Part shown: in pieces, positions 1 through 64,000 of the stretch
Layout of the letters: every line of letters starts with the position of its first letter
How positions within the stretch are numbered: the stretch's first letter is position 1
DNA from: a virus
Taxonomy: Duplodnaviria; Caudoviricetes
Virus record (IMG/VR): IMGVR_UViG_3300028048_000072
Location: 1 to 64,000 of that record
DNA length: 64,000 nucleotides
Reading direction: 5' to 3' (one strand)
Notes under the pieces: model-generated
Database searches by the model: none
The model's input: the letters and a program-made list of their open reading frames with translations, nothing else
Told to the model about the DNA's origin: nothing
Program-made: the position numbers and the translations under genes

Positions 1-144
1 ACCGCTATTCCTTGAACCGCTATTACATGAACCGCTATTATATGAACCGCTATTACATAAACCGCTATTCCTTGAACCGCTATTCCTTGAACCGCTATTC
101 CTTGAACCGCTATTCCATGAACCGCTATTATATGAACCGCTATT
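1..144. repeat. 15-bp tandem repeat (ACCGCTATTnnwTRA), at least 9.6 units, coding
   Basis: Units start at 1, 16, 31 ... 136 with an invariant ACCGCTATT core; encodes NSGS[Y/W/R/C] on the minus strand. Confidence 0.95.
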
Positions 145-438
145 GATAAGTTCTAACTTTTCTTCTCCTTCAATCTCTCTAAGAATTGTAAGTGAATTAG
201 TTCCATACTTATCACCACTCCTTACATAATCACCTGCAATAACTTCAAACAGTCTGCTTTCAGAAAGTTTATAATTACTTTCTTTTTCAATTGCAAAAAG
301 TTCTCTGCAAAAATGAAATACTTTATCTGTACAACATTCTAATTCTTCTTTCGGTGTGTCTTTGGTGTAAGTTTTCCCAACCTCAAACTTAAAACCTCTG
401 CAACAACCGTCTTTGTCTGTAGCCTTATATCCTATCAT
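1..438 (-). CDS. Pentapeptide (NSGxx) repeat protein, runs off the left window edge; not in the ORF track
   Basis: ATG at 438 preceded by GAGG. Translates MIGYKATDKDGCCRGFKFEVGKTY...FHFCREL...INSGSYNSGSWNSGSRNSGSR..., open to position 1. The N-terminus resembles the common phage 'GYK...CRGFxFEVGKTY' domain that precedes low-complexity repeats. Confidence 0.85.
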   Translation of the reverse strand, partial: MIGYKATDKDGCCRGFKFEVGKTYTKDTPKEELECCTDKVFHFCRELFAIEKESNYKLSESRLFEVIAGDYVRSGDKYGTNSLTILREIEGEEKLELINSGSYNSGSWNSGSRNSGSRNSGSRNSGLCNSGSYNSGSCNSGSRNSG

Positions 439-678
439 TCTCTTACCTCACTTGTTCGGTCTTTCCGAACTACTCATTTCTTCTAGTTCTCTTACCTTCT
501 CAATCGTGCATAATTGAATATTTCATAATTATTCCTCTCTTACAAATTATTTTAAACAAACATAATAAGTCTTGAGCGAATCATGTTTTCTATATAATTA
601 TCATATCAGATGAAATCATAAATGTTAAGTTAAAAATAAGTATTTACGTTTTTTTTTAATTATAACCATTAAAAATAT

Positions 679-710
679 AAAATCCCTAGATTTTTGCATC
701 TAGGGTTTTT
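679..710 (-). terminator. Intrinsic terminator
   Basis: CCCTAGAT/ATCTAGGG stem with flanking A/T tracts, directly after the stop of 714..1124. Confidence 0.7.
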
Positions 711-713
711 CAT

Positions 714-1124
714 TTATTCTTCATCAGATTCAAAATAACCTTGTTCTACACACCAATTATAAAACGATTCTTCACCATCATCAAGATATTCAACTTTATC
801 TTTAATGAAGTCATTTTTATAATATTCTGATAAAGAATAAAAATTACCATAACCATTTACAACATAATATTCTTCATTAGGGTCAAATGTTTCTTTTGAA
901 ACAAAATCACCTTTAATATATTGTCCACCAAAATACATACGATTAAGTAACCAATTTAAATCTTCTTTCTGTAAATAATATTGAAGGTCATCCATTTCAT
1001 GAATATAATCTTCCCAATCTCTACCAACATCATTTAAATATTCTTCACCGTATTCTTCAATCATTTCATCAAAATCCCAATCTTTAGGTGCATTGAAATT
1101 TTCGATTAATTTATTTCTTTTCAT
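714..1124 (-). CDS. Acidic hypothetical protein, paralog of 52695..53081
   Basis: Better start is ATG 1124 after AAGGAG. Shares APKDWDFD, F(D/N)PNxEY, NGYGN and FY(N/D)WCVxxGYFESDE with 52695..53081. Confidence 0.85.
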   Translation of the reverse strand: MKRNKLIENFNAPKDWDFDEMIEEYGEEYLNDVGRDWEDYIHEMDDLQYYLQKEDLNWLLNRMYFGGQYIKGDFVSKETFDPNEEYYVVNGYGNFYSLSEYYKNDFIKDKVEYLDDGEESFYNWCVEQGYFESDEE

Positions 1125-1173
1125 AGAATTCTCCTTATAAAATCTAGTCAAATATCAACTATATGTTTCATAA

Positions 1174-1572
1174 ATGGAGGATTTTATGGAAATAAACGGA
1201 AGAATCATTGAAGAATTACCCAAATTCTTTGTTCCTACTAAAAAGGAATTTGAAAAAAATATTGCTCACGCAAAAGCAATTTCAAACAATGAAAATAAGA
1301 AAATTGAATTAGAAAAATATTCTGTAATTTTTGCACTTATTCAAGAATTGGAATCTTTCTTAAACAAACATGAAGAAAATATTTCAATTCACATTAAAGA
1401 ATTAATGGATGAATTGAATGAATATTCTATAGTTCTAGGAAAATATGGTAAGAAATTAGAATGGGATGAAAATGCTAATTGGTTTTATCTTTCAGATATG
1501 AATAAATCTGATTGGTTACATTATGATAAAGAATGTAATGAAAAATATTTGAAAGATAGAAAATCAAAATAA
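1174..1572 (+). CDS. Hypothetical protein
   Basis: 132-aa ORF; GGAGG before ATG 1186 suggests a slightly later start. Confidence 0.7.
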   Translation: MEDFMEINGRIIEELPKFFVPTKKEFEKNIAHAKAISNNENKKIELEKYSVIFALIQELESFLNKHEENISIHIKELMDELNEYSIVLGKYGKKLEWDENANWFYLSDMNKSDWLHYDKECNEKYLKDRKSK

Positions 1573-1574
1573 AA

Positions 1575-2222
1575 TTACTTAAATAATGCTTTTACTTTTG
1601 GTAACAATACTTGCATTTGTGCAGTTAATTGTGGAGAAGTATGATTAGTTGGTGAACCACTTGTAACAAGTCCCGCTAAGTCATTGATTAATTCTTCCAA
1701 TAATGAGCCTAAACTATCAACACCATTAGTAAAAGTATATGTTTGATTTGGTGTTTCTGTTACTATAGCACCATTTTTATCAAATAATGCAAAACTTCCA
1801 CTTTTATGAATAAACCCATGAGAGCCATCTTTATTATTATGAAATTCCAATCCACCATCATCATATAATCTGAATATTAAATTTTCATAAGTAGTGTCTA
1901 TAGGTGATTTATTAGCATCTTTTCCTTTACTTAAAACATTACTTACTTTAGAAAAATCAAATAATCCATAAAAATATCGGTTTCCTAGCCAATAAAATTT
2001 CTTATAATATTTATCTGCCAAAACATATACTGTAGAATCTACTCTAGGTAAATCATTACTTAATGTAGATGAAGATTGTTCTAATATAAAAGGTGATGCC
2101 CACGGCAAATCAGAATCTTTCATTTTTTCAAAGTAGGGTAAAATTCTAACTTGAACTCTACCTTGTTTTTGAGAATCAGATATACTTACTACTTTTGCCG
2201 TAAATAATTTTAACTCATCCAT
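1575..2222 (-). CDS. Baseplate spike protein (gp5/VgrG-like OB-fold N-terminus)
   Basis: AKVVSISDSQKQGRVQVRI...LPWASP...LPRVDSTVYV motif, then HKSGS beta-helix-like segment; located next to hub and TMP genes. Confidence 0.75.
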   Translation of the reverse strand: MDELKLFTAKVVSISDSQKQGRVQVRILPYFEKMKDSDLPWASPFILEQSSSTLSNDLPRVDSTVYVLADKYYKKFYWLGNRYFYGLFDFSKVSNVLSKGKDANKSPIDTTYENLIFRLYDDGGLEFHNNKDGSHGFIHKSGSFALFDKNGAIVTETPNQTYTFTNGVDSLGSLLEELINDLAGLVTSGSPTNHTSPQLTAQMQVLLPKVKALFK

Positions 2223-2226
2223 AAAT

Positions 2227-3420
2227 TTACCTACTCACAATTAATCCTAAGTTTCTATAAGAACTTGTCAATTTTACAGTCTGTTTAGAACATATTAAAA
2301 TAGTATATGCTTTATTACCATCCCATTTATGATAACATGTTTCTATAAGATATGTATTTGAATTTCTAAGAGAATCCATTTCATTTCCATCCATATCTTT
2401 TATAGGGAATGTTGCCTTAATCTTTTTTCCACTTCTTAATCGATAATCAAAATTTACAGTTATCAATATTTTATCGATGAAAAATTCTTTATCAAGTCCA
2501 CTAACTTCAAATCCCAATCTATTATTTTTAATTTCTGTAGAATAAGTATCTTCATCAATAATATTCTTTATATCAGTGATATTATTTTCATTAATTCTAA
2601 TTGGAATAGGGTTTTTATCATTTGATGGATAATCTGAAATTAAAGATTTATCATTATCAGTTACCCAATCTCCCTTATTATTAAAATGACCTAAAATTCT
2701 ATGATATGAATTTCTCATTTCTTCTTCTGATTCTTGTAAAAAGTTTACAGTATTTATGTTTTTTGTTGAGAAATTATTTACCATACCCATAGAAGAATAT
2801 TCAAATTCTTTAATTGGTGTCTGTTGATTTAAAATATTTAAATTCTTAAAATTGAATGTATTATCACATCCAATAAAAAAGAAAAAAGGTGTTTTATTTG
2901 CATTAGTTGAGTATGCAAAAGGTAATAATAATTCTTTAATAAATTTATAATCTTCCATGTAAGGTTGATACCAAACACCTTGATTCAAAGTATCATCTAC
3001 GTTGATAGAATCAAATTTATAAGAATTTGCTATATCGTTTACAATATCAGAAATGTTATTATTATATGCTACACATTTTTTACCTTGATGATAATACCAA
3101 TCATGAATCAATGATAATTCAATATCACCCGCTATTGAGTTTTGAGTATATTGTTGTGGTACAGAATTCTTTTCTACACGATAAGAACAAGTCATCATTT
3201 TATTTTCAGACCTACCCATTGATATTGTTAATTTTGTACCATTTATTAATCCTAAATATTCATTCATTAATCCGTTAGAATCAGAAAATGTCATATTCAT
3301 TTTTGGAAAAATAGAATATATAGAATCACATACAGTAAATACATAAGCAGATGGTGCAACATCAATTACTTCATCATCTATTTTTAAATTCAAATAATAA
3401 TTTCCAAATGCATCTGCCAT
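2227..3420 (-). CDS. Baseplate hub protein (gp27/gpD-like)
   Basis: 397 aa, beta-rich, C-terminal 'YLIETCYHKW' pattern; position directly upstream of the spike gene. Confidence 0.6.
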   Translation of the reverse strand: MADAFGNYYLNLKIDDEVIDVAPSAYVFTVCDSIYSIFPKMNMTFSDSNGLMNEYLGLINGTKLTISMGRSENKMMTCSYRVEKNSVPQQYTQNSIAGDIELSLIHDWYYHQGKKCVAYNNNISDIVNDIANSYKFDSINVDDTLNQGVWYQPYMEDYKFIKELLLPFAYSTNANKTPFFFFIGCDNTFNFKNLNILNQQTPIKEFEYSSMGMVNNFSTKNINTVNFLQESEEEMRNSYHRILGHFNNKGDWVTDNDKSLISDYPSNDKNPIPIRINENNITDIKNIIDEDTYSTEIKNNRLGFEVSGLDKEFFIDKILITVNFDYRLRSGKKIKATFPIKDMDGNEMDSLRNSNTYLIETCYHKWDGNKAYTILICSKQTVKLTSSYRNLGLIVSR

Positions 3421-3423
3421 ATA

Positions 3424-3795
3424 TTAGAAATCCTCCAAATCCGTACTTTCCATTTTGGTACTTTTTTTAACTTCTTCACCGATTAAAGATGACAAATACC
3501 ATGAATCTAAATCCTTTTTAGAAATGAGATTTATTTTTCTTTCAAAATTTGATTCCAATGTAATATCTTCAACATCAGACAACCACAAAATCATATCATC
3601 ATAGAAATCAAAATTTCCATAATATTTATAAATCAAATCAAAAAATCTTAAACAGTCATTTTCTGTTAAAGAATAATTCAACGGTTTAGTATTAATTACT
3701 AAAGTTTCCAACGGGAATGTAGATAAATCAGGATAATTATTACCATCGCTATCTGTAAATTCTGAATTTCTCATAAGTTGATATTTATTCTTCAT
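3424..3795 (-). CDS. Baseplate wedge/glue protein (gp53/LysM-like)
   Basis: 'RFFDLIYKYYG...DMILWLSDV' pattern, size and synteny. Confidence 0.5.
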   Translation of the reverse strand: MKNKYQLMRNSEFTDSDGNNYPDLSTFPLETLVINTKPLNYSLTENDCLRFFDLIYKYYGNFDFYDDMILWLSDVEDITLESNFERKINLISKKDLDSWYLSSLIGEEVKKSTKMESTDLEDF

Positions 3796-3806
3796 TATTC
3801 ATACTC

Positions 3807-4556
3807 CTATTGTACTTGTGTATTATCATCTATTGATGGTTTTCTCATAGATTCCAAAATATTATCCAACATATCAGTTGTAGCAATTTCAAGTGTTCTA
3901 AATTCAAAACTTAATTCACATTCAATTGGATAACCTTTTTCATCCAATATTTTAGAAAATTGAGCATCAACACCTTTTATAATTACGTTAGGTATAGTTA
4001 CATAATCTGCAATCTTTACAGTAAATACACCTTTAGATTTTACAGATTCCAAACTACCAAATTTTTTATCATCTGTAGCACTTCCATTTGCTTGTAAAAT
4101 CGCTTCAATATTCGGGCCAGGGGGTATCAATGTTGTTAAATTTATAGTATATGTTCCTATATTTATTTTACCGTCTTTACCAATAATTGATTTTGATTTT
4201 GTAGGTAATGATAAATTTACTAAAGCCATAGCGGGTGCTACTACATCACTAAAAGCATCATCATTCATATATAAATGGGCAGAAATAGTAAACTCTAAAG
4301 GTTCTGTACTTTCCCATACTTGAACACCTTGCATGGCAAATTGTCCACTAGGTAAACTTTTACCACCAAAACTAAAAGAAGATGAAACAATATTCAACAA
4401 ATTATTAGAACTTGCTTTCCAAAGTGAATTAAAATTAGAACTTGTTTTTAAATCAAATTCACCATCAATATATAATATTTGCGAAATAATATCATTTCCA
4501 TTTTGAGTTATTTTTAATTTTCTTCCTCTATCGTTACTTATAGTATTAAGAATCAT
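3807..4556 (-). CDS. Tail tube initiator / baseplate-tube junction protein
   Basis: 'QVWESTEPLEFTI...NVIIKGVDAQF...GYPIECELSFEF' tube-fold pattern, directly downstream of the TMP. Confidence 0.6.
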   Translation of the reverse strand: MILNTISNDRGRKLKITQNGNDIISQILYIDGEFDLKTSSNFNSLWKASSNNLLNIVSSSFSFGGKSLPSGQFAMQGVQVWESTEPLEFTISAHLYMNDDAFSDVVAPAMALVNLSLPTKSKSIIGKDGKINIGTYTINLTTLIPPGPNIEAILQANGSATDDKKFGSLESVKSKGVFTVKIADYVTIPNVIIKGVDAQFSKILDEKGYPIECELSFEFRTLEIATTDMLDNILESMRKPSIDDNTQVQ

Positions 4557-6655
4557 TATCTACTCCCTACTAAAAAATCTAAATCACTTCTTGTTTGAGA
4601 AGGTAATACAACTTCAAGATTTTTATTAACAATCTGAACCAAACAATCTATAATCTTGTCCATTTTTTCAGATGCATTAGAACTCATACCCACATAACCT
4701 AAATTGTTATTTAAATCTTTATTAGAATCTACTCTTATAGAATTTAAATTTTGTGGAATATTTTTTGTAGCAATAATATTATCATCTACAGATGTACGTA
4801 TAATTGTACCGTCTGATTTAATAATTGCGTCATTTACATCTACAGTTCTACTACTTTTCCAAGTTTCATAATCAGTTTTACCCGTTTTCTTATCTTTAAA
4901 GAACATTCCACTTACAATTTCTGCTACACCTTTGAAAAAACCATTTTCATTTATTTTTTCACTTGCGTAAACAAAGAAATCAGAAATTGCAGATAAGAAA
5001 TTTTTAATAGGTGCAATTACAACTTTATCCATAAAATCAGATATTTTATTTTTAGCATCTTCCCATGTTACATCAGAACCAAATAAATTACTAACTGCAT
5101 CAAAAATAAATCCTATTGCTCTATCTAAAAGACCACCTACTTTACTTGCTAAACCACTAGAAAAAAATGTTTTAATTAATGTTGGTATTGGAGCAATTAT
5201 AAAACCAAGAGTATTTACAAACATATTTCCCAATAATTTCTTCTTTGATTTTAAACTATCCAAAAGTACCTTGAAAAATGCAGGAACTTTTTTTGTAAAG
5301 AATTCAGGAATCCAAACAGTGAATAAGTTTACAAAGAATTTACCGATAGCATTAAAGGCTTTTGACATTCTTTCACCACCAATAAATCCTAATATTCCAC
5401 CAATCACTGCACCAATCAAACCACCTGCAATTGTTCCAACAACGGGTACTACAGAACCAATTACTGCACCAATACCCATCCATTTTCCCATATTTTTAAA
5501 AGCACCTTTAATGCCTTTATCTAATCCACCAAAAATACCACCTAAAGCACTCGCACCTTTTCCAACTCCCCATTCTTTTGCCTTAAACATACCTAAAATA
5601 CCGTCTTTTATAACATCAATAACAGATGTAATAATTGCTAAAGGTAACATCGCTTTACCCGCCGCTTTTGTTGCACCACTTCCTAAAAATTTAAAAAGTC
5701 CACCACCTTTTCCTAAAAAGTTTTTACCAAAAGACTTTATCAAAAGCATCATTCCTCTTAATGCTTTTCCAAGAATAGGAATATTCTTAATGAGTTGAAA
5801 TAAAGTTGTAAATAATAATGGTAAACTTTTAAAAAATTCACCAACACCTTTTATCTTACCAAAAATACCACCAAAAAGACCATCATCTTTTTCTTTTCCA
5901 ATCATTTTCTTCAATTTATCAATAATATAAATACCCGTATATTCGTTATTTTTTAACAAATCTTTTTCTTGTGGATGTTTCTTTGTTAATTTTTTTCTAG
6001 TAAAGAAATTTTTAAGTCCACTAAAAACACTTCCTCCAAAAAATTCTTCAAATGGAGAAAGTAATAAATTAAACGGGCCGAGAAAAGCACCACGCAAACT
6101 TGTAGAATTTTTTTCTACAACTTTAGTTACATTTTTCATTGTACTTTCAAAAAATTCTTTTATTTGTGCATCTTTTTCTTCAAAAGATTGTTTGAACATT
6201 TCTTGTTGTTTTTTCATTTGCTCTTGTTGTTTTTTCGTTTCTTCAATTTGTTCTTTATTCATGATTTCATTTCTTTTATCCATGAATTCTATTTCTTTTA
6301 ATTCAAATTGTTCTCTTGTGATTTTTCCTTCAGATAAACTCTTAGTTAATTGAATCATTGTGTTTTCCAATTCCTTCAATCGCTTATTTTTTTCTGATTC
6401 TTTTTTCTGTTCTTCTGCTTTTTTCTTCACATCTTCTTCATAAGATTTACCAAATTTATTTAAATTATCATTTAATTTTGTCAATTCGGTTTTCAAAATT
6501 TCATTCATAAATTTATAAGTATTATCATCCATTTTTGATGGTTTACTTACACCTAAAGGATTTGAGGAATGTAAATTGTTATTATTGTTTATATTTGCTC
6601 TTGCATTTCTATTTGTACTTGTTTTACTTGCCATAATATAAAAATCCCTATTCAT
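4556..6655 (-). CDS. Tape measure protein
   Basis: Coiled-coil N-half and Gly/Ala-rich hydrophobic GAVIGSVVPVVGTIAGGLIG segment; follows the chaperone genes. The start may be ATG 6634 (MASK). Confidence 0.75.
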   Translation of the reverse strand: MNRDFYIMASKTSTNRNARANINNNNNLHSSNPLGVSKPSKMDDNTYKFMNEILKTELTKLNDNLNKFGKSYEEDVKKKAEEQKKESEKNKRLKELENTMIQLTKSLSEGKITREQFELKEIEFMDKRNEIMNKEQIEETKKQQEQMKKQQEMFKQSFEEKDAQIKEFFESTMKNVTKVVEKNSTSLRGAFLGPFNLLLSPFEEFFGGSVFSGLKNFFTRKKLTKKHPQEKDLLKNNEYTGIYIIDKLKKMIGKEKDDGLFGGIFGKIKGVGEFFKSLPLLFTTLFQLIKNIPILGKALRGMMLLIKSFGKNFLGKGGGLFKFLGSGATKAAGKAMLPLAIITSVIDVIKDGILGMFKAKEWGVGKGASALGGIFGGLDKGIKGAFKNMGKWMGIGAVIGSVVPVVGTIAGGLIGAVIGGILGFIGGERMSKAFNAIGKFFVNLFTVWIPEFFTKKVPAFFKVLLDSLKSKKKLLGNMFVNTLGFIIAPIPTLIKTFFSSGLASKVGGLLDRAIGFIFDAVSNLFGSDVTWEDAKNKISDFMDKVVIAPIKNFLSAISDFFVYASEKINENGFFKGVAEIVSGMFFKDKKTGKTDYETWKSSRTVDVNDAIIKSDGTIIRTSVDDNIIATKNIPQNLNSIRVDSNKDLNNNLGYVGMSSNASEKMDKIIDCLVQIVNKNLEVVLPSQTRSDLDFLVGSR

Positions 6656-6659
6656 CTAA

Positions 6660-6666
6660 ATAGTTA
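6660..6666 (-). promoter_or_regulatory. Putative late promoter TAACTAT (representative of about 20 sites), in the loop of a hairpin before the TMP gene
   Basis: Other sites start near 7930, 9346, 14354, 19620, 23292, 24107, 27217, 27741, 29079, 30858, 33191, 34154, 34666 and 38643 (minus), and 14342, 46572, 50358, 51308, 59225 and 61137 (plus), each just upstream of a gene start. Confidence 0.75.
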
Positions 6667-6687
6667 CGAATAGGGATTTTACTATAC

Positions 6688-6894
6688 TTATTTAGTATAT
6701 AAAGGGCATTTAAAGGCTTTCATTAAAGAAACATCGTATTCTTGTTTTGCCTTTAATTTATCCTTGTAATTTTTACCCAACATTTTTGACAATTTAATAA
6801 TTCTGCTATATGGTGCAGACATTAAATCATGATATGTTCCAAAATTAAGTTCAATCAAATTCGACAACAAATCTATCATCTGTTGTTCGGTCAT
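6688..6894 (-). CDS. Tail assembly chaperone C-terminal part (gp51/gpT-like); possible frameshift product
   Basis: Overlaps the upstream gene by 44 nt in the +1 frame; no clear RBS before its ATG. Confidence 0.55.
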   Translation of the reverse strand: MTEQQMIDLLSNLIELNFGTYHDLMSAPYSRIIKLSKMLGKNYKDKLKAKQEYDVSLMKAFKCPLYTK

Positions 6895-7903
6895 TAGTTG
6901 GTATGAAATCGGTAAATTGAAAGGGAATTTTCTTCACCACCTTTTTATTCAAAGATGGAATAAAAACATTTACATCTTCAACTATACCAAAATTAAATTT
7001 TTCCAAAAACTTCTCATATTGAACCCATACACCACTAGAAATTTTATCATTGAAAAGACTTAATTTTTCTTCCAAAGATTCACATTCTTTATCATTAAAA
7101 GCGACAATTTGCATGGCTTGAACAATTTTAGTTACCATAACTGTCATTCTTTCAATTAAATCATAATATTCCTTACATTCATCTTCATGCTTAGAATAAA
7201 ATTCTTCAAACATAGCATTTTGTTTTTCTTCATTTTTAATAGATTGAAGTTTAGATAATTGTGTTTTAATGTTTGTATATTTCAACAATTCATCTTTGAA
7301 AAATTCTTTACAATATGCAGTTGCTTTATAAGAATCATCCAAAATAGGAATTCTTAATTTAATTTTATCATTAGTTCTAGTATCTTTAATTGTAAATGGA
7401 ATTTTTACATCACCAATGAAATCATCATTTTCGTCATATCCCAAATTCTGAATATTTAATTCTGATAATGAAATATCTACAGTATCGATGTTATCTTTAT
7501 GATTTAATTGACCTTCTTCTGTTCCTTCTTCCAAAGAATCATCGATATAAATTTTCTTTTCGATTGTATCTGAAACAAACATTTTGTGTAATGAATATAA
7601 AATTACAACTACATCTTTTTCAGAAAGTTTAGAAACATCAAATTTTTCATAATTCAAATTTGTCAAAACTTTACATAAATTCTGATTAGTTTCATCATGA
7701 ATATTTAAATCCATTACATCAGAAAAACTATAATCCCTAAAATGTAAAGATTTAGGGCAACCATATTTACCTAAAGAAGGTAATTTAATTTCAACATAAG
7801 AAGATGGAATTTTTTTATCGCTTTCTATTTTCTTGTCAATTTCTTCAACATCTACTTTTTGATTAAATTCATCAATAATTAATCTTGACGGTTTATCACT
7901 CAT
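6851..7903 (-). CDS. Baseplate hub / tail assembly chaperone (T4 gp26-like)
   Basis: 'EIKLPSLGKY...LHFR...LSEKDVVVILYSL...IKLRIP' pattern; upstream of the TMP. Confidence 0.6.
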   Translation of the reverse strand: MSDKPSRLIIDEFNQKVDVEEIDKKIESDKKIPSSYVEIKLPSLGKYGCPKSLHFRDYSFSDVMDLNIHDETNQNLCKVLTNLNYEKFDVSKLSEKDVVVILYSLHKMFVSDTIEKKIYIDDSLEEGTEEGQLNHKDNIDTVDISLSELNIQNLGYDENDDFIGDVKIPFTIKDTRTNDKIKLRIPILDDSYKATAYCKEFFKDELLKYTNIKTQLSKLQSIKNEEKQNAMFEEFYSKHEDECKEYYDLIERMTVMVTKIVQAMQIVAFNDKECESLEEKLSLFNDKISSGVWVQYEKFLEKFNFGIVEDVNVFIPSLNKKVVKKIPFQFTDFIPTNDRTTDDRFVVEFD

Positions 7904-7932
7904 ACAAAAAATCCTCCATGTATAATTAATAG

Positions 7933-8586
7933 TTATAAAGTAATTAAATCATTTACACCATTATAAAATGTAGTTGATGATTTTTCACATTCTAATTCAA
8001 TGCTAAATTCCATAGGTTCACCGTTATCTACACCTAAATCAAAATCATCAATTTTAGAAATATAACAATTTTTAAGTTCATGTGTCATAATTTTATGAAC
8101 TTCAATATTATTTAAATCAACATATCCGACTAACGCTAATATTGCTTGTGAAGTAAGTCTATTCTCTATATTTCTTACAAATCCGTCATTGTTTCTTTGA
8201 ATTGCTATTTGAGTAATGTGAAAATCTTTACCTTCTTTTCTCCAACCATTTTTTACACAGTTCTTATCAAAATCAAATATAGTATCTTGCCATTTTTTAA
8301 ATTTAGATAACCATATTGTTTTTTTAGAATCAAAAAAATTTATAGTTACTGAACTAGGAAAATTACGTTCTTTAACATTAATCATTCCAAAATCTGTTTT
8401 TTCTAATTCTACATTGGAAAAAGGAACATTTACAGACTGAACATATACATCTAACAAACATTTACCATCTGAAAATTTCGCACTTTCACTATTATTGGCT
8501 CTATCAGTAACTTCAATGTACCACATATTTTGCAAAATTAAATCATCAGGTTTATTTGACCAAGTACATATATTATCTAATGTCAT
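7933..8586 (-). CDS. Tail tube-fold protein (gp19/gp54-like)
   Basis: 'VQSVNVP...VTINFFD...FKKWQD...LKNCYISKI...EFSIEL' tube-fold pattern. Confidence 0.65.
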   Translation of the reverse strand: MTLDNICTWSNKPDDLILQNMWYIEVTDRANNSESAKFSDGKCLLDVYVQSVNVPFSNVELEKTDFGMINVKERNFPSSVTINFFDSKKTIWLSKFKKWQDTIFDFDKNCVKNGWRKEGKDFHITQIAIQRNNDGFVRNIENRLTSQAILALVGYVDLNNIEVHKIMTHELKNCYISKIDDFDLGVDNGEPMEFSIELECEKSSTTFYNGVNDLITL

Positions 8587-8599
8587 GAACTACTCCTTA

Positions 8600-9337
8600 T
8601 TAAGAAATAGTTGTATTTTCTGTTTCTTCTTCACTTTCTTCTTCACTTTCTTCATCTTCTTCTTTTTCTTCTAATTGCCAAGAACCTACACCAACTACAC
8701 TTTGAGTAGTTCCCGTACCACTTGTATTTACAATACTTAATAATGGATTTTCCAAAATTCCTTGAATATGATTTGCCATTTTATCACATAAACATTCATC
8801 TGTATCCTTATATTTTGTTCCAATTTCCAATCGTTCATTGTATTGTTCGGGAGTTTCACCTTCTAATTGATTTATTTCAATAAAATCTGCAGTCAATAAT
8901 GTACCTAAAGAAGATGCTATATCAAAAGTAAGATTTCCACTCATATTACCCGCACTATTCAAACATAAAATTTGAGAATTTAAAAATAACAAATTTAATG
9001 CAGATGAAATACCATTTGCCAAAACTACTTCTCCACCTACAGTTATAGCAGACAATAATTTTACCACACTTAATAAAGATGAAATTGCACTTGATGTATC
9101 TCCTTTTATATAATATGAAACACCTACACCAACATACGGTGAACTTCCTACTGTACCACTATCGACTGTATAAACATGTCCACTTTCAAAAAATGTTTCA
9201 ATTGCATTTATAAACTGATTACAAAAATTTTCATCTGTAGGAATTTCTTTACACGATAAAAAAGCATCATATAATAAATCTTTCAAATTTACCGATTCAT
9301 CATTATTTTCTTCATTTTCTAATTCTTCATCTTCCAT
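8600..9337 (-). CDS. Putative virion structural protein
   Basis: Lies in the tail cluster and is preceded by TAACTAT; acidic termini. Confidence 0.5.
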   Translation of the reverse strand: MEDEELENEENNDESVNLKDLLYDAFLSCKEIPTDENFCNQFINAIETFFESGHVYTVDSGTVGSSPYVGVGVSYYIKGDTSSAISSLLSVVKLLSAITVGGEVVLANGISSALNLLFLNSQILCLNSAGNMSGNLTFDIASSLGTLLTADFIEINQLEGETPEQYNERLEIGTKYKDTDECLCDKMANHIQGILENPLLSIVNTSGTGTTQSVVGVGSWQLEEKEEDEESEEESEEETENTTIS

Positions 9338-9360
9338 AAAAACAATAGTTAGTTAAAAAT

Positions 9361-9394
9361 AAAAATCCCTAGAGTTTATTCTAGGGATTTTTTA
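9361..9394 (-). terminator. Intrinsic terminator
   Basis: AAAAATCCCTAGA...TCTAGGGATTTTT inverted repeat after the 9396 stop. Confidence 0.7.
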
Positions 9395-9395
9395 A

Positions 9396-10009
9396 TTAAA
9401 ACTGTGCTACATATTCTTGAATTGTGTCTTGAATAAATCTTTCAATGATTTCTTCTTCAACGGGATAACCTCCCCTTTCAAATTCAAAATCATCTTCACT
9501 AATGTAGTTTGGATTAATATTTTCTTCTTTAGCAATTGTAGTAATTGAAATAAGTTTAGGCTCATATTCTACAATTTTAGCACCGTTATAACTAAACATT
9601 GCCATAGAAATTGTCAAATCACAAACTTCAAATCCTTCTTCACGTCTAAAATATCTAGGTTTACACACAACTTCAATAAACGGGTCGTATTCTCTATTAT
9701 TTTCAAGTACCAATAGATAAGCATCTTCTTCACTTTTTCCTTCTGCTACAAATTCATCCATTTCATTTTCCATTGTATCGATTGCAACATCAACATAACT
9801 TCTAACCTTTTTATTCTTAGGTCTATCACCACTTGACCACATCATATCAATATAGATATTTGCATCTGTGGAAATTGAATCTTGATATGATTCTGCATTT
9901 AATGTAGGTTCTACACCTCGCATTCAAAATCCATAAGATAATTATCTTCAAGTGTATTTTCAATTGCTTTTCTTACAACCTTAGATAAGTCTTTAATTAA
10001 TTCTTTCAT
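9396..10009 (-). pseudogene. Acidic hypothetical gene apparently split by a 1-nt frameshift (9911..10009 plus 9396..9923)
   Basis: AAGGAG-ATG at 10009 gives 32 aa ending ...FECEV*. One extra G at GAG GTG TAG would join it to GVEPTLN... of the 175-aa ORF, whose own ATG lacks an RBS. Confidence 0.5.
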
Positions 10010-10063
10010 AAGTTATTCTCCTTATAAGGATAATTATACAAAAAAAAACAATTTGTAAAGAAA

Positions 10064-10414
10064 TCAATCATAGTCATACATCGAATCTTTAGAAATCTCA
10101 TAATCATCTGCGTGAAGTTTTTCAACCTTTTCAGATACTTCCCAATCAAAGTTTTCAACTTCTTCATAATTGATATGAATTCCAAAATACCAATCATCTT
10201 TTTTGAAAATCTGTACTCTACAAGATGGTACTTCATTCTGTTCCATAAAATTGTACAAATCAGTATCAAGAGAAGTAAGTTCTTCTGTAGTAGTATCAAG
10301 TTCCCAATTATTTACGATTCTTGCAATATGATAAAGGTCATTACTTACTTTATCTGCAAAATCTTTTACCAAATTTCCACCAAAAGCATTTGTTACAATT
10401 TCACTTGCTTTCAT
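10064..10414 (-). CDS. Acidic hypothetical protein (early)
   Basis: GAGG RBS and an upstream sigma70-type promoter. Confidence 0.75.
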   Translation of the reverse strand: MKASEIVTNAFGGNLVKDFADKVSNDLYHIARIVNNWELDTTTEELTSLDTDLYNFMEQNEVPSCRVQIFKKDDWYFGIHINYEEVENFDWEVSEKVEKLHADDYEISKDSMYDYD

Positions 10415-10447
10415 ATAAATATCCTCTCATATATCTAAGATGATTAT

Positions 10448-10476
10448 AGTATATTAAATTGATTAAGAAATGTCAA
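10448..10476 (-). promoter_or_regulatory. Sigma70-type promoter TTGACA-17-TATACT
   Basis: Read directly upstream of 10414. Confidence 0.75.
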
Positions 10477-10477
10477 G

Positions 10478-12244
10478 TTATTTTCTAATATAAATTACTT
10501 TTGTAGTACCACAATTATAGATTCTATAAATTTTATTCTTGAAACAGATATTCTTTTCTGTATCATTTTCATCAAAATATTTTATAATTCCATTTTCATA
10601 CATTTTCTTTAATTTATTCTTTCTAAAATTACTTTTATGAATTCTTTTATCTTTTACTACAAAATAATAATTCGGTGAGTTTTCTTTTACAATTTTAAAA
10701 CCAACATTAAAATATCCTTTACCATTAAATAAAGATTTATCAATATAACTTACAATTTTATGACAATTATTTATTTTACAGAAATCTTTAATCAACTTTG
10801 AAAATCCACCGACCACTTGATAATTTAATTTAGTTGCCATTCTTGTTAATTCTGTATTTCCATCATGAAAGCCTTTTAATGTGATAGAAATCATCTGTAC
10901 AATTTCATTTTCATAAATAAGTGCATAAAATTTATTTGACCTACAATATCCTTGAATATGATTTTTATTAAGAAATTTTTTAGCATCTTTTCTAGTAATT
11001 TCTTTAAACTCACATTTTCTAGCAAATATTTTTCTTTTATAAATTCCCAATCTTGATGAAATTATTGATTTGCAAATATCTTTTTTATATATCCAATCAT
11101 CTTCAAAAATGTGAATTAAATCTATTCCTTTTTCCTTACATAATTTTGTTTTGTTTAAATGATAATTTTTATCTTTTCCTAGTTCATTATGCCATCTTAA
11201 TCCATTGAATTCTATAGCCAATTTTTTATTTGGAATATAAATATCTAATTCTTTAGGAGAGATTATTCTTTTACAATTTTTAATAATTTTATCTTTATAA
11301 ACAGATTTTACAAAATCAAATACTTCATTTTCTTCATAAGAAGTTCCACTCATTTCTGTTGTAGAAAAATACTCCTTTAATTTTTCAAAAGAATATTCAT
11401 CTACACAAAGATTATTTTTTATCATTATATAATTTAAATTCAATGATTTTATTGCTAAAGTAACAGTAGTTCTATCCTTATCAAAAATCTTTGATAATTC
11501 TGATGCAGAATATAAATTAGATTTATTTTTCATCAATTTTTCAATTCTGCTTTTATTTGCTTTATCCTTTATTTCTTGAAGTTGAAACGGATGTTCTACT
11601 CCATATTTTTCAAGATTATTTTTCTTTGTAAATTCTTTTCTATGAGAAATAAAATATTCCAATTTTTTAATATCTTCATCATGATAAAACGCATTGTGCA
11701 TTATATAAATTGGTTTAATTTTTAATTGCTTAAAATATTTTGTTATCAAACATCTATTTAAATTAAATTTTTTACATAATTGTCGATGTGATGTTAATTT
11801 TAATCCCAATTTAATTTCTTTTTCTTTTATCTTTTCATTTAAAATATTTTTATATCCATGAGTTTTATTTAATTTTTTCTGTAATTCATCTTGTTTTTCT
11901 TCATATTCTTCTTTCAATAATTTTTTTACAGAATCAAATTCATCTGCAGAAAAATAAATATTTCCATCTAACAAACATTCTTCACCACGAATGTTTAATT
12001 TCTTTAATCGTCTGTCTAATGTCGATTTATCAATATTTAATTTTTGGCAAATGTTTTTCTTAGTATATCTGTTTCTTATTTCTTTTTGTTTATCAATTTC
12101 TGATTTTATTTTTTCAAAATTAGATTCTGTTAATTCATAAGGTTTACATTTTAAAAAATGATTCAATGTTAATTTTGTTAGACCCGTTCTTCTTATAATT
12201 TCATTTTTAGATAAAAAAACATCTGATTTACAATCCATAACCAT
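10478..12244 (-). CDS. Free-standing Hef-like endonuclease: wHTH repeats + KYG repeat + PD-(D/E)xK nuclease + GNAT-like C-terminus (copy 1)
   Basis: ELDIYIPNKKLAIEFNGLRWH; ELTRMATKLNYQVVGGFSKL; SYIDKSLFNGKGYFNVGF; RIYNCG. Confidence 0.75.
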   Translation of the reverse strand: MVMDCKSDVFLSKNEIIRRTGLTKLTLNHFLKCKPYELTESNFEKIKSEIDKQKEIRNRYTKKNICQKLNIDKSTLDRRLKKLNIRGEECLLDGNIYFSADEFDSVKKLLKEEYEEKQDELQKKLNKTHGYKNILNEKIKEKEIKLGLKLTSHRQLCKKFNLNRCLITKYFKQLKIKPIYIMHNAFYHDEDIKKLEYFISHRKEFTKKNNLEKYGVEHPFQLQEIKDKANKSRIEKLMKNKSNLYSASELSKIFDKDRTTVTLAIKSLNLNYIMIKNNLCVDEYSFEKLKEYFSTTEMSGTSYEENEVFDFVKSVYKDKIIKNCKRIISPKELDIYIPNKKLAIEFNGLRWHNELGKDKNYHLNKTKLCKEKGIDLIHIFEDDWIYKKDICKSIISSRLGIYKRKIFARKCEFKEITRKDAKKFLNKNHIQGYCRSNKFYALIYENEIVQMISITLKGFHDGNTELTRMATKLNYQVVGGFSKLIKDFCKINNCHKIVSYIDKSLFNGKGYFNVGFKIVKENSPNYYFVVKDKRIHKSNFRKNKLKKMYENGIIKYFDENDTEKNICFKNKIYRIYNCGTTKVIYIRK

Positions 12245-12302
12245 ACCTCACAATTCGGCAAAAGAAGTACAGTTAGCCGAATTGTAATTCAGATGCCTTA
12301 TA

Positions 12303-12480
12303 TTTATATTAAATTAAGTTTGGTGAACTACGCACCGCCTTTTAAGGCGGTGGCTTTTTGTTTTCGCTTCAACGGCTCAATTTGCATAACCAATCGACTA
12401 GCAATTGATTGTGTAGTGACTGATACCTCAGCGGAGGCTTGTTCCAAGCACTCAGTTCTTTTAGTCGAACCAAACAGTTT
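12303..12480 (-). ncRNA. Predicted TnpB omegaRNA/reRNA; guide approximately CAAACTTAATTTAATATAAA
   Basis: TnpB reRNAs are known to overlap the tnpB 3' end and right end, with the guide taken from flanking DNA. Hairpin 12333..12352 and the TTCAC end are seen; the 5' boundary is approximate. Confidence 0.55.
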
Positions 12481-13617
12481 TACATTTTTAGAAGCATGAA
12501 CATCCCTATCTCTTGAATATCCGCAATCACAAACATAAGTTCTTTCATCAAGTGTGACCATATTCAGACATCCACAATTAGGACAAAATTTAGTTGTAGG
12601 TAGCCATTTGGAAATTTTGTAACTTCTTCCACTCTTTTCAAGAGCAACAAGTTTTCCTTTAACTCTACCTAAGCAAGATGATTGTACTTGTCTTCCAAAA
12701 GAAAATCCACATTTTTTCATCTGCTTATTTTTCTTCCATTTTGTAATCTGCTCATCTTGAAAATAAATTACATCATAATTTTTAAGAAGATGAGAAACAA
12801 TCTTATTTGCAACATCATCTTTTTGATTAGATATATGTTCATACTCCTTCTGAATTTGATTAAGCAATTTGTAATAACGCTTTGAACCTTTTTGTTTCTT
12901 GTGCAACTGTCGTTGCAAATACTTCAAGTATTCAGTTTCTTGCTTATTACAATCAAACTTTTCTCCATCAGAAGTTGTTATTGCAGTCTTAATGCCAAAA
13001 TCAAGACCAACTGTTTTATTTGTTTTTATTACATTACTTTCTTTAGGAAAGAATACAGTAACCATTATATAAAATCCACTAGATTTACGAATTAAATTCG
13101 CATTTGCTATCTCAAAATTAGGAATATTTATAAACTGTTCCAATCCGTAAACTGATAATTTCCTAAACATAGGAATTGAAACTGTTTTAGATGATTTTAT
13201 TTTTAACATTCCTGTACGAAGATAGATTCTATTTACACTCTTTCTGAATTTTAACGCACCAACTTGAATTCCTTTCTTTTTTGCTTTTGAAAGATTACAA
13301 ATGTCAGTTTTTACAGAATTTACTAATTCTTGATGTACTCCAGTCTGCAATGTAATTTTCCGTTCGGCATTGTTTCCATCCTTGTCTTTATTTGTTACAG
13401 TTCTATGGTCTTTATAATTATAATTAAAAATATCATTTGAACCAATTACATCATTAATTACCCACTTGGCTTGTCTAAAGCAATCGTTTAATTTTTGAAA
13501 ATCTTCTTTAGAAGTATGATGACAATTAATCTTCAACTCAAATACTTTCAGATATTGAGTTTTTCTTTTAAGATAAGTTTCTTTATGACTTTGTTTAATT
13601 TTCTCGTTCTTTGTCAT
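12328..13617 (-). CDS. tnpB: RNA-guided nuclease TnpB
   Basis: RuvC-I VGLDFGIK, KKQKGSKRY bridge region, CPNCG...CDCG zinc finger, RuvC-III DRDVHASKN. Confidence 0.9.
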   Translation of the reverse strand: MTKNEKIKQSHKETYLKRKTQYLKVFELKINCHHTSKEDFQKLNDCFRQAKWVINDVIGSNDIFNYNYKDHRTVTNKDKDGNNAERKITLQTGVHQELVNSVKTDICNLSKAKKKGIQVGALKFRKSVNRIYLRTGMLKIKSSKTVSIPMFRKLSVYGLEQFINIPNFEIANANLIRKSSGFYIMVTVFFPKESNVIKTNKTVGLDFGIKTAITTSDGEKFDCNKQETEYLKYLQRQLHKKQKGSKRYYKLLNQIQKEYEHISNQKDDVANKIVSHLLKNYDVIYFQDEQITKWKKNKQMKKCGFSFGRQVQSSCLGRVKGKLVALEKSGRSYKISKWLPTTKFCPNCGCLNMVTLDERTYVCDCGYSRDRDVHASKNVKLFGSTKRTECLEQASAEVSVTTQSIASRLVMQIEPLKRKQKATALKGGA

Positions 13618-13702
13618 ATTTCTTTATTAAGATAATTACCCCTTTAATAAAACTTTTCACATATTGTATAGTAATATAGTTAAGATTGCAAGTATGATTT
13701 TA

Positions 13703-13746
13703 CAACAATTCATATTCCACCCTTTAGGGTGGAATATGAATTGTTG
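13703..13746. repeat. Perfect 21-bp inverted repeat (IS left-end hairpin and/or tail tube terminator)
   Basis: CAACAATTCATATTCCACCCT-TT-AGGGTGGAATATGAATTGTTG. Confidence 0.85.
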
Positions 13747-13770
13747 ATTTTATATAAAAAATCAACTCAA

Positions 13771-14325
13771 TTATGCAGAAGGAAATTTAACATTCATACA
13801 ATCAAGTGTTACTGAACATTCAATAGGTTCACCATTACTTTCGTCAAATGAAATAGCATCAATAGATTTTGGATAAGCACCTTGCCCAACCCATATATTA
13901 TTTGGTGTCGCAGTTTCGGTAAGATTAGTCAATGACCATACTTCAACATCTGTACGGAAAGTAGAACCACCTCCGCCTTCACCGTTAGCACCACTATCGC
14001 TACCCATTGCCATAGTTTGATTGTTTTGAACATATTGCATCCATGTCATAAGAGAATTATAACATCTCCAATATTTATCTGCTCTAAATGTGAATGAAAT
14101 TTCAGGTGTAAAACTCATTACCCCGCTAGGTCTATTAAATTTACGACCACGTTTATTAATTTCGTATGTTTCGATTTCATAACTAGGTAAATCTACAGTT
14201 AAAACTCGCATATTAATTTCTGCAATATTTGTACCTAAAAAAGAAAAAGCGGGAATCACAATTTGAAAATGATTTTGCAAAGCATCTTCACCCATTGTTG
14301 CTAATACATCTATCATGTGTGCCAT
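13771..14325 (-). CDS. Tail tube protein (gp19-like)
   Basis: 'NHFQIVIP...VDLPS...ISFTFR...LMTWMQ...GAYPKSIDAISFD...ECSVTL'; TAACTAT and AAGGAG upstream. Confidence 0.85.
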   Translation of the reverse strand: MAHMIDVLATMGEDALQNHFQIVIPAFSFLGTNIAEINMRVLTVDLPSYEIETYEINKRGRKFNRPSGVMSFTPEISFTFRADKYWRCYNSLMTWMQYVQNNQTMAMGSDSGANGEGGGGSTFRTDVEVWSLTNLTETATPNNIWVGQGAYPKSIDAISFDESNGEPIECSVTLDCMNVKFPSA

Positions 14326-14341
14326 ATAAATCTCCTTATTA

Positions 14342-14359
14342 TAACTATAAATATAGTTA
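14342..14359. promoter_or_regulatory. Palindromic pair of putative late promoters (TAACTATA-AA-TATAGTTA)
   Basis: TAACTAT on the plus strand faces the nuclease gene; TAACTAT on the minus strand faces the tail tube gene. Confidence 0.6.
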
Positions 14360-14368
14360 ATTTTTCAA

Positions 14369-16105
14369 TTGAATAATCCAACTTTTTCTAATAAAATTAT
14401 TTGTGGAGGAAATATGAAAACTGTATCTGAAATAAGAAAAATCATTTATGATTTACATGGTATAAAATTATCTTATGATGAAATTTGTAAACATTCAAAA
14501 TCAGTAAATCGAATTAGTAGAAAAGTAACATATATTAACGATGATAAAGATGTAATTTCATATTTCTCACTACCTTCTACAGAAAGAAGAAAAATAACTT
14601 GTATTAAAAAATACGGTGAAAATTATATTTCTGATTTTTCCAATAAATCAAAAAATGGAATGATTACAATTGGTGATATTGCAAATGAATTACATAAAGA
14701 TAAAGATTCATTGTTAAAAATATTAAATCATATTAACATAACACCTTTAATTAAAGGAAATAAAAAATTATACAACATTGATGTTATAGATAAAATTAAA
14801 AACTTTATAAATGAACATCCAAACTATTCATCAGAATTTAGAAATGAAAGTATTTATAAAAAATATGGAGTAAATAACGCATCTCAATCTAAAGAAATAA
14901 AAGATAAAAAGAAACAATCATATATTAATCATTATGGATGTGATAATTATATGAAAACAGATGAAGCAAAAGAAAAATTTTCATCTATCGCAAAAAATAA
15001 TTCTGAATCAAGAAAAATTAAAAGAGAAGAAAATTTAGCAAACCTTATAAAAGAATATGAAGATAAAAACGATTGTTTATCCTCTATCCATATAAATGAA
15101 AAATATAATTTAAATTACAATAAATATGGACACATGGCTTTAAAAATTAGAGAATCCAATGTCGATTATACAGTTTATAAAAATAATATTTTTGTAAAAA
15201 ATACGGATATTGATAAATTATTATCTTACATTAGAATCTGTAAAGATTTTCATGTTTCTTCATCAGAAAAAGAAGTTTGTGATTTTATAAAATCTATTTA
15301 TAGTGGTGAAGTTTTAGAAAATAATCGCCACATTATAACACCATCTGAACTTGATATTTTTATTCCAAATAAAAATGTAGCCATAGAATATAACGGATTA
15401 TATTATCATTCTATGATTGATAAAAATTATCATTATAATAAATATGAAAAATGTAAAGATAAAGGAATAAGATTAATTCAATTTTTTGAAGATGAATGGA
15501 TTTTAAAAAATAAAATCTGTAAATCTATAATTAAATCTTCTCTAGGAATTTATGAAAGAAAAATATTCGCTAGAAATTGCAAATTTGAAGAAATAAATTC
15601 TGAAACATATAAATCATTTTTAAATGAAAATCACATTCAAGGATGTGTAAATTCTAAATGGATGTATGGTTTATTTTATAATAATGAACTAGTACAATGC
15701 ATAGGTTTAGGTGCATCACGATTTAAAAAAGGTGAAATTGAACTTCATAGAATGTGTACAAAATTAAACACTCAAATTGTAGGTGGATTTTCTAAATTAA
15801 TGAAAAACACATGTAAAGAATTAAATATAAATAAAGTATATTCTTATGTGGATTTAAGATTATTTAATGGTAAAGGTTATGAATCTAGTTCATGGAAAAT
15901 TGTAGGAAGAAGTAAACCTAATTATTTTTATATTCCTAAAGGATGTAATATTAGAGAATCAAGAATTAAATATCAGAAACATAAATTAAATAAAATACTA
16001 AAATCTTTTGATAAAAATTTATCTGAAAAAGATAATATGTTTAATAACGGATACCGAATAATCTATGATTGTGGAAATCTTAAAGTGAAATATATTAATT
16101 CTTAG
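14369..16105 (+). CDS. Hef-like endonuclease with GNAT-like C-terminus (copy 2); likely start 14414
   Basis: ELDIFIPNKNVAIEYNGLYYH; ELHRMCTKLNTQIVGGFSKL; SYVDLRLFNGKGY; KYG repeats; GGAGG before ATG 14414. Confidence 0.75.
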   Translation: MNNPTFSNKIICGGNMKTVSEIRKIIYDLHGIKLSYDEICKHSKSVNRISRKVTYINDDKDVISYFSLPSTERRKITCIKKYGENYISDFSNKSKNGMITIGDIANELHKDKDSLLKILNHINITPLIKGNKKLYNIDVIDKIKNFINEHPNYSSEFRNESIYKKYGVNNASQSKEIKDKKKQSYINHYGCDNYMKTDEAKEKFSSIAKNNSESRKIKREENLANLIKEYEDKNDCLSSIHINEKYNLNYNKYGHMALKIRESNVDYTVYKNNIFVKNTDIDKLLSYIRICKDFHVSSSEKEVCDFIKSIYSGEVLENNRHIITPSELDIFIPNKNVAIEYNGLYYHSMIDKNYHYNKYEKCKDKGIRLIQFFEDEWILKNKICKSIIKSSLGIYERKIFARNCKFEEINSETYKSFLNENHIQGCVNSKWMYGLFYNNELVQCIGLGASRFKKGEIELHRMCTKLNTQIVGGFSKLMKNTCKELNINKVYSYVDLRLFNGKGYESSSWKIVGRSKPNYFYIPKGCNIRESRIKYQKHKLNKILKSFDKNLSEKDNMFNNGYRIIYDCGNLKVKYINS

Positions 16106-16168
16106 TCCATTTTACTTTCATTATACACAATCATAAATACGATAAAATCCGTTATCTTTCATATTAGA
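16095..16168 (-). pseudogene. Relic C-terminal fragment of a further Hef-like paralog
   Basis: Minus strand reads SNMKDNGFYRIYDC-(frameshift)-IMKVKWTKN*, matching the family C-terminus NMENNGYYRIYDCGTIKVKYIKS. Confidence 0.7.
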
Positions 16169-16189
16169 AAGAAGAAAATGAATTGCATT

Positions 16190-17797
16190 TTAAATTTTTA
16201 ACTTTAATCTTATTTTACCACAATCCCAAATCCAATTAATACCATTTTTCGCCATATTTTCAAATTCAGTTTCATTTTTATTAAAATATTTTAATTCACC
16301 AATTTCTACTTTTCTTTTAATTTTATTTTTTTGATAATTCATTCTATTAACTTTTCTATCATTAACAATATACCAATATGTAGGTGGACATTCCATATCA
16401 AATTTAAATCCTACTTGTTCATAACCTTTACCATTAAACCATGCTCTAAATACATAAGAATTCATTTCAGTTATATCAAATGTTTTTATGGAATAATTTA
16501 CTAATTTTGAAAACCCACCCATAACTTGACAATTTAATTTTGTAGCCATTCGATTTAATTCCCATATATTATTTAATCCATTATAATTAATTCCTACAGA
16601 TTGAACTAATTCATCATTATAAAATAATCCTATATAATGAGATGCTTTAGCGAAACCTTGTAAATGATTTTCATCCATAAAATTTTTATAAACATTAAAG
16701 TTCAATTCTTTTATTTCACATTTTCTCGCAAATATTTTTCTTTCATAAATTCCCAATGAACTTGCAATCATGGATTTCACAATATCCTTATTATAAAGCC
16801 AATCATCTTCGTATACATGAATTAATCGAATATTCTTTTGTTCACAAAGTTTTGTTTTATTAAAATGATAATTTTTATCTTTAAATTTATTACTATGATA
16901 ATAAACACCATTAAATTCAATTGCTACATTTTTATTAGGAACATAAATATCAAGTTCTAATGGAAATATTACCTTTCTATCATTTTCAACAATTTTATCA
17001 TCATAAATAGATTTAATAAATTCTAATAATTCTTTTTCTACATTAGAAACTCTTTTAGAAACAGATATTTTTATATAATCTTCTATTTTATATAATTCTG
17101 ATTCATGTATATAATATGAATCAGAAATTTTCATAATATTAATATTTTTAATTTTAAGAATATCTAACATATTATCATAACATCTTTCATATTTTTGACA
17201 AAGTTCTGATACAGAAAATAAATTTTCAAATTTTTTTAATCTAATTTTCTTATTTTCATTTTTTACAAATTTAGATTTATCAATGATTTCTTTATTTTTC
17301 ATTGGATTATCCACACCATATTTTTTAATCATCGATTTTTTATGAATTTCTGATGAAAAAGAACCGTATGTTTTATCACCATATTTTTTCAATTTAGTAT
17401 TAAACATTTTATTTAAAATATCTTTATTTTGAGAAGGATTTTCTACACCATGATTTTTTAAACTTGTAAATTTCTTTTTATTCTTAATTTCATTAGATTG
17501 AGAAATATTATTTACACCATATTTTTCTTTAACTGTATTATCTGCTTTTTCTTTAACAGATTTTAATTTCATAGGATTATCTACACCATATTTTTTCAAA
17601 AAAGTTTGTTTTTGAAAAAATGTTCTTGTGTTTGGATTTTCTTTAATAAAAAGATTTAATTTATCAAAATCTTCTTGTGAAAAAATTAAAAATTTTCCTT
17701 TTTTAATGAGTTGTATATTTAAATATTCTCTTACCTTTTTTAAAGTTGCTTTATTGAGATTAAAATATTGATTTACATACTTTACTGTATAATCCAT
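16190..17797 (-). CDS. Hef-like endonuclease with GNAT-like C-terminus (copy 3)
   Basis: Five KYG-type repeats; ELDIYVPNKNVAIEFNGVYYH; ELNRMATKLNCQVMGGFSKL; WIWDCG. Confidence 0.75.
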   Translation of the reverse strand: MDYTVKYVNQYFNLNKATLKKVREYLNIQLIKKGKFLIFSQEDFDKLNLFIKENPNTRTFFQKQTFLKKYGVDNPMKLKSVKEKADNTVKEKYGVNNISQSNEIKNKKKFTSLKNHGVENPSQNKDILNKMFNTKLKKYGDKTYGSFSSEIHKKSMIKKYGVDNPMKNKEIIDKSKFVKNENKKIRLKKFENLFSVSELCQKYERCYDNMLDILKIKNINIMKISDSYYIHESELYKIEDYIKISVSKRVSNVEKELLEFIKSIYDDKIVENDRKVIFPLELDIYVPNKNVAIEFNGVYYHSNKFKDKNYHFNKTKLCEQKNIRLIHVYEDDWLYNKDIVKSMIASSLGIYERKIFARKCEIKELNFNVYKNFMDENHLQGFAKASHYIGLFYNDELVQSVGINYNGLNNIWELNRMATKLNCQVMGGFSKLVNYSIKTFDITEMNSYVFRAWFNGKGYEQVGFKFDMECPPTYWYIVNDRKVNRMNYQKNKIKRKVEIGELKYFNKNETEFENMAKNGINWIWDCGKIRLKLKI

Positions 17798-17922
17798 ATC
17801 TAACTCCTTAGAAAAAATAAGGAAGAATGAAATTAATCATTCTTCCTTATGTATGTTTCACAACATTCTATCAAAGTTTAAGTTATCACTTGATTTTAGT
17901 CAAGTGATAATTTTTAATTTGA

Positions 17923-19461
17923 TTACGAATTAGGTGATAAGTTTTCAAGAACAAGTTTTGTTGCAAATTTCTTATTGTTTGTTTTAACATCAAGATACAT
18001 TCCTAATCCCATCTGTGAGTTGAAGTTCTTCAATTCAATTGGGTTAGTAGAAATTGCACCACCAAAACTTCCGACTGATACTGGTGCATCAACATTCTGT
18101 CCTTGTACAGCCTTACCAAAGATGTATGCTTCACCACTATTAGTGATTACATTTGGTGGAGCAACAAATACACCACGACCTGCGATTTCACCAACCTTGA
18201 AGATACCAACTTTTGAAGATGGTGTACTAGCAACAAACTGACGATGTTTTGTAAGATATGAATAAGTATCGAAATCACAAACAATGTTAGAAGTATCTGC
18301 ATAACGACCAAGAGCCTTATATGTTTTACCTTCTGCACTGATAATAGCATTAAGTACAGACTGTGCATGTTCATAAGAACTATCACTACCCGCACTAGCG
18401 AAATCTGTATCAAATGTTACTGCTTGTGTCCAACTTGATGCCATAATACCCTTACGGATACATGTTTCATCAAATGCCTTACGGAATTCATCACCTGCAC
18501 CTGCAATAAGCATATCCTTAGCACCAATTCCAAGTTTAGAATTCATCAAATCTTCACTAAATCTTGTCCATTCTACAGCGAGTGGATAGAGTTGAGCAGA
18601 GAACATGTATTCAACCAAAGAAAGAAGTACAGAACCTGTCTTATTGAAAAGGTTTGTTGCTTCAAAGTCATAAGCATATTCTACTTCAACAACATCAGTT
18701 GCAGAAAGTGCAGAACTGAATGTTACAGAAACGGCACCACTTGTATAGTTGATTGTACCACTTGAAAGAGTTGCACCAACCAAAGCACCCGCACCGTTAT
18801 CTGCACCAACTTGTTCACCGTTTACAAGTACCATTACTTTGAATGGAAGAAGTGGAACGTTTGAAAGAGTTGCAGAATAAGTAGTATGTGAACCACCATC
18901 TGTAAGTGCTTCACGTTCAAATGTTGAAGGATAACGACCTTCACCATATTTTTCATAAACTACATCGCCTGCAGTAGCACCACGTTCTGTTGAACCAATA
19001 ATTGTTTCAAGTTTGTAAATGCTATCTTTCATTGAAGTCATACCCCAAACATCGAATACATCTTGTGCGATGTTGTTTGTATAACCAATACGAACTACTT
19101 TTACGATATCAGTAGGTAACATCAATCCCATTGCACCGCCTGTCTGCATTGCTTCAGTCATTCTTGATTCATTCAATGTTTTCATTGTTGCAATCTGTTG
19201 TGCGTTTTGTAAAAGAATTGGGTTATTATAAGCATTGCGTTCTGTGTTTTCAAGCATACAAAGAAGTGCTTCTGCCTTTTTTGCATCCTTATCGAACATT
19301 TCATCAAGTTTACGTTCTGAAAGAGCCAAACCTTTTGATTTAGCAAACTTTTCTTTCATTTTCATAATCTTTGATTCACGTTCTGACATTTTTTCATTAT
19401 AAACTTCACGAGCCTTACTTTCAGACATTCGCATTACTCTACGAAAACCATTATTTTCCAT
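17923..19461 (-). CDS. Major capsid protein (gp23-like HK97 fold) with a beta-rich insertion domain
   Basis: Charged cleavable-type N-terminus; 'IAQDVFDVWGM'; 'YPLAVEWTRFSEDL'; 'KVGEIAGRGVFVAP'; strong RBS and TAACTAT at 19620..19625. Confidence 0.9.
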   Translation of the reverse strand: MENNGFRRVMRMSESKAREVYNEKMSERESKIMKMKEKFAKSKGLALSERKLDEMFDKDAKKAEALLCMLENTERNAYNNPILLQNAQQIATMKTLNESRMTEAMQTGGAMGLMLPTDIVKVVRIGYTNNIAQDVFDVWGMTSMKDSIYKLETIIGSTERGATAGDVVYEKYGEGRYPSTFEREALTDGGSHTTYSATLSNVPLLPFKVMVLVNGEQVGADNGAGALVGATLSSGTINYTSGAVSVTFSSALSATDVVEVEYAYDFEATNLFNKTGSVLLSLVEYMFSAQLYPLAVEWTRFSEDLMNSKLGIGAKDMLIAGAGDEFRKAFDETCIRKGIMASSWTQAVTFDTDFASAGSDSSYEHAQSVLNAIISAEGKTYKALGRYADTSNIVCDFDTYSYLTKHRQFVASTPSSKVGIFKVGEIAGRGVFVAPPNVITNSGEAYIFGKAVQGQNVDAPVSVGSFGGAISTNPIELKNFNSQMGLGMYLDVKTNNKKFATKLVLENLSPNS

Positions 19462-19664
19462 AATTTTAATCTCCTATATAAAAATTAATTGAATAAAATC
19501 TTAAAAATCGTTTTATATAACCTAACGAATTATAAAAATTGAAAAAACCATATTACTTTTTCACAAAATTTACTTCATATAAACCTAGTAAATTTAGATT
19601 CTTTTCCAATATAATAAAATAGTTAATATTTAAATTTCTAACTTATAAAAAAATTAACATAATT

Positions 19665-19703
19665 AAAAAAAATCCCTTTACTAAAATAAAGGGGATTTAT
19701 ATA
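19665..19703 (-). repeat. Direct repeat copy A (terminator hairpin) flanking nuclease gene 19704..21362
   Basis: AAAAAAATCCCTTTACTAAAATAAAGGGGATTTATATA; matches 21382..21420 except for one C. Confidence 0.9.
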
Positions 19704-21362
19704 TTATGATTTAATATATTTAACCTTAATCGTACCACAATCATAAATTCTATAATAACCATTATTTTCCATATTTTCAAATTCTGTTTTATTAGAATCG
19801 TATGATTTCAATAATCCTTCTTTATAATATTTTTCAATTTTATTTTTCATAAAAGTGTATCTAGGATGTATTCTCTTTTTATTAAATTGTTTTGGACTTA
19901 CATACATATATGTCGGTGGATTAATATGTGAAATTTCAAAACCTACTTTAAAATATCCTTTACCATCAAACATTCTTCTTGAAATATATGATACAATTTC
20001 ATCACAATTTAATTCTTTACTAACATGGTTTATTAATTTTGAAAATCCACCCATAACTTGACAATTTAATTTAGTTGCCATTCGATTTAACTCCAATTCA
20101 CCTTTTTTATGTGATGCTTTTGTTAATCCTACACCTTGAATTAATTCATCATTATCATAAAGTCCATATCTATATTCTGCTCTTGCATATCCTTGTATAT
20201 GATTTTTGTTTAAGAAAGATTTCCATTCTTCATTTGAAATTTCTTTAAATGTTAATTTTCTAGCCATATATTTTTTATCGTAAATTCCTAATGCACCACA
20301 AATAATAGACTTACAAATATCTTTCTTTTCTTCCCATTCATAATCCCAAAATTGAATCAATCTGATTCCCTTTTCTTCACAAGCAATTGTCTTATTAAGA
20401 TGATAATTTTTATCTTTATTTTTATGCCAAAAATAACCATTTAATTCTATTGCAAGATTTTTAGATGGAATATAAATATCTAATTCTTTAGGTGGAATTA
20501 TTTTCTTAGAATTTTCAATAATTTCAAATCTTAATGATTTTATAAAATCACAAATTTCTTTTTCAACAAATGAATAATTAGCCATTTTTGTTTTAGAAAA
20601 ATAATCTTCCAATACAGAAATATCTTTTTCTAAGATATAACTTGAACCACATATATAATAAGATTGTAATTTTAAATTAATTACTACATCAGAAATTGTA
20701 TTAGGTAATTTATCAAACATAATACCTAATTCTTTATAAGATATTTTATCGGATATTTGAGATTTTGAGTTGCGTTTTCTAGTATTCATTTTTTGTTCAT
20801 TCATTTTTTGTTTTTCTATTTCAGATAAATTTTTCCAATAATTACTTAATTTCTTTTTACCTTCATCTGATTGAGAAAAATATAATACACCATAATGATT
20901 GATAATCGTTTTTTCTTTTTTATCTTTAATTGATTGTACTTTTGAGATATTATCAACTCCATATCTTTCAACACAAGTCTTTTTATAATTTTCAGATTTT
21001 CGTTTTAAAGAATCTTTATCAATTGAATTTTTAATTTTTTCTTTTACTGAATCTAATTTGTTAGTAGAATCTACACCGTATTTTTTCATACAAGTATTAT
21101 GATAAAATAAAGACTTTGTGTTTTTATTCTGATTTAAAAAATCTACAATTTTATCAACATCTGATTTTAAATAAAGTGGATTATTTGCATAATTTTTATA
21201 TTGAGTTTCTATATTAAGATATTCTATTACATTCTTTATTACAGATGATTTTCTATTTACAATTTTAGAAATTCCTTTTACTGTTTCTAATTTTTCATCA
21301 TTTAAATAATAATATTGGTCTGCTTTTCTAATCAATCCACTCATATCAATATTATCAAACAA
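19704..21362 (-). CDS. Hef-like endonuclease with GNAT-like C-terminus (copy 4)
   Basis: ELDIYIPSKNLAIELNGYFWH; ELNRMATKLNCQVMGGFSKL; SYISRRMFDGKGYFKVGF; three KYG-type repeats. Confidence 0.75.
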   Translation of the reverse strand: MFDNIDMSGLIRKADQYYYLNDEKLETVKGISKIVNRKSSVIKNVIEYLNIETQYKNYANNPLYLKSDVDKIVDFLNQNKNTKSLFYHNTCMKKYGVDSTNKLDSVKEKIKNSIDKDSLKRKSENYKKTCVERYGVDNISKVQSIKDKKEKTIINHYGVLYFSQSDEGKKKLSNYWKNLSEIEKQKMNEQKMNTRKRNSKSQISDKISYKELGIMFDKLPNTISDVVINLKLQSYYICGSSYILEKDISVLEDYFSKTKMANYSFVEKEICDFIKSLRFEIIENSKKIIPPKELDIYIPSKNLAIELNGYFWHKNKDKNYHLNKTIACEEKGIRLIQFWDYEWEEKKDICKSIICGALGIYDKKYMARKLTFKEISNEEWKSFLNKNHIQGYARAEYRYGLYDNDELIQGVGLTKASHKKGELELNRMATKLNCQVMGGFSKLINHVSKELNCDEIVSYISRRMFDGKGYFKVGFEISHINPPTYMYVSPKQFNKKRIHPRYTFMKNKIEKYYKEGLLKSYDSNKTEFENMENNGYYRIYDCGTIKVKYIKS

Positions 21363-21381
21363 ATAAATATCTTAGTCAATG

Positions 21382-21420
21382 AAAAAAATCCCCTTTACTA
21401 AAATAAAGGGGATTTATATA
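21382..21420 (-). repeat. Direct repeat copy B (sheath gene terminator hairpin)
   Basis: AAAAAAATCCCCTTTACTAAAATAAAGGGGATTTATATA; perfect AAATCCCCTTTA/TAAAGGGGATTT stem. Confidence 0.9.
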
Positions 21421-21440
21421 ACATTCTTTTTTTTTAATTA

Positions 21441-23264
21441 TTAAAGACTTGTTACGGCTTCTTCTACATCCACACCACTCTTGTAAAGAGTAAGGTTCAA
21501 TCTTATCTTTTTTGAATACTTTTTCGGAACAATCGCTACTTCTACCACCAATGTTTCTTGATTTCTCATTTCTGCAGTATTATTTGTATTATCACAAAGA
21601 ACATAATAATCTTCCAAAGCATTTGCATAAGCAGAAAGAATTGAATTACATCCACTTCTTACATCTGTATATGCAGTATCATCAATAAGTTTACCAATTC
21701 TCTTAGGTAATACATTCTTTTCGATAAGTTCAAGAATTGTATCTACAAGAGATGAAATACCAATATCAGAAAGTACACTAAGATTTGTATGTCTAGTTGA
21801 TGCGTTTTCAATAAATACACCATAAGTTTTACTATTAATTACCGCATTTACAAAATTATCTGCAAGTTTTTCAAGTTGCGATTGATTAGCATTATAAGAA
21901 AGTTTTGTAATAGATGAACCCAATTGACCACCGATGCCATTTTGGTCTAACCACATCGGTTCACCATATCCATTATTCAAAATATCAACCATCTTACCAA
22001 CAATCAATCCCATGTTTGAACAAAGGAAATTATTTCCATTGTAAACATCTTTATGAATTCCCCATGCCAAAACATAGCAATATAAACCACGATTGTTTAC
22101 ATTTCTATGAGCAATAGCAGGGTCTGCAAGAATATTTTCAACGGATGTATTAGGTGAACAATACATAAATCTACATCGTTTCTGATAACTTTCTCTCAAT
22201 GTTTCAAATTTTGAAATTACTTCATCAGATGAAGTTGCATCAAATACGATTTTTACATTGTATGTTTCTGTATCCATTAAAGCATCATAAACATTTGCTA
22301 AATCTGAACCACTAATTTCTGCACCTCTATCACCACCATTTAATTCTACATAAGTTGTATCACTAGTAAATGAATCAAATGTATCATGATTTACATAAGG
22401 TGTGAAAAGAAGTTGATTATCATTGAAAATATTTTCAATGTAAATATTATTTCCTTCAGAATCTTTTGAGTTTTCTGTCAATCCTACAGTAAATGGTGAA
22501 TTGAGTAATTCTACATATTCATCTTTAATAGGATTATATCTTGATACATGAATATCAAACGCTGTATCAACATACTTATTTGTTACTACTTTTACTTTCA
22601 AATCATCTTTCTGACAATCTCTATCAAAAAGTACAAATAAAGTAGATGACATATCAGTTTTATATGTTGCTACAATATCACCTTCAGGAGCAACAGCAAA
22701 TGTCAATGTGAGTTTACCATTACTTCTATCATAACTTGCAGATGTAAATGTTTCATCTGTATCAGTAATAATTTCTACACTTTCATCAGTAGAAGAAATT
22801 TCCAAAGCAACACCATTTACAGTAATGCCAATACTATTATTAATGTAATTTTCATAATTTGGTAATGTCGCAATAAATGTAGTTTCTACAGAATTACCAC
22901 TTCCAACTTTAGATGCACTTTCAATTTCAGAAAAATCAGAAATTTCTTTAGAAGAAACACCATTTACAAACGGTACTGTTCCGTTAGGTGTAATGAAAAC
23001 TCCACCATATTTACCGTTTTTATATGGAGATGCTATATATAAATCTGATTTTGCTACAACATCTAACGCATCTTGAATTGAAGGATAATTTTTTGACGGA
23101 TAACCAAATGTATCAATTACTTTTTGTGTTTCACCTTTTGAAAAAAGATAAAAATCTTCACATCCTTTAGGTGATTTAATTACTGTTGCACATACAACTT
23201 GTGAAGTAGTAGATGCTCTATTAGTATTGTCGTTTAAATTAGATTTTATTCGCCAACTTTCCAT
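21441..23264 (-). CDS. Tail sheath protein (gp18-like)
   Basis: 'VELNGGDRG'; C-terminal 'YYVLCDNTNNTAEMRNQETLVVEVAIVPKKYSKKIRL' sheath signature. Confidence 0.9.
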   Translation of the reverse strand: MESWRIKSNLNDNTNRASTTSQVVCATVIKSPKGCEDFYLFSKGETQKVIDTFGYPSKNYPSIQDALDVVAKSDLYIASPYKNGKYGGVFITPNGTVPFVNGVSSKEISDFSEIESASKVGSGNSVETTFIATLPNYENYINNSIGITVNGVALEISSTDESVEIITDTDETFTSASYDRSNGKLTLTFAVAPEGDIVATYKTDMSSTLFVLFDRDCQKDDLKVKVVTNKYVDTAFDIHVSRYNPIKDEYVELLNSPFTVGLTENSKDSEGNNIYIENIFNDNQLLFTPYVNHDTFDSFTSDTTYVELNGGDRGAEISGSDLANVYDALMDTETYNVKIVFDATSSDEVISKFETLRESYQKRCRFMYCSPNTSVENILADPAIAHRNVNNRGLYCYVLAWGIHKDVYNGNNFLCSNMGLIVGKMVDILNNGYGEPMWLDQNGIGGQLGSSITKLSYNANQSQLEKLADNFVNAVINSKTYGVFIENASTRHTNLSVLSDIGISSLVDTILELIEKNVLPKRIGKLIDDTAYTDVRSGCNSILSAYANALEDYYVLCDNTNNTAEMRNQETLVVEVAIVPKKYSKKIRLNLTLYKSGVDVEEAVTSL

Positions 23265-23329
23265 ATCGTTAAATTCTCCTTATATCTTACATAGTTAAAT
23301 AAATAACGATTATTTCGTAATAGGGTTAT

Positions 23330-24097
23330 TTACTGAAAATATTCTTCCAATAATATTTTTGGATTAGAATCCATTACATTAGGTTTTATTAAATTTTTTG
23401 CCAAAAGAAAATTAAGAATAATATTATTCGCAATAAACAAATCTTCTTCACTAGCATAAATCAAAAATGTATCAACATTAAAATCAATTGATATTGTCCA
23501 TATTTTATTATTTACTAACCAATCGGATTCATTGTATGTCGGATTAAATTCTAAATCCATATTCAAGATTCCAATATTTTTCAATGATACATTTTCATCA
23601 CTAGTATTAAGTATAGGATTTAATATTGTTTCATTACTTCCTCCCAATAACAACCTAGAATAAGCGTATTCGCAATCTTTTTGTTGTGAAAAAAATACTG
23701 TAGATTCATATTCAATTTTAATCGGTACAAGTCTTATTTTAGAGCCTAATTCTTTATAATATCCTTTATTTCCAATATCCATTAAACCAAAAGCATTAGC
23801 GTAATTATTCCACCAATCTCTATCGGGTTCTGAATATCCAATTCTATAATAATTCATATATGGCAAATTTAATTGACCATCGTTCTTTTTTGTTCTTTCT
23901 CTAAAAGTAAAATCATTAGATGAATAAATAATTCTATCCAATGGAAAAATTAATCGTTTTGAAAAAAAATCTTCCAACGATAAATCCAAAGCATACGCAC
24001 ATGGTTGAGAACTCCAATTATTTGTAAATTGGTCTTTATAATAGAAAGATTTTGACGGTATTACTATAGAATTATTTATATTTGTCTTTTCACTCAT
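23330..24097 (-). CDS. Tail terminator / sheath stabilizer (gp15-like)
   Basis: 'LNLPYMNYYR...VPIKIEYE' pattern; lies between portal and sheath. Confidence 0.55.
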   Translation of the reverse strand: MSEKTNINNSIVIPSKSFYYKDQFTNNWSSQPCAYALDLSLEDFFSKRLIFPLDRIIYSSNDFTFRERTKKNDGQLNLPYMNYYRIGYSEPDRDWWNNYANAFGLMDIGNKGYYKELGSKIRLVPIKIEYESTVFFSQQKDCEYAYSRLLLGGSNETILNPILNTSDENVSLKNIGILNMDLEFNPTYNESDWLVNNKIWTISIDFNVDTFLIYASEEDLFIANNIILNFLLAKNLIKPNVMDSNPKILLEEYFQ

Positions 24098-24150
24098 AAT
24101 AAGAAATAGTTATAAAAATGGGAAGATTTTTTATAATCTTCCCATTCAAT

Positions 24151-26184
24151 TTATTTATTTTCTGTCAATCTTGATTTAACATCTTCTTTTTTATTTATCA
24201 TCAATTGTTCTTTTAAACAAGTAATTGATTTTGTAGGGTTTTTTGAATGATTTACAAAATATCGTTTTCCACATAAACCATTAGCAAATCCATTTTCTTC
24301 TTTACTCTTAAAATAGGCTTCTCTAATTAAAGAACCATCTTTTAATTTTTCTTCAATCATTCTTACTTTTTCTGTTTTAACAGTAGTTGTTTTTGTAACA
24401 CTAGTTGTGGAAGATGAATTTACATTACTACTTCCACTTGATGAACCACTCTTAGAAGATGATTTACTTCCACCACTAGATTTACCTTTAGCATTTATTT
24501 GATTTCCCGTAGGAACAACTAAAGGTTCACCACTTGTTTCATTTTCTTCATTTTCATCTTCTTGTTCATCAGATGCTTTAGTTAATTCATCAATCCATTT
24601 ATTTAAAGTTGCAGGTTCAATTGGCATATATCTTTTCAAAACATCTTTGATTACAGAATCAGGTAATTTATCACCTCTATCCAATCCAACCATTTGTCCA
24701 AGATTTGATAAAATATCAGTTGCTAATGTCAAGAAATCACTATCTCTTGAAATTTTATCATCATTCCAATCTTCTGTATTTGATGGCATTGAAAGTTCAA
24801 ATTCTGTCTTATCACCATCTGCAACATCAGTTAATAGTAAGTGCATACGGAAAGATTCTTCTAGTCCTTCAAGGAAAGCATCTCTCAAACTATCACATCT
24901 TCTTTGGAAAATCTTATTAAGATAATAAAGACTTTCTGCATTTTCACCACCTAAATCACCCGCACCTTGACTAGGAATAAGATATGAATCAGGAATACCC
25001 GTAGACATAACTAATTCACTTTCTTTCATTTCCAAATCACCTAATTTATCCATATCAATATCGGGGTCAATTAAGTCATAATCAAACAAATCATCACAAG
25101 TATAAATTCTTTCACCTACGGCAATATCATCTTTACCGTTTGTTTTAGGTGTTATTCCGTCTATAAATTGACGAACTTCATCTACACGTTGCATACGAGA
25201 AAATACATCCATATTTTCTTCATTTTTAATTTTAACAACTTCTCTAGGGAATGTAGCAACTCGCAACATATCAATCAACATTTGTGTAGTTTTATATGAT
25301 TTATATTGAGAAATTGCGTTGAGAAGTGGAGGTTTTCCAAATGGGAAGAAATCATTTTCTGTAGTAAACATTCTACAATGGGTAATTGCCCACGGCGGTA
25401 CACCATAACATTTTTGACCATCTTCATCTTCTGCATTAATTTTTAATTCATATCCCATTAAATATGATTTATAAAATTGTGAAAAATCTTCCAAATCTCC
25501 ACCTTTTTCAAGAGTATCGTAAATTTGTTTAAGTGAACCATATGTATTTACAAGATTCATTGAAGATTGCGACCATTGTTTTTGTTGATTTACTACACCA
25601 ACATTAAATTCCAATCTGTCTTTTACTAAAAATGGGTCTAATGATACTAAAGATGTAATTCCTTTACCGTCTTTTAAATCAATCTGATTTACCCAAAAAT
25701 TATCACCATAAACTGTCAAATTATAAAAAACATTTCTGCAGAAATTATCTGTTACACCTACATCTACAAGCCATTTATAAAAAAGTTTTTCAATCTTCTT
25801 ATCTTTAGCATTAATTGTAATTGCTTTTTGATTGTCTTTTGGTGAAAAGGCTTCTGAAACATATACTTGTACAGCGGTGTTCAAAATTGCACTTTCTGTT
25901 ACTGCATATTTCATATCTTTATATCTTTCAAATCTAAATTTATTAGACTGATAGATTCCCAAATTCATGTTTGATACAAAATATTCGTATGCTTTTTGAA
26001 TACTTGTTGGAAATTCAATAGGTTTATATTTTCCATCCAAACGTTTATTTTTTCTATTAGAAGGTTCTGTAGGTACAATATATCCTTTATCAGAATTACC
26101 TATTCTAAAAAAATTCAAAAGTCTTTTAAATCCTTTAGAATTACTAGTTTTATTTGTTGTTAATTGTATATTATCATTACTCAT
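24151..26184 (-). CDS. Portal protein (gp20-like)
   Basis: 'ERYKDMKY...LTVYGDNF...ITHCR...FFPFGKPPL...STGIPDSYL' motifs; Ser/Thr low-complexity C-terminal tail. Confidence 0.85.
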   Translation of the reverse strand: MSNDNIQLTTNKTSNSKGFKRLLNFFRIGNSDKGYIVPTEPSNRKNKRLDGKYKPIEFPTSIQKAYEYFVSNMNLGIYQSNKFRFERYKDMKYAVTESAILNTAVQVYVSEAFSPKDNQKAITINAKDKKIEKLFYKWLVDVGVTDNFCRNVFYNLTVYGDNFWVNQIDLKDGKGITSLVSLDPFLVKDRLEFNVGVVNQQKQWSQSSMNLVNTYGSLKQIYDTLEKGGDLEDFSQFYKSYLMGYELKINAEDEDGQKCYGVPPWAITHCRMFTTENDFFPFGKPPLLNAISQYKSYKTTQMLIDMLRVATFPREVVKIKNEENMDVFSRMQRVDEVRQFIDGITPKTNGKDDIAVGERIYTCDDLFDYDLIDPDIDMDKLGDLEMKESELVMSTGIPDSYLIPSQGAGDLGGENAESLYYLNKIFQRRCDSLRDAFLEGLEESFRMHLLLTDVADGDKTEFELSMPSNTEDWNDDKISRDSDFLTLATDILSNLGQMVGLDRGDKLPDSVIKDVLKRYMPIEPATLNKWIDELTKASDEQEDENEENETSGEPLVVPTGNQINAKGKSSGGSKSSSKSGSSSGSSNVNSSSTTSVTKTTTVKTEKVRMIEEKLKDGSLIREAYFKSKEENGFANGLCGKRYFVNHSKNPTKSITCLKEQLMINKKEDVKSRLTENK

Positions 26185-26193
26185 TTAATCCTC

Positions 26194-27189
26194 CTAGTAA
26201 TTTATATCTTCTTGTTTAAAAAGCCATTTAATTGTATCCATAATTATTTCAGATGGTTTTTCAATAAATCCTTCTTCTGTAGGTTCTGCAAATAAAAACG
26301 CAAAACTATCGGCAAATAATTCATCTGCACCTTCTACAGTATTATAATTTTCAGATAAATTTCTTGACATTTTCACACCTTTACTTAACCATTCTTCATA
26401 GTAATCAAACCAACATTGTTGTAAACATTCACTAAATACAGATTCAAAAATAAAATGTCCAAATTCATGATAAAGAACTAATTTATAAAATTCTTTTTCA
26501 TCTTTATCAACTCTATCTGCATAAAAAATAGAATCATTTATATAATAAGCATAACATCCTTCACCCGCATATAATTCAATCTGTTCTTTTGAAACGAGTA
26601 CAAAAGAATCAAATCTCAATAAAGTGTTAGGGAAATTTTTAGATACTGTATCTACAAATTCCATAAATGTTTCCAAAGCATAATTTTGAATTGTAGGATA
26701 ATAATAAAAATGTACACCATCTAATTCTTTATATTCCATTTTTTCAATATTGTTTAATGGATATTTTTTAAAAACTTCAATTATTTTATTCCATGCTTCT
26801 TCAAAATTTTCTAAAACTTTAAATTCATATTCTTCAAAATTATCTCTATCAATATCAATTCCCATAAGATATGTTTTCAATAATTCTACATTACCTTCAA
26901 TTTCAGGAAGAATGAATATTTCATAATCCTTTTCTAAAAAATGTAAAATTCTTTCAACATAAGGATGACCGATAATCATACCATTATCATCATAATAACC
27001 GTTTGATTTTGTAAAGTAATTTATATAATCTTCAATATCGTCTTTAGAATAAGGTTCATCTGAACAGAAAATATCTTTATACATAGATTTTCTATCATTT
27101 AAATAATCTTTTATAAAAGAAGAAATTGCAACGAAATCTTCCATAGAAATATTGAAATTTAATTTTTCAGTTAATTTATCCATAATCAC
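26194..27189 (-). CDS. Zincin-like metallopeptidase domain protein
   Basis: VLYHEFGHFIF (HExxH) with downstream ELFADSF; TAACTAT upstream. Confidence 0.6.
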   Translation of the reverse strand: MIMDKLTEKLNFNISMEDFVAISSFIKDYLNDRKSMYKDIFCSDEPYSKDDIEDYINYFTKSNGYYDDNGMIIGHPYVERILHFLEKDYEIFILPEIEGNVELLKTYLMGIDIDRDNFEEYEFKVLENFEEAWNKIIEVFKKYPLNNIEKMEYKELDGVHFYYYPTIQNYALETFMEFVDTVSKNFPNTLLRFDSFVLVSKEQIELYAGEGCYAYYINDSIFYADRVDKDEKEFYKLVLYHEFGHFIFESVFSECLQQCWFDYYEEWLSKGVKMSRNLSENYNTVEGADELFADSFAFLFAEPTEEGFIEKPSEIIMDTIKWLFKQEDINY

Positions 27190-27280
27190 AATATCCTTAA
27201 TATTTACTAAAGAAAATAGTTAGATAAATAGAAAAAGGCTAGAATTACTTCTAGCCTTGAAAAACTCTCATAAAGAATTA

Positions 27281-27706
27281 TTATCGCTTGTTTCTATGAA
27301 GTCTGTGCATACGAGCGATTCTTGCTCTACGAACGGCTTTCATTTCATCTTCCGCATTACCGATGTCATCGATATTATCTTCAACATCACCTTCTGCTTT
27401 ACGAATACGTCTGATTCTTCTCATTCTACGAAGTGCTTCAACGCTGTCATTATCATCGTCTTTCTTATCTTCTGTAGAATCTGTTTCGTCATCAGTATCG
27501 TCATCTTCTGCCTTACGAATTCTAGCCAAACGAGCCTTTCTTGCTCTACGAATTGCTTCTACATCGTATTCAATGTCTGTATCTGTAGGGTTTTCAGAAA
27601 CAACTTCTCCACCCATGTCTACATCTTCCAACATAATACGAGTACCTTTTTTTACAAGTCTACCTTCAATGAAGTAATTTTTTGTAGTCTTAAATGATTT
27701 TTTCAT
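27281..27706 (-). CDS. Protein with alternating Arg-rich and acidic blocks (putative head core or DNA-condensing protein)
   Basis: Three RRxRxARxxR blocks separated by Asp-rich tracts; TAACTAT and AAGGAG upstream. Confidence 0.7.
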   Translation of the reverse strand: MKKSFKTTKNYFIEGRLVKKGTRIMLEDVDMGGEVVSENPTDTDIEYDVEAIRRARKARLARIRKAEDDDTDDETDSTEDKKDDDNDSVEALRRMRRIRRIRKAEGDVEDNIDDIGNAEDEMKAVRRARIARMHRLHRNKR

Positions 27707-27758
27707 AATTAATACTCCTTATATATAAGTTATAATAATATAGTTAAATATTTTATAA

Positions 27759-28301
27759 CTACCATATATTTTTATTTTTAAATTCTTCAACAATTGTTTT
27801 ATAATCTAAATCTTCATTCAAAGCATAATCCACTTGCCATGAACAAAATAATTGTGTCCATAAAATACCACTAGATGGATTTCCTTTAGAAATACAATCT
27901 ACGATTTGTAATGGTATTACTTGAAATTTACCGTCTGATGTTTTTATCTTATAAAGAATAATTGAACCTATGATAATATTTGCTTTTACTAAATCTTCCG
28001 ATTTTACAAAAACTTCAATTGGTAATAAATCTGCCATATGTAATATATTTGTACTTTCAGATGATGTATTATTTTGTGTAGAACCCAAACTAGTAGGAAT
28101 TTCATCATCAGGAAAAGAAAATACTGCATCAATATCAAAATATTTATGAATTATCTTTTCTTCATTACCATATTTATCTTCTATAATTTCAAGAAAAATT
28201 GTAGATACTTTTGTTCCTAATGCTTGAACATGAGTATCCATTAATTTATTTTGCATTGCGAATATTGCTCTACTTAATTTATCTTGAACACTCACACCCA
28301 T
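27759..28301 (-). CDS. Neck / head-closure protein (gp14-like), putative
   Basis: Size and synteny with the adjacent neck-like gene and the portal. Confidence 0.45.
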   Translation of the reverse strand: MGVSVQDKLSRAIFAMQNKLMDTHVQALGTKVSTIFLEIIEDKYGNEEKIIHKYFDIDAVFSFPDDEIPTSLGSTQNNTSSESTNILHMADLLPIEVFVKSEDLVKANIIIGSIILYKIKTSDGKFQVIPLQIVDCISKGNPSSGILWTQLFCSWQVDYALNEDLDYKTIVEEFKNKNIW

Positions 28302-28304
28302 AAA

Positions 28305-29048
28305 TTATCCTCTCATTATTGCATAAGTAGAATTATTTCTAAAATATTCCATTTCTACTTCAATTTTATCAATACCATTATCTCTTAAATCATCCGCATT
28401 TATAGCCAATGGTAAATCTGTATCAGTTAAATTCATGATTTCTGCAAATCTACACATAAGTGTACCAATACAATAATTTCCAAAATGTCTTTGTAATCGT
28501 TTAGGAATATTTGCTACAACGGGGTCATAAACACCAACGATAATATTTAATATTCCACTTAAAGTAGATTTATAATAAATTTTATCTTCATCTTCATTAT
28601 ATTTTACATAAAAAACTTTATTCATTTGTTTCATAGATTTATTATAAAATACATTCTGATAAGAATGTAAATTTTTACCATAAGAAAAAGGTGTACCATA
28701 ATTATAACTTGATGTAAATGAAGATACTTGTGATGCAGTAAAGAATGGGTTTCCACTATTCAAATTACTTGCACCACTTGTATTATCTACAAAATCATAA
28801 TGAATAATTCCTAATGTATTATCGGGAGCATCAATAGAACCTTCAACTCCACCACCTACACTTATATCTATAACTTTTTGTTTTGGAAAAAAATTGTGAA
28901 ATGTTTCCAAACATGGTGAAATTATAAGACTTATAATATCTGTATCTTTAAAAGCAAATGAAAATTCATCTGTAATAATCGGATAACCTATACCTTGTTT
29001 TACACTATTTAAAAATGCATCTGTGCATTGAGCAACCATATATCCCAT
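28305..29048 (-). CDS. Neck protein (gp13-like), putative
   Basis: 'VKQGIGYPII...' N-terminus and 'LAINADDLRDNG' C-terminus typical of head-tail adaptors. Confidence 0.55.
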   Translation of the reverse strand: MGYMVAQCTDAFLNSVKQGIGYPIITDEFSFAFKDTDIISLIISPCLETFHNFFPKQKVIDISVGGGVEGSIDAPDNTLGIIHYDFVDNTSGASNLNSGNPFFTASQVSSFTSSYNYGTPFSYGKNLHSYQNVFYNKSMKQMNKVFYVKYNEDEDKIYYKSTLSGILNIIVGVYDPVVANIPKRLQRHFGNYCIGTLMCRFAEIMNLTDTDLPLAINADDLRDNGIDKIEVEMEYFRNNSTYAIMRG

Positions 29049-29073
29049 ATATAATCGTTCTCCTAATAAACAT

Positions 29074-29529
29074 TTAAATAGTTAGAATATCTTCATCTTT
29101 TTCTTCTGTAACATTATTCATAATAGAATCTAATTGTGATTTCATTTTTTTAGTAATAAATGACAATGTTTTTCCATAATGAATAGGTATATCTTTTTCA
29201 TAAGGAAATTGTTTTTGAACTTCTTCCCAACTAAAACCTTTTACAACTTTATAATAATAAACTAATGATAAAGTAATGGCATCTTTTAATTCTTGTGAAT
29301 TAGGAAATTTAAAATATTGGTCTGACATTTCATCAATAATTTTTGTAAATTTTTCCAAATCATCTATAAGTTTATAAAACTTCCCAATCATAGGATTAAA
29401 TCTATTAAAAACAATTATCGATAAAATGTTCATGAATATTTCAGAATCACTTCTCATCGTTTCTGCAAACGCATTATTAATATCTTCTTCCCATAATGAT
29501 AAATTTTCAGAATTATAAACTTTATCCAT
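29074..29529 (-). CDS. Mor/C-like transcription activator, putative
   Basis: 'FYKLIDDLEKFTKIIDEMSDQYFKFPNSQELKD...VVKGFSWEEVQKQF' resembles the Mor dimerisation plus HTH layout. Confidence 0.45.
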   Translation of the reverse strand: MDKVYNSENLSLWEEDINNAFAETMRSDSEIFMNILSIIVFNRFNPMIGKFYKLIDDLEKFTKIIDEMSDQYFKFPNSQELKDAITLSLVYYYKVVKGFSWEEVQKQFPYEKDIPIHYGKTLSFITKKMKSQLDSIMNNVTEEKDEDILTI

Positions 29530-29531
29530 AA

Positions 29532-30308
29532 TTAACTCACTCGAATATTATTTCGCAATAATTTCTTAAAAATCTCAACGCATTGGAAATAGTTGTTTTG
29601 TAAATCAAAGTCATCTGAACTATTCCACCATTCAGAAAAAAACTTATCCGATTTACCATTTATAAGATGTTTAAATAAAAGTGCGATTTTCAAACATTTT
29701 TTAATTCCACCAACTTCAAATGATTTTTTAAAAACTTGTTTCAATAAAACATTTAATTCTATAATCAAATTATCTTTATCTATTGTATTAAAAATTGCAG
29801 TTTCAAAATTAGAATCATCTTGTACATCTTCCAAACAATCCATAATTGTTTTTTCAGAATCTTCTTTTAACGGTGAATATATTGAAATTTCAGTCTTACT
29901 CTTTTCTTTATCTTTAGCGTTATATAAAGGAAATAGAACCATTTTAGAAATATATCCTGTGAATGAACCCGTAATCTTAAAATTAGGTTTAGAATAATAT
30001 TCCCATAATTTTAACAAAGTCCAATTTGTCATATCTTCTATATCTTCATAAGGTCTACCTTGTGATTTTTTTAATTTTGAACAAATAATATTAAATGTCA
30101 AATCTTTCATCGGTTTAAATAACATTTCACGATTTTCAGATGTTCTATCTTGTAAATACTTATCTTGATAAACTGTTAACATGGCTTCCAATTTAGGTTT
30201 TTCAGGATAAATACATCCACATTTGCAACAATGAGTTACAGTATTTTCTGTATAAATAATTCTATCTACGGGTTCTCCACAATTCCAACATTTTATTTTC
30301 TTTGCCAT
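29532..30308 (-). CDS. Putative phage (late) sigma factor with N-terminal zinc finger
   Basis: CWNC...CCKC N-terminus; region-2-like EDIEDMTNWTLLKLWEYYSKPNFKITGSFTGYI; region-3.2-like SIYSPLKEDSEKTIMDCLED; start taken at ATG 30308, coupled to the upstream stop. Confidence 0.55.
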   Translation of the reverse strand: MAKKIKCWNCGEPVDRIIYTENTVTHCCKCGCIYPEKPKLEAMLTVYQDKYLQDRTSENREMLFKPMKDLTFNIICSKLKKSQGRPYEDIEDMTNWTLLKLWEYYSKPNFKITGSFTGYISKMVLFPLYNAKDKEKSKTEISIYSPLKEDSEKTIMDCLEDVQDDSNFETAIFNTIDKDNLIIELNVLLKQVFKKSFEVGGIKKCLKIALLFKHLINGKSDKFFSEWWNSSDDFDLQNNYFQCVEIFKKLLRNNIRVS

Positions 30309-30835
30309 TATTTTTTTACTCCACAATGATTAATTTTATCATAAAAATGTTTAGCAATCAACAAAGCATCTGCATCTTGTTTATTAATTAATTCTTCATG
30401 ATTAGGGAAAAATTTAATACCGTATTGTCTACTTAATTCTTTTGTATCTGATTTTGCTCTTTCTTCAATTGAAAAAAACCCATGTTGCCATACTTTAGAA
30501 TCTGTATAATTCACTTCAATTCCTAATTCTTCAAGTACAATTAATGTTGCTTCAATTGCTCTCATTGCAGACATACTAGCCTTAAATCTAGTAGGATTTA
30601 CCAACGGTCTTTCCAAATAAGCAACTGTTTTAGATAAATCTTTTTTATCAATATGTTTTAATATGATTTCTTTTAATTTTGAAACATCGATTCTTGTAAT
30701 ATGTTGTTCTTTTTTAGTATAAGATTTGCAAGATTTTGTATAACTTTTAGATAAATAAAAATAACTAGAATCAGAATTTAAAATGGCAATTGCACCACTA
30801 ACACCATTATCTATACCAATAACAATATCACCCAT
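30308..30835 (-). CDS. RuvC-like Holliday junction resolvase
   Basis: IGIDNGVSGAIA, AYLERP, DADALLIA. Confidence 0.8.
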   Translation of the reverse strand: MGDIVIGIDNGVSGAIAILNSDSSYFYLSKSYTKSCKSYTKKEQHITRIDVSKLKEIILKHIDKKDLSKTVAYLERPLVNPTRFKASMSAMRAIEATLIVLEELGIEVNYTDSKVWQHGFFSIEERAKSDTKELSRQYGIKFFPNHEELINKQDADALLIAKHFYDKINHCGVKK

Positions 30836-30880
30836 AACTAATCCTCCAATTATATCATAGTTATGGGTGATAAAACTTTA

Positions 30881-31195
30881 CTAATCTTCTTTCAGACTTT
30901 CCAATCCAATGAAATCATTTTCTTTCAACATAAGATAAACAGTATTCTTAGTATCTGCTTCTGAAGGATTTTTAATGGAATCAACATATTCCTTATATCC
31001 TTTCTTAATACCGTTTCTTCCTTCCTTGTCTTTCTTGTCAATTTCCATTGAACTAGCGATTTCTTCAAACGTATCTTTAATAGACTGTTTGTAAGTTTTA
31101 ATCTGTTCATTCAATTCATCAATTTTCAAATTACATTCATAAATTGACTGAAAACGACCCTTAAATTCTTCTTTCTTATCTTCTGTAAGTACCAT
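30881..31195 (-). CDS. Small coiled-coil protein, possibly T4 DsbA/GapR-like DNA-binding protein
   Basis: Size and 'LKIDELNEQIK...IKDTFEEIASSMEIDKK' pattern; weak. Confidence 0.35.
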   Translation of the reverse strand: MVLTEDKKEEFKGRFQSIYECNLKIDELNEQIKTYKQSIKDTFEEIASSMEIDKKDKEGRNGIKKGYKEYVDSIKNPSEADTKNTVYLMLKENDFIGLESLKED

Positions 31196-31213
31196 AATAT
31201 AACCTCCTTTATG

Positions 31214-31393
31214 TTACTTAATTGTTAATGCTTCATCAAAAAATTTACCATTGAATTTTTCACCACTAGAAATTAGTTCATTTAATTTATCTGCAGAAAT
31301 ATTCATTTCTTTCATAACTTCTGAAAACTTTTTAATTTCTGTTCTTCCATTAGCATGACCTTCTGCATAAATAATCAAAACATTCATTTCCAT
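31214..31393 (-). CDS. Small hypothetical protein (59 aa; not in the ORF track)
   Basis: GGAGG-ATG at 31393; MEMNVLIIYAEGHANG...DEALTIK*. Confidence 0.65.
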   Translation of the reverse strand: MEMNVLIIYAEGHANGRTEIKKFSEVMKEMNISADKLNELISSGEKFNGKFFDEALTIK

Positions 31394-31405
31394 AAAAACA
31401 CCTCC

Positions 31406-32383
31406 TTACCATGTGAATATATCATTCTCATAAGAATTATAAATTCTTGCATTGTCTAAATGATTTGAAATTTCATCTAAAGTACAATCATTACAATCAT
31501 ATCCTTTTGTCTTTATTTTTCCATCTTCAATAACATCGTACTTACGTCTATCATAAGTAATATAAAATTTACCATTATAATTTTCTTTTATTTTAGATGG
31601 ACAACTTATTCTTCCCGCATCATCATTATCTGCAAAAAGACAAATTTCTTCACATTCATTCAACATTTTCAATTGTTTTTTTGTTGGAATAGCATGAAAC
31701 ATTGCTACTGAATTAGGATAAACATTCCACAATTTAGAAAAATTTTTTACAGATTCTACAACAATTACTCTTTTACTAGTGTCTATATTTTCCCAATTAA
31801 ATAATGTATCTACAGAACCACCTTTAACATATTTTACTTTAGGTTTTTCACCAATAAAAGTTCTACATTCCATATTTATAATTTTACCGTTATGTGTAAT
31901 TGGTGTTACAATTCTATTACTCATTTTAGTGAAATTACCTTCATCATATAAATCTTCTGAAATCATTTCTACATAATCACAATATGAAAGATTATATTTA
32001 TTTATAAATTCTTCACTTGTTACTCCTATAGAATTTAAAAATTTCATAACTTCATCATTATCCATAGGATTTTTAAGTTTTCCAATAACTTTAATAGAAG
32101 GATATTTAATTTTTTTATGTTTTTCTTTAGTGTAAACGGAAAATATATCATTATATTTTCCATCCAAAATTTTACCAAATAACAATTTCTGCAAAGTAAT
32201 AATATTGCCTTTAGCACCACAAGCGAAACAATGCCATAACCCCGTATCTAAATCTATATGACAACTAGGGTTATGGTCTGTATGATAAGGATTAATACAT
32301 TTAAATTTTAAGGAATTCCCCATATCAACATAGGAAATTCCTTTCATATTCAAAAACGTTTTAATATCATGTTCATATTTCAT
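31406..32383 (-). CDS. DNA primase (CHC2 zinc finger + TOPRIM)
   Basis: CINPYHTDHNPS...WHCFACG; IVVES; FADNDDAG; DCND. Confidence 0.85.
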   Translation of the reverse strand: MKYEHDIKTFLNMKGISYVDMGNSLKFKCINPYHTDHNPSCHIDLDTGLWHCFACGAKGNIITLQKLLFGKILDGKYNDIFSVYTKEKHKKIKYPSIKVIGKLKNPMDNDEVMKFLNSIGVTSEEFINKYNLSYCDYVEMISEDLYDEGNFTKMSNRIVTPITHNGKIINMECRTFIGEKPKVKYVKGGSVDTLFNWENIDTSKRVIVVESVKNFSKLWNVYPNSVAMFHAIPTKKQLKMLNECEEICLFADNDDAGRISCPSKIKENYNGKFYITYDRRKYDVIEDGKIKTKGYDCNDCTLDEISNHLDNARIYNSYENDIFTW

Positions 32384-32438
32384 ATGTTGATATTATAGTT
32401 TATAAATTTTGTTTATTCAATCGAAAAATGAAAAAAAA

Positions 32439-32666
32439 TTAAATATTTTGTAAAATTACAGAATATCCTTTTCTTTTTGCAGTTCCTAAAACTGATGAAA
32501 TTGTTCCACCCGTTTGCATTTTATGAGTTTTATCTAAATATTTATCTACACAATTCAATATTGATTCATCATCATAATCCAACTTTTTCAATTCATCAAA
32601 AATATAATCTGTAGCATCATTTTCATTTTCAATATTCATTGCTTTTTCTAAAATAGATTCAATCAT
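32439..32666 (-). CDS. Hypothetical protein
   Basis: ORF with RBS, translationally coupled to the upstream gene. Confidence 0.6.
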   Translation of the reverse strand: MIESILEKAMNIENENDATDYIFDELKKLDYDDESILNCVDKYLDKTHKMQTGGTISSVLGTAKRKGYSVILQNI

Positions 32667-32863
32667 TTTATAAATTCCTCAACTATAATAGGTTCAAAAA
32701 TTAAATAACTTTCAATCGGTTTTAATTTATCCATCATTTCTTTAGATTGTATTATAATTCCTTCATTCTTTTTTAATGCAATACTATTTATATAAATATT
32801 ATCTCCATAAGGATTTTCATCTAAAAATACTTTTATAGGATAACTTAAATTAAAACCCGACAT
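32663..32863 (-). CDS. Hypothetical protein
   Basis: ORF in a co-oriented string. Confidence 0.55.
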   Translation of the reverse strand: MSGFNLSYPIKVFLDENPYGDNIYINSIALKKNEGIIIQSKEMMDKLKPIESYLIFEPIIVEEFIK

Positions 32864-32873
32864 AATTCATTCC

Positions 32874-33182
32874 TTACATATTTGCTAATCTTTCTAAATC
32901 TTCTCTAGTTTTAGGATAAGAAGATTTCCAACAATAAAAAGTTGCAGAACCTTTAGTTACAAGTTCATTTACCATATCAATATATCTTACAGAACGATGT
33001 GAATTTGCAGTATTATCTTTATTCTTAAATTTCATTCTCAACATAGCCTTTCTTAAATTTTCAGGTGTAGTTTTGATTGCAAATTTTCCATAGCCTTCTT
33101 CTGAAGATGCCATTCCCCAAACATTATCATTTGAGTAAGTCATTGTGATTGGTATTAATCTTTTGTTACTAATATTATTCAT
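32874..33182 (-). CDS. Hypothetical protein
   Basis: ORF preceded by TAACTAT at 33191..33196. Confidence 0.6.
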   Translation of the reverse strand: MNNISNKRLIPITMTYSNDNVWGMASSEEGYGKFAIKTTPENLRKAMLRMKFKNKDNTANSHRSVRYIDMVNELVTKGSATFYCWKSSYPKTREDLERLANM

Positions 33183-33193
33183 GAATAAAATAG

Positions 33194-33484
33194 TTATTCA
33201 TGAAGTGCATTTTCTACTAATTCTTTAAATTTAGAAAAAGTATCTTTTGTGATTTTTAAATCACCAATTTCAAATACATCAAAATCATCATCGATAGGAA
33301 CAACATAATCTTCCATTTCTGTTACATCCAAATATTCTATAGAATATTGATTTGTAGTTTTATTATAAATTAAACTCATATATTCATTTGTATCTGATAA
33401 TTCCAACTCAATAATATCTTCATTGATAATATCAATGTCGAAATCATCACTCATTTTCAACAATTCAGAAATTCCATTATCCAT
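33194..33484 (-). CDS. Acidic hypothetical protein
   Basis: GGAGG RBS. Confidence 0.65.
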   Translation of the reverse strand: MDNGISELLKMSDDFDIDIINEDIIELELSDTNEYMSLIYNKTTNQYSIEYLDVTEMEDYVVPIDDDFDVFEIGDLKITKDTFSKFKELVENALHE

Positions 33485-33507
33485 ATTTAATCCTCCGATG
33501 AATGAAT

Positions 33508-34152
33508 TTATAATCTTTCTATATAACCTTGTTCAATTAATGCTTTTTTAATTGACATGGCAATTTGTTGTGTAAAAAATCCAAAATGTCTTAAAACAGA
33601 TTCAATAATTTTTGATACTTTTACATTTGGTCTATATTTATCCCAAAATTTAGGGGCAATATTACAAGGCATTAAACTCGCATTATCTAAACTTAACCAA
33701 TATGACAACCCCATCCACCAAAAAGAAGGGTCTGAACTTTTTAATTTTATATCTTCACTTAATTGAATTAATGCAACAACATCACCTTTTGTAAAATCAT
33801 TTGGTCTTTCCAATCCGAATTCTTCAATTAAATCCCAAAAATCATTTATTCTGATTGTTACCATATATTCATCGGAAATATTATTAATCATTTCTCCATT
33901 ATTACCAACTAATTCTTTTTTAACACTTCCATCTTTAGTTGCTTTTACCGCAAATAAAATATCACAATATCCTTCGTCATCAATTTCTGTAGCAATCAAT
34001 CTTATATTAGATATATCTTTACCGTTATATTTTCTTCTTAAATCGTAAAACTTTTTAAGATGCCAATTGTCATCTCCCGTATAAAATATTTTATTTATAA
34101 GTTCACTATAAGATAGATTTTCAATCAATTTTTCTGAATCGTTCATACTCAA
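33508..34152 (-). CDS. Hypothetical late protein with a degenerate SWIM-like motif
   Basis: LKSSDPSFWWMG...VSKI aligns by eye to CxCPxF...CKH; TAACTAT upstream. Confidence 0.5.
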   Translation of the reverse strand: MSMNDSEKLIENLSYSELINKIFYTGDDNWHLKKFYDLRRKYNGKDISNIRLIATEIDDEGYCDILFAVKATKDGSVKKELVGNNGEMINNISDEYMVTIRINDFWDLIEEFGLERPNDFTKGDVVALIQLSEDIKLKSSDPSFWWMGLSYWLSLDNASLMPCNIAPKFWDKYRPNVKVSKIIESVLRHFGFFTQQIAMSIKKALIEQGYIERL

Positions 34153-34210
34153 ATAGTTAATTTTATAAAAAAAAATAAGACACTATAAAAGTGTCTTATT
34201 TTTCGATTAA

Positions 34211-34639
34211 TTAAACATAATATTTTGGTTCTTTAGACCAAAATTTAAGATATTCATATGCTCTACCATAATCACTAATTTCATCAATAATATTGTCTGT
34301 ATAACTTAAATCATGACCAATAACATAATCATTAATGAAATCATTGAGCATACTTTCTACAATATCATTAATTTTTTTATATTCTTTAGATGGAAGATTT
34401 TTTAACTCAACATCATGTTCATATCCATTTTCATCCCATTCATATAATGAATAATCAAAATCATTCAATTTTGCATCTTCAACAAACAAATCCTCATTAT
34501 CGTTGAATCCATCATTATATGAGGGAGTAACTTCTGTATTGACTTTAAACCAAACATCTTTAACGCTATAACATTTATCATTTACATAAAAATATAATTC
34601 TGATAAATCTAAATATTCTGTATCATACGAATATTTCAT
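34211..34639 (-). CDS. Acidic hypothetical protein
   Basis: AAGGAG RBS, TAACTAT at 34666..34671 and a downstream terminator. Confidence 0.7.
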   Translation of the reverse strand: MKYSYDTEYLDLSELYFYVNDKCYSVKDVWFKVNTEVTPSYNDGFNDNEDLFVEDAKLNDFDYSLYEWDENGYEHDVELKNLPSKEYKKINDIVESMLNDFINDYVIGHDLSYTDNIIDEISDYGRAYEYLKFWSKEPKYYV

Positions 34640-34668
34640 AAATAATTCTCCTTTATAATATCATATAG

Positions 34669-34950
34669 TTATTTTTCAGAGTATCTAAACAGTAAATCAT
34701 CAATTTTATCATTCATTTCTGAAATATCTACATTTGGTAAATATTCCAAACATTTCATATCATAATTATCTGAATTAGGATAAATAATTTCCCCTAAAAC
34801 AATAATTGTAAACTTTGATTCATTTTCTCTATAAGTTTGAATACTTACTCGTGTAAAAACTTTTACACCGTCAATTATTTCTTCTCTATCTTGTGTTCTA
34901 AGATATTCAGTTGGAAATTTACACATATTATCTTCCTTTTGCCATTTCAT
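34669..34950 (-). CDS. Hypothetical protein
   Basis: ORF overlapping the end of the upstream gene. Confidence 0.55.
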   Translation of the reverse strand: MKWQKEDNMCKFPTEYLRTQDREEIIDGVKVFTRVSIQTYRENESKFTIIVLGEIIYPNSDNYDMKCLEYLPNVDISEMNDKIDDLLFRYSEK

Positions 34951-35464
34951 CTAGTCTATTAATTCTGTCTGTTCCTAATATTTGTTCCCACATATGATGA
35001 TGTTCTGTTTCTGAAATTCTAATATTTGTTCCAATCCAACATCTATCATCTAATGTGGAATGTAATGCTCTAGGTAAAAGAACAATATTATCTTCAACAT
35101 AAGCCATTTCGGGATGAACACTTCTTTCTTTATAATGACAAGCATCAAATCCATTAGTTATCCACCCATATTCTCTTAAAATTTGTTGTTGCCAAGCATC
35201 TAATATTACAAAAAATTCAAGATATGGTTTTAAATCATGTTTAATATGTACATTTCTCATTGCAGTTTCAACTTTGAAAACATATTCACTAGGAGTATCT
35301 TCATCATATTCTTCATTCAATTTTTCCATTTTAGTACAATAATTTTCATACTTAGATTTTAACTGATTATCTGTATAATCAGTTTTCCAAGTATTTTGTG
35401 GAAACGGTAAACAATGATTTTCTTTATAATAATCAAAATATTCCTTTTCTGTTAAAACATACAT
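34928..35464 (-). CDS. HNH-like nuclease domain protein
   Basis: FDACHYKERSVHPEMAYVEDNIVLLPRALHSTLD fits an H-N-H layout. Confidence 0.5.
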   Translation of the reverse strand: MYVLTEKEYFDYYKENHCLPFPQNTWKTDYTDNQLKSKYENYCTKMEKLNEEYDEDTPSEYVFKVETAMRNVHIKHDLKPYLEFFVILDAWQQQILREYGWITNGFDACHYKERSVHPEMAYVEDNIVLLPRALHSTLDDRCWIGTNIRISETEHHHMWEQILGTDRINRLDEMAKGR

Positions 35465-35592
35465 ATCAAAATCCTCACTACAATAATAGTGAAGATTTCA
35501 AATAATTGCAAATATTATTTATAAATTTTATTAAATTACTATTCAAATAAATACTTGTATACAATTATACACCTATACAAAACTACTATAAA

Positions 35593-36561
35593 TTACACCC
35601 TTTTTAATTCTTCTCCATCCAACATAGAAAAAATATCACCTTCTTTAGATTCAAGTTTAATTCTATCATCAAACTTACCTACAACATTTAATGTTGCATA
35701 AATCATAGAAAGTTTATTTTTCTTAAACTCACATTTTTGTGAAAATGAAGAAAGTTGCGTAGATGAAATATCTGCATTTTTTACCAAGTTCCAATTAAGA
35801 TGAATATTATTTTCTTCTTTTTCAATTTTCATTCTCCATCCCATATCCAAAAAATCTAATTCAGATACATGAGCAATGAAATCATTAGGATTATCAAATT
35901 TTGAAATAATTTCTTTAAAAAAAGGTTTTGGTAAATTCTTTAATGCACCGATGATATTATCACTATTATCACCATAAAAAGTTTTATAAAAACAAATATT
36001 TGAATAACTTGCTTCAAAATTCATTCTTTCCAAAAATAATTCTTTTGTCCAAATTTCTTTACCTTTATATTGATGTACATTATCTGCCAAATTTCTACAC
36101 CAATCCATATCATCAGAAATCATCAATACTTTATCTGTATCTTTTACTTTTGCTTTAATTAAAGGTGAACAATAATCATCTGCTTCTAGAAATTGAATTC
36201 TATACAATTCACCGTCAATATAATTTGTTAAAATTAATTGAATAAAATCTAATTCTCTATAAAACCAATCAGGTTGAATCTGTCTTTTCTTTTTATATTC
36301 TTCTGATAAAACTTTTCTATATCTTGTAACTGATGTTTTTGCATTATCCATTAAGAATATCAATTTAACATCTTCTTTACCATACTTAGAAATATATGAA
36401 TTTATCATCTGCATAAATTTAACAATACCATTTGTATGTATTATTTCTTTTGTTTGTGAATCTTTAATTGTATCAGAACCATTCTTTTCTGCCACATAAG
36501 ATGCTCTATAAAAAATATTATAACAATCAAAAATGATAAAATCATATATACCTTTATTCAT
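35593..36561 (-). CDS. 5'-3' exonuclease / T4 RNase H-like flap nuclease
   Basis: IIFDCYNIFYR, YKKKR, LEADD, SDDMD, GDNSDNI acidic motifs. Confidence 0.85.
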   Translation of the reverse strand: MNKGIYDFIIFDCYNIFYRASYVAEKNGSDTIKDSQTKEIIHTNGIVKFMQMINSYISKYGKEDVKLIFLMDNAKTSVTRYRKVLSEEYKKKRQIQPDWFYRELDFIQLILTNYIDGELYRIQFLEADDYCSPLIKAKVKDTDKVLMISDDMDWCRNLADNVHQYKGKEIWTKELFLERMNFEASYSNICFYKTFYGDNSDNIIGALKNLPKPFFKEIISKFDNPNDFIAHVSELDFLDMGWRMKIEKEENNIHLNWNLVKNADISSTQLSSFSQKCEFKKNKLSMIYATLNVVGKFDDRIKLESKEGDIFSMLDGEELKRV

Positions 36562-36573
36562 ATATTCTCCTAA

Positions 36574-37110
36574 TTAATTCTTTGTGATATTTGAAACAAA
36601 ATGAACGGATTTCCAAAATAAATCCCACTCACCTTTTTTAATATGTTCCATTAAAAATACCAATGGAATTTTACATTTATATTTTTCAATAGATGATGTT
36701 TCAAAATTAAAAATATCCATTTCATTGAACTTGTTATGAATTCTTTCCAATCTTCCGTATTTATTTGTAACGGTTTTTTTAGAAAGAATAATATCATTCA
36801 ATACCTTACCTTCTTCAATCAATTTATCTATTTCTTCTGTAGATAAATTTACTTCTTCCGTTTTATATATGATAGGATATGAATTCAACAATTTATTTTT
36901 AATTTCAGAAATTACATCTTTTTTATCTTTAGTTGGGTCTAACATTACTTCAATTTCATTATCATCTGTCAGAATTACAATCTTTTCAATTTCGGGAATG
37001 TATGTAATTTTTGGTTGTAAAGGACATTTAGAACAAAAATTACTTAATGATGATAAAAATTTTTTTCCATAACTTCCTAAATTTTTTATTTCCAAATTTT
37101 TCATAGCCAT
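36574..37110 (-). CDS. Hypothetical protein
   Basis: ORF with RBS in the replication operon. Confidence 0.65.
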   Translation of the reverse strand: MAMKNLEIKNLGSYGKKFLSSLSNFCSKCPLQPKITYIPEIEKIVILTDDNEIEVMLDPTKDKKDVISEIKNKLLNSYPIIYKTEEVNLSTEEIDKLIEEGKVLNDIILSKKTVTNKYGRLERIHNKFNEMDIFNFETSSIEKYKCKIPLVFLMEHIKKGEWDLFWKSVHFVSNITKN

Positions 37111-37161
37111 ATTTTCTCCAACAGAATCACCTTAAATTAATAAGGTGATTCTGAAAAACAA

Positions 37162-38220
37162 CTAAGCATTAATCTTAGTCAAAATTGTTTCTTCTTCATC
37201 TGAAAGTTTAATGATAAACAATTTCTTACTAGAATCCTTACTTGCAAAAATAGAAACTGTAGTTTTATCTTTAGCAAGTTTAGAAAGAATATCCATTACA
37301 TTTGTACAATTGAATGGAAGTCTATATTCTGCATCCAAATGTTCTTCATTAATCTTTTCAATCTTAATATCAACAATATTATTTTCAGAACATGACAAAC
37401 TTGCTTTACCATCATGATAATTCAAGAAAATTACATTAGATGGTGAGTTTTTCGCATAAAATGACATAAATGTAAGTTTATTCATAAATTCTGCAACATC
37501 TACAACAATTTCAGTTGTATTCATAACATCATCACATTTTGACTTAAATTTTTCTTCCAAAACGGGAAGATAATCTACATCACGATTTGAACATACATAA
37601 ATTTCTACATTATCTTTAATAAGAAGATAAGAATCAGAATTATTAAACAATTGTGTACCGATTCCCATTGTAAAAATATTTTTAATTACTTCATTTGAAA
37701 TGATTGTATCTGAAACATTTTCAATCTTTCCAAGATAAATTCTGTTAGAAGATGAAGAAAAAATATAACCGTCTTTAATATGAAGATAACGGCTATTTAC
37801 ATTAATTGCATTTTCATCAATATAAATTGAAGCCTTATTAAAAGTTTTCAAAATATTTTCATCTACGGTAAACATAGGTGTATATTCATCTTTCTGTTCA
37901 AAAGCAACTTTCAAAGAATCCAACACATCAATAAAATCATCGTTCTTTGTGAATTTACCTTTTGCTACACCCGCAATATAAGAATAATCAGATTTCAATT
38001 CTACATTATCTGCAAAAGAACAGATATGAATAAAATCATTATTACTGATTACAAATACTTTTTCATCTGTAACATCTTCAAAAGGAACGTTCAATCTCAA
38101 CGTTGTATGTTCATTAGAAAAATAAATCTTCTGATTTGCTACATCGATATAGACATAATCAGAACCCACAGAACAAATTGACTTCAAATTGTTCTTAATC
38201 TCAAATGTACTAAATTTCAT
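37162..38220 (-). CDS. DNA sliding clamp, beta (DnaN)-type
   Basis: 352 aa (three-domain size); 'FSSSSNRI' resembles the beta clamp 'ATDGHRL' region; 'LPFNCTNVMDIL' resembles 'IGFNxxYLLDAL'. Confidence 0.6.
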   Translation of the reverse strand: MKFSTFEIKNNLKSICSVGSDYVYIDVANQKIYFSNEHTTLRLNVPFEDVTDEKVFVISNNDFIHICSFADNVELKSDYSYIAGVAKGKFTKNDDFIDVLDSLKVAFEQKDEYTPMFTVDENILKTFNKASIYIDENAINVNSRYLHIKDGYIFSSSSNRIYLGKIENVSDTIISNEVIKNIFTMGIGTQLFNNSDSYLLIKDNVEIYVCSNRDVDYLPVLEEKFKSKCDDVMNTTEIVVDVAEFMNKLTFMSFYAKNSPSNVIFLNYHDGKASLSCSENNIVDIKIEKINEEHLDAEYRLPFNCTNVMDILSKLAKDKTTVSIFASKDSSKKLFIIKLSDEEETILTKINA

Positions 38221-38258
38221 ATTTTAGTAACCTCCACCATATTTATATTGTATATTAA

Positions 38259-38287
38259 ATTATAAAATTTTTAGATTTACATGTCAA
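38259..38287 (-). promoter_or_regulatory. Consensus sigma70 promoter TTGACA-17-TATAAT
   Basis: Read directly upstream of the clamp gene. Confidence 0.85.
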
Positions 38288-38292
38288 ATTAT

Positions 38293-38610
38293 TTATCTTT
38301 TTTTATCCATTTCCAACAAACCATTTATCGCATACTGATATTTAAATAAATCAATTTCTTCATCAGTAATACTATCTAGAAATTCATCTGTTTTATTTTC
38401 ATCTACAATAATTGATTTAAATTCTTCTTCAAATAAAGGTAAATATTTTGAATTTTCATCCATCAATTCTTCTTCTTTACAATTATATTTTGAAAGAAAT
38501 CTAAAGAACAATGTATATTTTATAAGTTCAAACATAAAATTTAAAAGTTCCATTTTCTTAAAATTTCTGCCATTAATGTTTTTTGACATTTTCTTTGCTT
38601 TACTACTCAT
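38293..38610 (-). CDS. Hypothetical protein
   Basis: GGAGG RBS and TAACTAT at 38643..38648. Confidence 0.65.
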   Translation of the reverse strand: MSSKAKKMSKNINGRNFKKMELLNFMFELIKYTLFFRFLSKYNCKEEELMDENSKYLPLFEEEFKSIIVDENKTDEFLDSITDEEIDLFKYQYAINGLLEMDKKR

Positions 38611-38648
38611 ATTAAAAAATCCTCCAAAAGATTATATTATAATAGTTA

Positions 38649-38677
38649 TTGACATTATATTTCATATTATCTACAAT
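38649..38677 (+). promoter_or_regulatory. Sigma70-type promoter TTGACA-17-TACAAT
   Basis: Located at the strand-switch point. Confidence 0.75.
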
Positions 38678-38682
38678 GTAAG

Positions 38683-39948
38683 TTGGATATATTATATTTA
38701 AGGAGTTATGTTTTGGCAACAATAATAGATTTTAACTTAGAATTAAGTAGAAGAATGTCATTATTTAAAGAAAAATGTGAAACAAGATATAATATGGATG
38801 GCACAAGTCAAAACATCTATCATTTTGATAATAAATCATTTTTTGTATTAAAAGAATCATTGATGCAAAACGGACAAATTGGATTTTATATTAAATTAAA
38901 AGAAAATGGAGAATATAAATTCTGTACGGATGTTTCTAAAGAAGAAATTGAAAAAGAAATTACAAAATACAATGAATTTGATTTAGAACGATTATTTAGC
39001 AGAATGTATTTTAAATGTTATTGTATTGAATCAAAATTACCTACAACATTTTATTTGAATGGTAGTTATGTAAATACAGATGTTCATCGAGCATGGCAAA
39101 AAAGAGATGAACATTATCAACAATATATTTTAGCAAAAAATAAAGAAGATTTTAAAAAATTAGTAAAAGAACATGATGAAACAAAACGTGCAATCATGGC
39201 TAGAAAAATACAAACAAGAATCAGATTCTCAAAATTAGGAAATGGTGAGAAAGCATATTTAAGTATTCATTGTCATAATAATATTGTATGTAGAAAAATG
39301 ATGACTTCAATTCAATATGTAGTAGAATTTAGAAAAGAATTTTTAAATGCTTTTAATTCTCAAACCAAATTTAAAACATTAGAAACATTCCTTTCTCATG
39401 AAACATTCTTTCAACTTTTAATGAAAAATTCTTATTTTTATCAAAATGATTATGTTACTCCAACTAAATCATTTATTAGTAGAGAATTCAGTAAATTTAA
39501 AGCATTAGTTATTAAAATTTTAAAAGGTGGAATTATTCAAAAATTTACTAAAGAAGAAATGGAATTTTCGGGATATTTAGATAATGGAATTAATAAAAAA
39601 TACTCTTTAGAAGTTAAAAATAGAACTTTATATGAAAGATTTAGTATGTATTTTACTGATTTAGTTCAATATTTTGATAAAAAATTTGATTTAAAAAAAT
39701 TTAAAAATTATTATTTGTCCTTATTTAATATTGTTAATAAAGAGTGTTTTCCTTCTGTAAAATTTCTTGGATTATACAAAGTCTACGAAAAGTTGCAAGA
39801 AAAAGTAAAAAAAGAGTATGACGAACGTACTTACGGATGGCATACTACTCAAAATGGTGCAGTTTGGGATACAAAAGCCTTTGAATTACATATGAAATAC
39901 CTAAAACGTAAATTTGCAATAGAAGCATCGAAAAAATCAGAAAAATAA
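38683..39948 (+). CDS. Hypothetical basic protein (likely start TTG 38713)
   Basis: 421-aa ORF; AGGAG lies 7 nt before TTG 38713; no recognisable motif. Confidence 0.7.
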   Translation: MDILYLRSYVLATIIDFNLELSRRMSLFKEKCETRYNMDGTSQNIYHFDNKSFFVLKESLMQNGQIGFYIKLKENGEYKFCTDVSKEEIEKEITKYNEFDLERLFSRMYFKCYCIESKLPTTFYLNGSYVNTDVHRAWQKRDEHYQQYILAKNKEDFKKLVKEHDETKRAIMARKIQTRIRFSKLGNGEKAYLSIHCHNNIVCRKMMTSIQYVVEFRKEFLNAFNSQTKFKTLETFLSHETFFQLLMKNSYFYQNDYVTPTKSFISREFSKFKALVIKILKGGIIQKFTKEEMEFSGYLDNGINKKYSLEVKNRTLYERFSMYFTDLVQYFDKKFDLKKFKNYYLSLFNIVNKECFPSVKFLGLYKVYEKLQEKVKKEYDERTYGWHTTQNGAVWDTKAFELHMKYLKRKFAIEASKKSEK

Positions 39949-39959
39949 TGGATTTTTCA

Positions 39960-39988
39960 TTGACTTTTTATGTTCTCATAAATATACT
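39960..39988 (+). promoter_or_regulatory. Sigma70-type promoter TTGACT-17-TATACT
   Basis: Upstream of the helicase gene. Confidence 0.7.
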
Positions 39989-40025
39989 CTTATATAAGAT
40001 TTTATAAGTGTGAGGATAATGTAAT

Positions 40026-42617
40026 ATGAGTAAACTTCAATTGAGAAGTTTGGAAGAAATTAAAACAAAATATCCTTATTTGGATATTAATGATAAGTAT
40101 AAACAGATTTTTAATATTCTTGAAAATACAAATGATATGTTGAATATTGTAGGGGAAGCGGGTTGTGGAAAAGCACAACCTTTAGATACAATTATTCCTA
40201 CACCTAATGGATATAAAAGATTTGGTGATTTGAAAGTAGGTGATTACGTTTTTGACAGAAACGGAAAACCAACAAAAGTAATCGGTGTTTATCCTAGAGG
40301 TAAACTTGATTTATATAAGGTTACTCTTTCAGATGGTAGAGAAACATTTTGTAACGATGACCATTTGTGGTCTTATTATACATCTAGGGGAAATCTTAAA
40401 ACTGTTTCACTTAGAGAAATGATTGATAAAGGAATCATTAAAGAAACTCGTTCTAAAAACGATAATCGTATAAGAAAAAATTGTAGATTTAAAATTCCTA
40501 CACATAATCAAGTTGAATTTAATTTTCATGATAAATTACCAATTGACCCTTATGTGATAGGGGCATTTATCGGAAACGGATGTAATTTAGAAAAACAATT
40601 ATCATTTTCTAGTAATGATGAATTTACTGTATCGGAATGTTCTAAACTTTTAAATTTTGATTACGATAAATTATCTGATAAAAATTATACATGGGTCTTT
40701 AGATATAAAGAAAAATGTGAAAATCCTAATAAAATTAGACCTCAAACATTGGAAATTTTTTCTGAATTTAAAAATGAACTTTGTGTTAAATCTAATTTAA
40801 AAAGAATACCACAAATATATAAAACTTCATCGATTAAAAATCGATTGTCTTTAATTCAAGGTCTGTTTGATACAGATGGTAGTATTACAGAAAGTGATGG
40901 AAGAATGAATTTATCATATTCTACAACTTCTATAAATTTAGCAAACGATATTAAGGAAGTTCTTTTATCATTAGGATATGTATCATCAATTCACCTTTAT
41001 AAAAGAGATAATAAAAACGATTGTTATACTCTTAATGTAAACATTAATGATTTTGAAAAATATAATTTTTTTAGACTTCCTAGAAAGTTAGAAAAAATAA
41101 AATGTAGAAATAAAAATAGAAATTATAATATGGTTGGAATTAAAAAAGTTACTCCAATGAACACAAAAGTTGAAATGATGTGCATTAAAGTAGATAATGA
41201 TGAAGAATTATATCTTACAAATGATTACATTGTAACACATAACACTACACTACTTGAAATCCTAAATTTTGCCATTAAAGGTAATGTTATGATTTGTGCG
41301 AGTACGGGTGTTGCTAGTTCATTACTTTCATCTGCAGATGGTGTTTTTGCTACTACAATTCATTCTGCTTTTAATATTGCACCACAGACAATTTATTCTA
41401 ATAGTTTTCCTAAATTAAATTTTCTTAAAAAAGAAGTAATTAGTAATACAGATTGTTTGATTATAGATGAAATGTCTATGGTAAACGCATCTTTATTTGA
41501 TTATCTTATTAATTTAATCAAATATACTCGGCATGGTAGTTTACCTAGAATTATTTTGTTTTCTGATATTTTGCAGTTAGAGCCTGTAATTGGAAATAAT
41601 GATGTTGTAACCAATTATTTTAAAAACCTTTATAAAGGAAATGTTTTTTATTTTAATTCAAATGCTTTTAAGGATTTAAATTTCAAAACAATTCTTTTGA
41701 ATAAAGTTTATAGACAGAATGGAGATAATGAATTTAAAGATATTCTCAATAGAATTCGTGTAGGAAAAGCAACAAGATATGATTTGGATAAATTAAATAC
41801 TAGAGTTGCTACAGAAGATGAAGAATTGTATTGGGAAATTGACCATCCAACTTCATTAAAAATTGTTACTACCAATAAGAACGCAGAAAGATATAATAAT
41901 ATGCGATATGAATTATTGGAAGGTGAAGAATTTATATATAGAGCAAATATGACAGAATCGTTTGTTGCATCTGATTTATATAAAAGTGGTTTATACCCTG
42001 AAGAAATTAAATTAAAAATTGGTGCATCAGTAATGATTTTGAAAAACGATATTAATAAAGAATATGTAAACGGTGATATGGGTATCGTTGAATCATGTGA
42101 TGTTGAAAATAGAACTGTTCGTGTAAAACTTAATAGTGGTAAACTTGTTACCGTTCATGAATATGAAACAGATGAATATGACTATTATGTTGAAAAAAAT
42201 GATGATGGTAGTACATCAGTATATACTAGAGTTAAATCTTCATATATAAATGTTCCGTTAAAATTAGCTTATGCTACAACAGTTCATAAATCACAAGGTT
42301 TGACATTAGATTATGGATGTTTTGATAAGGGAAGTTGGGTAACTAATGCTAGTGTTTATGTTGCTTTATCAAGATTTAAAAGATTAGAAGGATTCATTTT
42401 AAGTAAACCATTGGAAATGAAAGATATTCTGATTAATGATGAAGCATTGAGTTTCTTAAACAATGTAGAATCAGAAAATAATTCAATATTGGATGATAAA
42501 GAATATGTTGAAGAAAAAGAAGAAAAGAAAGATATAAGAAGTGAATTTTTATCTAAATTGGAAAGTTTAGATGAAGGTAAATTAAATAAACTGATGAAAT
42601 TAATAGACAATGTATAA
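40026..42617 (+). CDS. Pif1/RecD-like SF1B helicase containing an intein
   Basis: GEAGCGK|TT Walker A split by the intein; IIDEMSM; LNKVYRQ; LAYATTVHKSQGLTLD; YVALSR. Confidence 0.9.
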   Translation: MSKLQLRSLEEIKTKYPYLDINDKYKQIFNILENTNDMLNIVGEAGCGKAQPLDTIIPTPNGYKRFGDLKVGDYVFDRNGKPTKVIGVYPRGKLDLYKVTLSDGRETFCNDDHLWSYYTSRGNLKTVSLREMIDKGIIKETRSKNDNRIRKNCRFKIPTHNQVEFNFHDKLPIDPYVIGAFIGNGCNLEKQLSFSSNDEFTVSECSKLLNFDYDKLSDKNYTWVFRYKEKCENPNKIRPQTLEIFSEFKNELCVKSNLKRIPQIYKTSSIKNRLSLIQGLFDTDGSITESDGRMNLSYSTTSINLANDIKEVLLSLGYVSSIHLYKRDNKNDCYTLNVNINDFEKYNFFRLPRKLEKIKCRNKNRNYNMVGIKKVTPMNTKVEMMCIKVDNDEELYLTNDYIVTHNTTLLEILNFAIKGNVMICASTGVASSLLSSADGVFATTIHSAFNIAPQTIYSNSFPKLNFLKKEVISNTDCLIIDEMSMVNASLFDYLINLIKYTRHGSLPRIILFSDILQLEPVIGNNDVVTNYFKNLYKGNVFYFNSNAFKDLNFKTILLNKVYRQNGDNEFKDILNRIRVGKATRYDLDKLNTRVATEDEELYWEIDHPTSLKIVTTNKNAERYNNMRYELLEGEEFIYRANMTESFVASDLYKSGLYPEEIKLKIGASVMILKNDINKEYVNGDMGIVESCDVENRTVRVKLNSGKLVTVHEYETDEYDYYVEKNDDGSTSVYTRVKSSYINVPLKLAYATTVHKSQGLTLDYGCFDKGSWVTNASVYVALSRFKRLEGFILSKPLEMKDILINDEALSFLNNVESENNSILDDKEYVEEKEEKKDIRSEFLSKLESLDEGKLNKLMKLIDNV
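40173..41243 (+). mobile_element. Intein (357 aa, Ala1, LAGLIDADG endonuclease), class-3-type
   Basis: AQPLDT...DHLW...MMCIKV...IVTHN|T; LAGLIDADG motifs GAFIGNG and GLFDTDG. Confidence 0.9.
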
Positions 42618-42628
42618 AGGAGAAAAAT

Positions 42629-42952
42629 ATGTCTGATAAATATGATTTTGTATCACATCCAAATCATTATAATGGTCATGTGGTATTAGGTAAAAAAAAT
42701 ACAGATTCAGAAAAAGAACCATTTCTAATGGAAACAATTGATTATCTTGATTCTAGGGCAAGAAGATTTGAAGGTATTTTGAAATATGATGAACTTCATT
42801 CTTATATTGATTGTGGTAAATATTATGATAGAGCAGGAGATAAACCCGAACAAGGAAAAAGTGTAAGGGGAAAACTTTATGAAGATATTGGAAAAATGAT
42901 TTGGTATCTTGAACATTGTAGAGAACTTATGAAGAAAAACGGATTAGATTAA
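42629..42952 (+). CDS. DUF3310 / T7 gp1.7-like putative nucleotide kinase
   Basis: DFVSHPNHY...ETIDY...KYYDRAGDK...EDIGKMIWYLE. Confidence 0.7.
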   Translation: MSDKYDFVSHPNHYNGHVVLGKKNTDSEKEPFLMETIDYLDSRARRFEGILKYDELHSYIDCGKYYDRAGDKPEQGKSVRGKLYEDIGKMIWYLEHCRELMKKNGLD

Positions 42953-43052
42953 AAAAAATAATTTGACTTTTTTTCTAAAATAAGCAATAATATCGTTGTT
43001 CGTTGAACAATGTAATAAATTAAGGTCTTAGACCAATTAAGGAGATTAGCGT

Positions 43053-44426
43053 ATGACAGTAGAAGAACGCAAAAAGAAATTTGAAGAAGCCAAAAAAGCA
43101 AGAGAAATGAAATTGAAGGAAGAATCTAGTGGTGGATTCGGAAGTGTGGATGTACCTGATTTTAAGTGTGCAGTATTGAAACCAAATAAGGGTATGGTTA
43201 TTCGTCTTATCGGTAATGCCGTAGAAATGGCAGAAAAAGATACAGACCCTATCATTGTAGAAAGGTCTGTAATTAAGGGTGATGATGATAAGTGGTTTAA
43301 TTTGATTTGGTCAAAAGATGATGAACACCCGATGAATAAATTGAAAAAAACTATTTTGGGAAAATATTCATGGGATAAAGATAATAAATGTCGTATTTAT
43401 GAAAATAAAGATTTGGCAGTTTTCAAGCGTTTCATGACAAATGGAATTGAAGGAAATCCTTATAATCAAGGAATGATGCCACAGAAGTTTATTTTGTTTA
43501 ATTGTATTACACGTGGTGATGATACGTGGTGTAAAGACAATAAACATACGAAGATGTTGTGTTGGGATGCCACAGAAAAAGAAGTTGATGGTAAAATGGT
43601 AAGTTATCCTACTTATGGTGTAAAACCAAGTTTTTATCGGGAAATTTTTGACAAAAAATGCACTCTCCTCAATCGTCATTTTGAAGATACAGATTTTTAT
43701 GTAAAACGTCTTAGTAAGGAAACAAAAATTGGTGATTCTTACATGATGATTCTTACACCTGAAGAAAAATCTGCAATTAGAGGTGAGGGTGAAAAACAAG
43801 GTGTAGATTTCTTGTCATTTATTAATGATGATTATCTTTCTGATGAAGAAGCATCTTATGAAAGATATGTTTTGAAAGACATTCCTTTCGTTAGTATGTC
43901 TACTCCCGTAAGTGTAATTCTTTCAAAACTCGGAAAATACATTAAAGAAGTAGATAAGACATTTGGAACAAATCACTATGAAGAATTTGTTGAATGGAAA
44001 GCAAAGGAAATTTCTGAATTGAAACAGAAGAATGAAAATAAAGAAGAAGATTCTAAGAAAGAATCATCTGTTTCAACAAGTTCATCAAATGGAACATCTT
44101 TTAATGATATGAAAAAGGTAGAAACAACATCTGCAGATAATGAAGAAGTTGTCGAAGAAGAAAACAATCTTCCCACAGAAGTTGAAGAACCTAAAGTTGT
44201 TACAAAGAAAGTTTTGAAAAAGACATTCAATGTCAATGACTATAAAGATGCGATTCCTTTTGTAGAAAAACTTACTGATTCAGAAAAATCAACAATTGTT
44301 GGTGTGGATGATGATGCAGGTGAATTGAAATTAGAAGGAACTGATATTTGTGAGTGTCCTCAATGTAATGCTACAATTGGTGATTGGCATGTATGTCCAT
44401 TCTGCGGGACAGAATTTGATGAATAA
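43053..44426 (+). CDS. Single-stranded DNA-binding protein (gp32-like), putative, with C-terminal zinc ribbon
   Basis: 'VIRLIG...QKFILFNCITRGD...KML' pattern, acidic linker, terminal CPQC...CPFC; located between helicase and RecA. Confidence 0.55.
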   Translation: MTVEERKKKFEEAKKAREMKLKEESSGGFGSVDVPDFKCAVLKPNKGMVIRLIGNAVEMAEKDTDPIIVERSVIKGDDDKWFNLIWSKDDEHPMNKLKKTILGKYSWDKDNKCRIYENKDLAVFKRFMTNGIEGNPYNQGMMPQKFILFNCITRGDDTWCKDNKHTKMLCWDATEKEVDGKMVSYPTYGVKPSFYREIFDKKCTLLNRHFEDTDFYVKRLSKETKIGDSYMMILTPEEKSAIRGEGEKQGVDFLSFINDDYLSDEEASYERYVLKDIPFVSMSTPVSVILSKLGKYIKEVDKTFGTNHYEEFVEWKAKEISELKQKNENKEEDSKKESSVSTSSSNGTSFNDMKKVETTSADNEEVVEEENNLPTEVEEPKVVTKKVLKKTFNVNDYKDAIPFVEKLTDSEKSTIVGVDDDAGELKLEGTDICECPQCNATIGDWHVCPFCGTEFDE

Positions 44427-44446
44427 GATTAATTTAAAATAATCTG

Positions 44447-44478
44447 AAAGGAGATAGAAAAAATCTATCTCCTTTTTA
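44447..44478 (+). terminator. Intrinsic terminator
   Basis: AAAGGAGATAGA...TCTATCTCCTTT stem followed by a T tract. Confidence 0.7.
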
Positions 44479-44500
44479 TTTTTAACTTGAAAATTTTTAA

Positions 44501-46582
44501 ATGATTGTTTATCCTAAATGTATGGATGAAATTGTAAAAAAAGGACATGGTTATTATCTCAATGATTTTAAATTTTACACAAAAGAAAGTATTAGTAAAA
44601 TTTTACATAAAAAGAACACAACGATTCAATTGATTATAGATTATTTAGGAATAAAATCATATCCAAATAAATGGAATAAAAATTTATATACAGAATCAGA
44701 TTTTTGTCAAATACAAGAATTTGTGAAGGAAAATCCAAACACAAAAGTTTTTTTCACCAAACAAACAAATCTTAAACGATATGGTGTGGATTCTTTTACT
44801 AAAACTGAAAAATTTAAAAATGAAATTAAAAACACTTGTATGAAGAAATATGGAGTAGAACATTATTCTAAAACTAAAGAATATAAAGATAAATGTAAAA
44901 AAACAAATTTAAAGCGTTTCGGATGTGAATATTCTTTGCAGAGTGAAGAAGTTAGAAATAAAGGAAAACTAACTAATTTTGAAAAATACGGAAATGTAGT
45001 TTATAGTAAAACTGATGATTTTAAAGAAAAATATAAAAACGCAATGATTAAAAATTATGGTGTAGAACATTATTCTCAAACAGATGAATTTAAAGAAAAA
45101 TGTAAAAAAACATCATTAGAAAGATATGGTGAAGAACATTATATTAACGTTGAAAAAATTAAAAATACATCTATTAAAAAATATGGAGTAAGTAGTTATA
45201 CAAAAACACAAGAATATAAAGATAAAGTAAATAAAACCAATTTAGAAAAATATGGAACTTTATGGACATTACAGAATAAAGAAATTAGAAATAAAATTAA
45301 AGAAACAAATTTAAAAAAATATGGTTGTGAAAATCCATATCAAGCAGAAGAAATAAAAGAAAAAATAAAGAAAACAAATTTAAACCGTTATGGTGTAGAA
45401 CATCCATCTCAATCTGATGAAATACACAACAAAATGTTTTCTCATTTAAAATCAAAGAATGACGGTTATTTATCTAAAGCGGAAAAGAAATTTGCAGAAA
45501 TGCTTACTAATAGAAATATAAATTTTAAGCATGAGTATTTTTATAACAATAAACATTGGGATTTTGCTATTTTTGTAGATAATAATTTAAATACTTTGGT
45601 TGAAATTGATGGCGAATATAATCATGGTTTAATTTCTGATTTTAACGGTGTTCATGTTAAAGACCAAGAAGATTATGGTAGATTTTCATTGATAGATGAA
45701 AATATAAAGTTTATAGCAATTGATTCTAAAAAGATTGATGAAAGTTTTTCTCTTTTATTTGAAACATTAAATATTGATTATGAAAAATGGATTAATAATA
45801 TATTAAATTCACTTCCTGAAGAATTCCCATATCATGAATATTCTGATAAAAGAATGATGAATGATTGGAAACATTTATGTGAATATGAATATAAAGTTGG
45901 TCAAAAATTGGGATATTCTATTATAAATAATTTTCATAAATCAATTTATTCATGTAGTATTAAAAATAAACCATCTCCATTAAACGCATGGAATGATAAA
46001 AAATTATTGGAAAAATGCGTAAGAAACAGATTTATTTATAAATCGATTTTAAGTTCACAAAACATTGCAGATGGATTTAATGTTTGCAAAATTGCACCAA
46101 AGATTTCAATATTTAATCCTAGTTTAGCAAGATATTTAACAGAAAAATATCTGAATGAGTATGATATTATTTTTGACCCTTTCAGTGGATTTAGTGGAAG
46201 AATGTTAGGTGTATGTTCTTTAGGTAAAAAATACATTGGTCAAGATATTAATGAAACTACTATAAAAGAAAGCGAATTAATTAAAAATAAATTTAATTTG
46301 GATGCTACATTGAAAATAAAAGATGTTTTTGATTCTTATGGAGAATATGATTGTTTGTTTACATGTTCCCCTTATTCTGATAAAGAAAATTGGAATAATA
46401 AAAATCAGAAAATATTATTTTGTGATGAATGGATAGATGTTTGTTTAAATCATTTCAAGTGCAAATCTTATTTATTTGTTGTAGATAATACAGAAAAATA
46501 TAAAGATTATATTGTAGAAGAAATTGATAACATTTCACATTTTAATTATAATAAAGAATATGTAGTTTATATAACTATATAA
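44501..46582 (+). CDS. wHTH + 10 KYG repeats + PD-(D/E)xK nuclease + amino-DNA methyltransferase fusion
   Basis: SKAEKKF...WDFAIF...VEIDGEYNH nuclease; IFDPFSGFSGR (SAM-binding motif I) and FTCSPY (motif IV variant). Confidence 0.75.
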   Translation: MIVYPKCMDEIVKKGHGYYLNDFKFYTKESISKILHKKNTTIQLIIDYLGIKSYPNKWNKNLYTESDFCQIQEFVKENPNTKVFFTKQTNLKRYGVDSFTKTEKFKNEIKNTCMKKYGVEHYSKTKEYKDKCKKTNLKRFGCEYSLQSEEVRNKGKLTNFEKYGNVVYSKTDDFKEKYKNAMIKNYGVEHYSQTDEFKEKCKKTSLERYGEEHYINVEKIKNTSIKKYGVSSYTKTQEYKDKVNKTNLEKYGTLWTLQNKEIRNKIKETNLKKYGCENPYQAEEIKEKIKKTNLNRYGVEHPSQSDEIHNKMFSHLKSKNDGYLSKAEKKFAEMLTNRNINFKHEYFYNNKHWDFAIFVDNNLNTLVEIDGEYNHGLISDFNGVHVKDQEDYGRFSLIDENIKFIAIDSKKIDESFSLLFETLNIDYEKWINNILNSLPEEFPYHEYSDKRMMNDWKHLCEYEYKVGQKLGYSIINNFHKSIYSCSIKNKPSPLNAWNDKKLLEKCVRNRFIYKSILSSQNIADGFNVCKIAPKISIFNPSLARYLTEKYLNEYDIIFDPFSGFSGRMLGVCSLGKKYIGQDINETTIKESELIKNKFNLDATLKIKDVFDSYGEYDCLFTCSPYSDKENWNNKNQKILFCDEWIDVCLNHFKCKSYLFVVDNTEKYKDYIVEEIDNISHFNYNKEYVVYITI

Positions 46583-46598
46583 AAAAGAAGGTGATTAT

Positions 46599-46928
46599 AT
46601 GAAAGATACTTTTAATATTTCAAAAGATTATATTATTGAAGGAATTTATCTTAAAAAAGGTTCTAAATTATCGTTAGTTGAAGAAGTTGAAATTGGTTCA
46701 GAAGAATCTAGGGAAGAATTGGAATTAAAGGCTCAACCTCTCATTGATTTGGCAATTGAAAACAATATTATTGAAGAAAATGATTTTGATAAGATTGAAA
46801 AAATAACTGATTTTTACATTACAAAATATTTGGAAAATCCACAGAACGTACCTACATTAGAAGATGTAAAGAAATTGATTTCTGAAATCGATGATTGTGA
46901 TGTTATTAGAAATGAATTCATTGATTAA
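46599..46928 (+). CDS. Acidic late protein sharing an N-terminal module with 27281..27706
   Basis: KDYIIEGIYLKKGSKLSLVE versus KNYFIEGRLVKKGTRIMLE; TAACTAT at 46572. Confidence 0.7.
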   Translation: MKDTFNISKDYIIEGIYLKKGSKLSLVEEVEIGSEESREELELKAQPLIDLAIENNIIEENDFDKIEKITDFYITKYLENPQNVPTLEDVKKLISEIDDCDVIRNEFID

Positions 46929-46948
46929 ATTTTTTAAATAATAAAAAA

Positions 46949-46991
46949 TTGACATTGAAAACTTTCTGTACTATATTTGTACAGAAAGTTT
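46949..46991 (+). promoter_or_regulatory. Sigma70-type promoter TTGACA-17-TATATT overlapped by a 13-bp hairpin
   Basis: AAACTTTCTGTAC-TATATTT-GTACAGAAAGTTT. Confidence 0.7.
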
Positions 46992-47010
46992 ATTTTTTAT
47001 GGAGGATTAA

Positions 47011-48102
47011 ATGACTATCGAAGAAAAGAAAAAGAAGTTGGCACTTTTAAACAAGTCTTTTGAAAAGAAGTACAATTCTAAAATGATTGTAAAAGGAAGC
47101 GATGTTCCAAAAGTAGAATTCTATTCAACGGGAATTCCAAGTATTGATACTATTTTAGGTGGAGGATGGGCAAAAAAACGTATTGGTTCAGTTTATGGCG
47201 AATTCTCTAGTGGAAAAACAACTCATTTGTTGCAGACAATTGCATACAATCAGAAAATTGACCCCGATTTTATGGCACTTTATGTAGACCAAGAAAACGC
47301 ATTGGATATTGATTATTGTGAAAAATTGGGAATCGATATGGAAAGATTTCAAGTAATTGAATCTGATAAAGCAGAAAAAAATCTTGATGCTTTAAGAGCA
47401 ACAATTGAAGAAGGATTTTATAATATCATTGTAATTGATAGTACAAATGCATTAGTACCTACTACAGAATTGGAAAAAGATGTATCTTCTACGGCAAGTA
47501 TTGGTACAGTTGCAAAACTTCTTTCTGTATTTACACGAATGGTTGTAGGAATGTTGAATAAATCTGAATCTAAAACTGCATTGATTTGTATAGAACAGAC
47601 TAGGGAAAAAGTCGGTGCGATGGCGGTGAACGGTATTATTCCACAAGTTATTGGTTGTGGTAAAGCCGTAGGATTTTATTGTTCACAAAGATTGGAATTT
47701 AAGAAAGGAAAACCAATTACTGAAGGAGATGAAACAATTGGAAATACTACAAAAGTTAAATGTGTAAAGAATAAAGTTTATACACCTTTTGCTAAAGTTG
47801 AAGTGCCTATGGTATTTGGTAAAGGATTTGATGTTGAAATGGATAATCAGATGTTCATTATTGATAGTGGTATTATTGAACGTATTAATGCACAAAAATG
47901 GTCATATACTGCTAATAACGGTGAAGTAATTGAAATTCGTGGTCAGAAAAATATCATCCCTACACTTAAAGAAAAAGGTCTTTTTGAAGAAGCATTTGAA
48001 AACGCAAAACAAAAAGTATTTGCTCATACTGATACAAAATCAGAATATGAAGGAATTGATTTGGAAGAAGAACAGAATAAAGAAATTGTTATAGAAGAAT
48101 AA
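47011..48102 (+). CDS. recA: RecA/UvsX recombinase
   Basis: STGIPSIDTILGGG, YGEFSSGKTT, YVDQENALD, IVIDS, KCVKNKVYTPF. Confidence 0.95.
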   Translation: MTIEEKKKKLALLNKSFEKKYNSKMIVKGSDVPKVEFYSTGIPSIDTILGGGWAKKRIGSVYGEFSSGKTTHLLQTIAYNQKIDPDFMALYVDQENALDIDYCEKLGIDMERFQVIESDKAEKNLDALRATIEEGFYNIIVIDSTNALVPTTELEKDVSSTASIGTVAKLLSVFTRMVVGMLNKSESKTALICIEQTREKVGAMAVNGIIPQVIGCGKAVGFYCSQRLEFKKGKPITEGDETIGNTTKVKCVKNKVYTPFAKVEVPMVFGKGFDVEMDNQMFIIDSGIIERINAQKWSYTANNGEVIEIRGQKNIIPTLKEKGLFEEAFENAKQKVFAHTDTKSEYEGIDLEEEQNKEIVIEE

Positions 48103-48176
48103 TTTATTAATGTCTATGATTTAGGCGAAAAACCTAAATCATAGACATATTAAAATTATTTCACAAGGATTAAGTT

Positions 48177-49460
48177 ATGAAAAATTATCTAAATAAAACA
48201 GAATTGCGTAAAAAATTTAAAATATGTGCCGATACTTTAGATAAAATATTAAATTATCTTAATTTGCCTTTTGAAATTAGAATGACAAAAAATTATAAAC
48301 AAGTACCTTATTATAATCAAGAAAATATCAATAAAATTGAAAAATTTATAAAAGAAGAATACAATTCAAATTTTTTCTTTTCATTATCGTGGAGTAAAAA
48401 AGGTTGGAGTATTCCCATGATTGCAAAAGAATTAAATTGTGATAGATGTAAAATTGAAAGAATGATAAAAATATTAAATCTACATTATGAAAAAGGAAAA
48501 GGAAAACAGAATTATTATACAGATAATGAAAAAGATTTAATTGTGAACGGTCTAAATTCTAATATAAGAAAAGAATTTCAAAACTTATATTATGTTCATA
48601 CTTTAGCAAAATATTTTAATGTTGATGATTCTACCATAAATCATTGGATTGATTTTTTAAATTTGAATTATCAAATAAATAACAAAGGAAAATATTTAGA
48701 TGAATATGAATTTGATAAATTAAAAAATTATGTAAATAATCATGATATTCATAAGGACATATGGAAAAGTAAAAAACAAAAATATTTTTATAACGGATAT
48801 ACTTTATTATCTTCATTAAAAGAAAATTATAATATATCAAACATACCGTATAATTATTGTGATTATTTAGGAATTAAAGTTTATGATTTTCCAAATCATT
48901 TAAGTGGTAATATTTCACATTATATCAAGAATAAAGATGTTGAAAAATTAATAAATTATTTAAATTCTATGAATTCTAAAGAAAGACAATTACATATGAT
49001 GAAAATTACAAATAATAAGAAATTTGGATGCGATTATTATTCTCAATCATCTAACGCAAAACGAAAATCTAAATGGTTATTTGATAATATTAATTTTGAT
49101 TCAAAGTGGGAAATTTATTATTACTTTTATTTAAAAAACAATAATATAAATTTTCAAATGCAAATTCCTATGGATTATTATGAAGATAATGGTAAACATA
49201 GAGTATATAAGTGTGATTTTTATTTAATTGATTCTGATGAATATATTGAAATTAAAAATCCAAAATGTTTAAATGAGAAAGGTGAACTTATTGAATTTTA
49301 TAAAAGTGATTCTAAATCGAAAATAAATGCTAAATATAAATGTATGATAGAACATAATGTAAAAATAATTTCTAAGGAAAAAATAGAATTTTATATGGAA
49401 TATTTTAAGAAAAATTGTAAAATTCCAATAATTGATGCAAGAAAAAAATCAAACGAATAA
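48177..49460 (+). CDS. wHTH repeats + KFG repeat + PD-(D/E)xK nuclease (no modifier domain)
   Basis: About four wHTH-like repeats; KKFGCDYYSQS; FDSKWE...YKCDFYL...YIEIK. Confidence 0.7.
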   Translation: MKNYLNKTELRKKFKICADTLDKILNYLNLPFEIRMTKNYKQVPYYNQENINKIEKFIKEEYNSNFFFSLSWSKKGWSIPMIAKELNCDRCKIERMIKILNLHYEKGKGKQNYYTDNEKDLIVNGLNSNIRKEFQNLYYVHTLAKYFNVDDSTINHWIDFLNLNYQINNKGKYLDEYEFDKLKNYVNNHDIHKDIWKSKKQKYFYNGYTLLSSLKENYNISNIPYNYCDYLGIKVYDFPNHLSGNISHYIKNKDVEKLINYLNSMNSKERQLHMMKITNNKKFGCDYYSQSSNAKRKSKWLFDNINFDSKWEIYYYFYLKNNNINFQMQIPMDYYEDNGKHRVYKCDFYLIDSDEYIEIKNPKCLNEKGELIEFYKSDSKSKINAKYKCMIEHNVKIISKEKIEFYMEYFKKNCKIPIIDARKKSNE

Positions 49461-49484
49461 TTGAATAAAATTAAACAATTTCCC

Positions 49485-49532
49485 TTGACCTAATTATAAA
49501 TCTCTTGTATATTATATGTATACAAGAGATTT
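49485..49532 (+). promoter_or_regulatory. Sigma70-type promoter TTGACC-17-TATATT overlapped by a 14-bp hairpin
   Basis: AAATCTCTTGTATA-TTATATG-TATACAAGAGATTT. Confidence 0.65.
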
Positions 49533-49548
49533 TTTAATTTAAAGGGGT

Positions 49549-49971
49549 ATGATTATGAACTACAAAACACTTAAAAAGGAACTTACTAAACTTGCAAAGG
49601 CAAATAATGTTTGTCTTACATTTGGTGAAAAGAAACAGTTTGAAAAAGGTTGTTTTTTGATTACTAATCATGGATTTGTAAAAGGTTCTGATGGTGTTGT
49701 AGAAGTTGAATCAGAAATTCCTTCTAATGCAAATTGGACTTCTCGTGGCAAAGGTTATTGGATGCATGATGAAAATGGCAAGGCTACAGAATATCGTGAT
49801 GTTGTACATTGGAGTTATAGGGAATATTCTATTGTAGATGTTGAGAAGATATTCAATCATTATGGTAGAATGGTTCTTGAATCTGCAGATTGTTATAACG
49901 ATTCAAAATATGGAAAACATGATTTGCTCAAGACTTATCGTGTTTATTTATCAGAAGAATATTTGAAATAA
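49549..49971 (+). CDS. Hypothetical protein (early)
   Basis: RBS and promoter present; ends VYLSEEYLK, like the next gene (VYLSDEYLK). Confidence 0.7.
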   Translation: MIMNYKTLKKELTKLAKANNVCLTFGEKKQFEKGCFLITNHGFVKGSDGVVEVESEIPSNANWTSRGKGYWMHDENGKATEYRDVVHWSYREYSIVDVEKIFNHYGRMVLESADCYNDSKYGKHDLLKTYRVYLSEEYLK

Positions 49972-49983
49972 AGGAGTAATGAT

Positions 49984-50304
49984 ATGTCATTAAATGAATT
50001 GATTAGATTTGCTAAAATGCATAATATTGATTTTGATAAAGATATTATTTGTGTATCACAAGTTGACGGTGAAATTTATTTAGATAATCTCGAACAGATT
50101 GCTATGAAAGAAACAGATGAAGGAAATAAACTTGTGGTTATTCCTTTTGTGTATTCTTATGATGCTGATATGAATAAAGAATTTGAATTTTGTGATACTG
50201 TAAACTCATGTGATGATGATGCTTATGACAGATGTTCAAATTGTGGTTCATCAAATACATCTAAAGATGGATTTGTTTATTTGTCTGATGAATACTTGAA
50301 ATAA
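49984..50304 (+). CDS. Hypothetical protein
   Basis: AAGGAG RBS; Cys-rich C-terminal part. Confidence 0.7.
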   Translation: MSLNELIRFAKMHNIDFDKDIICVSQVDGEIYLDNLEQIAMKETDEGNKLVVIPFVYSYDADMNKEFEFCDTVNSCDDDAYDRCSNCGSSNTSKDGFVYLSDEYLK

Positions 50305-50385
50305 GTAAATGAATGAAAAAAAAAAGGCTATAATTTAATTTATAGTCTTTTTCATTATAACTATTATATTTATGGAGATAATATC

Positions 50386-50964
50386 ATGGAAATTAAAGAT
50401 GAATTTGATTTTAGAGATTTAATGAATAAATGTTGGAGTGGTGCTAAAAATACACTTGAAATGATTGAAGATAAGGGATATGAAGATGAACTTATGTCAC
50501 ATTTGGAAGATGTATTTTATGGTGATATTCCAACTTTAACAGAAGTAAATGATTATCTTTGGTTTGAAGAAGATGCAATCAAAGAAGCATTGGGAATTTT
50601 TGAACTTGATGAAAAAATTAATATTTCAGAAGTTGAAAAAGCAAATGATAACCTTGCAGATTGGCGAAAGCCTAGAATGATTACTGATGGTGATTTAATT
50701 GCTTATGATGATTTAATGGATGGTTCAATGTCTGAATCTGATTTGTCAGAACAAATCGATGAAATCACTACAAAAATTGGTGAAGTTAATGACAAAGTAG
50801 ATGAACTTCTTGATGTAGATAACGAAGATGATTTTGATACTACTAAAGATGAACTTTATGATTTGGTAAATGAACTTGATAATCTCATTATCGATTATGT
50901 AAAAGATAATACAAAAGTTTACAAAGAAATTGAAGATATTTGTGAAACATTTGAAAACCTTTAA
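50386..50964 (+). CDS. Very acidic two-domain hypothetical protein
   Basis: CWSGAKNTL...PTLTEVNDYLWFE N-domain followed by an acidic helical C-domain; TAACTAT at 50358. Confidence 0.75.
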   Translation: MEIKDEFDFRDLMNKCWSGAKNTLEMIEDKGYEDELMSHLEDVFYGDIPTLTEVNDYLWFEEDAIKEALGIFELDEKINISEVEKANDNLADWRKPRMITDGDLIAYDDLMDGSMSESDLSEQIDEITTKIGEVNDKVDELLDVDNEDDFDTTKDELYDLVNELDNLIIDYVKDNTKVYKEIEDICETFENL

Positions 50965-51022
50965 TTTATAATAAATAAGGCTAGACTTAAAAAAATCTAG
51001 CCTTACTTTTAAGGAAATACAT

Positions 51023-51295
51023 ATGAGAGATATTAGAAATAAACAATTGAGAGCAAAACTTGATAAATTAGGAATTAAAGATGTTGTTCTTAATTTTGAC
51101 AATGGATTCGTAGATGTTTGGTCAGAAGATGATTTGACAGATACAATTCTTCATTATACAGATAATTCAATCGAAACTAGATTATTTTCTGATTATACAG
51201 TTGATGAATGGGTGGATATGATTAAAGATATTTTTGATGATGGTTTAGAACATTATGAACGAAGAAATTCTAAGAATACGATTATTCTTAAATAG
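51023..51295 (+). CDS. Hypothetical protein
   Basis: AAGGA RBS. Confidence 0.65.
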   Translation: MRDIRNKQLRAKLDKLGIKDVVLNFDNGFVDVWSEDDLTDTILHYTDNSIETRLFSDYTVDEWVDMIKDIFDDGLEHYERRNSKNTIILK

Positions 51296-51337
51296 AAGCA
51301 ATCAGTTTAACTATATTTAATTGAGGAGTGAATATTT

Positions 51338-51643
51338 ATGTACGTTATAAATGATGAAGATTTAATTTATAAAGTTCGTATAGATAAACAAGATATTGTT
51401 GATTATGGCGATGAAAAATCATACATGATTATAAAACTTGATTTAGTTTGTGGAAAAGATTGGATAGAAGTTAATTCTTATGGAGGAACACAAGGTTGGA
51501 TTCCTCCTGAATATTTCGTTGATGAAGTTCAGTTTGAACAAGTTGTATGCTATTTCTATGAAGAAAGTATAATTAATGTTCTTGAAGAAAATGGATTCAA
51601 AGAAATTAAGAAACTTCCAAAGATTGAAAAACCAAAAGAATAA
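51338..51643 (+). CDS. Hypothetical protein
   Basis: GAGGAG RBS and TAACTAT at 51308. Confidence 0.7.
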   Translation: MYVINDEDLIYKVRIDKQDIVDYGDEKSYMIIKLDLVCGKDWIEVNSYGGTQGWIPPEYFVDEVQFEQVVCYFYEESIINVLEENGFKEIKKLPKIEKPKE

Positions 51644-51659
51644 ATAGGAGAATAAAATT

Positions 51660-52263
51660 ATGAATATTAAAGAACGTTCAGAAGAAAATGAAATTATTGT
51701 TTCAGAACTTCTAGATACAGTTGAGTATTTTTTGTGGATTGTTTGAAGAACTAGGAGAACTTAAAGGAAATGCGTTAAAAGACCTTAAAAATGCGGTAGA
51801 AAGACTTGAAGTGTTTAATTCTATAGGTTCTATTTATCAATGGGGAGTTGAAGTTTTGAATAAATGTGGAATTAAATATAAAGGCTTGAAAGAAAGCAAG
51901 AAATCTATGAAAGAATCTAAAGAATATAATTTTGATTATTTTTATCAATTATTAAAAGATGATAAACATTTTTCTGTAAATTATGCTCATGATGATTTAC
52001 CTGATGATGATACAGTTTATGCAAATGGAACAGTTGATGTTAAATGGTTTATAGATGGAAAAAGATTAAATCATTCGGCTATTCTCTCAATACCTTGCTT
52101 TAGTATGGTATTTACATATGAAGGTCTTTTGTTTAATTGTGAACGTGGTAGTAGATATGATTCTATAATCGGATATGCAGATATTTCAGATGTTCGTTTT
52201 ACGTCAGATGTACTTAGTTTGTTATTAGTAAATGGATTAAGAGTTACATTTAACTTGTATTAA
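51660..52263 (+). pseudogene. Two-domain protein with a KES linker, interrupted by an extra T in a T6 run (51728..51733)
   Basis: AGGAG-ATG at 51660 stops at 51746; removing one T joins it to the 51721..52263 frame (VEYFCGLFEE...). Confidence 0.55.
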
Positions 52264-52292
52264 TGGTGAATTTAATCATAGGAGAATAAATT

Positions 52293-52679
52293 ATGATGGG
52301 ATATAGTGGATTGTATAAAGGTACTCGTGGTGCTAAAGAAATGAAAGAATCAAGAGATAATGGTCAAGTTAAATATGATGATATTTACGCTTGTGATGTA
52401 AGATATGATGTATTTGTAGAAGTTTATGATAAAGATAAATATAAACAACTTGCCGATGAAGATTTATTGTTATGGACTAAATCAGAAAAAGATGTAAATT
52501 TGAATTGGAAAATGTTTCAAGATGAAATCAGTTATCTTAGAGATGATATGAATAGTTCAGATGATTTCAGTATGAAATTACAATTATCGAATGGAACACT
52601 TCACATTTATACAATTTATGATGGAGATGATTCTATCGTTATGGAAATTTATGTTGTTCCAAAAATTGTAACAAATTAA
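52293..52679 (+). CDS. Hypothetical protein with a short basic leader ending MKES
   Basis: AGGAG RBS. Confidence 0.7.
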   Translation: MMGYSGLYKGTRGAKEMKESRDNGQVKYDDIYACDVRYDVFVEVYDKDKYKQLADEDLLLWTKSEKDVNLNWKMFQDEISYLRDDMNSSDDFSMKLQLSNGTLHIYTIYDGDDSIVMEIYVVPKIVTN

Positions 52680-52694
52680 TAGGAGAATAAAATT

Positions 52695-53081
52695 ATGGAT
52701 AAGAAAATTACAGAAAAATTTGATGCACCAAAAGATTGGGATTTTGATGATATGTTATCACAATATGGTTTTGAGTATTTAGGTGAACATAATCCTGATG
52801 TAGAACCATATGATATGGGCGAATTTAATGACCTTACAGATTATAGGGATGACCCACTTGAAGCAATTACTAGAGCGTTTTTTGGTGGAAGATATGGATT
52901 TAAAAATGATTCATTCAATCCTAATGACGAATATTTTGCTTATAATGGTTATGGAAATCTCATTTCAATTAAAGATTATGACATTCTCGATTATTTTAAA
53001 GATTATATTGATGAAGGAGAATTTTATGATTGGTGTGTAGATAATGGATATTTTGAATCTGATGAAGATGAGGAGGAGTAA
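52695..53081 (+). CDS. Acidic hypothetical protein, paralog of 714..1124
   Basis: Shared APKDWDFD, NGYGN and WCVxxGYFESDE motifs. Confidence 0.85.
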   Translation: MDKKITEKFDAPKDWDFDDMLSQYGFEYLGEHNPDVEPYDMGEFNDLTDYRDDPLEAITRAFFGGRYGFKNDSFNPNDEYFAYNGYGNLISIKDYDILDYFKDYIDEGEFYDWCVDNGYFESDEDEEE

Positions 53082-53084
53082 TTC

Positions 53085-53963
53085 ATGATTAAAAAGTTCA
53101 TTTATGGTCAAGAAATCATAGATTTCCTTGAAGAATATGGTTACAATAAGCGTGGTGAAGATTTTGAACAACATAAAGATTATTCTACAGTAACATATAT
53201 GTATGCTATTCCTAAAGGTATGCGACCACAAACACCTTATGTAGAATTTACAGTGGATGCAGATAATGATGCATTTATCTTTGGTGAATATTTTACAGAT
53301 GGTAGAAAAGGATATTCAACAGAATTTGATTCTGTAGAAGATTTGGAATATTTTGTTTCTAATGCAAATTATAAAAATTCAGATTTGACAGAATCTAAAA
53401 ATATTCCAACAATTGAAGGTAATTATAAAGCAAATGATGGAAATGACTATTATAACATTGCATTAAATCTTGAAAATGGTGATTTTGTAAGAATTAAAAA
53501 TGCTAGTTGTACCGCTGTAGCAGAAGAAATGGCATGTGAATATTTTAATGTTCCTTGTAATGCTATGACTTATAAAACTATTAAAATTATTTTTATGGGA
53601 ACTTCACCAAATCTTGATTTGAATAAAATCCCTAAGAAATATCAGAAATATTTCAATAAAATCAATGAATCTAAAAAATCATTGAAAGAATCTACAATTG
53701 AAAAAGATATTGAAGATTATGTTTATAATAAAGTATCTTCTTTATATGATTCTATTGTAGAAGTAACATATAATGATAATGATGAACTTGTTATTAAAAT
53801 TGGTGTATGGGATTTGTATGGAACTAATAAAGCAGATAAAATTTCATCAATGTTATCAAGAGATAATTATTTCATGAAAATGGTAGATAATACTGATAGA
53901 ATTTGTAAGTTGTCAATTTATGATGTTGAAAAACCATCTGTATATCGTGTAGACCAAATCTAA
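53085..53963 (+). CDS. Apparent three-domain polyprotein with LTES and INES-KKS-LKES linkers
   Basis: Three segments of about 90-100 aa separated by Lys-rich xxES linkers. Confidence 0.7.
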   Translation: MIKKFIYGQEIIDFLEEYGYNKRGEDFEQHKDYSTVTYMYAIPKGMRPQTPYVEFTVDADNDAFIFGEYFTDGRKGYSTEFDSVEDLEYFVSNANYKNSDLTESKNIPTIEGNYKANDGNDYYNIALNLENGDFVRIKNASCTAVAEEMACEYFNVPCNAMTYKTIKIIFMGTSPNLDLNKIPKKYQKYFNKINESKKSLKESTIEKDIEDYVYNKVSSLYDSIVEVTYNDNDELVIKIGVWDLYGTNKADKISSMLSRDNYFMKMVDNTDRICKLSIYDVEKPSVYRVDQI

Positions 53964-54069
53964 TAAAATAAATATTTAAAAATGTCAAATCCCATGTGTT
54001 AATTTACATGGGATTTTTTATTGAAATCTAATTAAAAATAATATAATATGTATAATAAGTGGAGTATTT

Positions 54070-54981
54070 ATGAAAACATACGGATTGCCATATAAGGGAA
54101 GTAAAGATAAAATTGCCGATAAAATTTGTTCTTTGTTTCCTATTCGTGAAAACTTTTATGATTTATTTATGGGCGGAGGCAGTATAATCCATTATCAATT
54201 GTTACAAGATAATTATAAAAATTATTTTGCCAATGATTTTAATTCTTTAGTAGTAAAAGCATTTAACATGGCTATTCATGGAAAATTTAAGAATGAAAAT
54301 AGATGGATTAGTCATGAAGATTTTGATAAATTAAAAAATATAGACCCTTATGTTGCGTTCTGCTTCAGTTTTGGAAACGATTTAAAGTCATACGCATATG
54401 GTAAAGACATAGAATCTTATAAAAAAGCATTACATTATTTAGTGATTTTTCAAGATGAAAGTTTAATGAAACAATTATTTCTAAACGTAGATTTTTCTTT
54501 TGTACACGATATTAAAGATATTAATAATCGAAGATTGAAAGTAAAAAGAGTTATCGATAATATCTTGAATGAAGATGATAATAGAATAAGAAGCAATGAA
54601 TCTTTACAATCATTAATTCAATTAGAATCTGTTCAAAGGCTCGAATCGGTGAAAAGGCTCGAAATTTTTTCGGCAAGTTATGATGAAATAAAAATTAAAC
54701 CTAATTCTGTTATATATTGTGATATTCCTTATAAATCCACAAACAAATATGAGATTTCCAAAGATTTTGATTATGATAAATTTTATAATTGGTGTGAAAA
54801 ACAAACTGAATTATGCTTTATTTCAGAATATAATATGCCAAAAGATAGATTTACATGTATAGCAGAATTTAAACATAGAAGTATTATATCTGCAAAAGAA
54901 AATCAATCTGTAATAGAAAGAGTTTTCTTACCGAATCATCAAGTAAAAGATTATAAACCTAATGATATATTTAATATGTAA
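54070..54981 (+). CDS. DNA adenine methyltransferase (D12/Dam-like)
   Basis: GLPYKGSK, YDLFMGGGS, IYCDIPY, FISEY. Confidence 0.85.
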   Translation: MKTYGLPYKGSKDKIADKICSLFPIRENFYDLFMGGGSIIHYQLLQDNYKNYFANDFNSLVVKAFNMAIHGKFKNENRWISHEDFDKLKNIDPYVAFCFSFGNDLKSYAYGKDIESYKKALHYLVIFQDESLMKQLFLNVDFSFVHDIKDINNRRLKVKRVIDNILNEDDNRIRSNESLQSLIQLESVQRLESVKRLEIFSASYDEIKIKPNSVIYCDIPYKSTNKYEISKDFDYDKFYNWCEKQTELCFISEYNMPKDRFTCIAEFKHRSIISAKENQSVIERVFLPNHQVKDYKPNDIFNM

Positions 54982-55051
54982 TTTTTTTCTTGAATTAATC
55001 ATTGTTTTAATGTATGATATATTCATATCTATTATTGGAGGATAATTTTAC

Positions 55052-56221
55052 ATGTTGGCAACATCAATTAGACCTACTAAATGGGAAGATATTATCGGTC
55101 AAGATATTATCGTGAAAGGTCTTAAAAATTTTCTTAAACAGAAGAATGTACCTAATTGTATTGTTCTAGCGGGTTCAAGTGGTTGTGGTAAAAATACAAT
55201 CGCAAATCTTCTTTCTATGTGTATTCAGAATATGGATGAATTGGATGAAAATTGTAATCCAAATTTGGAATCAAGTTCAAGTAAAGATATTTTGAATGAA
55301 AGATTTACAAGAGATGTTCATGTTTATAATGGTGGATTGTTTTCTCCTGAAGTTCTCAAAGAAGTATCTGAAATTACATCTTATAATGCACAATTTGATG
55401 ATAATGTAATTATTATTATTAATGAATGTCAGTTGATTAATCCTACTACAATGAAAAAACTTTTGGAAAAAATTGAATGTAATACAAAAGGTGTTTATTG
55501 GATTTTTACATCTACAGACATTTCTAAATTTCAGAATACTTATAAAGATAATGTAGGTAAGGATGCAGAAAAAAATGCTTTTAGGTCAAGAATTTCCATG
55601 TTCACAATTAAACCTATTCAGACAAATATATTGATGGATTTTTTGTTTAAATTGGCAAATGATTTTGACCCTAATGGTGAAAAATTAACTGATATTTTCT
55701 TTGAAGAAGGAATTACTACAATTGCAGAAGGCTCAAAAAATAATCTTAGACAAGCAATTAATGATTTCTATACCGCTGTAAATTCAGAATGTTATGATAG
55801 AGAATCTATTATAAATCTTTTGAATTATGAAGATGAAAAGAAAGAATATGAACAGATGATTATGCTTGCAAGAAAAGATAAATCATTTTTATCATTTATT
55901 CAGAATTTTGATGATGTAGAATCATTCTTCAATTATACATGGAAAATTATTTCTGATAACTTGATGCGTGATATTTCAGAAGTACCATTTAAAGAAGAAT
56001 ATAAAGAAAAGTCATATAAAACATTTAAAACTTTGGGTACATTGAATGAACTTTCTGATTTATATTCAAGAGTGAATATGTTGAATAACGGATATTTCAG
56101 AACATCAATTTATTTTGGTGAATTGTGTAAATATTATAAAGGTGAAAAGAAAATTGTTGAAAATATACAGACAACAAACGCACCTATTAAAAAAGTAAAG
56201 AAAATCATTAAGGAGAATTAG
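55052..56221 (+). CDS. Clamp loader AAA+ ATPase (DnaX/RFC-like)
   Basis: IRPTKWEDIIGQ, GSSGCGKNT, IIINECQ, FRSR, NLRQAIN. Confidence 0.8.
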   Translation: MLATSIRPTKWEDIIGQDIIVKGLKNFLKQKNVPNCIVLAGSSGCGKNTIANLLSMCIQNMDELDENCNPNLESSSSKDILNERFTRDVHVYNGGLFSPEVLKEVSEITSYNAQFDDNVIIIINECQLINPTTMKKLLEKIECNTKGVYWIFTSTDISKFQNTYKDNVGKDAEKNAFRSRISMFTIKPIQTNILMDFLFKLANDFDPNGEKLTDIFFEEGITTIAEGSKNNLRQAINDFYTAVNSECYDRESIINLLNYEDEKKEYEQMIMLARKDKSFLSFIQNFDDVESFFNYTWKIISDNLMRDISEVPFKEEYKEKSYKTFKTLGTLNELSDLYSRVNMLNNGYFRTSIYFGELCKYYKGEKKIVENIQTTNAPIKKVKKIIKEN

Positions 56222-56225
56222 ATAT

Positions 56226-56504
56226 ATGACTAATGAACAGATTAAAGAAAAAATTAAATTTTTGGGAAAGAATGTTTCTATTGTAAATAAAAATTTGAAT
56301 GAATATAGAAAAGATTTGAAAATTATTGAAAAGAATATTCTTGAACTCAAATCTAAAAATGGTAATCTTACTAGAGATGAAACTTTGAAATATCTTCTTT
56401 TGAAAGATAAAAGAAAGATTTATACTAATGTAATTCATGAGAAAAAGATTGAAGTAAAATATTTTTCTAAGAAGATTTCTGAATATGAAAAAGATTTGAA
56501 ATAA
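56226..56504 (+). CDS. Hypothetical coiled-coil protein
   Basis: AAGGAG RBS. Confidence 0.65.
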   Translation: MTNEQIKEKIKFLGKNVSIVNKNLNEYRKDLKIIEKNILELKSKNGNLTRDETLKYLLLKDKRKIYTNVIHEKKIEVKYFSKKISEYEKDLK

Positions 56505-56516
56505 AAGGAGTTTATA

Positions 56517-57062
56517 GTGGTTAGTTTTGATTTCCTAGAATCTGATGCAGAAAAAGTAAATTTTATAAATAACATTGGTAATTTGATTAAAAATGGTGAA
56601 ATTTCTCCTGAAGCATTAAATGAATGTTTGGGTAATTTCTTTTCCATCACAAGATATATTTTGACACTTTATGAATCTGTATCTTTGGAAGATGATAATT
56701 TGAAGTTACAATATAAATTGTGGTGGTCAGATAAATACGATGATGCACAAATTTATTTGAGTAAGGATACAAGTCCATCAAAGACAATATCAGATACTAA
56801 AATTGAGAATCGTGTAATTGTTTCTAATAAAGAAGAATATGAAGAATGGCAGAAAAAACTTATTATGAGTGAAAAGCGAAAATCTTTTTACTATCGTATT
56901 TTAGAATCATGGAAAGCCAATTCTAAACAAATCACAGAACTTTCTCAAAATATGAGAACTGAATTAATGTCTTTATCTGTAGAAAAGAAAGCGAACGAAG
57001 ATTTAACTAAAGAAGGATTAATTCGTCATGCTAAAATTAAAAAAGTAAAATTAGATGATTAG
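56517..57062 (+). CDS. UvsY-like recombination mediator, putative
   Basis: Helical 'YKLWWSDKY...ISDTKIENRV...EYEEWQKKL...ILESWK' pattern. Confidence 0.45.
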   Translation: MVSFDFLESDAEKVNFINNIGNLIKNGEISPEALNECLGNFFSITRYILTLYESVSLEDDNLKLQYKLWWSDKYDDAQIYLSKDTSPSKTISDTKIENRVIVSNKEEYEEWQKKLIMSEKRKSFYYRILESWKANSKQITELSQNMRTELMSLSVEKKANEDLTKEGLIRHAKIKKVKLDD

Positions 57063-57071
57063 GAGATAAAA

Positions 57072-58031
57072 ATGAGATTAAAAATTTCACATATTGATTT
57101 GGATGGTTGCTCATCTGTAATCGATAGAGTTTTTGAGATACAATTTGATAAAGTGAATTTTACAAATTATGGTGATGAAAAAGAATTGATATATCTTGAT
57201 GAACTTGATGAAAATTCAGAAGTAGTTTATGTGGATTTTACACCGAATGAAGATGCACAAAAATTGATTGTAAAAAGTGGTGCAAAATGTCATATATATG
57301 ACCACCATGAATCAATGAAAGAAAGTATTGATAATTGGATGAAAGAATATTCCAAAGTGGAATATTTTTATGACAATGAAAGAAGTGGAACAAAAATTTA
57401 TTATGATTTCTTAAAAGAAAAATATCCTAAAAATGATGTTTTGGAACAGTATGTTGAACTTGTAAATACTTATGACCTTTTTAAAAAAGATTCTCCTTTA
57501 TGGAAAGATGCAGAAAATTTAAATAGAGTTTTCTTCAAAACACTTGCTTTTTATAAAGAAGGTGAAGAAAGATTTGAACCTTTTATTAAAAATCAAGTAT
57601 GGAAATGCGAGAATATGGATTTTTATAAATTTTCATCATGGGAAATGGATAAGATTACTAAAGACATTCAAGAAGAAAATGATATTTTTTCATCTATAAT
57701 TAATGGTGGAAAAGAAACCATGAAAACTAGAAAAGATGAAGATGGTAATTATTTTGTTGTAGTAAAACTAAAGAAAAAAGTATCTGCAATATGTTCTAAA
57801 CTTTTGGAAAAATATAAAGGTTTAAAATATGTAATTGCAATAAACACATATAACAATGATGATTGGAAAATATCGGTTAGAAGTAGAGATGATTTTGATT
57901 TGTTAAATTTTGAGCATTGTAAAGGTCATGCTACGGCTTGTGGAATTTCCAATGAAAAAATAAATGTGGATGAATATTCAAAAAATCTTTGGGAAGGAAA
58001 AGAATATTGTTTGAAAAGAAAAGTAGAATAA
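57072..58031 (+). CDS. DHH/DHHA1 phosphoesterase
   Basis: SHIDLDG, YVDF, YDHHES, SVRS, KGHATACG. Confidence 0.85.
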   Translation: MRLKISHIDLDGCSSVIDRVFEIQFDKVNFTNYGDEKELIYLDELDENSEVVYVDFTPNEDAQKLIVKSGAKCHIYDHHESMKESIDNWMKEYSKVEYFYDNERSGTKIYYDFLKEKYPKNDVLEQYVELVNTYDLFKKDSPLWKDAENLNRVFFKTLAFYKEGEERFEPFIKNQVWKCENMDFYKFSSWEMDKITKDIQEENDIFSSIINGGKETMKTRKDEDGNYFVVVKLKKKVSAICSKLLEKYKGLKYVIAINTYNNDDWKISVRSRDDFDLLNFEHCKGHATACGISNEKINVDEYSKNLWEGKEYCLKRKVE

Positions 58032-58078
58032 ATTAGGAAAATATTTGAAATTAGGAAAATAATTCACGAAACATTTTC

Positions 58079-58492
58079 CTAATTTCTTATATGATTCCAT
58101 AAATTATTAAAATTAGTATTAATATGTCTTTTATTAAATATATTTTCAAATTTTTCAGAAATTGATTCATGATGAATCAATTGTTTTTTTATTTCATCAC
58201 AATGTTTTTGTTTTAACTCTTTATCAGATGGAATTTCATTTGTTATTTCAAAACTAGAAATCTTTTTTGTATTATTATCAAAAACAAAAGGCATATATTT
58301 GTCTGTATAATATTGTAATTTTTCAACATCCATACATTTACATTTATCAATTAAAAGTTTTATTAATGTTTCTTTAGGAATAATCCTAGTATTTTCAAGA
58401 GAATTTATAGCATATTTGTAATAATTTTCTTTATATCCGTCTGCAAATATAAAACTTATAGATGCTATGGAAATATTATCTATATTTATCAT
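58079..58492 (-). CDS. Hypothetical protein
   Basis: 137-aa ORF filling the gap on the opposite strand. Confidence 0.5.
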   Translation of the reverse strand: MINIDNISIASISFIFADGYKENYYKYAINSLENTRIIPKETLIKLLIDKCKCMDVEKLQYYTDKYMPFVFDNNTKKISSFEITNEIPSDKELKQKHCDEIKKQLIHHESISEKFENIFNKRHINTNFNNLWNHIRN

Positions 58493-58542
58493 AATATTAA
58501 ATAGTTTATAATCTTCAACTATTTTAAAATAGGAGGAATTTT

Positions 58543-58995
58543 ATGACTAATATTGAAGATGTTATTCGTGAACAGAAAAAAGTCTTAGAAGCATTGTACA
58601 AAGCAAAAGAAGAAAAGAAAACTACAACTGATGAAGATATGCGACAAGATGTAATGACTTTTGTTACTCATGAAATGAACACTATTAAAAATCAAGATAG
58701 ATTAAGGGAAATCGTTGAAGCAGAAATTTCTCAAAAAGTATTGTTACATGAAATGGATACAAGTGAATTATTGGATACATATAAAACATTATCTGATGAA
58801 AAATCAAAGAATACTGATGTTTTGTTGTCTTTATTCAGACCATCAAATTCATCACCAAATTCATTAATGTTACCACCAACAAAAGAAGAAAAATCAACTA
58901 TAGATTTGACACCACAACAAAGACAAAGTTTGGAAAAATTATTTAATGTTATTGAATATTCAAACAAAAATAAAGGAGAAAACAATGAAATATAA
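58543..58995 (+). CDS. Helical late protein (weak candidate for terminase small subunit)
   Basis: AGGAGG RBS and CAACTAT upstream; function not supported by any clear motif. Confidence 0.4.
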   Translation: MTNIEDVIREQKKVLEALYKAKEEKKTTTDEDMRQDVMTFVTHEMNTIKNQDRLREIVEAEISQKVLLHEMDTSELLDTYKTLSDEKSKNTDVLLSLFRPSNSSPNSLMLPPTKEEKSTIDLTPQQRQSLEKLFNVIEYSNKNKGENNEI

Positions 58996-59227
58996 ATATG
59001 TCTGTAAAAATTGTGGAAATACTCAAATTTTAGATATTCCTATGGGAAATGATTTACCAAATAAAATTGCTTGTGTAAAGTGTGAAACTTTTATGTTTCA
59101 AGACTATAGCGATAAAATGAACGGATTAAGAATCGGATTGGATTTTCAAGCAACAAGCGAATTTAAACCTAAAAATTATAACATTGGTGGTAGTTCAGAT
59201 TTGGAATCTTATAGAGAAGATTTGTAA
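58985..59227 (+). CDS. FmdB-like zinc ribbon protein
   Basis: AAGGAG-ATG at 58985; YKYVCKNCG...ACVKC. Confidence 0.65.
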   Translation: MKYKYVCKNCGNTQILDIPMGNDLPNKIACVKCETFMFQDYSDKMNGLRIGLDFQATSEFKPKNYNIGGSSDLESYREDL

Positions 59228-59251
59228 CTATGTAAATTAGGAGTTTTAATT

Positions 59252-60751
59252 ATGAAAAAATTTCTTGAAGGTTGTGAAAAAGTTGGGAATTTATATCGTA
59301 TTAGAGAAACAATTTCTATTGGTGGTGATAAAGTAGAAAAACTCCCAATTAAAGAATCTAAAGTTATTGTAGAAGGAAAAGAATATAATGTTGGTAAATC
59401 TTATAGATTTAAGATTTGGGATTCAGACCCTACAGAAAAAGGATTTAATGCTAATGGTAGAAACTATTGCCATCTTGTTGAAAAAGCAAAGAATATGACT
59501 AATTTAGTAACATTATCTTTGGCAGACCATCCTGAAGATGGAAACGAATCTGTTACTAGATATTGTGGTGTAGAAAAAAACGTTAGACTTGATGATGATG
59601 GTTGGTTGAGTTATGAATTCATTCCTATTGGTGAATATGGAAGAAATATTTGTGAAATTATTGATAATGGTGGATATATTGAAATGTCAAGTTCTATATT
59701 AGGTGATTTGGATGATAATGGATATGTTATTGCAGAATCGGCAACTATCGAAAGGCTCGGAGATTGGGTAGTAAATTGTTCAAATCGTCTTTTACAATAT
59801 TCTAACAAAACAGAAGTTCATACCGATGAAGGAAATAATGAATTTATGTGTGATGAAGGTTGTAATTCAACTATTTATGATAATGAAGAAATAAAAGAAT
59901 CTGTAGTAAATAAGCGTGGAAATAACGCTACAGATTTAAATATTAAGGAGAAAAAAATGCCTGATAACGAATTATTAGAAGCATCTTTGAAAATGAATAT
60001 TAAATCTATTATTAAAGATGCGGATAAGGTTGAAAATCTTTATGAAAAGAAAGATTTGTTAGTGTCGGCTCATGACTACGCAGAAAAACTTACAGACAAA
60101 ACATTACTCAATGAAACATCTGATAAGATTGCGAAAGTTGATGAAGAATTAAAAACTTTAACTGAAAAAGGTCTTAAAACAGATGAACTTGAAGAAAATG
60201 TTAAAAATCTTGAAAAAGAAAATTTAATCATTGCAAAGGATTCTGCAAAACTTGAAGAAGAAAAGAATTCCATTAAGGAAAAATATGAAATTCTTTCTAA
60301 GATGTATGAAGAAAAACAATTCAAGGCATCTAAGATTGAATTGGAAAGAAATCATAACCTTTCTAAAGAAGTATGTTCTTTGAAGTTAAAGGCTCGTAAA
60401 CAAGAAAATACTATCCTTTCTCTTAAAAAAGAAAACAGACTTTTGAAAGAAAAAATGGATAAATTGTCTGCTATGTCTAATGGTAAAGTAGATGCAGAAA
60501 TTGTAAAAGATTTGAATGAACAGATTGAAGAATTGACAAATAAAAATGTTCGTCTTTCTGAAAGTCTTAAATCTTTGAGAAAAGAAAAACTCGAATCTGT
60601 AAATAGAACATCAAGATTTAGTAGATTTGAAGAAGCAAAAAATCGTTTACCAAAACGTGATTCTATTATGAAATCTTCAACAATCGTTGAAAATAAAGAA
60701 TTCGATGATGAAGATGCAAAAATGGAAAAAATGCTTAGTGGTAACATTTAA
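59252..60751 (+). CDS. Prohead protease fused to a coiled-coil scaffold
   Basis: NANGRNY, LADHPE, IGEYGR and EMSSSILG (gp21-like His/Ser motifs), then a long coiled coil; internal AAGGAG-ATG at 59957. Confidence 0.8.
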   Translation: MKKFLEGCEKVGNLYRIRETISIGGDKVEKLPIKESKVIVEGKEYNVGKSYRFKIWDSDPTEKGFNANGRNYCHLVEKAKNMTNLVTLSLADHPEDGNESVTRYCGVEKNVRLDDDGWLSYEFIPIGEYGRNICEIIDNGGYIEMSSSILGDLDDNGYVIAESATIERLGDWVVNCSNRLLQYSNKTEVHTDEGNNEFMCDEGCNSTIYDNEEIKESVVNKRGNNATDLNIKEKKMPDNELLEASLKMNIKSIIKDADKVENLYEKKDLLVSAHDYAEKLTDKTLLNETSDKIAKVDEELKTLTEKGLKTDELEENVKNLEKENLIIAKDSAKLEEEKNSIKEKYEILSKMYEEKQFKASKIELERNHNLSKEVCSLKLKARKQENTILSLKKENRLLKEKMDKLSAMSNGKVDAEIVKDLNEQIEELTNKNVRLSESLKSLRKEKLESVNRTSRFSRFEEAKNRLPKRDSIMKSSTIVENKEFDDEDAKMEKMLSGNI

Positions 60752-60777
60752 TAAAATATAAATAAGGAGAATAGATT

Positions 60778-61074
60778 ATGAAATTGGTAAAATTAACTAA
60801 CGGTGTTTCTTTTGGTACAAAACTTACAGTTACCGCTGATGATTTGGATAGCGATGGAAAATTAACAGTAAAATTCGTTGGTGCAAGCGAAAATGAACCA
60901 TCATATGATTTAGCAGTAGTTGTAAATGCTTTTAATGCTAGTAACGCACCTGTAACACTCACAACCGTTGAAGTAGCAAAATCAACAGTTACTATCGATG
61001 GTCTTTCTGCAACAGATGTTGTACATATCATTGCTCAAAGAAGTGCAGACGGTGAAGATGTTGTACTTGCTTAA
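60778..61074 (+). CDS. Small beta-rich structural protein (head decoration candidate)
   Basis: Follows the scaffold; strong RBS; Val/Thr/Ala-rich; terminator downstream. Confidence 0.5.
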   Translation: MKLVKLTNGVSFGTKLTVTADDLDSDGKLTVKFVGASENEPSYDLAVVVNAFNASNAPVTLTTVEVAKSTVTIDGLSATDVVHIIAQRSADGEDVVLA

Positions 61075-61161
61075 TTAAATAAGTATTTTTTTGAAAAACT
61101 CTATGTGAAAGCATAGAGTTTTTTTTTTATTTCTTCTAACTATTTTCTTAATGGAGAAATT

Positions 61162-61518
61162 ATGAATTTCATTTTAGATTATTATGGAACATTATTAGCA
61201 GACTGTTTGATAATTGCAATTGAAACAATTGGATTAGTAAAATTTTTAGATAATTTTATTTTTCCAAAAAGAGATTTATCTTTGCGTGAAAAATGTATGA
61301 TGGAATTATTAATTTGTATAGTATGTTCTATAAATAATTCTACTTATATGAACGAATGTATAGGTGATATTTGTAATTTATTCATGCTTGCTTTATCTTT
61401 AACTCAATTGGCATATGATTGTATAGTACATGGTATTCCTAAATTTTTAGAAAAAATGTTTTTAGGAAAAACAGATTTTGAAGAAAAAGAAATTCATGAA
61501 AATGTGGAAGGTAAATAA
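61162..61518 (+). CDS. Putative holin / small membrane protein
   Basis: Up to three hydrophobic segments and a charged C-terminus; TAACTAT upstream. Confidence 0.4.
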   Translation: MNFILDYYGTLLADCLIIAIETIGLVKFLDNFIFPKRDLSLREKCMMELLICIVCSINNSTYMNECIGDICNLFMLALSLTQLAYDCIVHGIPKFLEKMFLGKTDFEEKEIHENVEGK

Positions 61519-61520
61519 CT

Positions 61521-61916
61521 ATGGAAATAAATGGAACATCAAATGTAGTATATAAAGATTTTCCAATCTGTAAAAAACTCACAAATAACGGTGAATTAAA
61601 AATGTATGAAGATTCTGAAGCATTAGCACAAGCCGTTAAAATATGGTTGAGTGCAGATAAAGGAGAAAAAATAAGAAATTTAAGTGGTGGAATATTATCA
61701 CCATTTTTAGGTAAAATGATGGATGATGATGTTGCAAAAGATATGGAAGTTACAATTAGAGATGGTTTAACAAAAGATTTCAAACCAAATTTAACAATTG
61801 TATATCTTAAAGTAACACCAAATTATCAAAGAAACGTATGGATAATAGACATTGCGGGATTCAATGCAGATTTAGCAGTAGGTATCAATACTAACGTAAT
61901 TATTTCAAATTTATAA
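61521..61916 (+). CDS. Baseplate wedge protein gp25/gpW-like
   Basis: EALAQAVKIWLSADKGEKIRNLSGG...IRDGLTKDFKP. Confidence 0.8.
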   Translation: MEINGTSNVVYKDFPICKKLTNNGELKMYEDSEALAQAVKIWLSADKGEKIRNLSGGILSPFLGKMMDDDVAKDMEVTIRDGLTKDFKPNLTIVYLKVTPNYQRNVWIIDIAGFNADLAVGINTNVIISNL

Positions 61917-61965
61917 AAAAAATAATTTGATTGTTTTTTAATTTTTGTGTATATTTAATATATAC

Positions 61966-62040
61966 GATTCTTTAGTTCAGTTGGATTAGAACAATTGCCT
62001 TCTAAGCAATAGGTCGCAAGTTCGAATCTTGCAAGAATCA
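61966..62040 (+). tRNA. tRNA-Arg (anticodon TCT), CCA not encoded
   Basis: Acceptor stem GATTCTT/AAGAATC; D arm GTTC/GAAC; anticodon arm ATTGC-CTTCTAA-GCAAT; T arm GCAAG-TTCGAAT-CTTGC. Confidence 0.95.
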
Positions 62041-62095
62041 AAGTGCAATACATCGTTGATGTATAATTAAAAATTTTTTGGAGGATTTTATTTTT

Positions 62096-64000
62096 ATGAT
62101 AAATGAAATCGAATTTTCTGATAACGTCAGAAGTAAAATGCTCAATGGTATGGAAAAGGTTTCTAAAGTAGTAAGTGCTACACTCGGCCCGAAAGGAAGA
62201 TTGATTGCCGTTGAACAACAGTTGGGTTCACCTATTTTGTCAAAAGATGGTGTTTTTTGTGCAAAAGCCGTAGGTAAACTCAAAGACCCTTATGAAAATA
62301 TGGGTGCAAATCTTTTGAAAGAAGTTTCTTCTAAAACTAATGAAACTGATGGTGACGGCCCGCAACCTCTTTATGCAAAAGTTCTTACACCAAATGGATT
62401 TGTAAGAATTGATTCATTGAAAATTGGTGATGAAATTTGTAGAATTGATGGAACTACACAGAAAGTAATTGGTATTTTCCCTAAAGGAAAGAAAGAACTT
62501 TATAGGGTTCATTTTGACCACGGGGATTATGTTGAATGTTGTGCAGACCATTTGTGGACAGTAACAAATACAAATTCTTCATCTAAAAAATTGCAAACAT
62601 TAACTGTTTCTGAAATGATTGAAAAAGGAATTTATAGAAATAATAAAGAATATAAATCTAGTAAATTTTTTGTTCCAAACAATAAATCATTTTTTAATAC
62701 AAAAAATGTTGTACTTGACCCATTCTTAGTTGGTGTTTTGATTGGAGATGGTTGTTTTACAGAAAAACAAGATTATTGTGAAATTACTATCGGATACAAA
62801 AAAGAACAGAAAATTATTCCAAATTTGGTTTTGCCTGAAGGAATTTTCCTAAAGAGAAATGATTATCCTAAGCGAAACGCATGTAGATTTAAGTTTGAAG
62901 GTAAAACAAAAGATGGTAAAACAATGCTCGATTTGTTGAAAGATATTGGTTTGTTTGGATGTAATTCATTTACAAAACACATTCCTACAGATTATTTGAT
63001 TAATTCTTTTGAAAATCGTGAAAAATTGTTGAATGGTCTTATGGTTACAGACGGTTATCTTAATTATAAAAATCTATTTGAATATAGCACCGTAAGTAAA
63101 CAGTTGTGTGATGATATTGTTTTCTTGTTTAAGAGTTTGGGAATTGATGTTTATACACAATTAAAAGAAAGAAGTATTGAAAAAGGTGCTTTTTCTAATA
63201 CACCCGTTTATAGAATTTCTCAATTGAAAGGATATAAATATGGTAGACGAATTACTGCTATTGAAGATATGCACAAAGAAGAGGAAATGATGTGTATTAA
63301 AGTTAGTGGTGATGAAGAACTTTATATTACTGATAATTTTATCACTACTCATAATACTTCAACTTCTTGTGTACTCGCATTTGCAATGGCAAAAGAAGGA
63401 ATGAAAGCCGTTAGTGGTGGTGTACCACCTATTTCACTTAAACGTGGTATTGATAAAGCATGTGAAAAAGTTATTGAAGAAATTAAGAAAGTAACAAAAC
63501 CAATTGAAAGTAATGAAGATTTAATTCATATTGCTACAATTTCTGCAAACAATGATGAATCTATCGGTTCTATTATTGCCGAAGCCGTAGAAAAAGTTGG
63601 TAAAAACGGTGTAATTACTACGGGCGAATCTTCTACATCAGAAACAACAATTGAATTTATGGAAGGTATGCGATTTGATAGAGGTATGTTGTCACCATAC
63701 TTTACTACAAATAATACTAATGGACTTATTTGTGAATATAAAAATCCATATATTCTTGTTACTGATAAAAATATTACAAATATTAATGAAATTGCAGGTA
63801 TTCTACAAACTGTATCTCAAAGTGGTAGACCGTTGGCAATCGTTTGTGATGACATGTCTAATGAAGTTCTTACTGTTTTGGTAAAGAATAAACTTAATGG
63901 TGCATTGCCATCAGTAGTTGTAAAAGCACCTTATTTTGGTGAAGTAAAAAAAGCCTTTTTGGAAGATTTGGCTATTTTGGTCGGGGCAACATACTTTACA
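62096..64000 (+). CDS. groEL: GroEL-like chaperonin with an intein; runs off the right edge; not in the ORF track
   Basis: GGAGG-ATG at 62096; ATLGPKGR, SKDGV, DPYENMGA, GDG|TST, LKRGIDKA, IATISANND, EGMRFDRGMLSPYF, VVKAPYFG. Confidence 0.95.
   Translation, partial: MINEIEFSDNVRSKMLNGMEKVSKVVSATLGPKGRLIAVEQQLGSPILSKDGVFCAKAVGKLKDPYENMGANLLKEVSSKTNETDGDGPQPLYAKVLTPNGFVRIDSLKIGDEICRIDGTTQKVIGIFPKGKKELYRVHFDHGDYVECCADHLWTVTNTNSSSKKLQTLTVSEMIEKGIYRNNKEYKSSKFFVPNNKSFFNTKNVVLDPFLVGVLIGDGCFTEKQDYCEITIGYKKEQKIIPNLVLPEGIFLKRNDYPKRNACRFKFEGKTKDGKTMLDLLKDIGLFGCNSFTKHIPTDYLINSFENREKLLNGLMVTDGYLNYKNLFEYSTVSKQLCDDIVFLFKSLGIDVYTQLKERSIEKGAFSNTPVYRISQLKGYKYGRRITAIEDMHKEEEMMCIKVSGDEELYITDNFITTHNTSTSCVLAFAMAKEGMKAVSGGVPPISLKRGIDKACEKVIEEIKKVTKPIESNEDLIHIATISANNDESIGSIIAEAVEKVGKNGVITTGESSTSETTIEFMEGMRFDRGMLSPYFTTNNTNGLICEYKNPYILVTDKNITNINEIAGILQTVSQSGRPLAIVCDDMSNEVLTVLVKNKLNGALPSVVVKAPYFGEVKKAFLEDLAILVGATYFT
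62360..63355 (+). mobile_element. Intein (332 aa, Pro1, LAGLIDADG endonuclease), class-3-type, in groEL
   Basis: PQPLYAKVLTPNG...CADHLW...EMMCIKV...ITTHN|T; LAGLIDADG motifs GVLIGDG and GLMVTDG. Confidence 0.9.

Follow-up and report, generated by a model that had tools for sequence, protein, structure and literature searches.

Hef-family homing endonuclease genes with a Mom-like GNAT domain between core genes of an uncultured myovirus

Introduction

Known Hef genes are free-standing phage genes that lie beside conserved genes, with several copies per genome; Dickeya phage LIMEstone1 has four, one of which adjoins its tail tube gene. For Hef of phage U5, the only activity described is endonucleolytic cleavage of nrdB (PMC2988022), and Taylor et al. 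(2011) assigned Hef to the EDxHD family (PMC3239194). The prototype of these Vsr-like nucleases, I-Bth0305I, also has N-terminal modular DNA-binding motifs, but it is intron-encoded, carries its nuclease at the end and has no GNAT domain.

A second line of work concerns DNA modification. Jumbo phages carry REase-Mom fusions according to Iyer, Anantharaman, Krishnan, Burroughs and Aravind (2021), who cited five in Pseudomonas phage PA5oct and predicted that the REase domain cuts while the fused Mom domain protects; they treated the fusions as conflict systems akin to restriction rather than as homing endonucleases (PMC7824862). Mu Mom (PDB 8bv8) is a free-standing adenine N6 modifier with Gly-tRNA(Gly) as its donor, and it has a DNA-binding cleft and has been modelled to flip adenine (PMC13219725). 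In the literature examined, accounts that use the name Hef do not mention that its C-terminus is Mom-like, and no modification by any Hef protein is reported. Nuclease and amino-methyltransferase (amino-MTase) are also combined in one polypeptide in the Type IIG/IIC single-chain restriction-modification enzymes BpuSI and MmeI.

Results and Discussion

Layout of the six genes

The window, meaning the whole stretch of 64,000 nucleotides that was analysed, comes from an uncultured myovirus of 26% GC. Its source contig (132.7 kb, ~72% estimated completeness) is not clearly that of a jumbo phage, and no close relative was found in GenBank. The six open reading frames singled out by a first-pass annotation, named here by their first position, lie where it had placed them, on the same strands and between core genes, their neighbours being the tail sheath, tail tube, major capsid protein, a portal homolog and a UvsX-like recombinase. 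A search of the 132.7-kb contig found no further copies. The six genes and three of their core neighbours are as follows.

10478-12244, minus strand: Hef-family gene 1, 588 aa (phrog_3339 "homing endonuclease" E 4e-99, domain HMMs, repeat count); wHTH x3-4 ~11348-12217, DUF7487 x1 11552-11620, Vsr-like nuclease 11045-11356, Mom-like GNAT 10490-11038
13771-14325, minus strand: tail tube gene (phrog_45 tail tube E 8e-17), between Hef gene 2 and a TnpB-like gene
14369-16105, plus strand, opposite to neighbouring genes: Hef-family gene 2, 578 aa, TTG start (phrog_3339, domain HMMs, repeat count); wHTH 14675-14842, DUF7487 x3(-4), nuclease 15248-15547, GNAT 15554-16096
16190-17797, minus strand: Hef-family gene 3, 535 aa (phrog_3339, domain HMMs, repeat count, structure model); wHTH-1 17612-17779, DUF7487 x5 17252-17605, wHTH-2 17060-17206, nuclease 16751-17056, GNAT 16196-16744
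17923-19461, minus strand: major capsid protein gene (tblastn matches to annotated major capsid proteins), with Hef genes on both flanks
19704-21362, minus strand: Hef-family gene 4, 552 aa, TTG start (phrog_3339, domain HMMs, repeat count); wHTH-1 21102-21275, DUF7487 x3 20838-21095, wHTH-2 20565-20717, nuclease 20286-20588, GNAT 19713-20276
21441-23264, minus strand: tail sheath gene, the core neighbour directly upstream of Hef gene 4
44501-46582, plus strand: repeat-nuclease-methyltransferase gene, 693 aa (Pfam, AF2, Foldseek, hhalign); wHTH 44588-44758, DUF7487 x10 44765-45442, Vsr-like nuclease-like domain ~45464-45760, helical linker, class-I amino-MTase ~45881-46579
48177-49460, plus strand: wHTH-array nuclease gene, 427 aa (DUF1064, phrog_190, ESM Atlas); wHTH x3-4 48201-48986, DUF7487-like repeat x1 49008-49076, C-terminal REase-fold nuclease ~49062-49457

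The N-terminal parts are assembled from two units. The ~23-aa "KYG" repeat corresponds to Pfam DUF7487 in a Pfam scan, and motif counting gave 1, 3(-4), 5, 3, 10 and 1 copies in the six genes in order of position, matching the earlier count. An iterated HMM found 3-4, 1, 2, 2, 1 and 3-4 copies of the ~55-aa wHTH unit in the same order. Both wHTH strings quoted in the first-pass annotation occur in the translations, as do its C-terminal motifs ELNRMATKLNCQVMGGFSKL and SY.....F.GKGY. Its description of the arrays as modular extends to the whole family, in which proteins carry 0-10 repeats and 0-4 wHTH units. By BLAST, the four GNAT-bearing genes are paralogs with 37-44% identity (E 1e-93 to 1e-109); 44501 has only its N-terminal modules in common with them, and 48177 only a wHTH unit.

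Hef membership and the nuclease domain

All four paralogs match phrog_3339, annotated "homing endonuclease", over their full length (E ~1e-100), and the annotated Hef genes of Campylobacter phages CP220/CPt10, Klebsiella phage RaK2 and Acinetobacter phage 133 match them as well. With these, U5 and LIMEstone1 Hef they have the same full-length architecture and belong to the same sequence family (30-35% identity over 85-100% of length), while the window copies have their own numbers and orders of wHTH and DUF7487 units. On sequence grounds, 10478, 14369, 16190 and 19704 are Hef genes, free-standing homing endonuclease genes of phages, in four diverged paralogous copies.

A PD-(D/E)xK nuclease had been proposed for all six genes; the four paralogs have the Vsr-like (EDxHD) variant of the REase fold, without the canonical site, and only 48177 has the canonical E...D...ExK pattern. 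The family nuclease profile matches I-Bth0305I (PDB 3r3p, E 1e-6), and relatives of the paralogs match Pfam Vsr and REase_MTES_1575. All four window copies have E10, D39, E50, H57, H67 and K70, residues found in 81-88 of the 88 family members. The E/D/N-or-D/H positions match those of I-Bth0305I, with H67 aligning with its D222. Judged by this conservation, the Vsr-like active site is intact in the four paralogs.

Comparison with related phages, genomes L002-L005, shows turnover and decay. Only one of the four Hef genes has an ortholog in the relative. With 69.5% aa and 78% nt identity, the orthologous gene is better conserved than either the capsid gene next to it (54.8% aa) or the portal gene (46% aa, 66% nt). 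This capsid ortholog adjoins P0007 in L002-L005, so that the linkage of capsid and 16190 is kept. Among relatives sharing 99.98% identity, one of the Hef paralogs is disrupted, by a 1257-bp internal deletion in L002 or, in L005, by a 62-bp indel that breaks it in two. Decay and turnover of this kind, like the higher conservation of the orthologous copy, would count in favour of selfish behaviour.

The C-terminal GNAT domain

The first-pass annotation had read the C-terminal domain as GNAT/Mom-like. An AF2 model of residues 245-535 of 16190 (pLDDT 95.9, pTM 0.91) bears this out with a GNAT fold, for which Foldseek returned Mu Mom as the best PDB match (8bv8_A, E 1.7e-7). Against GNAT structures VIA gave Z 12-14, the alignment to Mom being the longest (158 residues at Z 12.3). 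Profile comparison points the same way: hhalign aligned the Hef and Mom profiles with E 2.7e-5 (probability 74%), a GNAT-only HMM retrieved true Mom proteins with E-values down to 3.5e-5, and 15 of the 88 members match Pfam Mom PF25680, two of them (P0096 and P0124) above the curated cut-off. Like Mu Mom, the Hef domain has extra helices between the last strands, but identity is only ~14-15%, an invariant GG-x-SK loop takes the place of RNSES, and, unlike the free-standing Mom, the domain shares its polypeptide with a nuclease and DNA-binding arrays. These models and alignments support its assignment as a GNAT fold and a remote member of the Mom family.

At the active site, four residues with an important or essential role in Mu Mom (PMC13219725), H58, R111, S124 and Y159, have their equivalents conserved in 80-88 of 88 members. 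Two others that Mu Mom needs, D149 and R151 (PMC13219725), are less constant: D occupies the first position in only 43 of the 88 and R the second in only 36, with both present in 14369 and replaced by F and A in 16190. In the Pfam scan, the window's own proteins all fall short of the Mom threshold, and ordinary acetyltransferases (RimI, Naa) score slightly above Mom in VIA Z; together with the variable D149/R151 equivalents, these observations speak against an active modifier. The first-pass annotation would also have taken failure to bind acyl-CoA as a refutation, a criterion that is outdated since the Mu Mom donor is Gly-tRNA(Gly) (PMC13219725).

The PA5oct fusions are the same module as the window's nuclease plus GNAT unit, for which PA5oct gave exactly five matches (36-43% identity, E 1e-40 to 1e-52). 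The genes described here add to an already described kind, and the cut-and-mark idea is not new.

An amino-methyltransferase in the same slot

In 44501, a class-I amino-MTase fold replaces the GNAT domain, as Pfam, AF2, Foldseek and VIA agree and as had been proposed. Scanned alone, the domain scores 27.7 bits against PF01555 (cut-off 26.7), with DPFSGFSGR as motif I and TCSPY as motif IV; the AF2 model has pLDDT 89.7. The closest folds by Foldseek and VIA are the RNA amino-methyltransferases METTL5 and Trm11/Trm14, and BpuSI is among the Foldseek matches. The nuclease-like domain matches the Hef profile with 99.4% probability (hhalign). The family is highly conserved (>1000 proteins, 55-80% identity), with SAM motif I intact and motif IV invariant. 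Compared with BpuSI and MmeI, the nuclease is Vsr-like, motif IV reads TC[PS]PY instead of (D/N/S)PPY, and DNA recognition apparently falls to the N-terminal repeat array rather than to a C-terminal TRD as in Type IIG/IIC enzymes.

Proposed mechanism and alternatives

We lean towards Hef homing endonucleases whose Mom-like GNAT domain actively marks DNA and thereby protects the carrier. The variable N-terminal wHTH and DUF7487 array would be expected to give long, tolerant site recognition, and the Vsr-like (EDxHD) nuclease would cut. The rigidly attached GNAT domain, most likely an active nucleobase acyl- or aminoacyl-transferase, would be delivered to DNA by the same array and would modify carrier DNA at the nuclease's own site or close by. 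Co-infecting relatives whose DNA lacks the mark would suffer cleavage, and the Hef gene with its flanks would be copied in during repair. The four paralogs sit between essential structural genes. In 44501 the amino-MTase may replace the GNAT domain under the same logic. The first-pass interpretation stood in part, in its Mom-like domain, amino-MTase fold and modular arrays; DNA modification by the GNAT domain, targeting of both activities by one array and a change of specificity through repeat shuffling are its predictions.

A homing endonuclease does not require a modifier, because free-standing ones are normally protected by target-site sequence differences. The genes might then be cut-only, with carriers protected by such differences and the GNAT domain an exapted, non-catalytic module that aids DNA binding or distortion (e.g., base flipping or dimerisation). 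Mu Mom has a DNA-binding cleft and modelled adenine flipping (PMC13219725), and a Mom-like fold could therefore serve recognition alone; the poorly conserved D149/R151 equivalents, both absent from 16190, and the purely endonucleolytic description of U5 Hef (PMC2988022) fit this too. We nevertheless consider it somewhat unlikely: the four Mom active-site equivalents and the GG-x-SK loop are nearly invariant in 88 diverged members, beyond what DNA contacts would need, and the intact SAM motif I and invariant motif IV of the amino-MTase family argue that the slot is enzymatic.

Iyer et al. (2021) read the same family, whose identity we checked in PA5oct, as conflict systems (PMC7824862). The genes would accordingly be single-chain, restriction-modification-like phage weapons rather than mobile genes, the Mom domain broadly modifying the phage genome against host restriction and its own nuclease, which would degrade host or superinfecting phage DNA. 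The same position of 44501 and its relative P0127 in two phages, within a family at 55-80% identity, is more in keeping with a function that has been retained than with a parasite in decay. Decay of a Hef paralog in near-identical strains and turnover of the Hef complement between related phages weigh against weapons, as does a location next to highly conserved genes, in fact the most conserved ones (capsid, portal, sheath, tube, UvsX-like), which is typical of homing elements; long modular arrays also suggest rare, long sites instead of frequent restriction sites. We judge this account unlikely, yet it overlaps with homing plus marking, and both could hold.

A nuclease-only relative

The gene described as carrying nothing in the C-terminal slot, 48177, indeed has no modification domain. 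We read it as a nuclease-only relative with common N-terminal modules, the weakest assignment of the six. Its REase-fold nuclease matches DUF1064 (E 0.021) and phrog_190 (E 2e-4), and its look-alikes in the ESM Atlas are TnsA-like and DUF7487 nuclease clusters.

Six modular genes among the phage core genes

The viral contig is 132,722 bp long and an estimated ~72% complete; the window, with a GC content of ~26%, is its first 64 kb. Megablast of positions 10000-22000 returned no near match among GenBank phages. The core gene set is that of a contractile-tailed phage, and the genes of interest lie beside the following members of it:

13771-14325, tail tube
17923-19461, major capsid protein
21441-23264, tail sheath
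24151-26184, portal homolog
47011-48102, UvsX-like recombinase

The first-pass annotation, made from sequence alone, had described six ORFs here as modular nuclease-modifier genes that would both cut and mark DNA. All six are present exactly at 10478, 14369, 16190, 19704, 44501, and 48177, and no further copies were found elsewhere in the 132,722-bp contig. By BLAST, the genes at 10478, 14369, 16190, and 19704 (Hef genes 1-4) are full-length paralogs (37-44% identity, E 1e-93 to 1e-109), the gene at 44501 has only its N-terminal modules in common with them, and the gene at 48177 shares no more than a single wHTH-type stretch. Recent tandem duplication as the origin of the four paralogs was rejected on account of their identity of 37-44% and the presence of a single ortholog in a related phage. 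Hef gene 2 (14369-16105) is the sole plus-strand gene within a long minus-strand run (~8600-38600) and meets its neighbor, Hef gene 3, tail to tail, an orientation consistent with independent insertion.

The ~23-aa 'KYG' repeat was identified as Pfam DUF7487. Counting by motif reproduced the copy numbers proposed initially; for the wHTH unit (~55 aa), the counts come from an iterated HMM.

N-terminal modules of the six genes (gene; DUF7487 repeats by motif count; wHTH units by iterated HMM)
10478, Hef gene 1; 1; 3-4
14369, Hef gene 2; 3(-4); 1
16190, Hef gene 3; 5; 2
19704, Hef gene 4; 3; 2
44501, repeat-nuclease-methyltransferase gene; 10; 1
48177, wHTH-array nuclease gene; 1; 3-4

Across 90 family proteins, the repeats range from 0 to 10 and the wHTH units from 0 to 4, with NUMOD3, zinc ribbons, or DUF723 replacing wHTH/DUF7487 in some members. 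Given these varying numbers and alternative modules, the modular, shuffled N-terminus noted in the first pass is real. As in the Hef/EDxHD family, the modules are putative DNA-binding motifs.

A Vsr-type nuclease in the Hef paralogs

The four paralogs are matched end to end by phrog_3339, 'homing endonuclease' (E 2e-98 to 5e-106). Using tblastn, we recovered annotated Hef genes from Campylobacter CP220/CPt10, Klebsiella RaK2 and K64-1, Acinetobacter 133, and others (30-35% identity, 85-100% of the query), with query coverage of 85-91% for CP220, CPt10, RaK2, and phage 133; the top matches were unannotated megaphage records. The full-length 16190 protein retrieved nothing from PDB sequences at E <= 1 with phmmer. 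An 88-member family profile searched against PDB sequences reached no Mom chain and retrieved I-Bth0305I (3r3p, E 1e-6), the prototype EDxHD (Vsr-like) homing endonuclease, whose nuclease is homologous to that of Hef. Pfam Vsr and REase_MTES_1575 were matched by relatives of the paralogs. Residues E10, D39, E50, H57, H67, and K70 of the nuclease are present in each of the four window copies and in 81-88 of the 88 family proteins.

Together, the conserved active-site positions and the 3r3p and Vsr matches indicate that the Hef nuclease has the restriction-endonuclease fold in its Vsr-type variant, and it looks catalytically intact. The original PD-(D/E)xK assignment was therefore right as to fold but not as to type for the four paralogs. 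Bacteriophage Hef proteins had already been placed in the EDxHD family by Taylor et al. 2011 (PMC3239194).

A Mom-like GNAT domain follows the nuclease

In annotation practice, to our knowledge, Hef genes are homing endonucleases only, with the C-terminal half left unexplained. We modeled residues 245-535 of the 16190 protein by AF2 with an 88-sequence alignment. The mean pLDDT of 95.9 and pTM of 0.91 indicate that the nuclease and the C-terminal domain form one rigid unit. The best PDB match by Foldseek was phage Mu Mom (8bv8_A, E 1.7e-7), followed by ordinary GNAT acetyltransferases, with more than 170 GNAT chains matching at E <= 1e-3. VIA-align returned Z scores of 12-14 to many GNATs over model residues 112-291, and the longest alignment was to Mom (158 residues, Z 12.3, rmsd 4.3 Å). 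Taken by itself, the predicted structure is proof of a GNAT fold but not of Mom. In Mu Mom, a helical (HTH-like) insertion between the last β strands is essential. The model has two helices, 241-254 and 267-273, flanked by strands 237-240 and 277-280, and, as judged from VIA alignment lengths, its alignment to Mom is ~28 residues longer than those to ordinary GNATs.

Sequence comparisons point to Mom specifically within the GNATs. The four Hef proteins of the window did not match Pfam Mom (PF25680) at E <= 0.1, and 15 of the 88 homologs did at E <= 0.01; two of the family proteins, P0096 and P0124, pass the curated threshold. Acetyltransf_1 was matched by only 1 of 88, and an ordinary acetyltransferase was rejected on this ground. 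When aligned with hhalign to a Mom profile built from 35 true Mom proteins, the Hef alignment scored E 2.7e-5 (74% probability, 131 columns), and against the lone Mu Mom sequence the signal was weak (E 0.14). In hmmsearch, a GNAT-only HMM picked up true Mom proteins at E values as low as 3.5e-5. The link is remote but consistent. The GNAT/Mom-like reading offered at first pass thus survives at the level of both fold and family, including the suggested fold search against Mom and GNAT structures, which was run on 16190 and found a GNAT fold. We conclude with good confidence that the C-terminal half of Hef, packed against the nuclease, is a GNAT domain and a remote member of the Mom family.

Mu Mom transfers a glycyl group from Gly-tRNA(Gly) to adenine N6 in dsDNA; the enzyme cannot do without R111 and S124, is strongly impaired by H58A and Y159A, and also needs D149 and R151 (PMC13219725). 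By profile alignment, Hef motifs NH(L/I)QG, ELxRM, GGFSK, and GKGY map to Mom H58, R111, S124, and Y159. The equivalent residues are present in 88, 87, 80, and 88 of the 88 members, respectively, and in 4/4 window copies. The D149 equivalent is Asp in 43/88 and the R151 equivalent Arg in 36/88; the window copies carry D/S (10478), D/R (14369), F/A (16190), and S/R (19704) at this pair. With four positions kept and two variable, the Hef site is conserved, yet not identical to that of Mom. Where Mom has RNSES, Hef has an invariant GG-x-SK loop, from which we infer a donor that could be either aminoacyl-tRNA or acyl-CoA.

A predicted methyltransferase in gene 44501

The C-terminal 254 residues of the 44501 protein alone matched N6_N4_Mtase (PF01555) at 27.7 bits against a cut-off of 26.7. 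A model of residues 320-693 (AF2 pLDDT 89.7) best fits exocyclic-amine methyltransferases (METTL5, Z 15.8; Trm14, Z 15.1; Trm11, Z 14.6), and the match lists of the fold searches were filled by the methyltransferase domain. This domain is predicted to adopt a class I SAM-methyltransferase fold with motif I, DPFSGFSGR, which is invariant in the family. The Pfam match, fold, and motif I all uphold the SAM-dependent amino-methyltransferase first proposed for this gene.

Motif IV of the family reads T-C-[P/S]-P-Y, with C, P, and Y invariant and the third position split between Pro (22/42) and Ser (20/42), making the TCSPY of the window a normal family variant. Amino-methyltransferases normally carry D, N, or S where this family has Cys. 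With Cys in first position, the canonical (D/N/S)PP(Y/F/W) is not matched, and motif IV therefore points to no particular target atom.

Between the repeats and the methyltransferase, a segment aligns with the Hef nuclease and matches its E, D, E, and H (hhalign 99.4%, a score partly carried by the common repeats). These four positions are invariant in 42 relatives. An HMM restricted to the Hef nuclease matched relatives of 44501 weakly (E ~2e-4, Z=1000) and missed the window protein itself; homology to the Hef nuclease is thus suggested by the hhalign result and the matching E/D/E/H pattern. The architecture is a common and well-preserved one in a family that exceeds 1000 proteins, many at 55-63% identity, and a 79%-identical relative in another phage occupies the same place, after an ortholog of a 457-aa gene. 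Gene 44501 looks like a retained bifunctional enzyme, not a decaying parasite.

A different predicted nuclease in gene 48177

Behind its 3-4 wHTH units and one DUF7487-like repeat, the 48177 protein has a C-terminal domain with an E...D...ExK pattern and weak matches to DUF1064 (E 0.021) and phrog_190 (E 2e-4). Its look-alikes in the ESM Atlas belong to TnsA-like and DUF7487-nuclease clusters, and searching the C-terminus against PDB sequences gave chance-level matches only. A nuclease with an empty modification slot, as 48177 was first described, is a fair account, except that the nuclease differs from the Hef type.

Turnover of Hef genes

P0007, the closest homolog found for the 16190 protein, comes from a related phage (contigs L002-L005) in which four Hef genes are grouped around the capsid and portal genes; only one of the four is orthologous to a window copy. 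Protein identity between window and related phage is 69.5% for the Hef ortholog (78% in DNA), 54.8% for the adjoining capsid protein, and 46% for the portal (66% in DNA). The major capsid gene and its Hef gene (16190-19461) are still linked in the related phage (L004 8306-11599), and their position relative to the portal differs. Linkage combined with higher Hef conservation is a hint of joint movement of the pair or of a recent Hef transfer.

Among strains of the related phage that are 99.98% identical, a 591-aa Hef gene by the portal (L004 13570-15360) has a 1257-bp internal deletion in L002 and is split by a 62-bp indel in L005. This is a Hef copy caught while decaying. A clean empty site was not found among the relatives compared, and the tail tube and UvsX-like proteins, used as queries against viral contigs, brought up no relatives. 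Turnover, decay, and siting alongside those genes that are most conserved (in the window, the ones for sheath, capsid, tube, portal, and UvsX-like recombinase) are as expected of free-standing homing endonucleases. Multiple Hef copies per genome were already known from LIMEstone1, which has four, one adjoining the tail tube gene (PMC3296691).

Proposed cutting and marking by one protein

Iyer et al. 2021 proposed that momylation protects phage DNA, with the nuclease directed against DNA of the host or of superinfecting phages, and counted five momylating enzymes in PA5oct (PMC7824862). Searching PA5oct with the nuclease and GNAT module of the window produced exactly five matches (36-43% identity over the whole module), placing our proteins in the same family. 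The cut-and-mark idea of the first-pass annotation is therefore a rediscovery of a published prediction. In the open literature, we found neither a paper that connects Hef, under that name, to Mom nor an experiment on whether any Hef protein modifies DNA.

A cut-and-mark function is a plausible model. Our preferred explanation, which we hold somewhat more likely than not, is that these genes are selfish Hef homing endonucleases in which the array would position both the Vsr-like nuclease and an active Mom-type transferase, whose mark would shield the carrier genome. The GNAT domain may instead be a non-catalytic DNA-handling module, with protection arising from sequence differences at the target site. 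Bearing on this are the variable D149 and R151 equivalents on one side and, on the other, the near-complete retention of the four remaining Mom residues; we regard it as unlikely. Slightly less probable still is a restriction-modification-like weapon that is not a mobile gene, a reading that overlaps with the preferred one. The retained look of 44501 sits comfortably with it, and the decaying copy in the related phage sits better with homing.

More tentatively, and with clearly less conviction than for selfish endonucleases that mark their carrier, Hef-type proteins may be single-chain 'homing restriction-modification' units. Their chassis would combine a modular DNA-targeting array with a Vsr-like nuclease, and their marking enzyme would be interchangeable, either a Mom-type (aminoacyl-tRNA- or acyl-CoA-dependent) base acylase or an amino-methyltransferase.

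If Hef proteins do mark DNA, homing endonuclease biology would gain a self-immunity mechanism, one other than target-site polymorphism for free-standing enzymes. The Mom-type versions would be natural site-directed DNA hypermodifying enzymes with specificity set by the wHTH/DUF7487 array, and the family a source of naturally targeted hypermodification enzymes. Mom chemistry was solved only recently, making Hef marking, its sites, and whether the mark blocks the protein's own cut directly testable. The idea, predicted computationally for jumbo phages, was published in 2021; what the window contributes is one well-documented example and, in parallel, a methyltransferase version, with no new principle. 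With Mom chemistry now understood, it is chiefly valuable as a clear and testable case.

Other features of the contig

A TnpB-like gene of 429 aa (12328-13617, minus strand) lies between Hef gene 10478 and the gene for the tail tube; its product matches OrfB_IS605 (E 2e-14), a Cas12f1-like TNB domain (E 3e-9), and the phrog_506 transposase. The structural-gene block thus holds a second kind of mobile element. An 863-aa ORF (40026-42617, plus strand) joins an N-terminal P-loop region, with PHROG matches to terminase, primase, and DnaC-like proteins, to a Dda/PIF1-like helicase. At this position a relative (L007 3845-5974) carries two genes, one of 165 aa and one for a PIF1 helicase of 523 aa, a difference that may reflect fusion or insertion.

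Follow-up and report, generated by a model that had tools for sequence, protein, structure and literature searches.

The window analysed here, a stretch of 64,000 nucleotides, belongs to a 132.7-kb viral record (IMG/VR IMGVR_UViG_3300028048_000072) of an uncultured tailed phage, with genes for a tail sheath, a tail lysin, a clamp loader and a Dda helicase. At its 3′ end lies a groEL gene that runs past the window to base 64705, position 64000 being the edge of the window and not the end of the gene. A single open frame extends from 62078 (TTG) or 62096 (ATG) to the end of the window and on to G000:C1:64705, which gives a precursor of 875 or 869 aa, respectively. Since a GGAGG sequence lies about 10 nt 5′ of the ATG and the public gene calls are 869 aa long, we place the start at ATG 62096, and the Gly88 numbering of an earlier, sequence-only reading of this DNA therefore holds. 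That reading had also remarked that groEL is absent from the ORF track; this is the case, because the frame appears only when open-ended ORFs are listed. Further along the record, a Cpn10-like frame (G000:C1:66271-66483) scores 19.5 bits, or 22.1 with its neighbours, against a cut-off of 21.1. A TnpB gene lies between groEL and the Cpn10-like gene, in a genome crowded with selfish elements. The features of the groEL locus are given below; in motifs, a slash marks a junction between extein and intein.

62096..64000 (+), continuing to G000:C1:64705: groEL precursor gene, ATG at 62096, 869 aa; placed by the frame, the GGAGG, Pfam and the public gene calls.
62096..62359 (+): N-extein, 88 aa, ending in ETDGDG (equivalent of E. 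coli GroEL Gly88); aligns to GroEL chains up to position 87/88, E 3e-22.
62360..63355 (+): class 3 intein, 332 aa, Pro1 to Asn332 (PQPL...TTHN), between Gly88 and Thr89; supported by homologues, profile matches, AF2 and Foldseek.
62360..62680 (+): N-terminal half of the HINT splicing domain, boundary approximate; AF2 secondary structure, profile match to gp41-1, MchDnaB-1 and Msm DnaBi1.
62549..62557 (+): block B His64-Leu65-Trp66 (B:10, B:12; DHLW); His in 120/121 and Trp in 119/121 GroEL inteins, invariant in a 58-row family alignment.
62681..63229 (+): LAGLIDADG homing-endonuclease domain, boundaries approximate; Pfam Hom_end and LAGLIDADG_3, PI-SceI by profile and by Foldseek.
62726..62755 (+): LAGLIDADG motif 1, LVGVLIGDGC, with the catalytic Asp130 at 62747-62749; Asp in 118/121 relatives.
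63026..63058 (+): LAGLIDADG motif 2, LLNGLMVTDGY, with the catalytic Asp231 at 63050-63052; Asp in 120/121 relatives.
63230..63355 (+): C-terminal part of the splicing domain (blocks F and G); profile matches and AF2 model.
63293..63295 (+): block F Cys312 (F:4; EMMCIKV), the predicted initiating nucleophile; Cys in 121/121 relatives, invariant in the family alignment.
63347..63358 (+): block G Thr330-His331-Asn332 (Thr is G:5) and Thr+1, the first C-extein residue; THN/T in 121/121 relatives.
63356..64000 (+) in the window, continuing to G000:C1:64702 with the stop at 64705: C-extein, 449 aa, starting TSTSCVLA (equivalent of E. coli Thr89); aligns to GroEL positions 87/88 to about 520, E 5e-125.

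The gene encodes a group I chaperonin, and full-length Cpn60 homology is present once the insert is removed. Pfam Cpn60_TCP1 (PF00118) matches the precursor in two stretches (E 2.2e-23; 83 bits, cut-off 34.3). The N-extein alignment stops at position 87 of the 1AON chain and the C-extein alignment begins at 88; hence no extein residue is lost or duplicated, and the two exteins, joined seamlessly, would make a GroEL of 537 aa. Alignment to GroEL chains showed that the ATP-site residues are kept in the exteins, namely SKDG, GDG/TST, VEDTL (with the equivalent of Asp398) and CGGG.

The sequence-only reading had proposed a 332-aa intein of the LAGLIDADG type at the GDG/T site of a phage GroEL, and frame, exteins, motifs and Pfam all agree with this proposal. 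On the precursor, Pfam detects Hom_end (1.4e-8), LAGLIDADG_3 (2.3e-5) and Intein_splicing (2.2e-4), the last below its cut-off; both the Intein_splicing and the Hint models are sub-threshold on this divergent intein class. Profile comparison matched the intein to gp41-1 (4.4e-23), PI-SceI (7e-19), MchDnaB-1 (6rix, 2e-15) and Msm DnaBi1 (6bs8, 2e-14). The AF2 model of the intein reached a pLDDT of 93.1 and a pTM of 0.91. Searched with Foldseek, it retrieved PI-SceI (E 4.7e-16, TM 0.66), together with TliVMA, PI-PfuI and I-DmoI, and, for the HINT part, 6riz, 6rix, 6riy and 6bs8 (probability 1.00 for 6rix, 6riy and 6bs8).

The assignment to class 3, made in the same reading from Pro1 and the W-C-T triad, is borne out as well. 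Trp66, Cys312 and Thr330 are present, and they are the same residues as in the prototype of the class, the DnaB intein of Mycobacteriophage Bethlehem (MP-Be DnaB), with its Pro1, His65, Trp67, Cys320, Thr339, Asn341 and Thr+1 (PMC2807308). The first residue of the insert, Pro1, is non-nucleophilic, and is Pro in all of the 121 top GroEL homologues. The two inteins are thereby alike in Pro1, the block B His and Trp, the block F Cys, the Thr-His-Asn and Thr+1 (PMC2807308), and also in length (341 versus 332 aa), LAGLIDADG endonuclease, phage origin and location in a nucleotide-binding loop. They differ in that MP-Be DnaB occupies a helicase-like P-loop host and has Gln at position −1, where the GroEL intein has Gly; in addition, the splicing chemistry of MP-Be DnaB was shown experimentally, whereas we infer that of the GroEL intein. 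Msm DnaBi1 (6BS8), M. chimaera DnaB1 (6RIX/6RIY) and gp41-1 (6QAZ/6RIZ) share with it splicing-domain homology (E 2e-14 to 4e-23), structure matches and W-C-T or THN features, but they are mini or split inteins, endonuclease-free, in DnaB or gp41 helicase hosts, and gp41-1 is of class 1 (Cys1). PI-SceI (VMA1), PI-PfuI and TliVMA have, like the GroEL intein, a HINT domain with an inserted LAGLIDADG and are the best whole-model structural matches, but they are class 1 inteins (Cys1) of V-ATPase or RNR hosts, with 12-16% identity. No sequence feature expected of class 3 inteins is missing from the GroEL insert, which also has an intact two-motif LAGLIDADG endonuclease. The sub-threshold Pfam splicing-domain models and the crowding of the genome with selfish elements, including the TnpB next to groEL, could be taken as signs of a decayed insert, which would have lost splicing and left groEL in effect a pseudogene. 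This is very improbable, for the 875 codons of the frame contain neither stop nor frameshift, all catalytic positions fit the family consensus, and the exteins keep the KDG, GDG, VEDTL and GGG of the ATP site.

The same intein is found at the same GroEL site in about 100 clusters at 50% identity, in dozens of IMG/VR contigs and in hundreds of public Cpn60 proteins. The intein part alone matches more than 100 other Cpn60 proteins with E values of 1e-80 to 1e-142, far beyond chance. The related loci were recovered by an alignment-based scan, a single-protein query of loci having given none, and context was taken from IMG/VR and GTDB loci. Among 185,579 species genomes, two short MAG contigs carry GroEL with the intein; they are probably phage DNA. 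Hymenobacter matches that seemingly reached into the extein were considered as bacterial GroEL inteins and rejected, being SNF2 helicase inteins. A search of 50,697 deposited phage genomes found an intein-bearing GroEL in none: all of the 1030 matching deposited records are without the insert, and none covers at least 80% of the precursor. The intein-free phage GroELs, among them those of Bacteroides phages DAC/SJC, Flavobacterium phage immuto, Vibrio phages and, from the literature, AR9 and Staphylococcus jumbo phages, are likewise group I chaperonins of large tailed phages, 38-45% identical to the exteins and some of them with GroES; they differ by the absence of the insert. In the openly accessible literature that we searched, no paper names a chaperonin as an intein host, and no chaperonin intein is described in the papers on Staphylococcus jumbo phages, DC4, magroviruses, Campylobacter phage IBB_35 and RadA inteins, in a jumbo-phage overview, in a 2025 survey of actinobacteriophage inteins or in a paper on a class 3 intein structure. 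To that extent the novelty suggested from the sequence alone stands, but the rarity it implied does not, since hundreds of public Cpn60 proteins carry this intein at this site, labelled by JGI merely as 'chaperonin GroEL' (one split call reads 'intein/homing endonuclease'). The mechanism, a class 3 intein, is a known one, but GroEL is apparently undescribed as its host protein.

Two lines of evidence bear on mobility. Firstly, empty sites exist: the insert-bearing P0098 (918 aa) and the insert-free P0144 (585 aa) share 99% and 94% identity in their two exteins, and the empty allele in P0144 reads AGDG/TTSS, as predicted for a GDG/TT site. One cluster has members with and without the insert, on contigs of 300-550 kb. 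Secondly, median pairwise identity is 0.52 for the intein versus 0.29 for the exteins, with the intein higher in 99% of pairs and a Spearman coefficient of 0.002, the intein values being somewhat inflated by the choice of proteins through intein similarity. Homing would account both for the stronger conservation of the intein relative to its host gene and for the occurrence of near-identical genes with and without it. In the phage's own 90% cluster, all six members are 869 aa long and carry the intein, so the presence/absence evidence for mobility comes from relatives only. This uniformity would suit an intein that is fixed in this lineage, splicing but with an inactive or target-less endonuclease, and passed on by vertical inheritance only. 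So would the position of the window's copy, which branches early and alone within the GroEL clade, its distance from its closest relatives (merely 59-68% identical in the intein) and a G+C content of 28.5% that has equilibrated to the 26.7% of the genome. However, neither of the two LAGLIDADG helices is disrupted, each retains its catalytic Asp, AF2 models the endonuclease domain with high confidence, and presence and absence are polymorphic across the family; we consider immobility in this lineage possible but rather unlikely. The reading we favour, with a probability of roughly 0.85, is that the GDG/TT loop of this phage group I chaperonin houses a class 3 intein that is competent to splice, mobile and equipped with a LAGLIDADG homing endonuclease.

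Phylogenetic analysis places the GroEL inteins on one side of a single branch (SH-aLRT 99 without an outlier, 88 with it), nested inside a family of class 3 inteins that occupy the P-loops of DnaB (RPSMGK/AQPL), SNF2 (DDMGLGK/AQPL), PhoH (MRGR/AQPL), Clp-type proteins (GEPGVGK/AQPL) and Dda-like and other phage helicases. One seemingly non-GroEL row inside the GroEL clade, L037, turned out to be a boundary error. The P-loop inteins resemble those of GroEL in sequence (28-36% identity), in their xQPL start, in their THN/T end and in the type of endonuclease, but they start with Ala after the GK or GR of a Walker A or PhoH motif, whereas the GroEL clade starts with Pro after the GDG of the unrelated GroEL phosphate loop. 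The first residue is Pro in 35 and Cys in 3 of the 38 members of the GroEL clade, versus Ala in 94 of 106 members of the P-loop group (with a few Ser, Glu and Thr). It appears that the intein lineage entered GroEL once, from the class 3 family residing in the P-loops of helicases and other ATPases.

A member of the P-loop family is present in the window itself, and tblastn shows that the record holds only two inteins of this kind, the one in GroEL and one in a helicase:

40026..42617 (+): Dda/Pif1/RecD-like helicase gene with the paralogous class 3 intein; phrog_325 Dda-like helicase 7.7e-69, PIF1, AAA_19, AAA_30, LAGLIDADG_3.
40173..41243 (+): second class 3 intein, 357 aa, in the helicase P-loop (GEAGCGK/AQPL...VTHN/TTLLEI); tblastn 1.7e-38, 32% identical to the GroEL intein.

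In an LG+G4 tree, the phage-helicase group, which includes this intein, adjoins the GroEL clade (SH-aLRT 86), and a C20 tree is without resolution there. A recent duplication of the helicase intein into groEL is rejected, because the two are so little identical and belong to different clades. A DNA target shared by the helicase and groEL sites is not supported, 25 of 60 bases being identical in register.

By analogy with the class 3 pathway of MP-Be DnaB, translation would yield an 869-aa precursor unable to bind ATP properly, in which the block F Cys312 would attack the peptide bond between Gly88 and Pro1, giving a branched thioester. Transfer of the N-extein to the hydroxyl of Thr+1 would follow, cyclisation of Asn332 would free the intein, and an O-to-N shift would leave a normal Gly88-Thr89 bond in the mature GroEL. 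The spliced GroEL presumably partners the phage's own Cpn10-like gene product, and the freed endonuclease would be expected to cut the insert-free groEL of co-infecting relatives, so that the intein is copied in. The dependence of chaperonin activity on splicing, claimed in the sequence-only reading, must hold, because the insert divides the phosphate-binding loop.

An intein in the ATP site necessarily leaves the precursor inactive, and might for this reason have been domesticated as a conditional switch, kept because Cys312 oxidation, zinc or temperature could then delay or gate the chaperonin and thereby time capsid folding. There are precedents: in M. smegmatis, a Cys48-Cys118 disulfide can reversibly trap the class 3 DnaB intein when H2O2 is present (PMC6195587), and mutants of MP-Be DnaB splice in a temperature-dependent manner (PMC2807308). 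The GroEL inteins also carry extra conserved cysteines, Cys27 being nearly invariant, Cys60 invariant and Cys61 present in 100/121. However, the mycobacterial trap depends on a partner Cys that is not conserved and is specific to its lineage (PMC6195587), the redox trap of DnaBi1 uses a Cys without a counterpart shown in the GroEL intein, and the family alignment shows that conservation of Cys60 extends to the P-loop class 3 family as a whole, so that it is not a GroEL-specific adaptation. Moreover, a strongly conserved endonuclease together with empty-site alleles is the pattern expected of an ordinary homing element, and insert-free GroELs are the rule in deposited phages, so GroEL function needs no intein. 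Domestication is, on this evidence, improbable, and the redox or temperature switch suggested in the sequence-only reading is unsupported speculation, with Msm DnaBi1 (PMC6195587) as the sole class 3 precedent. Similarly improbable is the boldest version, in which the intein is a retained post-translational gate holding the chaperonin back until redox, metal or temperature permits splicing and in which, separately, this is the first documented chaperonin intein family, arisen once through a switch from helicase P-loop to GroEL phosphate loop.

Class 3 inteins were initially thought to be limited to helicase-like P-loop proteins. On the reading of the insert as a mobile class 3 intein, they have also invaded a nucleotide-binding loop of unrelated structure and spread among phage GroELs that are very divergent. 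This makes a chaperonin one more intein host and supports nucleotide-binding sites as stepping stones in extein switching. As a large natural collection of class 3 inteins with Pro1, −1 Gly and +1 Thr, the family could interest protein engineers, and 'GroEL' annotations of 850-920 aa of this kind deserve an intein flag. In a phage GroEL that is inactive before splicing, there is a simple system to test inteins as switches; if the gate reading were true, capsid folding would be coupled to host physiology.

The sequence-only reading had a phage GroEL interrupted after Gly88 by a 332-aa insert, and this observation was borne out in every detail by the reading frame, the Pfam matches and the extein alignments. 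The viral record (132,722 bp, ~27% G+C, 72% complete by the CheckV estimate; the window is its bases 1-64000) carries a groEL frame with two possible starts, 62078 (TTG) and 62096 (ATG), which is still open at the window end and stops at 64705 in the full record. Since a GGAGG lies ~10 nt upstream of the ATG and the identical protein in public gene calls has 869 aa, the start is 62096 and the numbering that puts the insert after Gly88 stands. The insert is as follows (here and below, a slash in a sequence marks the insertion point):

62360-63355: insert in groEL, PQPL...TTHN, 332 aa

On the precursor, Pfam matched Cpn60_TCP1 in two stretches (2.2e-23), together with Hom_end and LAGLIDADG_3; an Intein_splicing match was sub-threshold. 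The 88-aa N-extein can be aligned with GroELs of solved structure as far as chain position 87 of 1AON, and the 449-aa C-extein from position 88 to ~520. Hence the exteins abut at positions 87/88, and removal of the insert gives back a complete 537-aa GroEL, which keeps KDG, GDG/TST, VEDTL and GGG.

The class 3 assignment, made earlier from the Pro start and the W-C-T triad, held for sequence and fold alike. PMC2807308 defines class 3 inteins by a non-nucleophilic residue 1, a co-varying Trp (B:12), Cys (F:4) and Thr (G:5) triplet and either Ser or Thr at +1; its prototype has Pro1, His65, Trp67, Cys320, Thr339, Asn341 and Thr+1. The GroEL insert presents Pro1, His64, Trp66, Cys312, Thr330, His331, Asn332 and Thr+1, which correspond to the prototype residues described there, including Pro1 and Thr+1 in both. 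The intein was modelled with AlphaFold together with six flanking residues at either end, at high confidence (pLDDT 93.1, pTM 0.91); as a whole the model matches PI-SceI (E 4.7e-16, TM 0.66), TliVMA and PI-PfuI, which are two-domain intein-endonucleases like the modelled GroEL intein, and the matches to its HINT part are 6riz, 6rix/6riy and 6bs8. A profile of 58 family members matched three solved inteins that are class 3 or class-3-like, gp41-1 (4.4e-23), MchDnaB-1 (2e-15) and Msm DnaBi1 (2e-14), and the middle part of this profile matched PI-SceI (7e-19). Both LAGLIDADG motifs keep their catalytic residue, Asp130 in LVGVLIGDGC (motif 1) and Asp231 in LLNGLMVTDGY (motif 2). Judged by its sequence and predicted structure, the insert in this phage GroEL is genuine, an intact homing intein of class 3. 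Its mechanism is ordinary, and it is GroEL as a host protein that is apparently unreported: the full-text literature yielded no account of an intein in a chaperonin, subscription journals and InBase lying outside this search.

By analogy with the established class 3 pathway, the GroEL intein would splice by class 3 chemistry: Cys312 would attack the Gly88-Pro1 bond, the N-extein would be passed to Thr+1, cyclisation of Asn332 would free the intein and an acyl shift would lead to a native peptide bond. As the insert interrupts the phosphate-binding loop, the unspliced 869-aa precursor should lack activity. That splicing might act as a redox or temperature switch is speculation; the mycobacterial precedent rests on a non-conserved Cys48, and the extra conserved Cys60 of the GroEL inteins is common to the whole P-loop family of related inteins.

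The GroEL-intein family is large, and the copy in the window is not unique. Searched alone against 5.8 billion proteins, the intein gave 442 matches; Cpn60 proteins (775-935 aa), whose inteins are 43-67% identical, make up nearly all of the best 120. In the alignment of the best GroEL matches, Asp-Gly at -2/-1, Pro1, Cys(F:4), THN and Thr+1 are present in 121/121, His in 120/121 and Trp in 119/121. Among representatives of 50% clusters, one per cluster, ~100 can be aligned with the whole length of the precursor in one single stretch. IMG/VR holds 480 confirmed relatives; among the best 80, ~46 are complete genes for GroEL with the intein, and the viral contigs that carry them reach 240 kb. Among 185,579 species-representative genomes, GroEL+intein occurs on no more than two contigs, both short and from MAGs (7.8 and 5.1 kb), and none of the 1030 matching records among 50,697 deposited phage genomes spans 80% of the precursor, their GroELs all being without the insert. 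Hence the GroEL intein is common among uncultured phages; cultured phages and cells essentially lack it.

Long and short GroEL forms are mixed within 90%-identity clusters. Two public proteins, P0098 (918 aa, with the insert) and P0144 (585 aa, without it), are 99% identical in the N-extein and 94% in the C-extein, and the short allele reads AGDG/TTSS, exactly as precise loss of PQPL...THN predicts. Over 7260 pairs of intein-bearing GroELs, a set picked by intein similarity, the inteins have a median identity of 0.52 and the exteins one of 0.29; in 99% of these pairs the intein is more alike than the extein, and the two values are uncorrelated (Spearman 0.002). Taken with the conserved endonuclease residues, the empty-site alleles and these identities form the pattern expected of an active homing element that moves among divergent hosts. 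The 90% cluster of the window phage itself holds no empty allele (6/6 members have 869 aa).

The window also carries the following genes:

10478-12244, 14369-16105, 16190-17797, 19704-21362, 44501-46582: five paralogous homing-endonuclease genes (~550-690 aa; phrog_3339/phrog_559; DUF7487)
12328-13617: transposase
21441-23264: tail sheath protein
40026-42617: Dda/Pif1-like helicase gene
40173-41243: second class 3 intein (357 aa) in the helicase P-loop (Walker A), GEAGCGK/AQPL...VTHN/TTLLEI

With these five endonuclease genes and the transposase, the phage is unusually rich in selfish elements, and the tail sheath, which shares at most 23% identity with any from a deposited phage (Agrobacterium/Rhizobium and Enterobacter myoviruses), places the record in an uncultured myovirus lineage. 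Just past the window lie a TnpB-type gene (OrfB_IS605 and a Cas12f1-like TNB domain; G000:C1:64878-66176 in the full record, 879-2174 of locus L163) and a short Cpn10/GroES-like frame (G000:C1:66271-66483), so a mobile element seems to part groEL from its co-chaperonin gene. The helicase intein has Ala1, DHLW, MMCIKV and THN/T. A recent copy between helicase and groEL within this genome is rejected: the two inteins are 32% identical, the helicase intein clusters with inteins of other Dda-like helicases (SH-aLRT 91), and the DNA flanking the two sites shares 25/60 bases. The two are thus separate residents. In LAGLIDADG motif 1 of the helicase intein (IGAFIGNG), Asn replaces the expected catalytic Asp, which may impair the endonuclease.

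Distant relatives of the GroEL intein, 28-36% identical to it, also belong to class 3 and occupy several sites:

DnaB: RPSMGK/AQPL...THN/TAFALN
SNF2: DDMGLGK/AQPL
PhoH: MRGR/AQPL
Clp-type ATPase: GEPGVGK/AQPL.../TAIVEGLA
further hosts: RecA/Sak4-like and other phage P-loop proteins

Residue 1 is Ala in 94/106 of these relatives, and Pro (35/38) or Cys (3/38) in GroEL inteins. A single branch sets all GroEL inteins apart from the others in trees of 144 and of 62 inteins (SH-aLRT 99 without L021, a long-branch Cys1 outlier; 88 under C20 when L021 is included), and the intein of the window branches early within this clade. The simplest reading of these sequence trees is that a class 3 intein entered GroEL once. 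The Cys1 GroEL inteins (GDG/CQPLW, GDG/CQPY; L016 8244-9236, L033 8244-9236 and L021 8226-9212, the last a basal, long-branch member of the clade) all keep Trp, Cys(F:4) and THN and, from their sequences, might splice by either route. Inteins at MRGR/T of bacterial PhoH-like proteins, inserted after Arg and not the usual Gly-Lys, form a clade with SH-aLRT 100 (loci L097, L103, L104, L119, L128, L145 and others).

Of the 19 host genes listed in a 2025 survey of inteins in actinobacteriophages, none is for a chaperonin; the survey argues that similar nucleotide-binding sites permit extein switching. The GroEL intein fits this idea, even though the loop that it occupies in GroEL is no P-loop. Bacterial Clp-type AAA+ chaperone ATPases carry a class 3 intein in their Walker A loop (GEPGVGK/AQPL...THN/TAIVEGLA) at three loci, L122 (Thiorhodospira sibirica), L137 and L138; Clp-type ATPases are another protein-quality-control host of the family to which the GroEL intein belongs.
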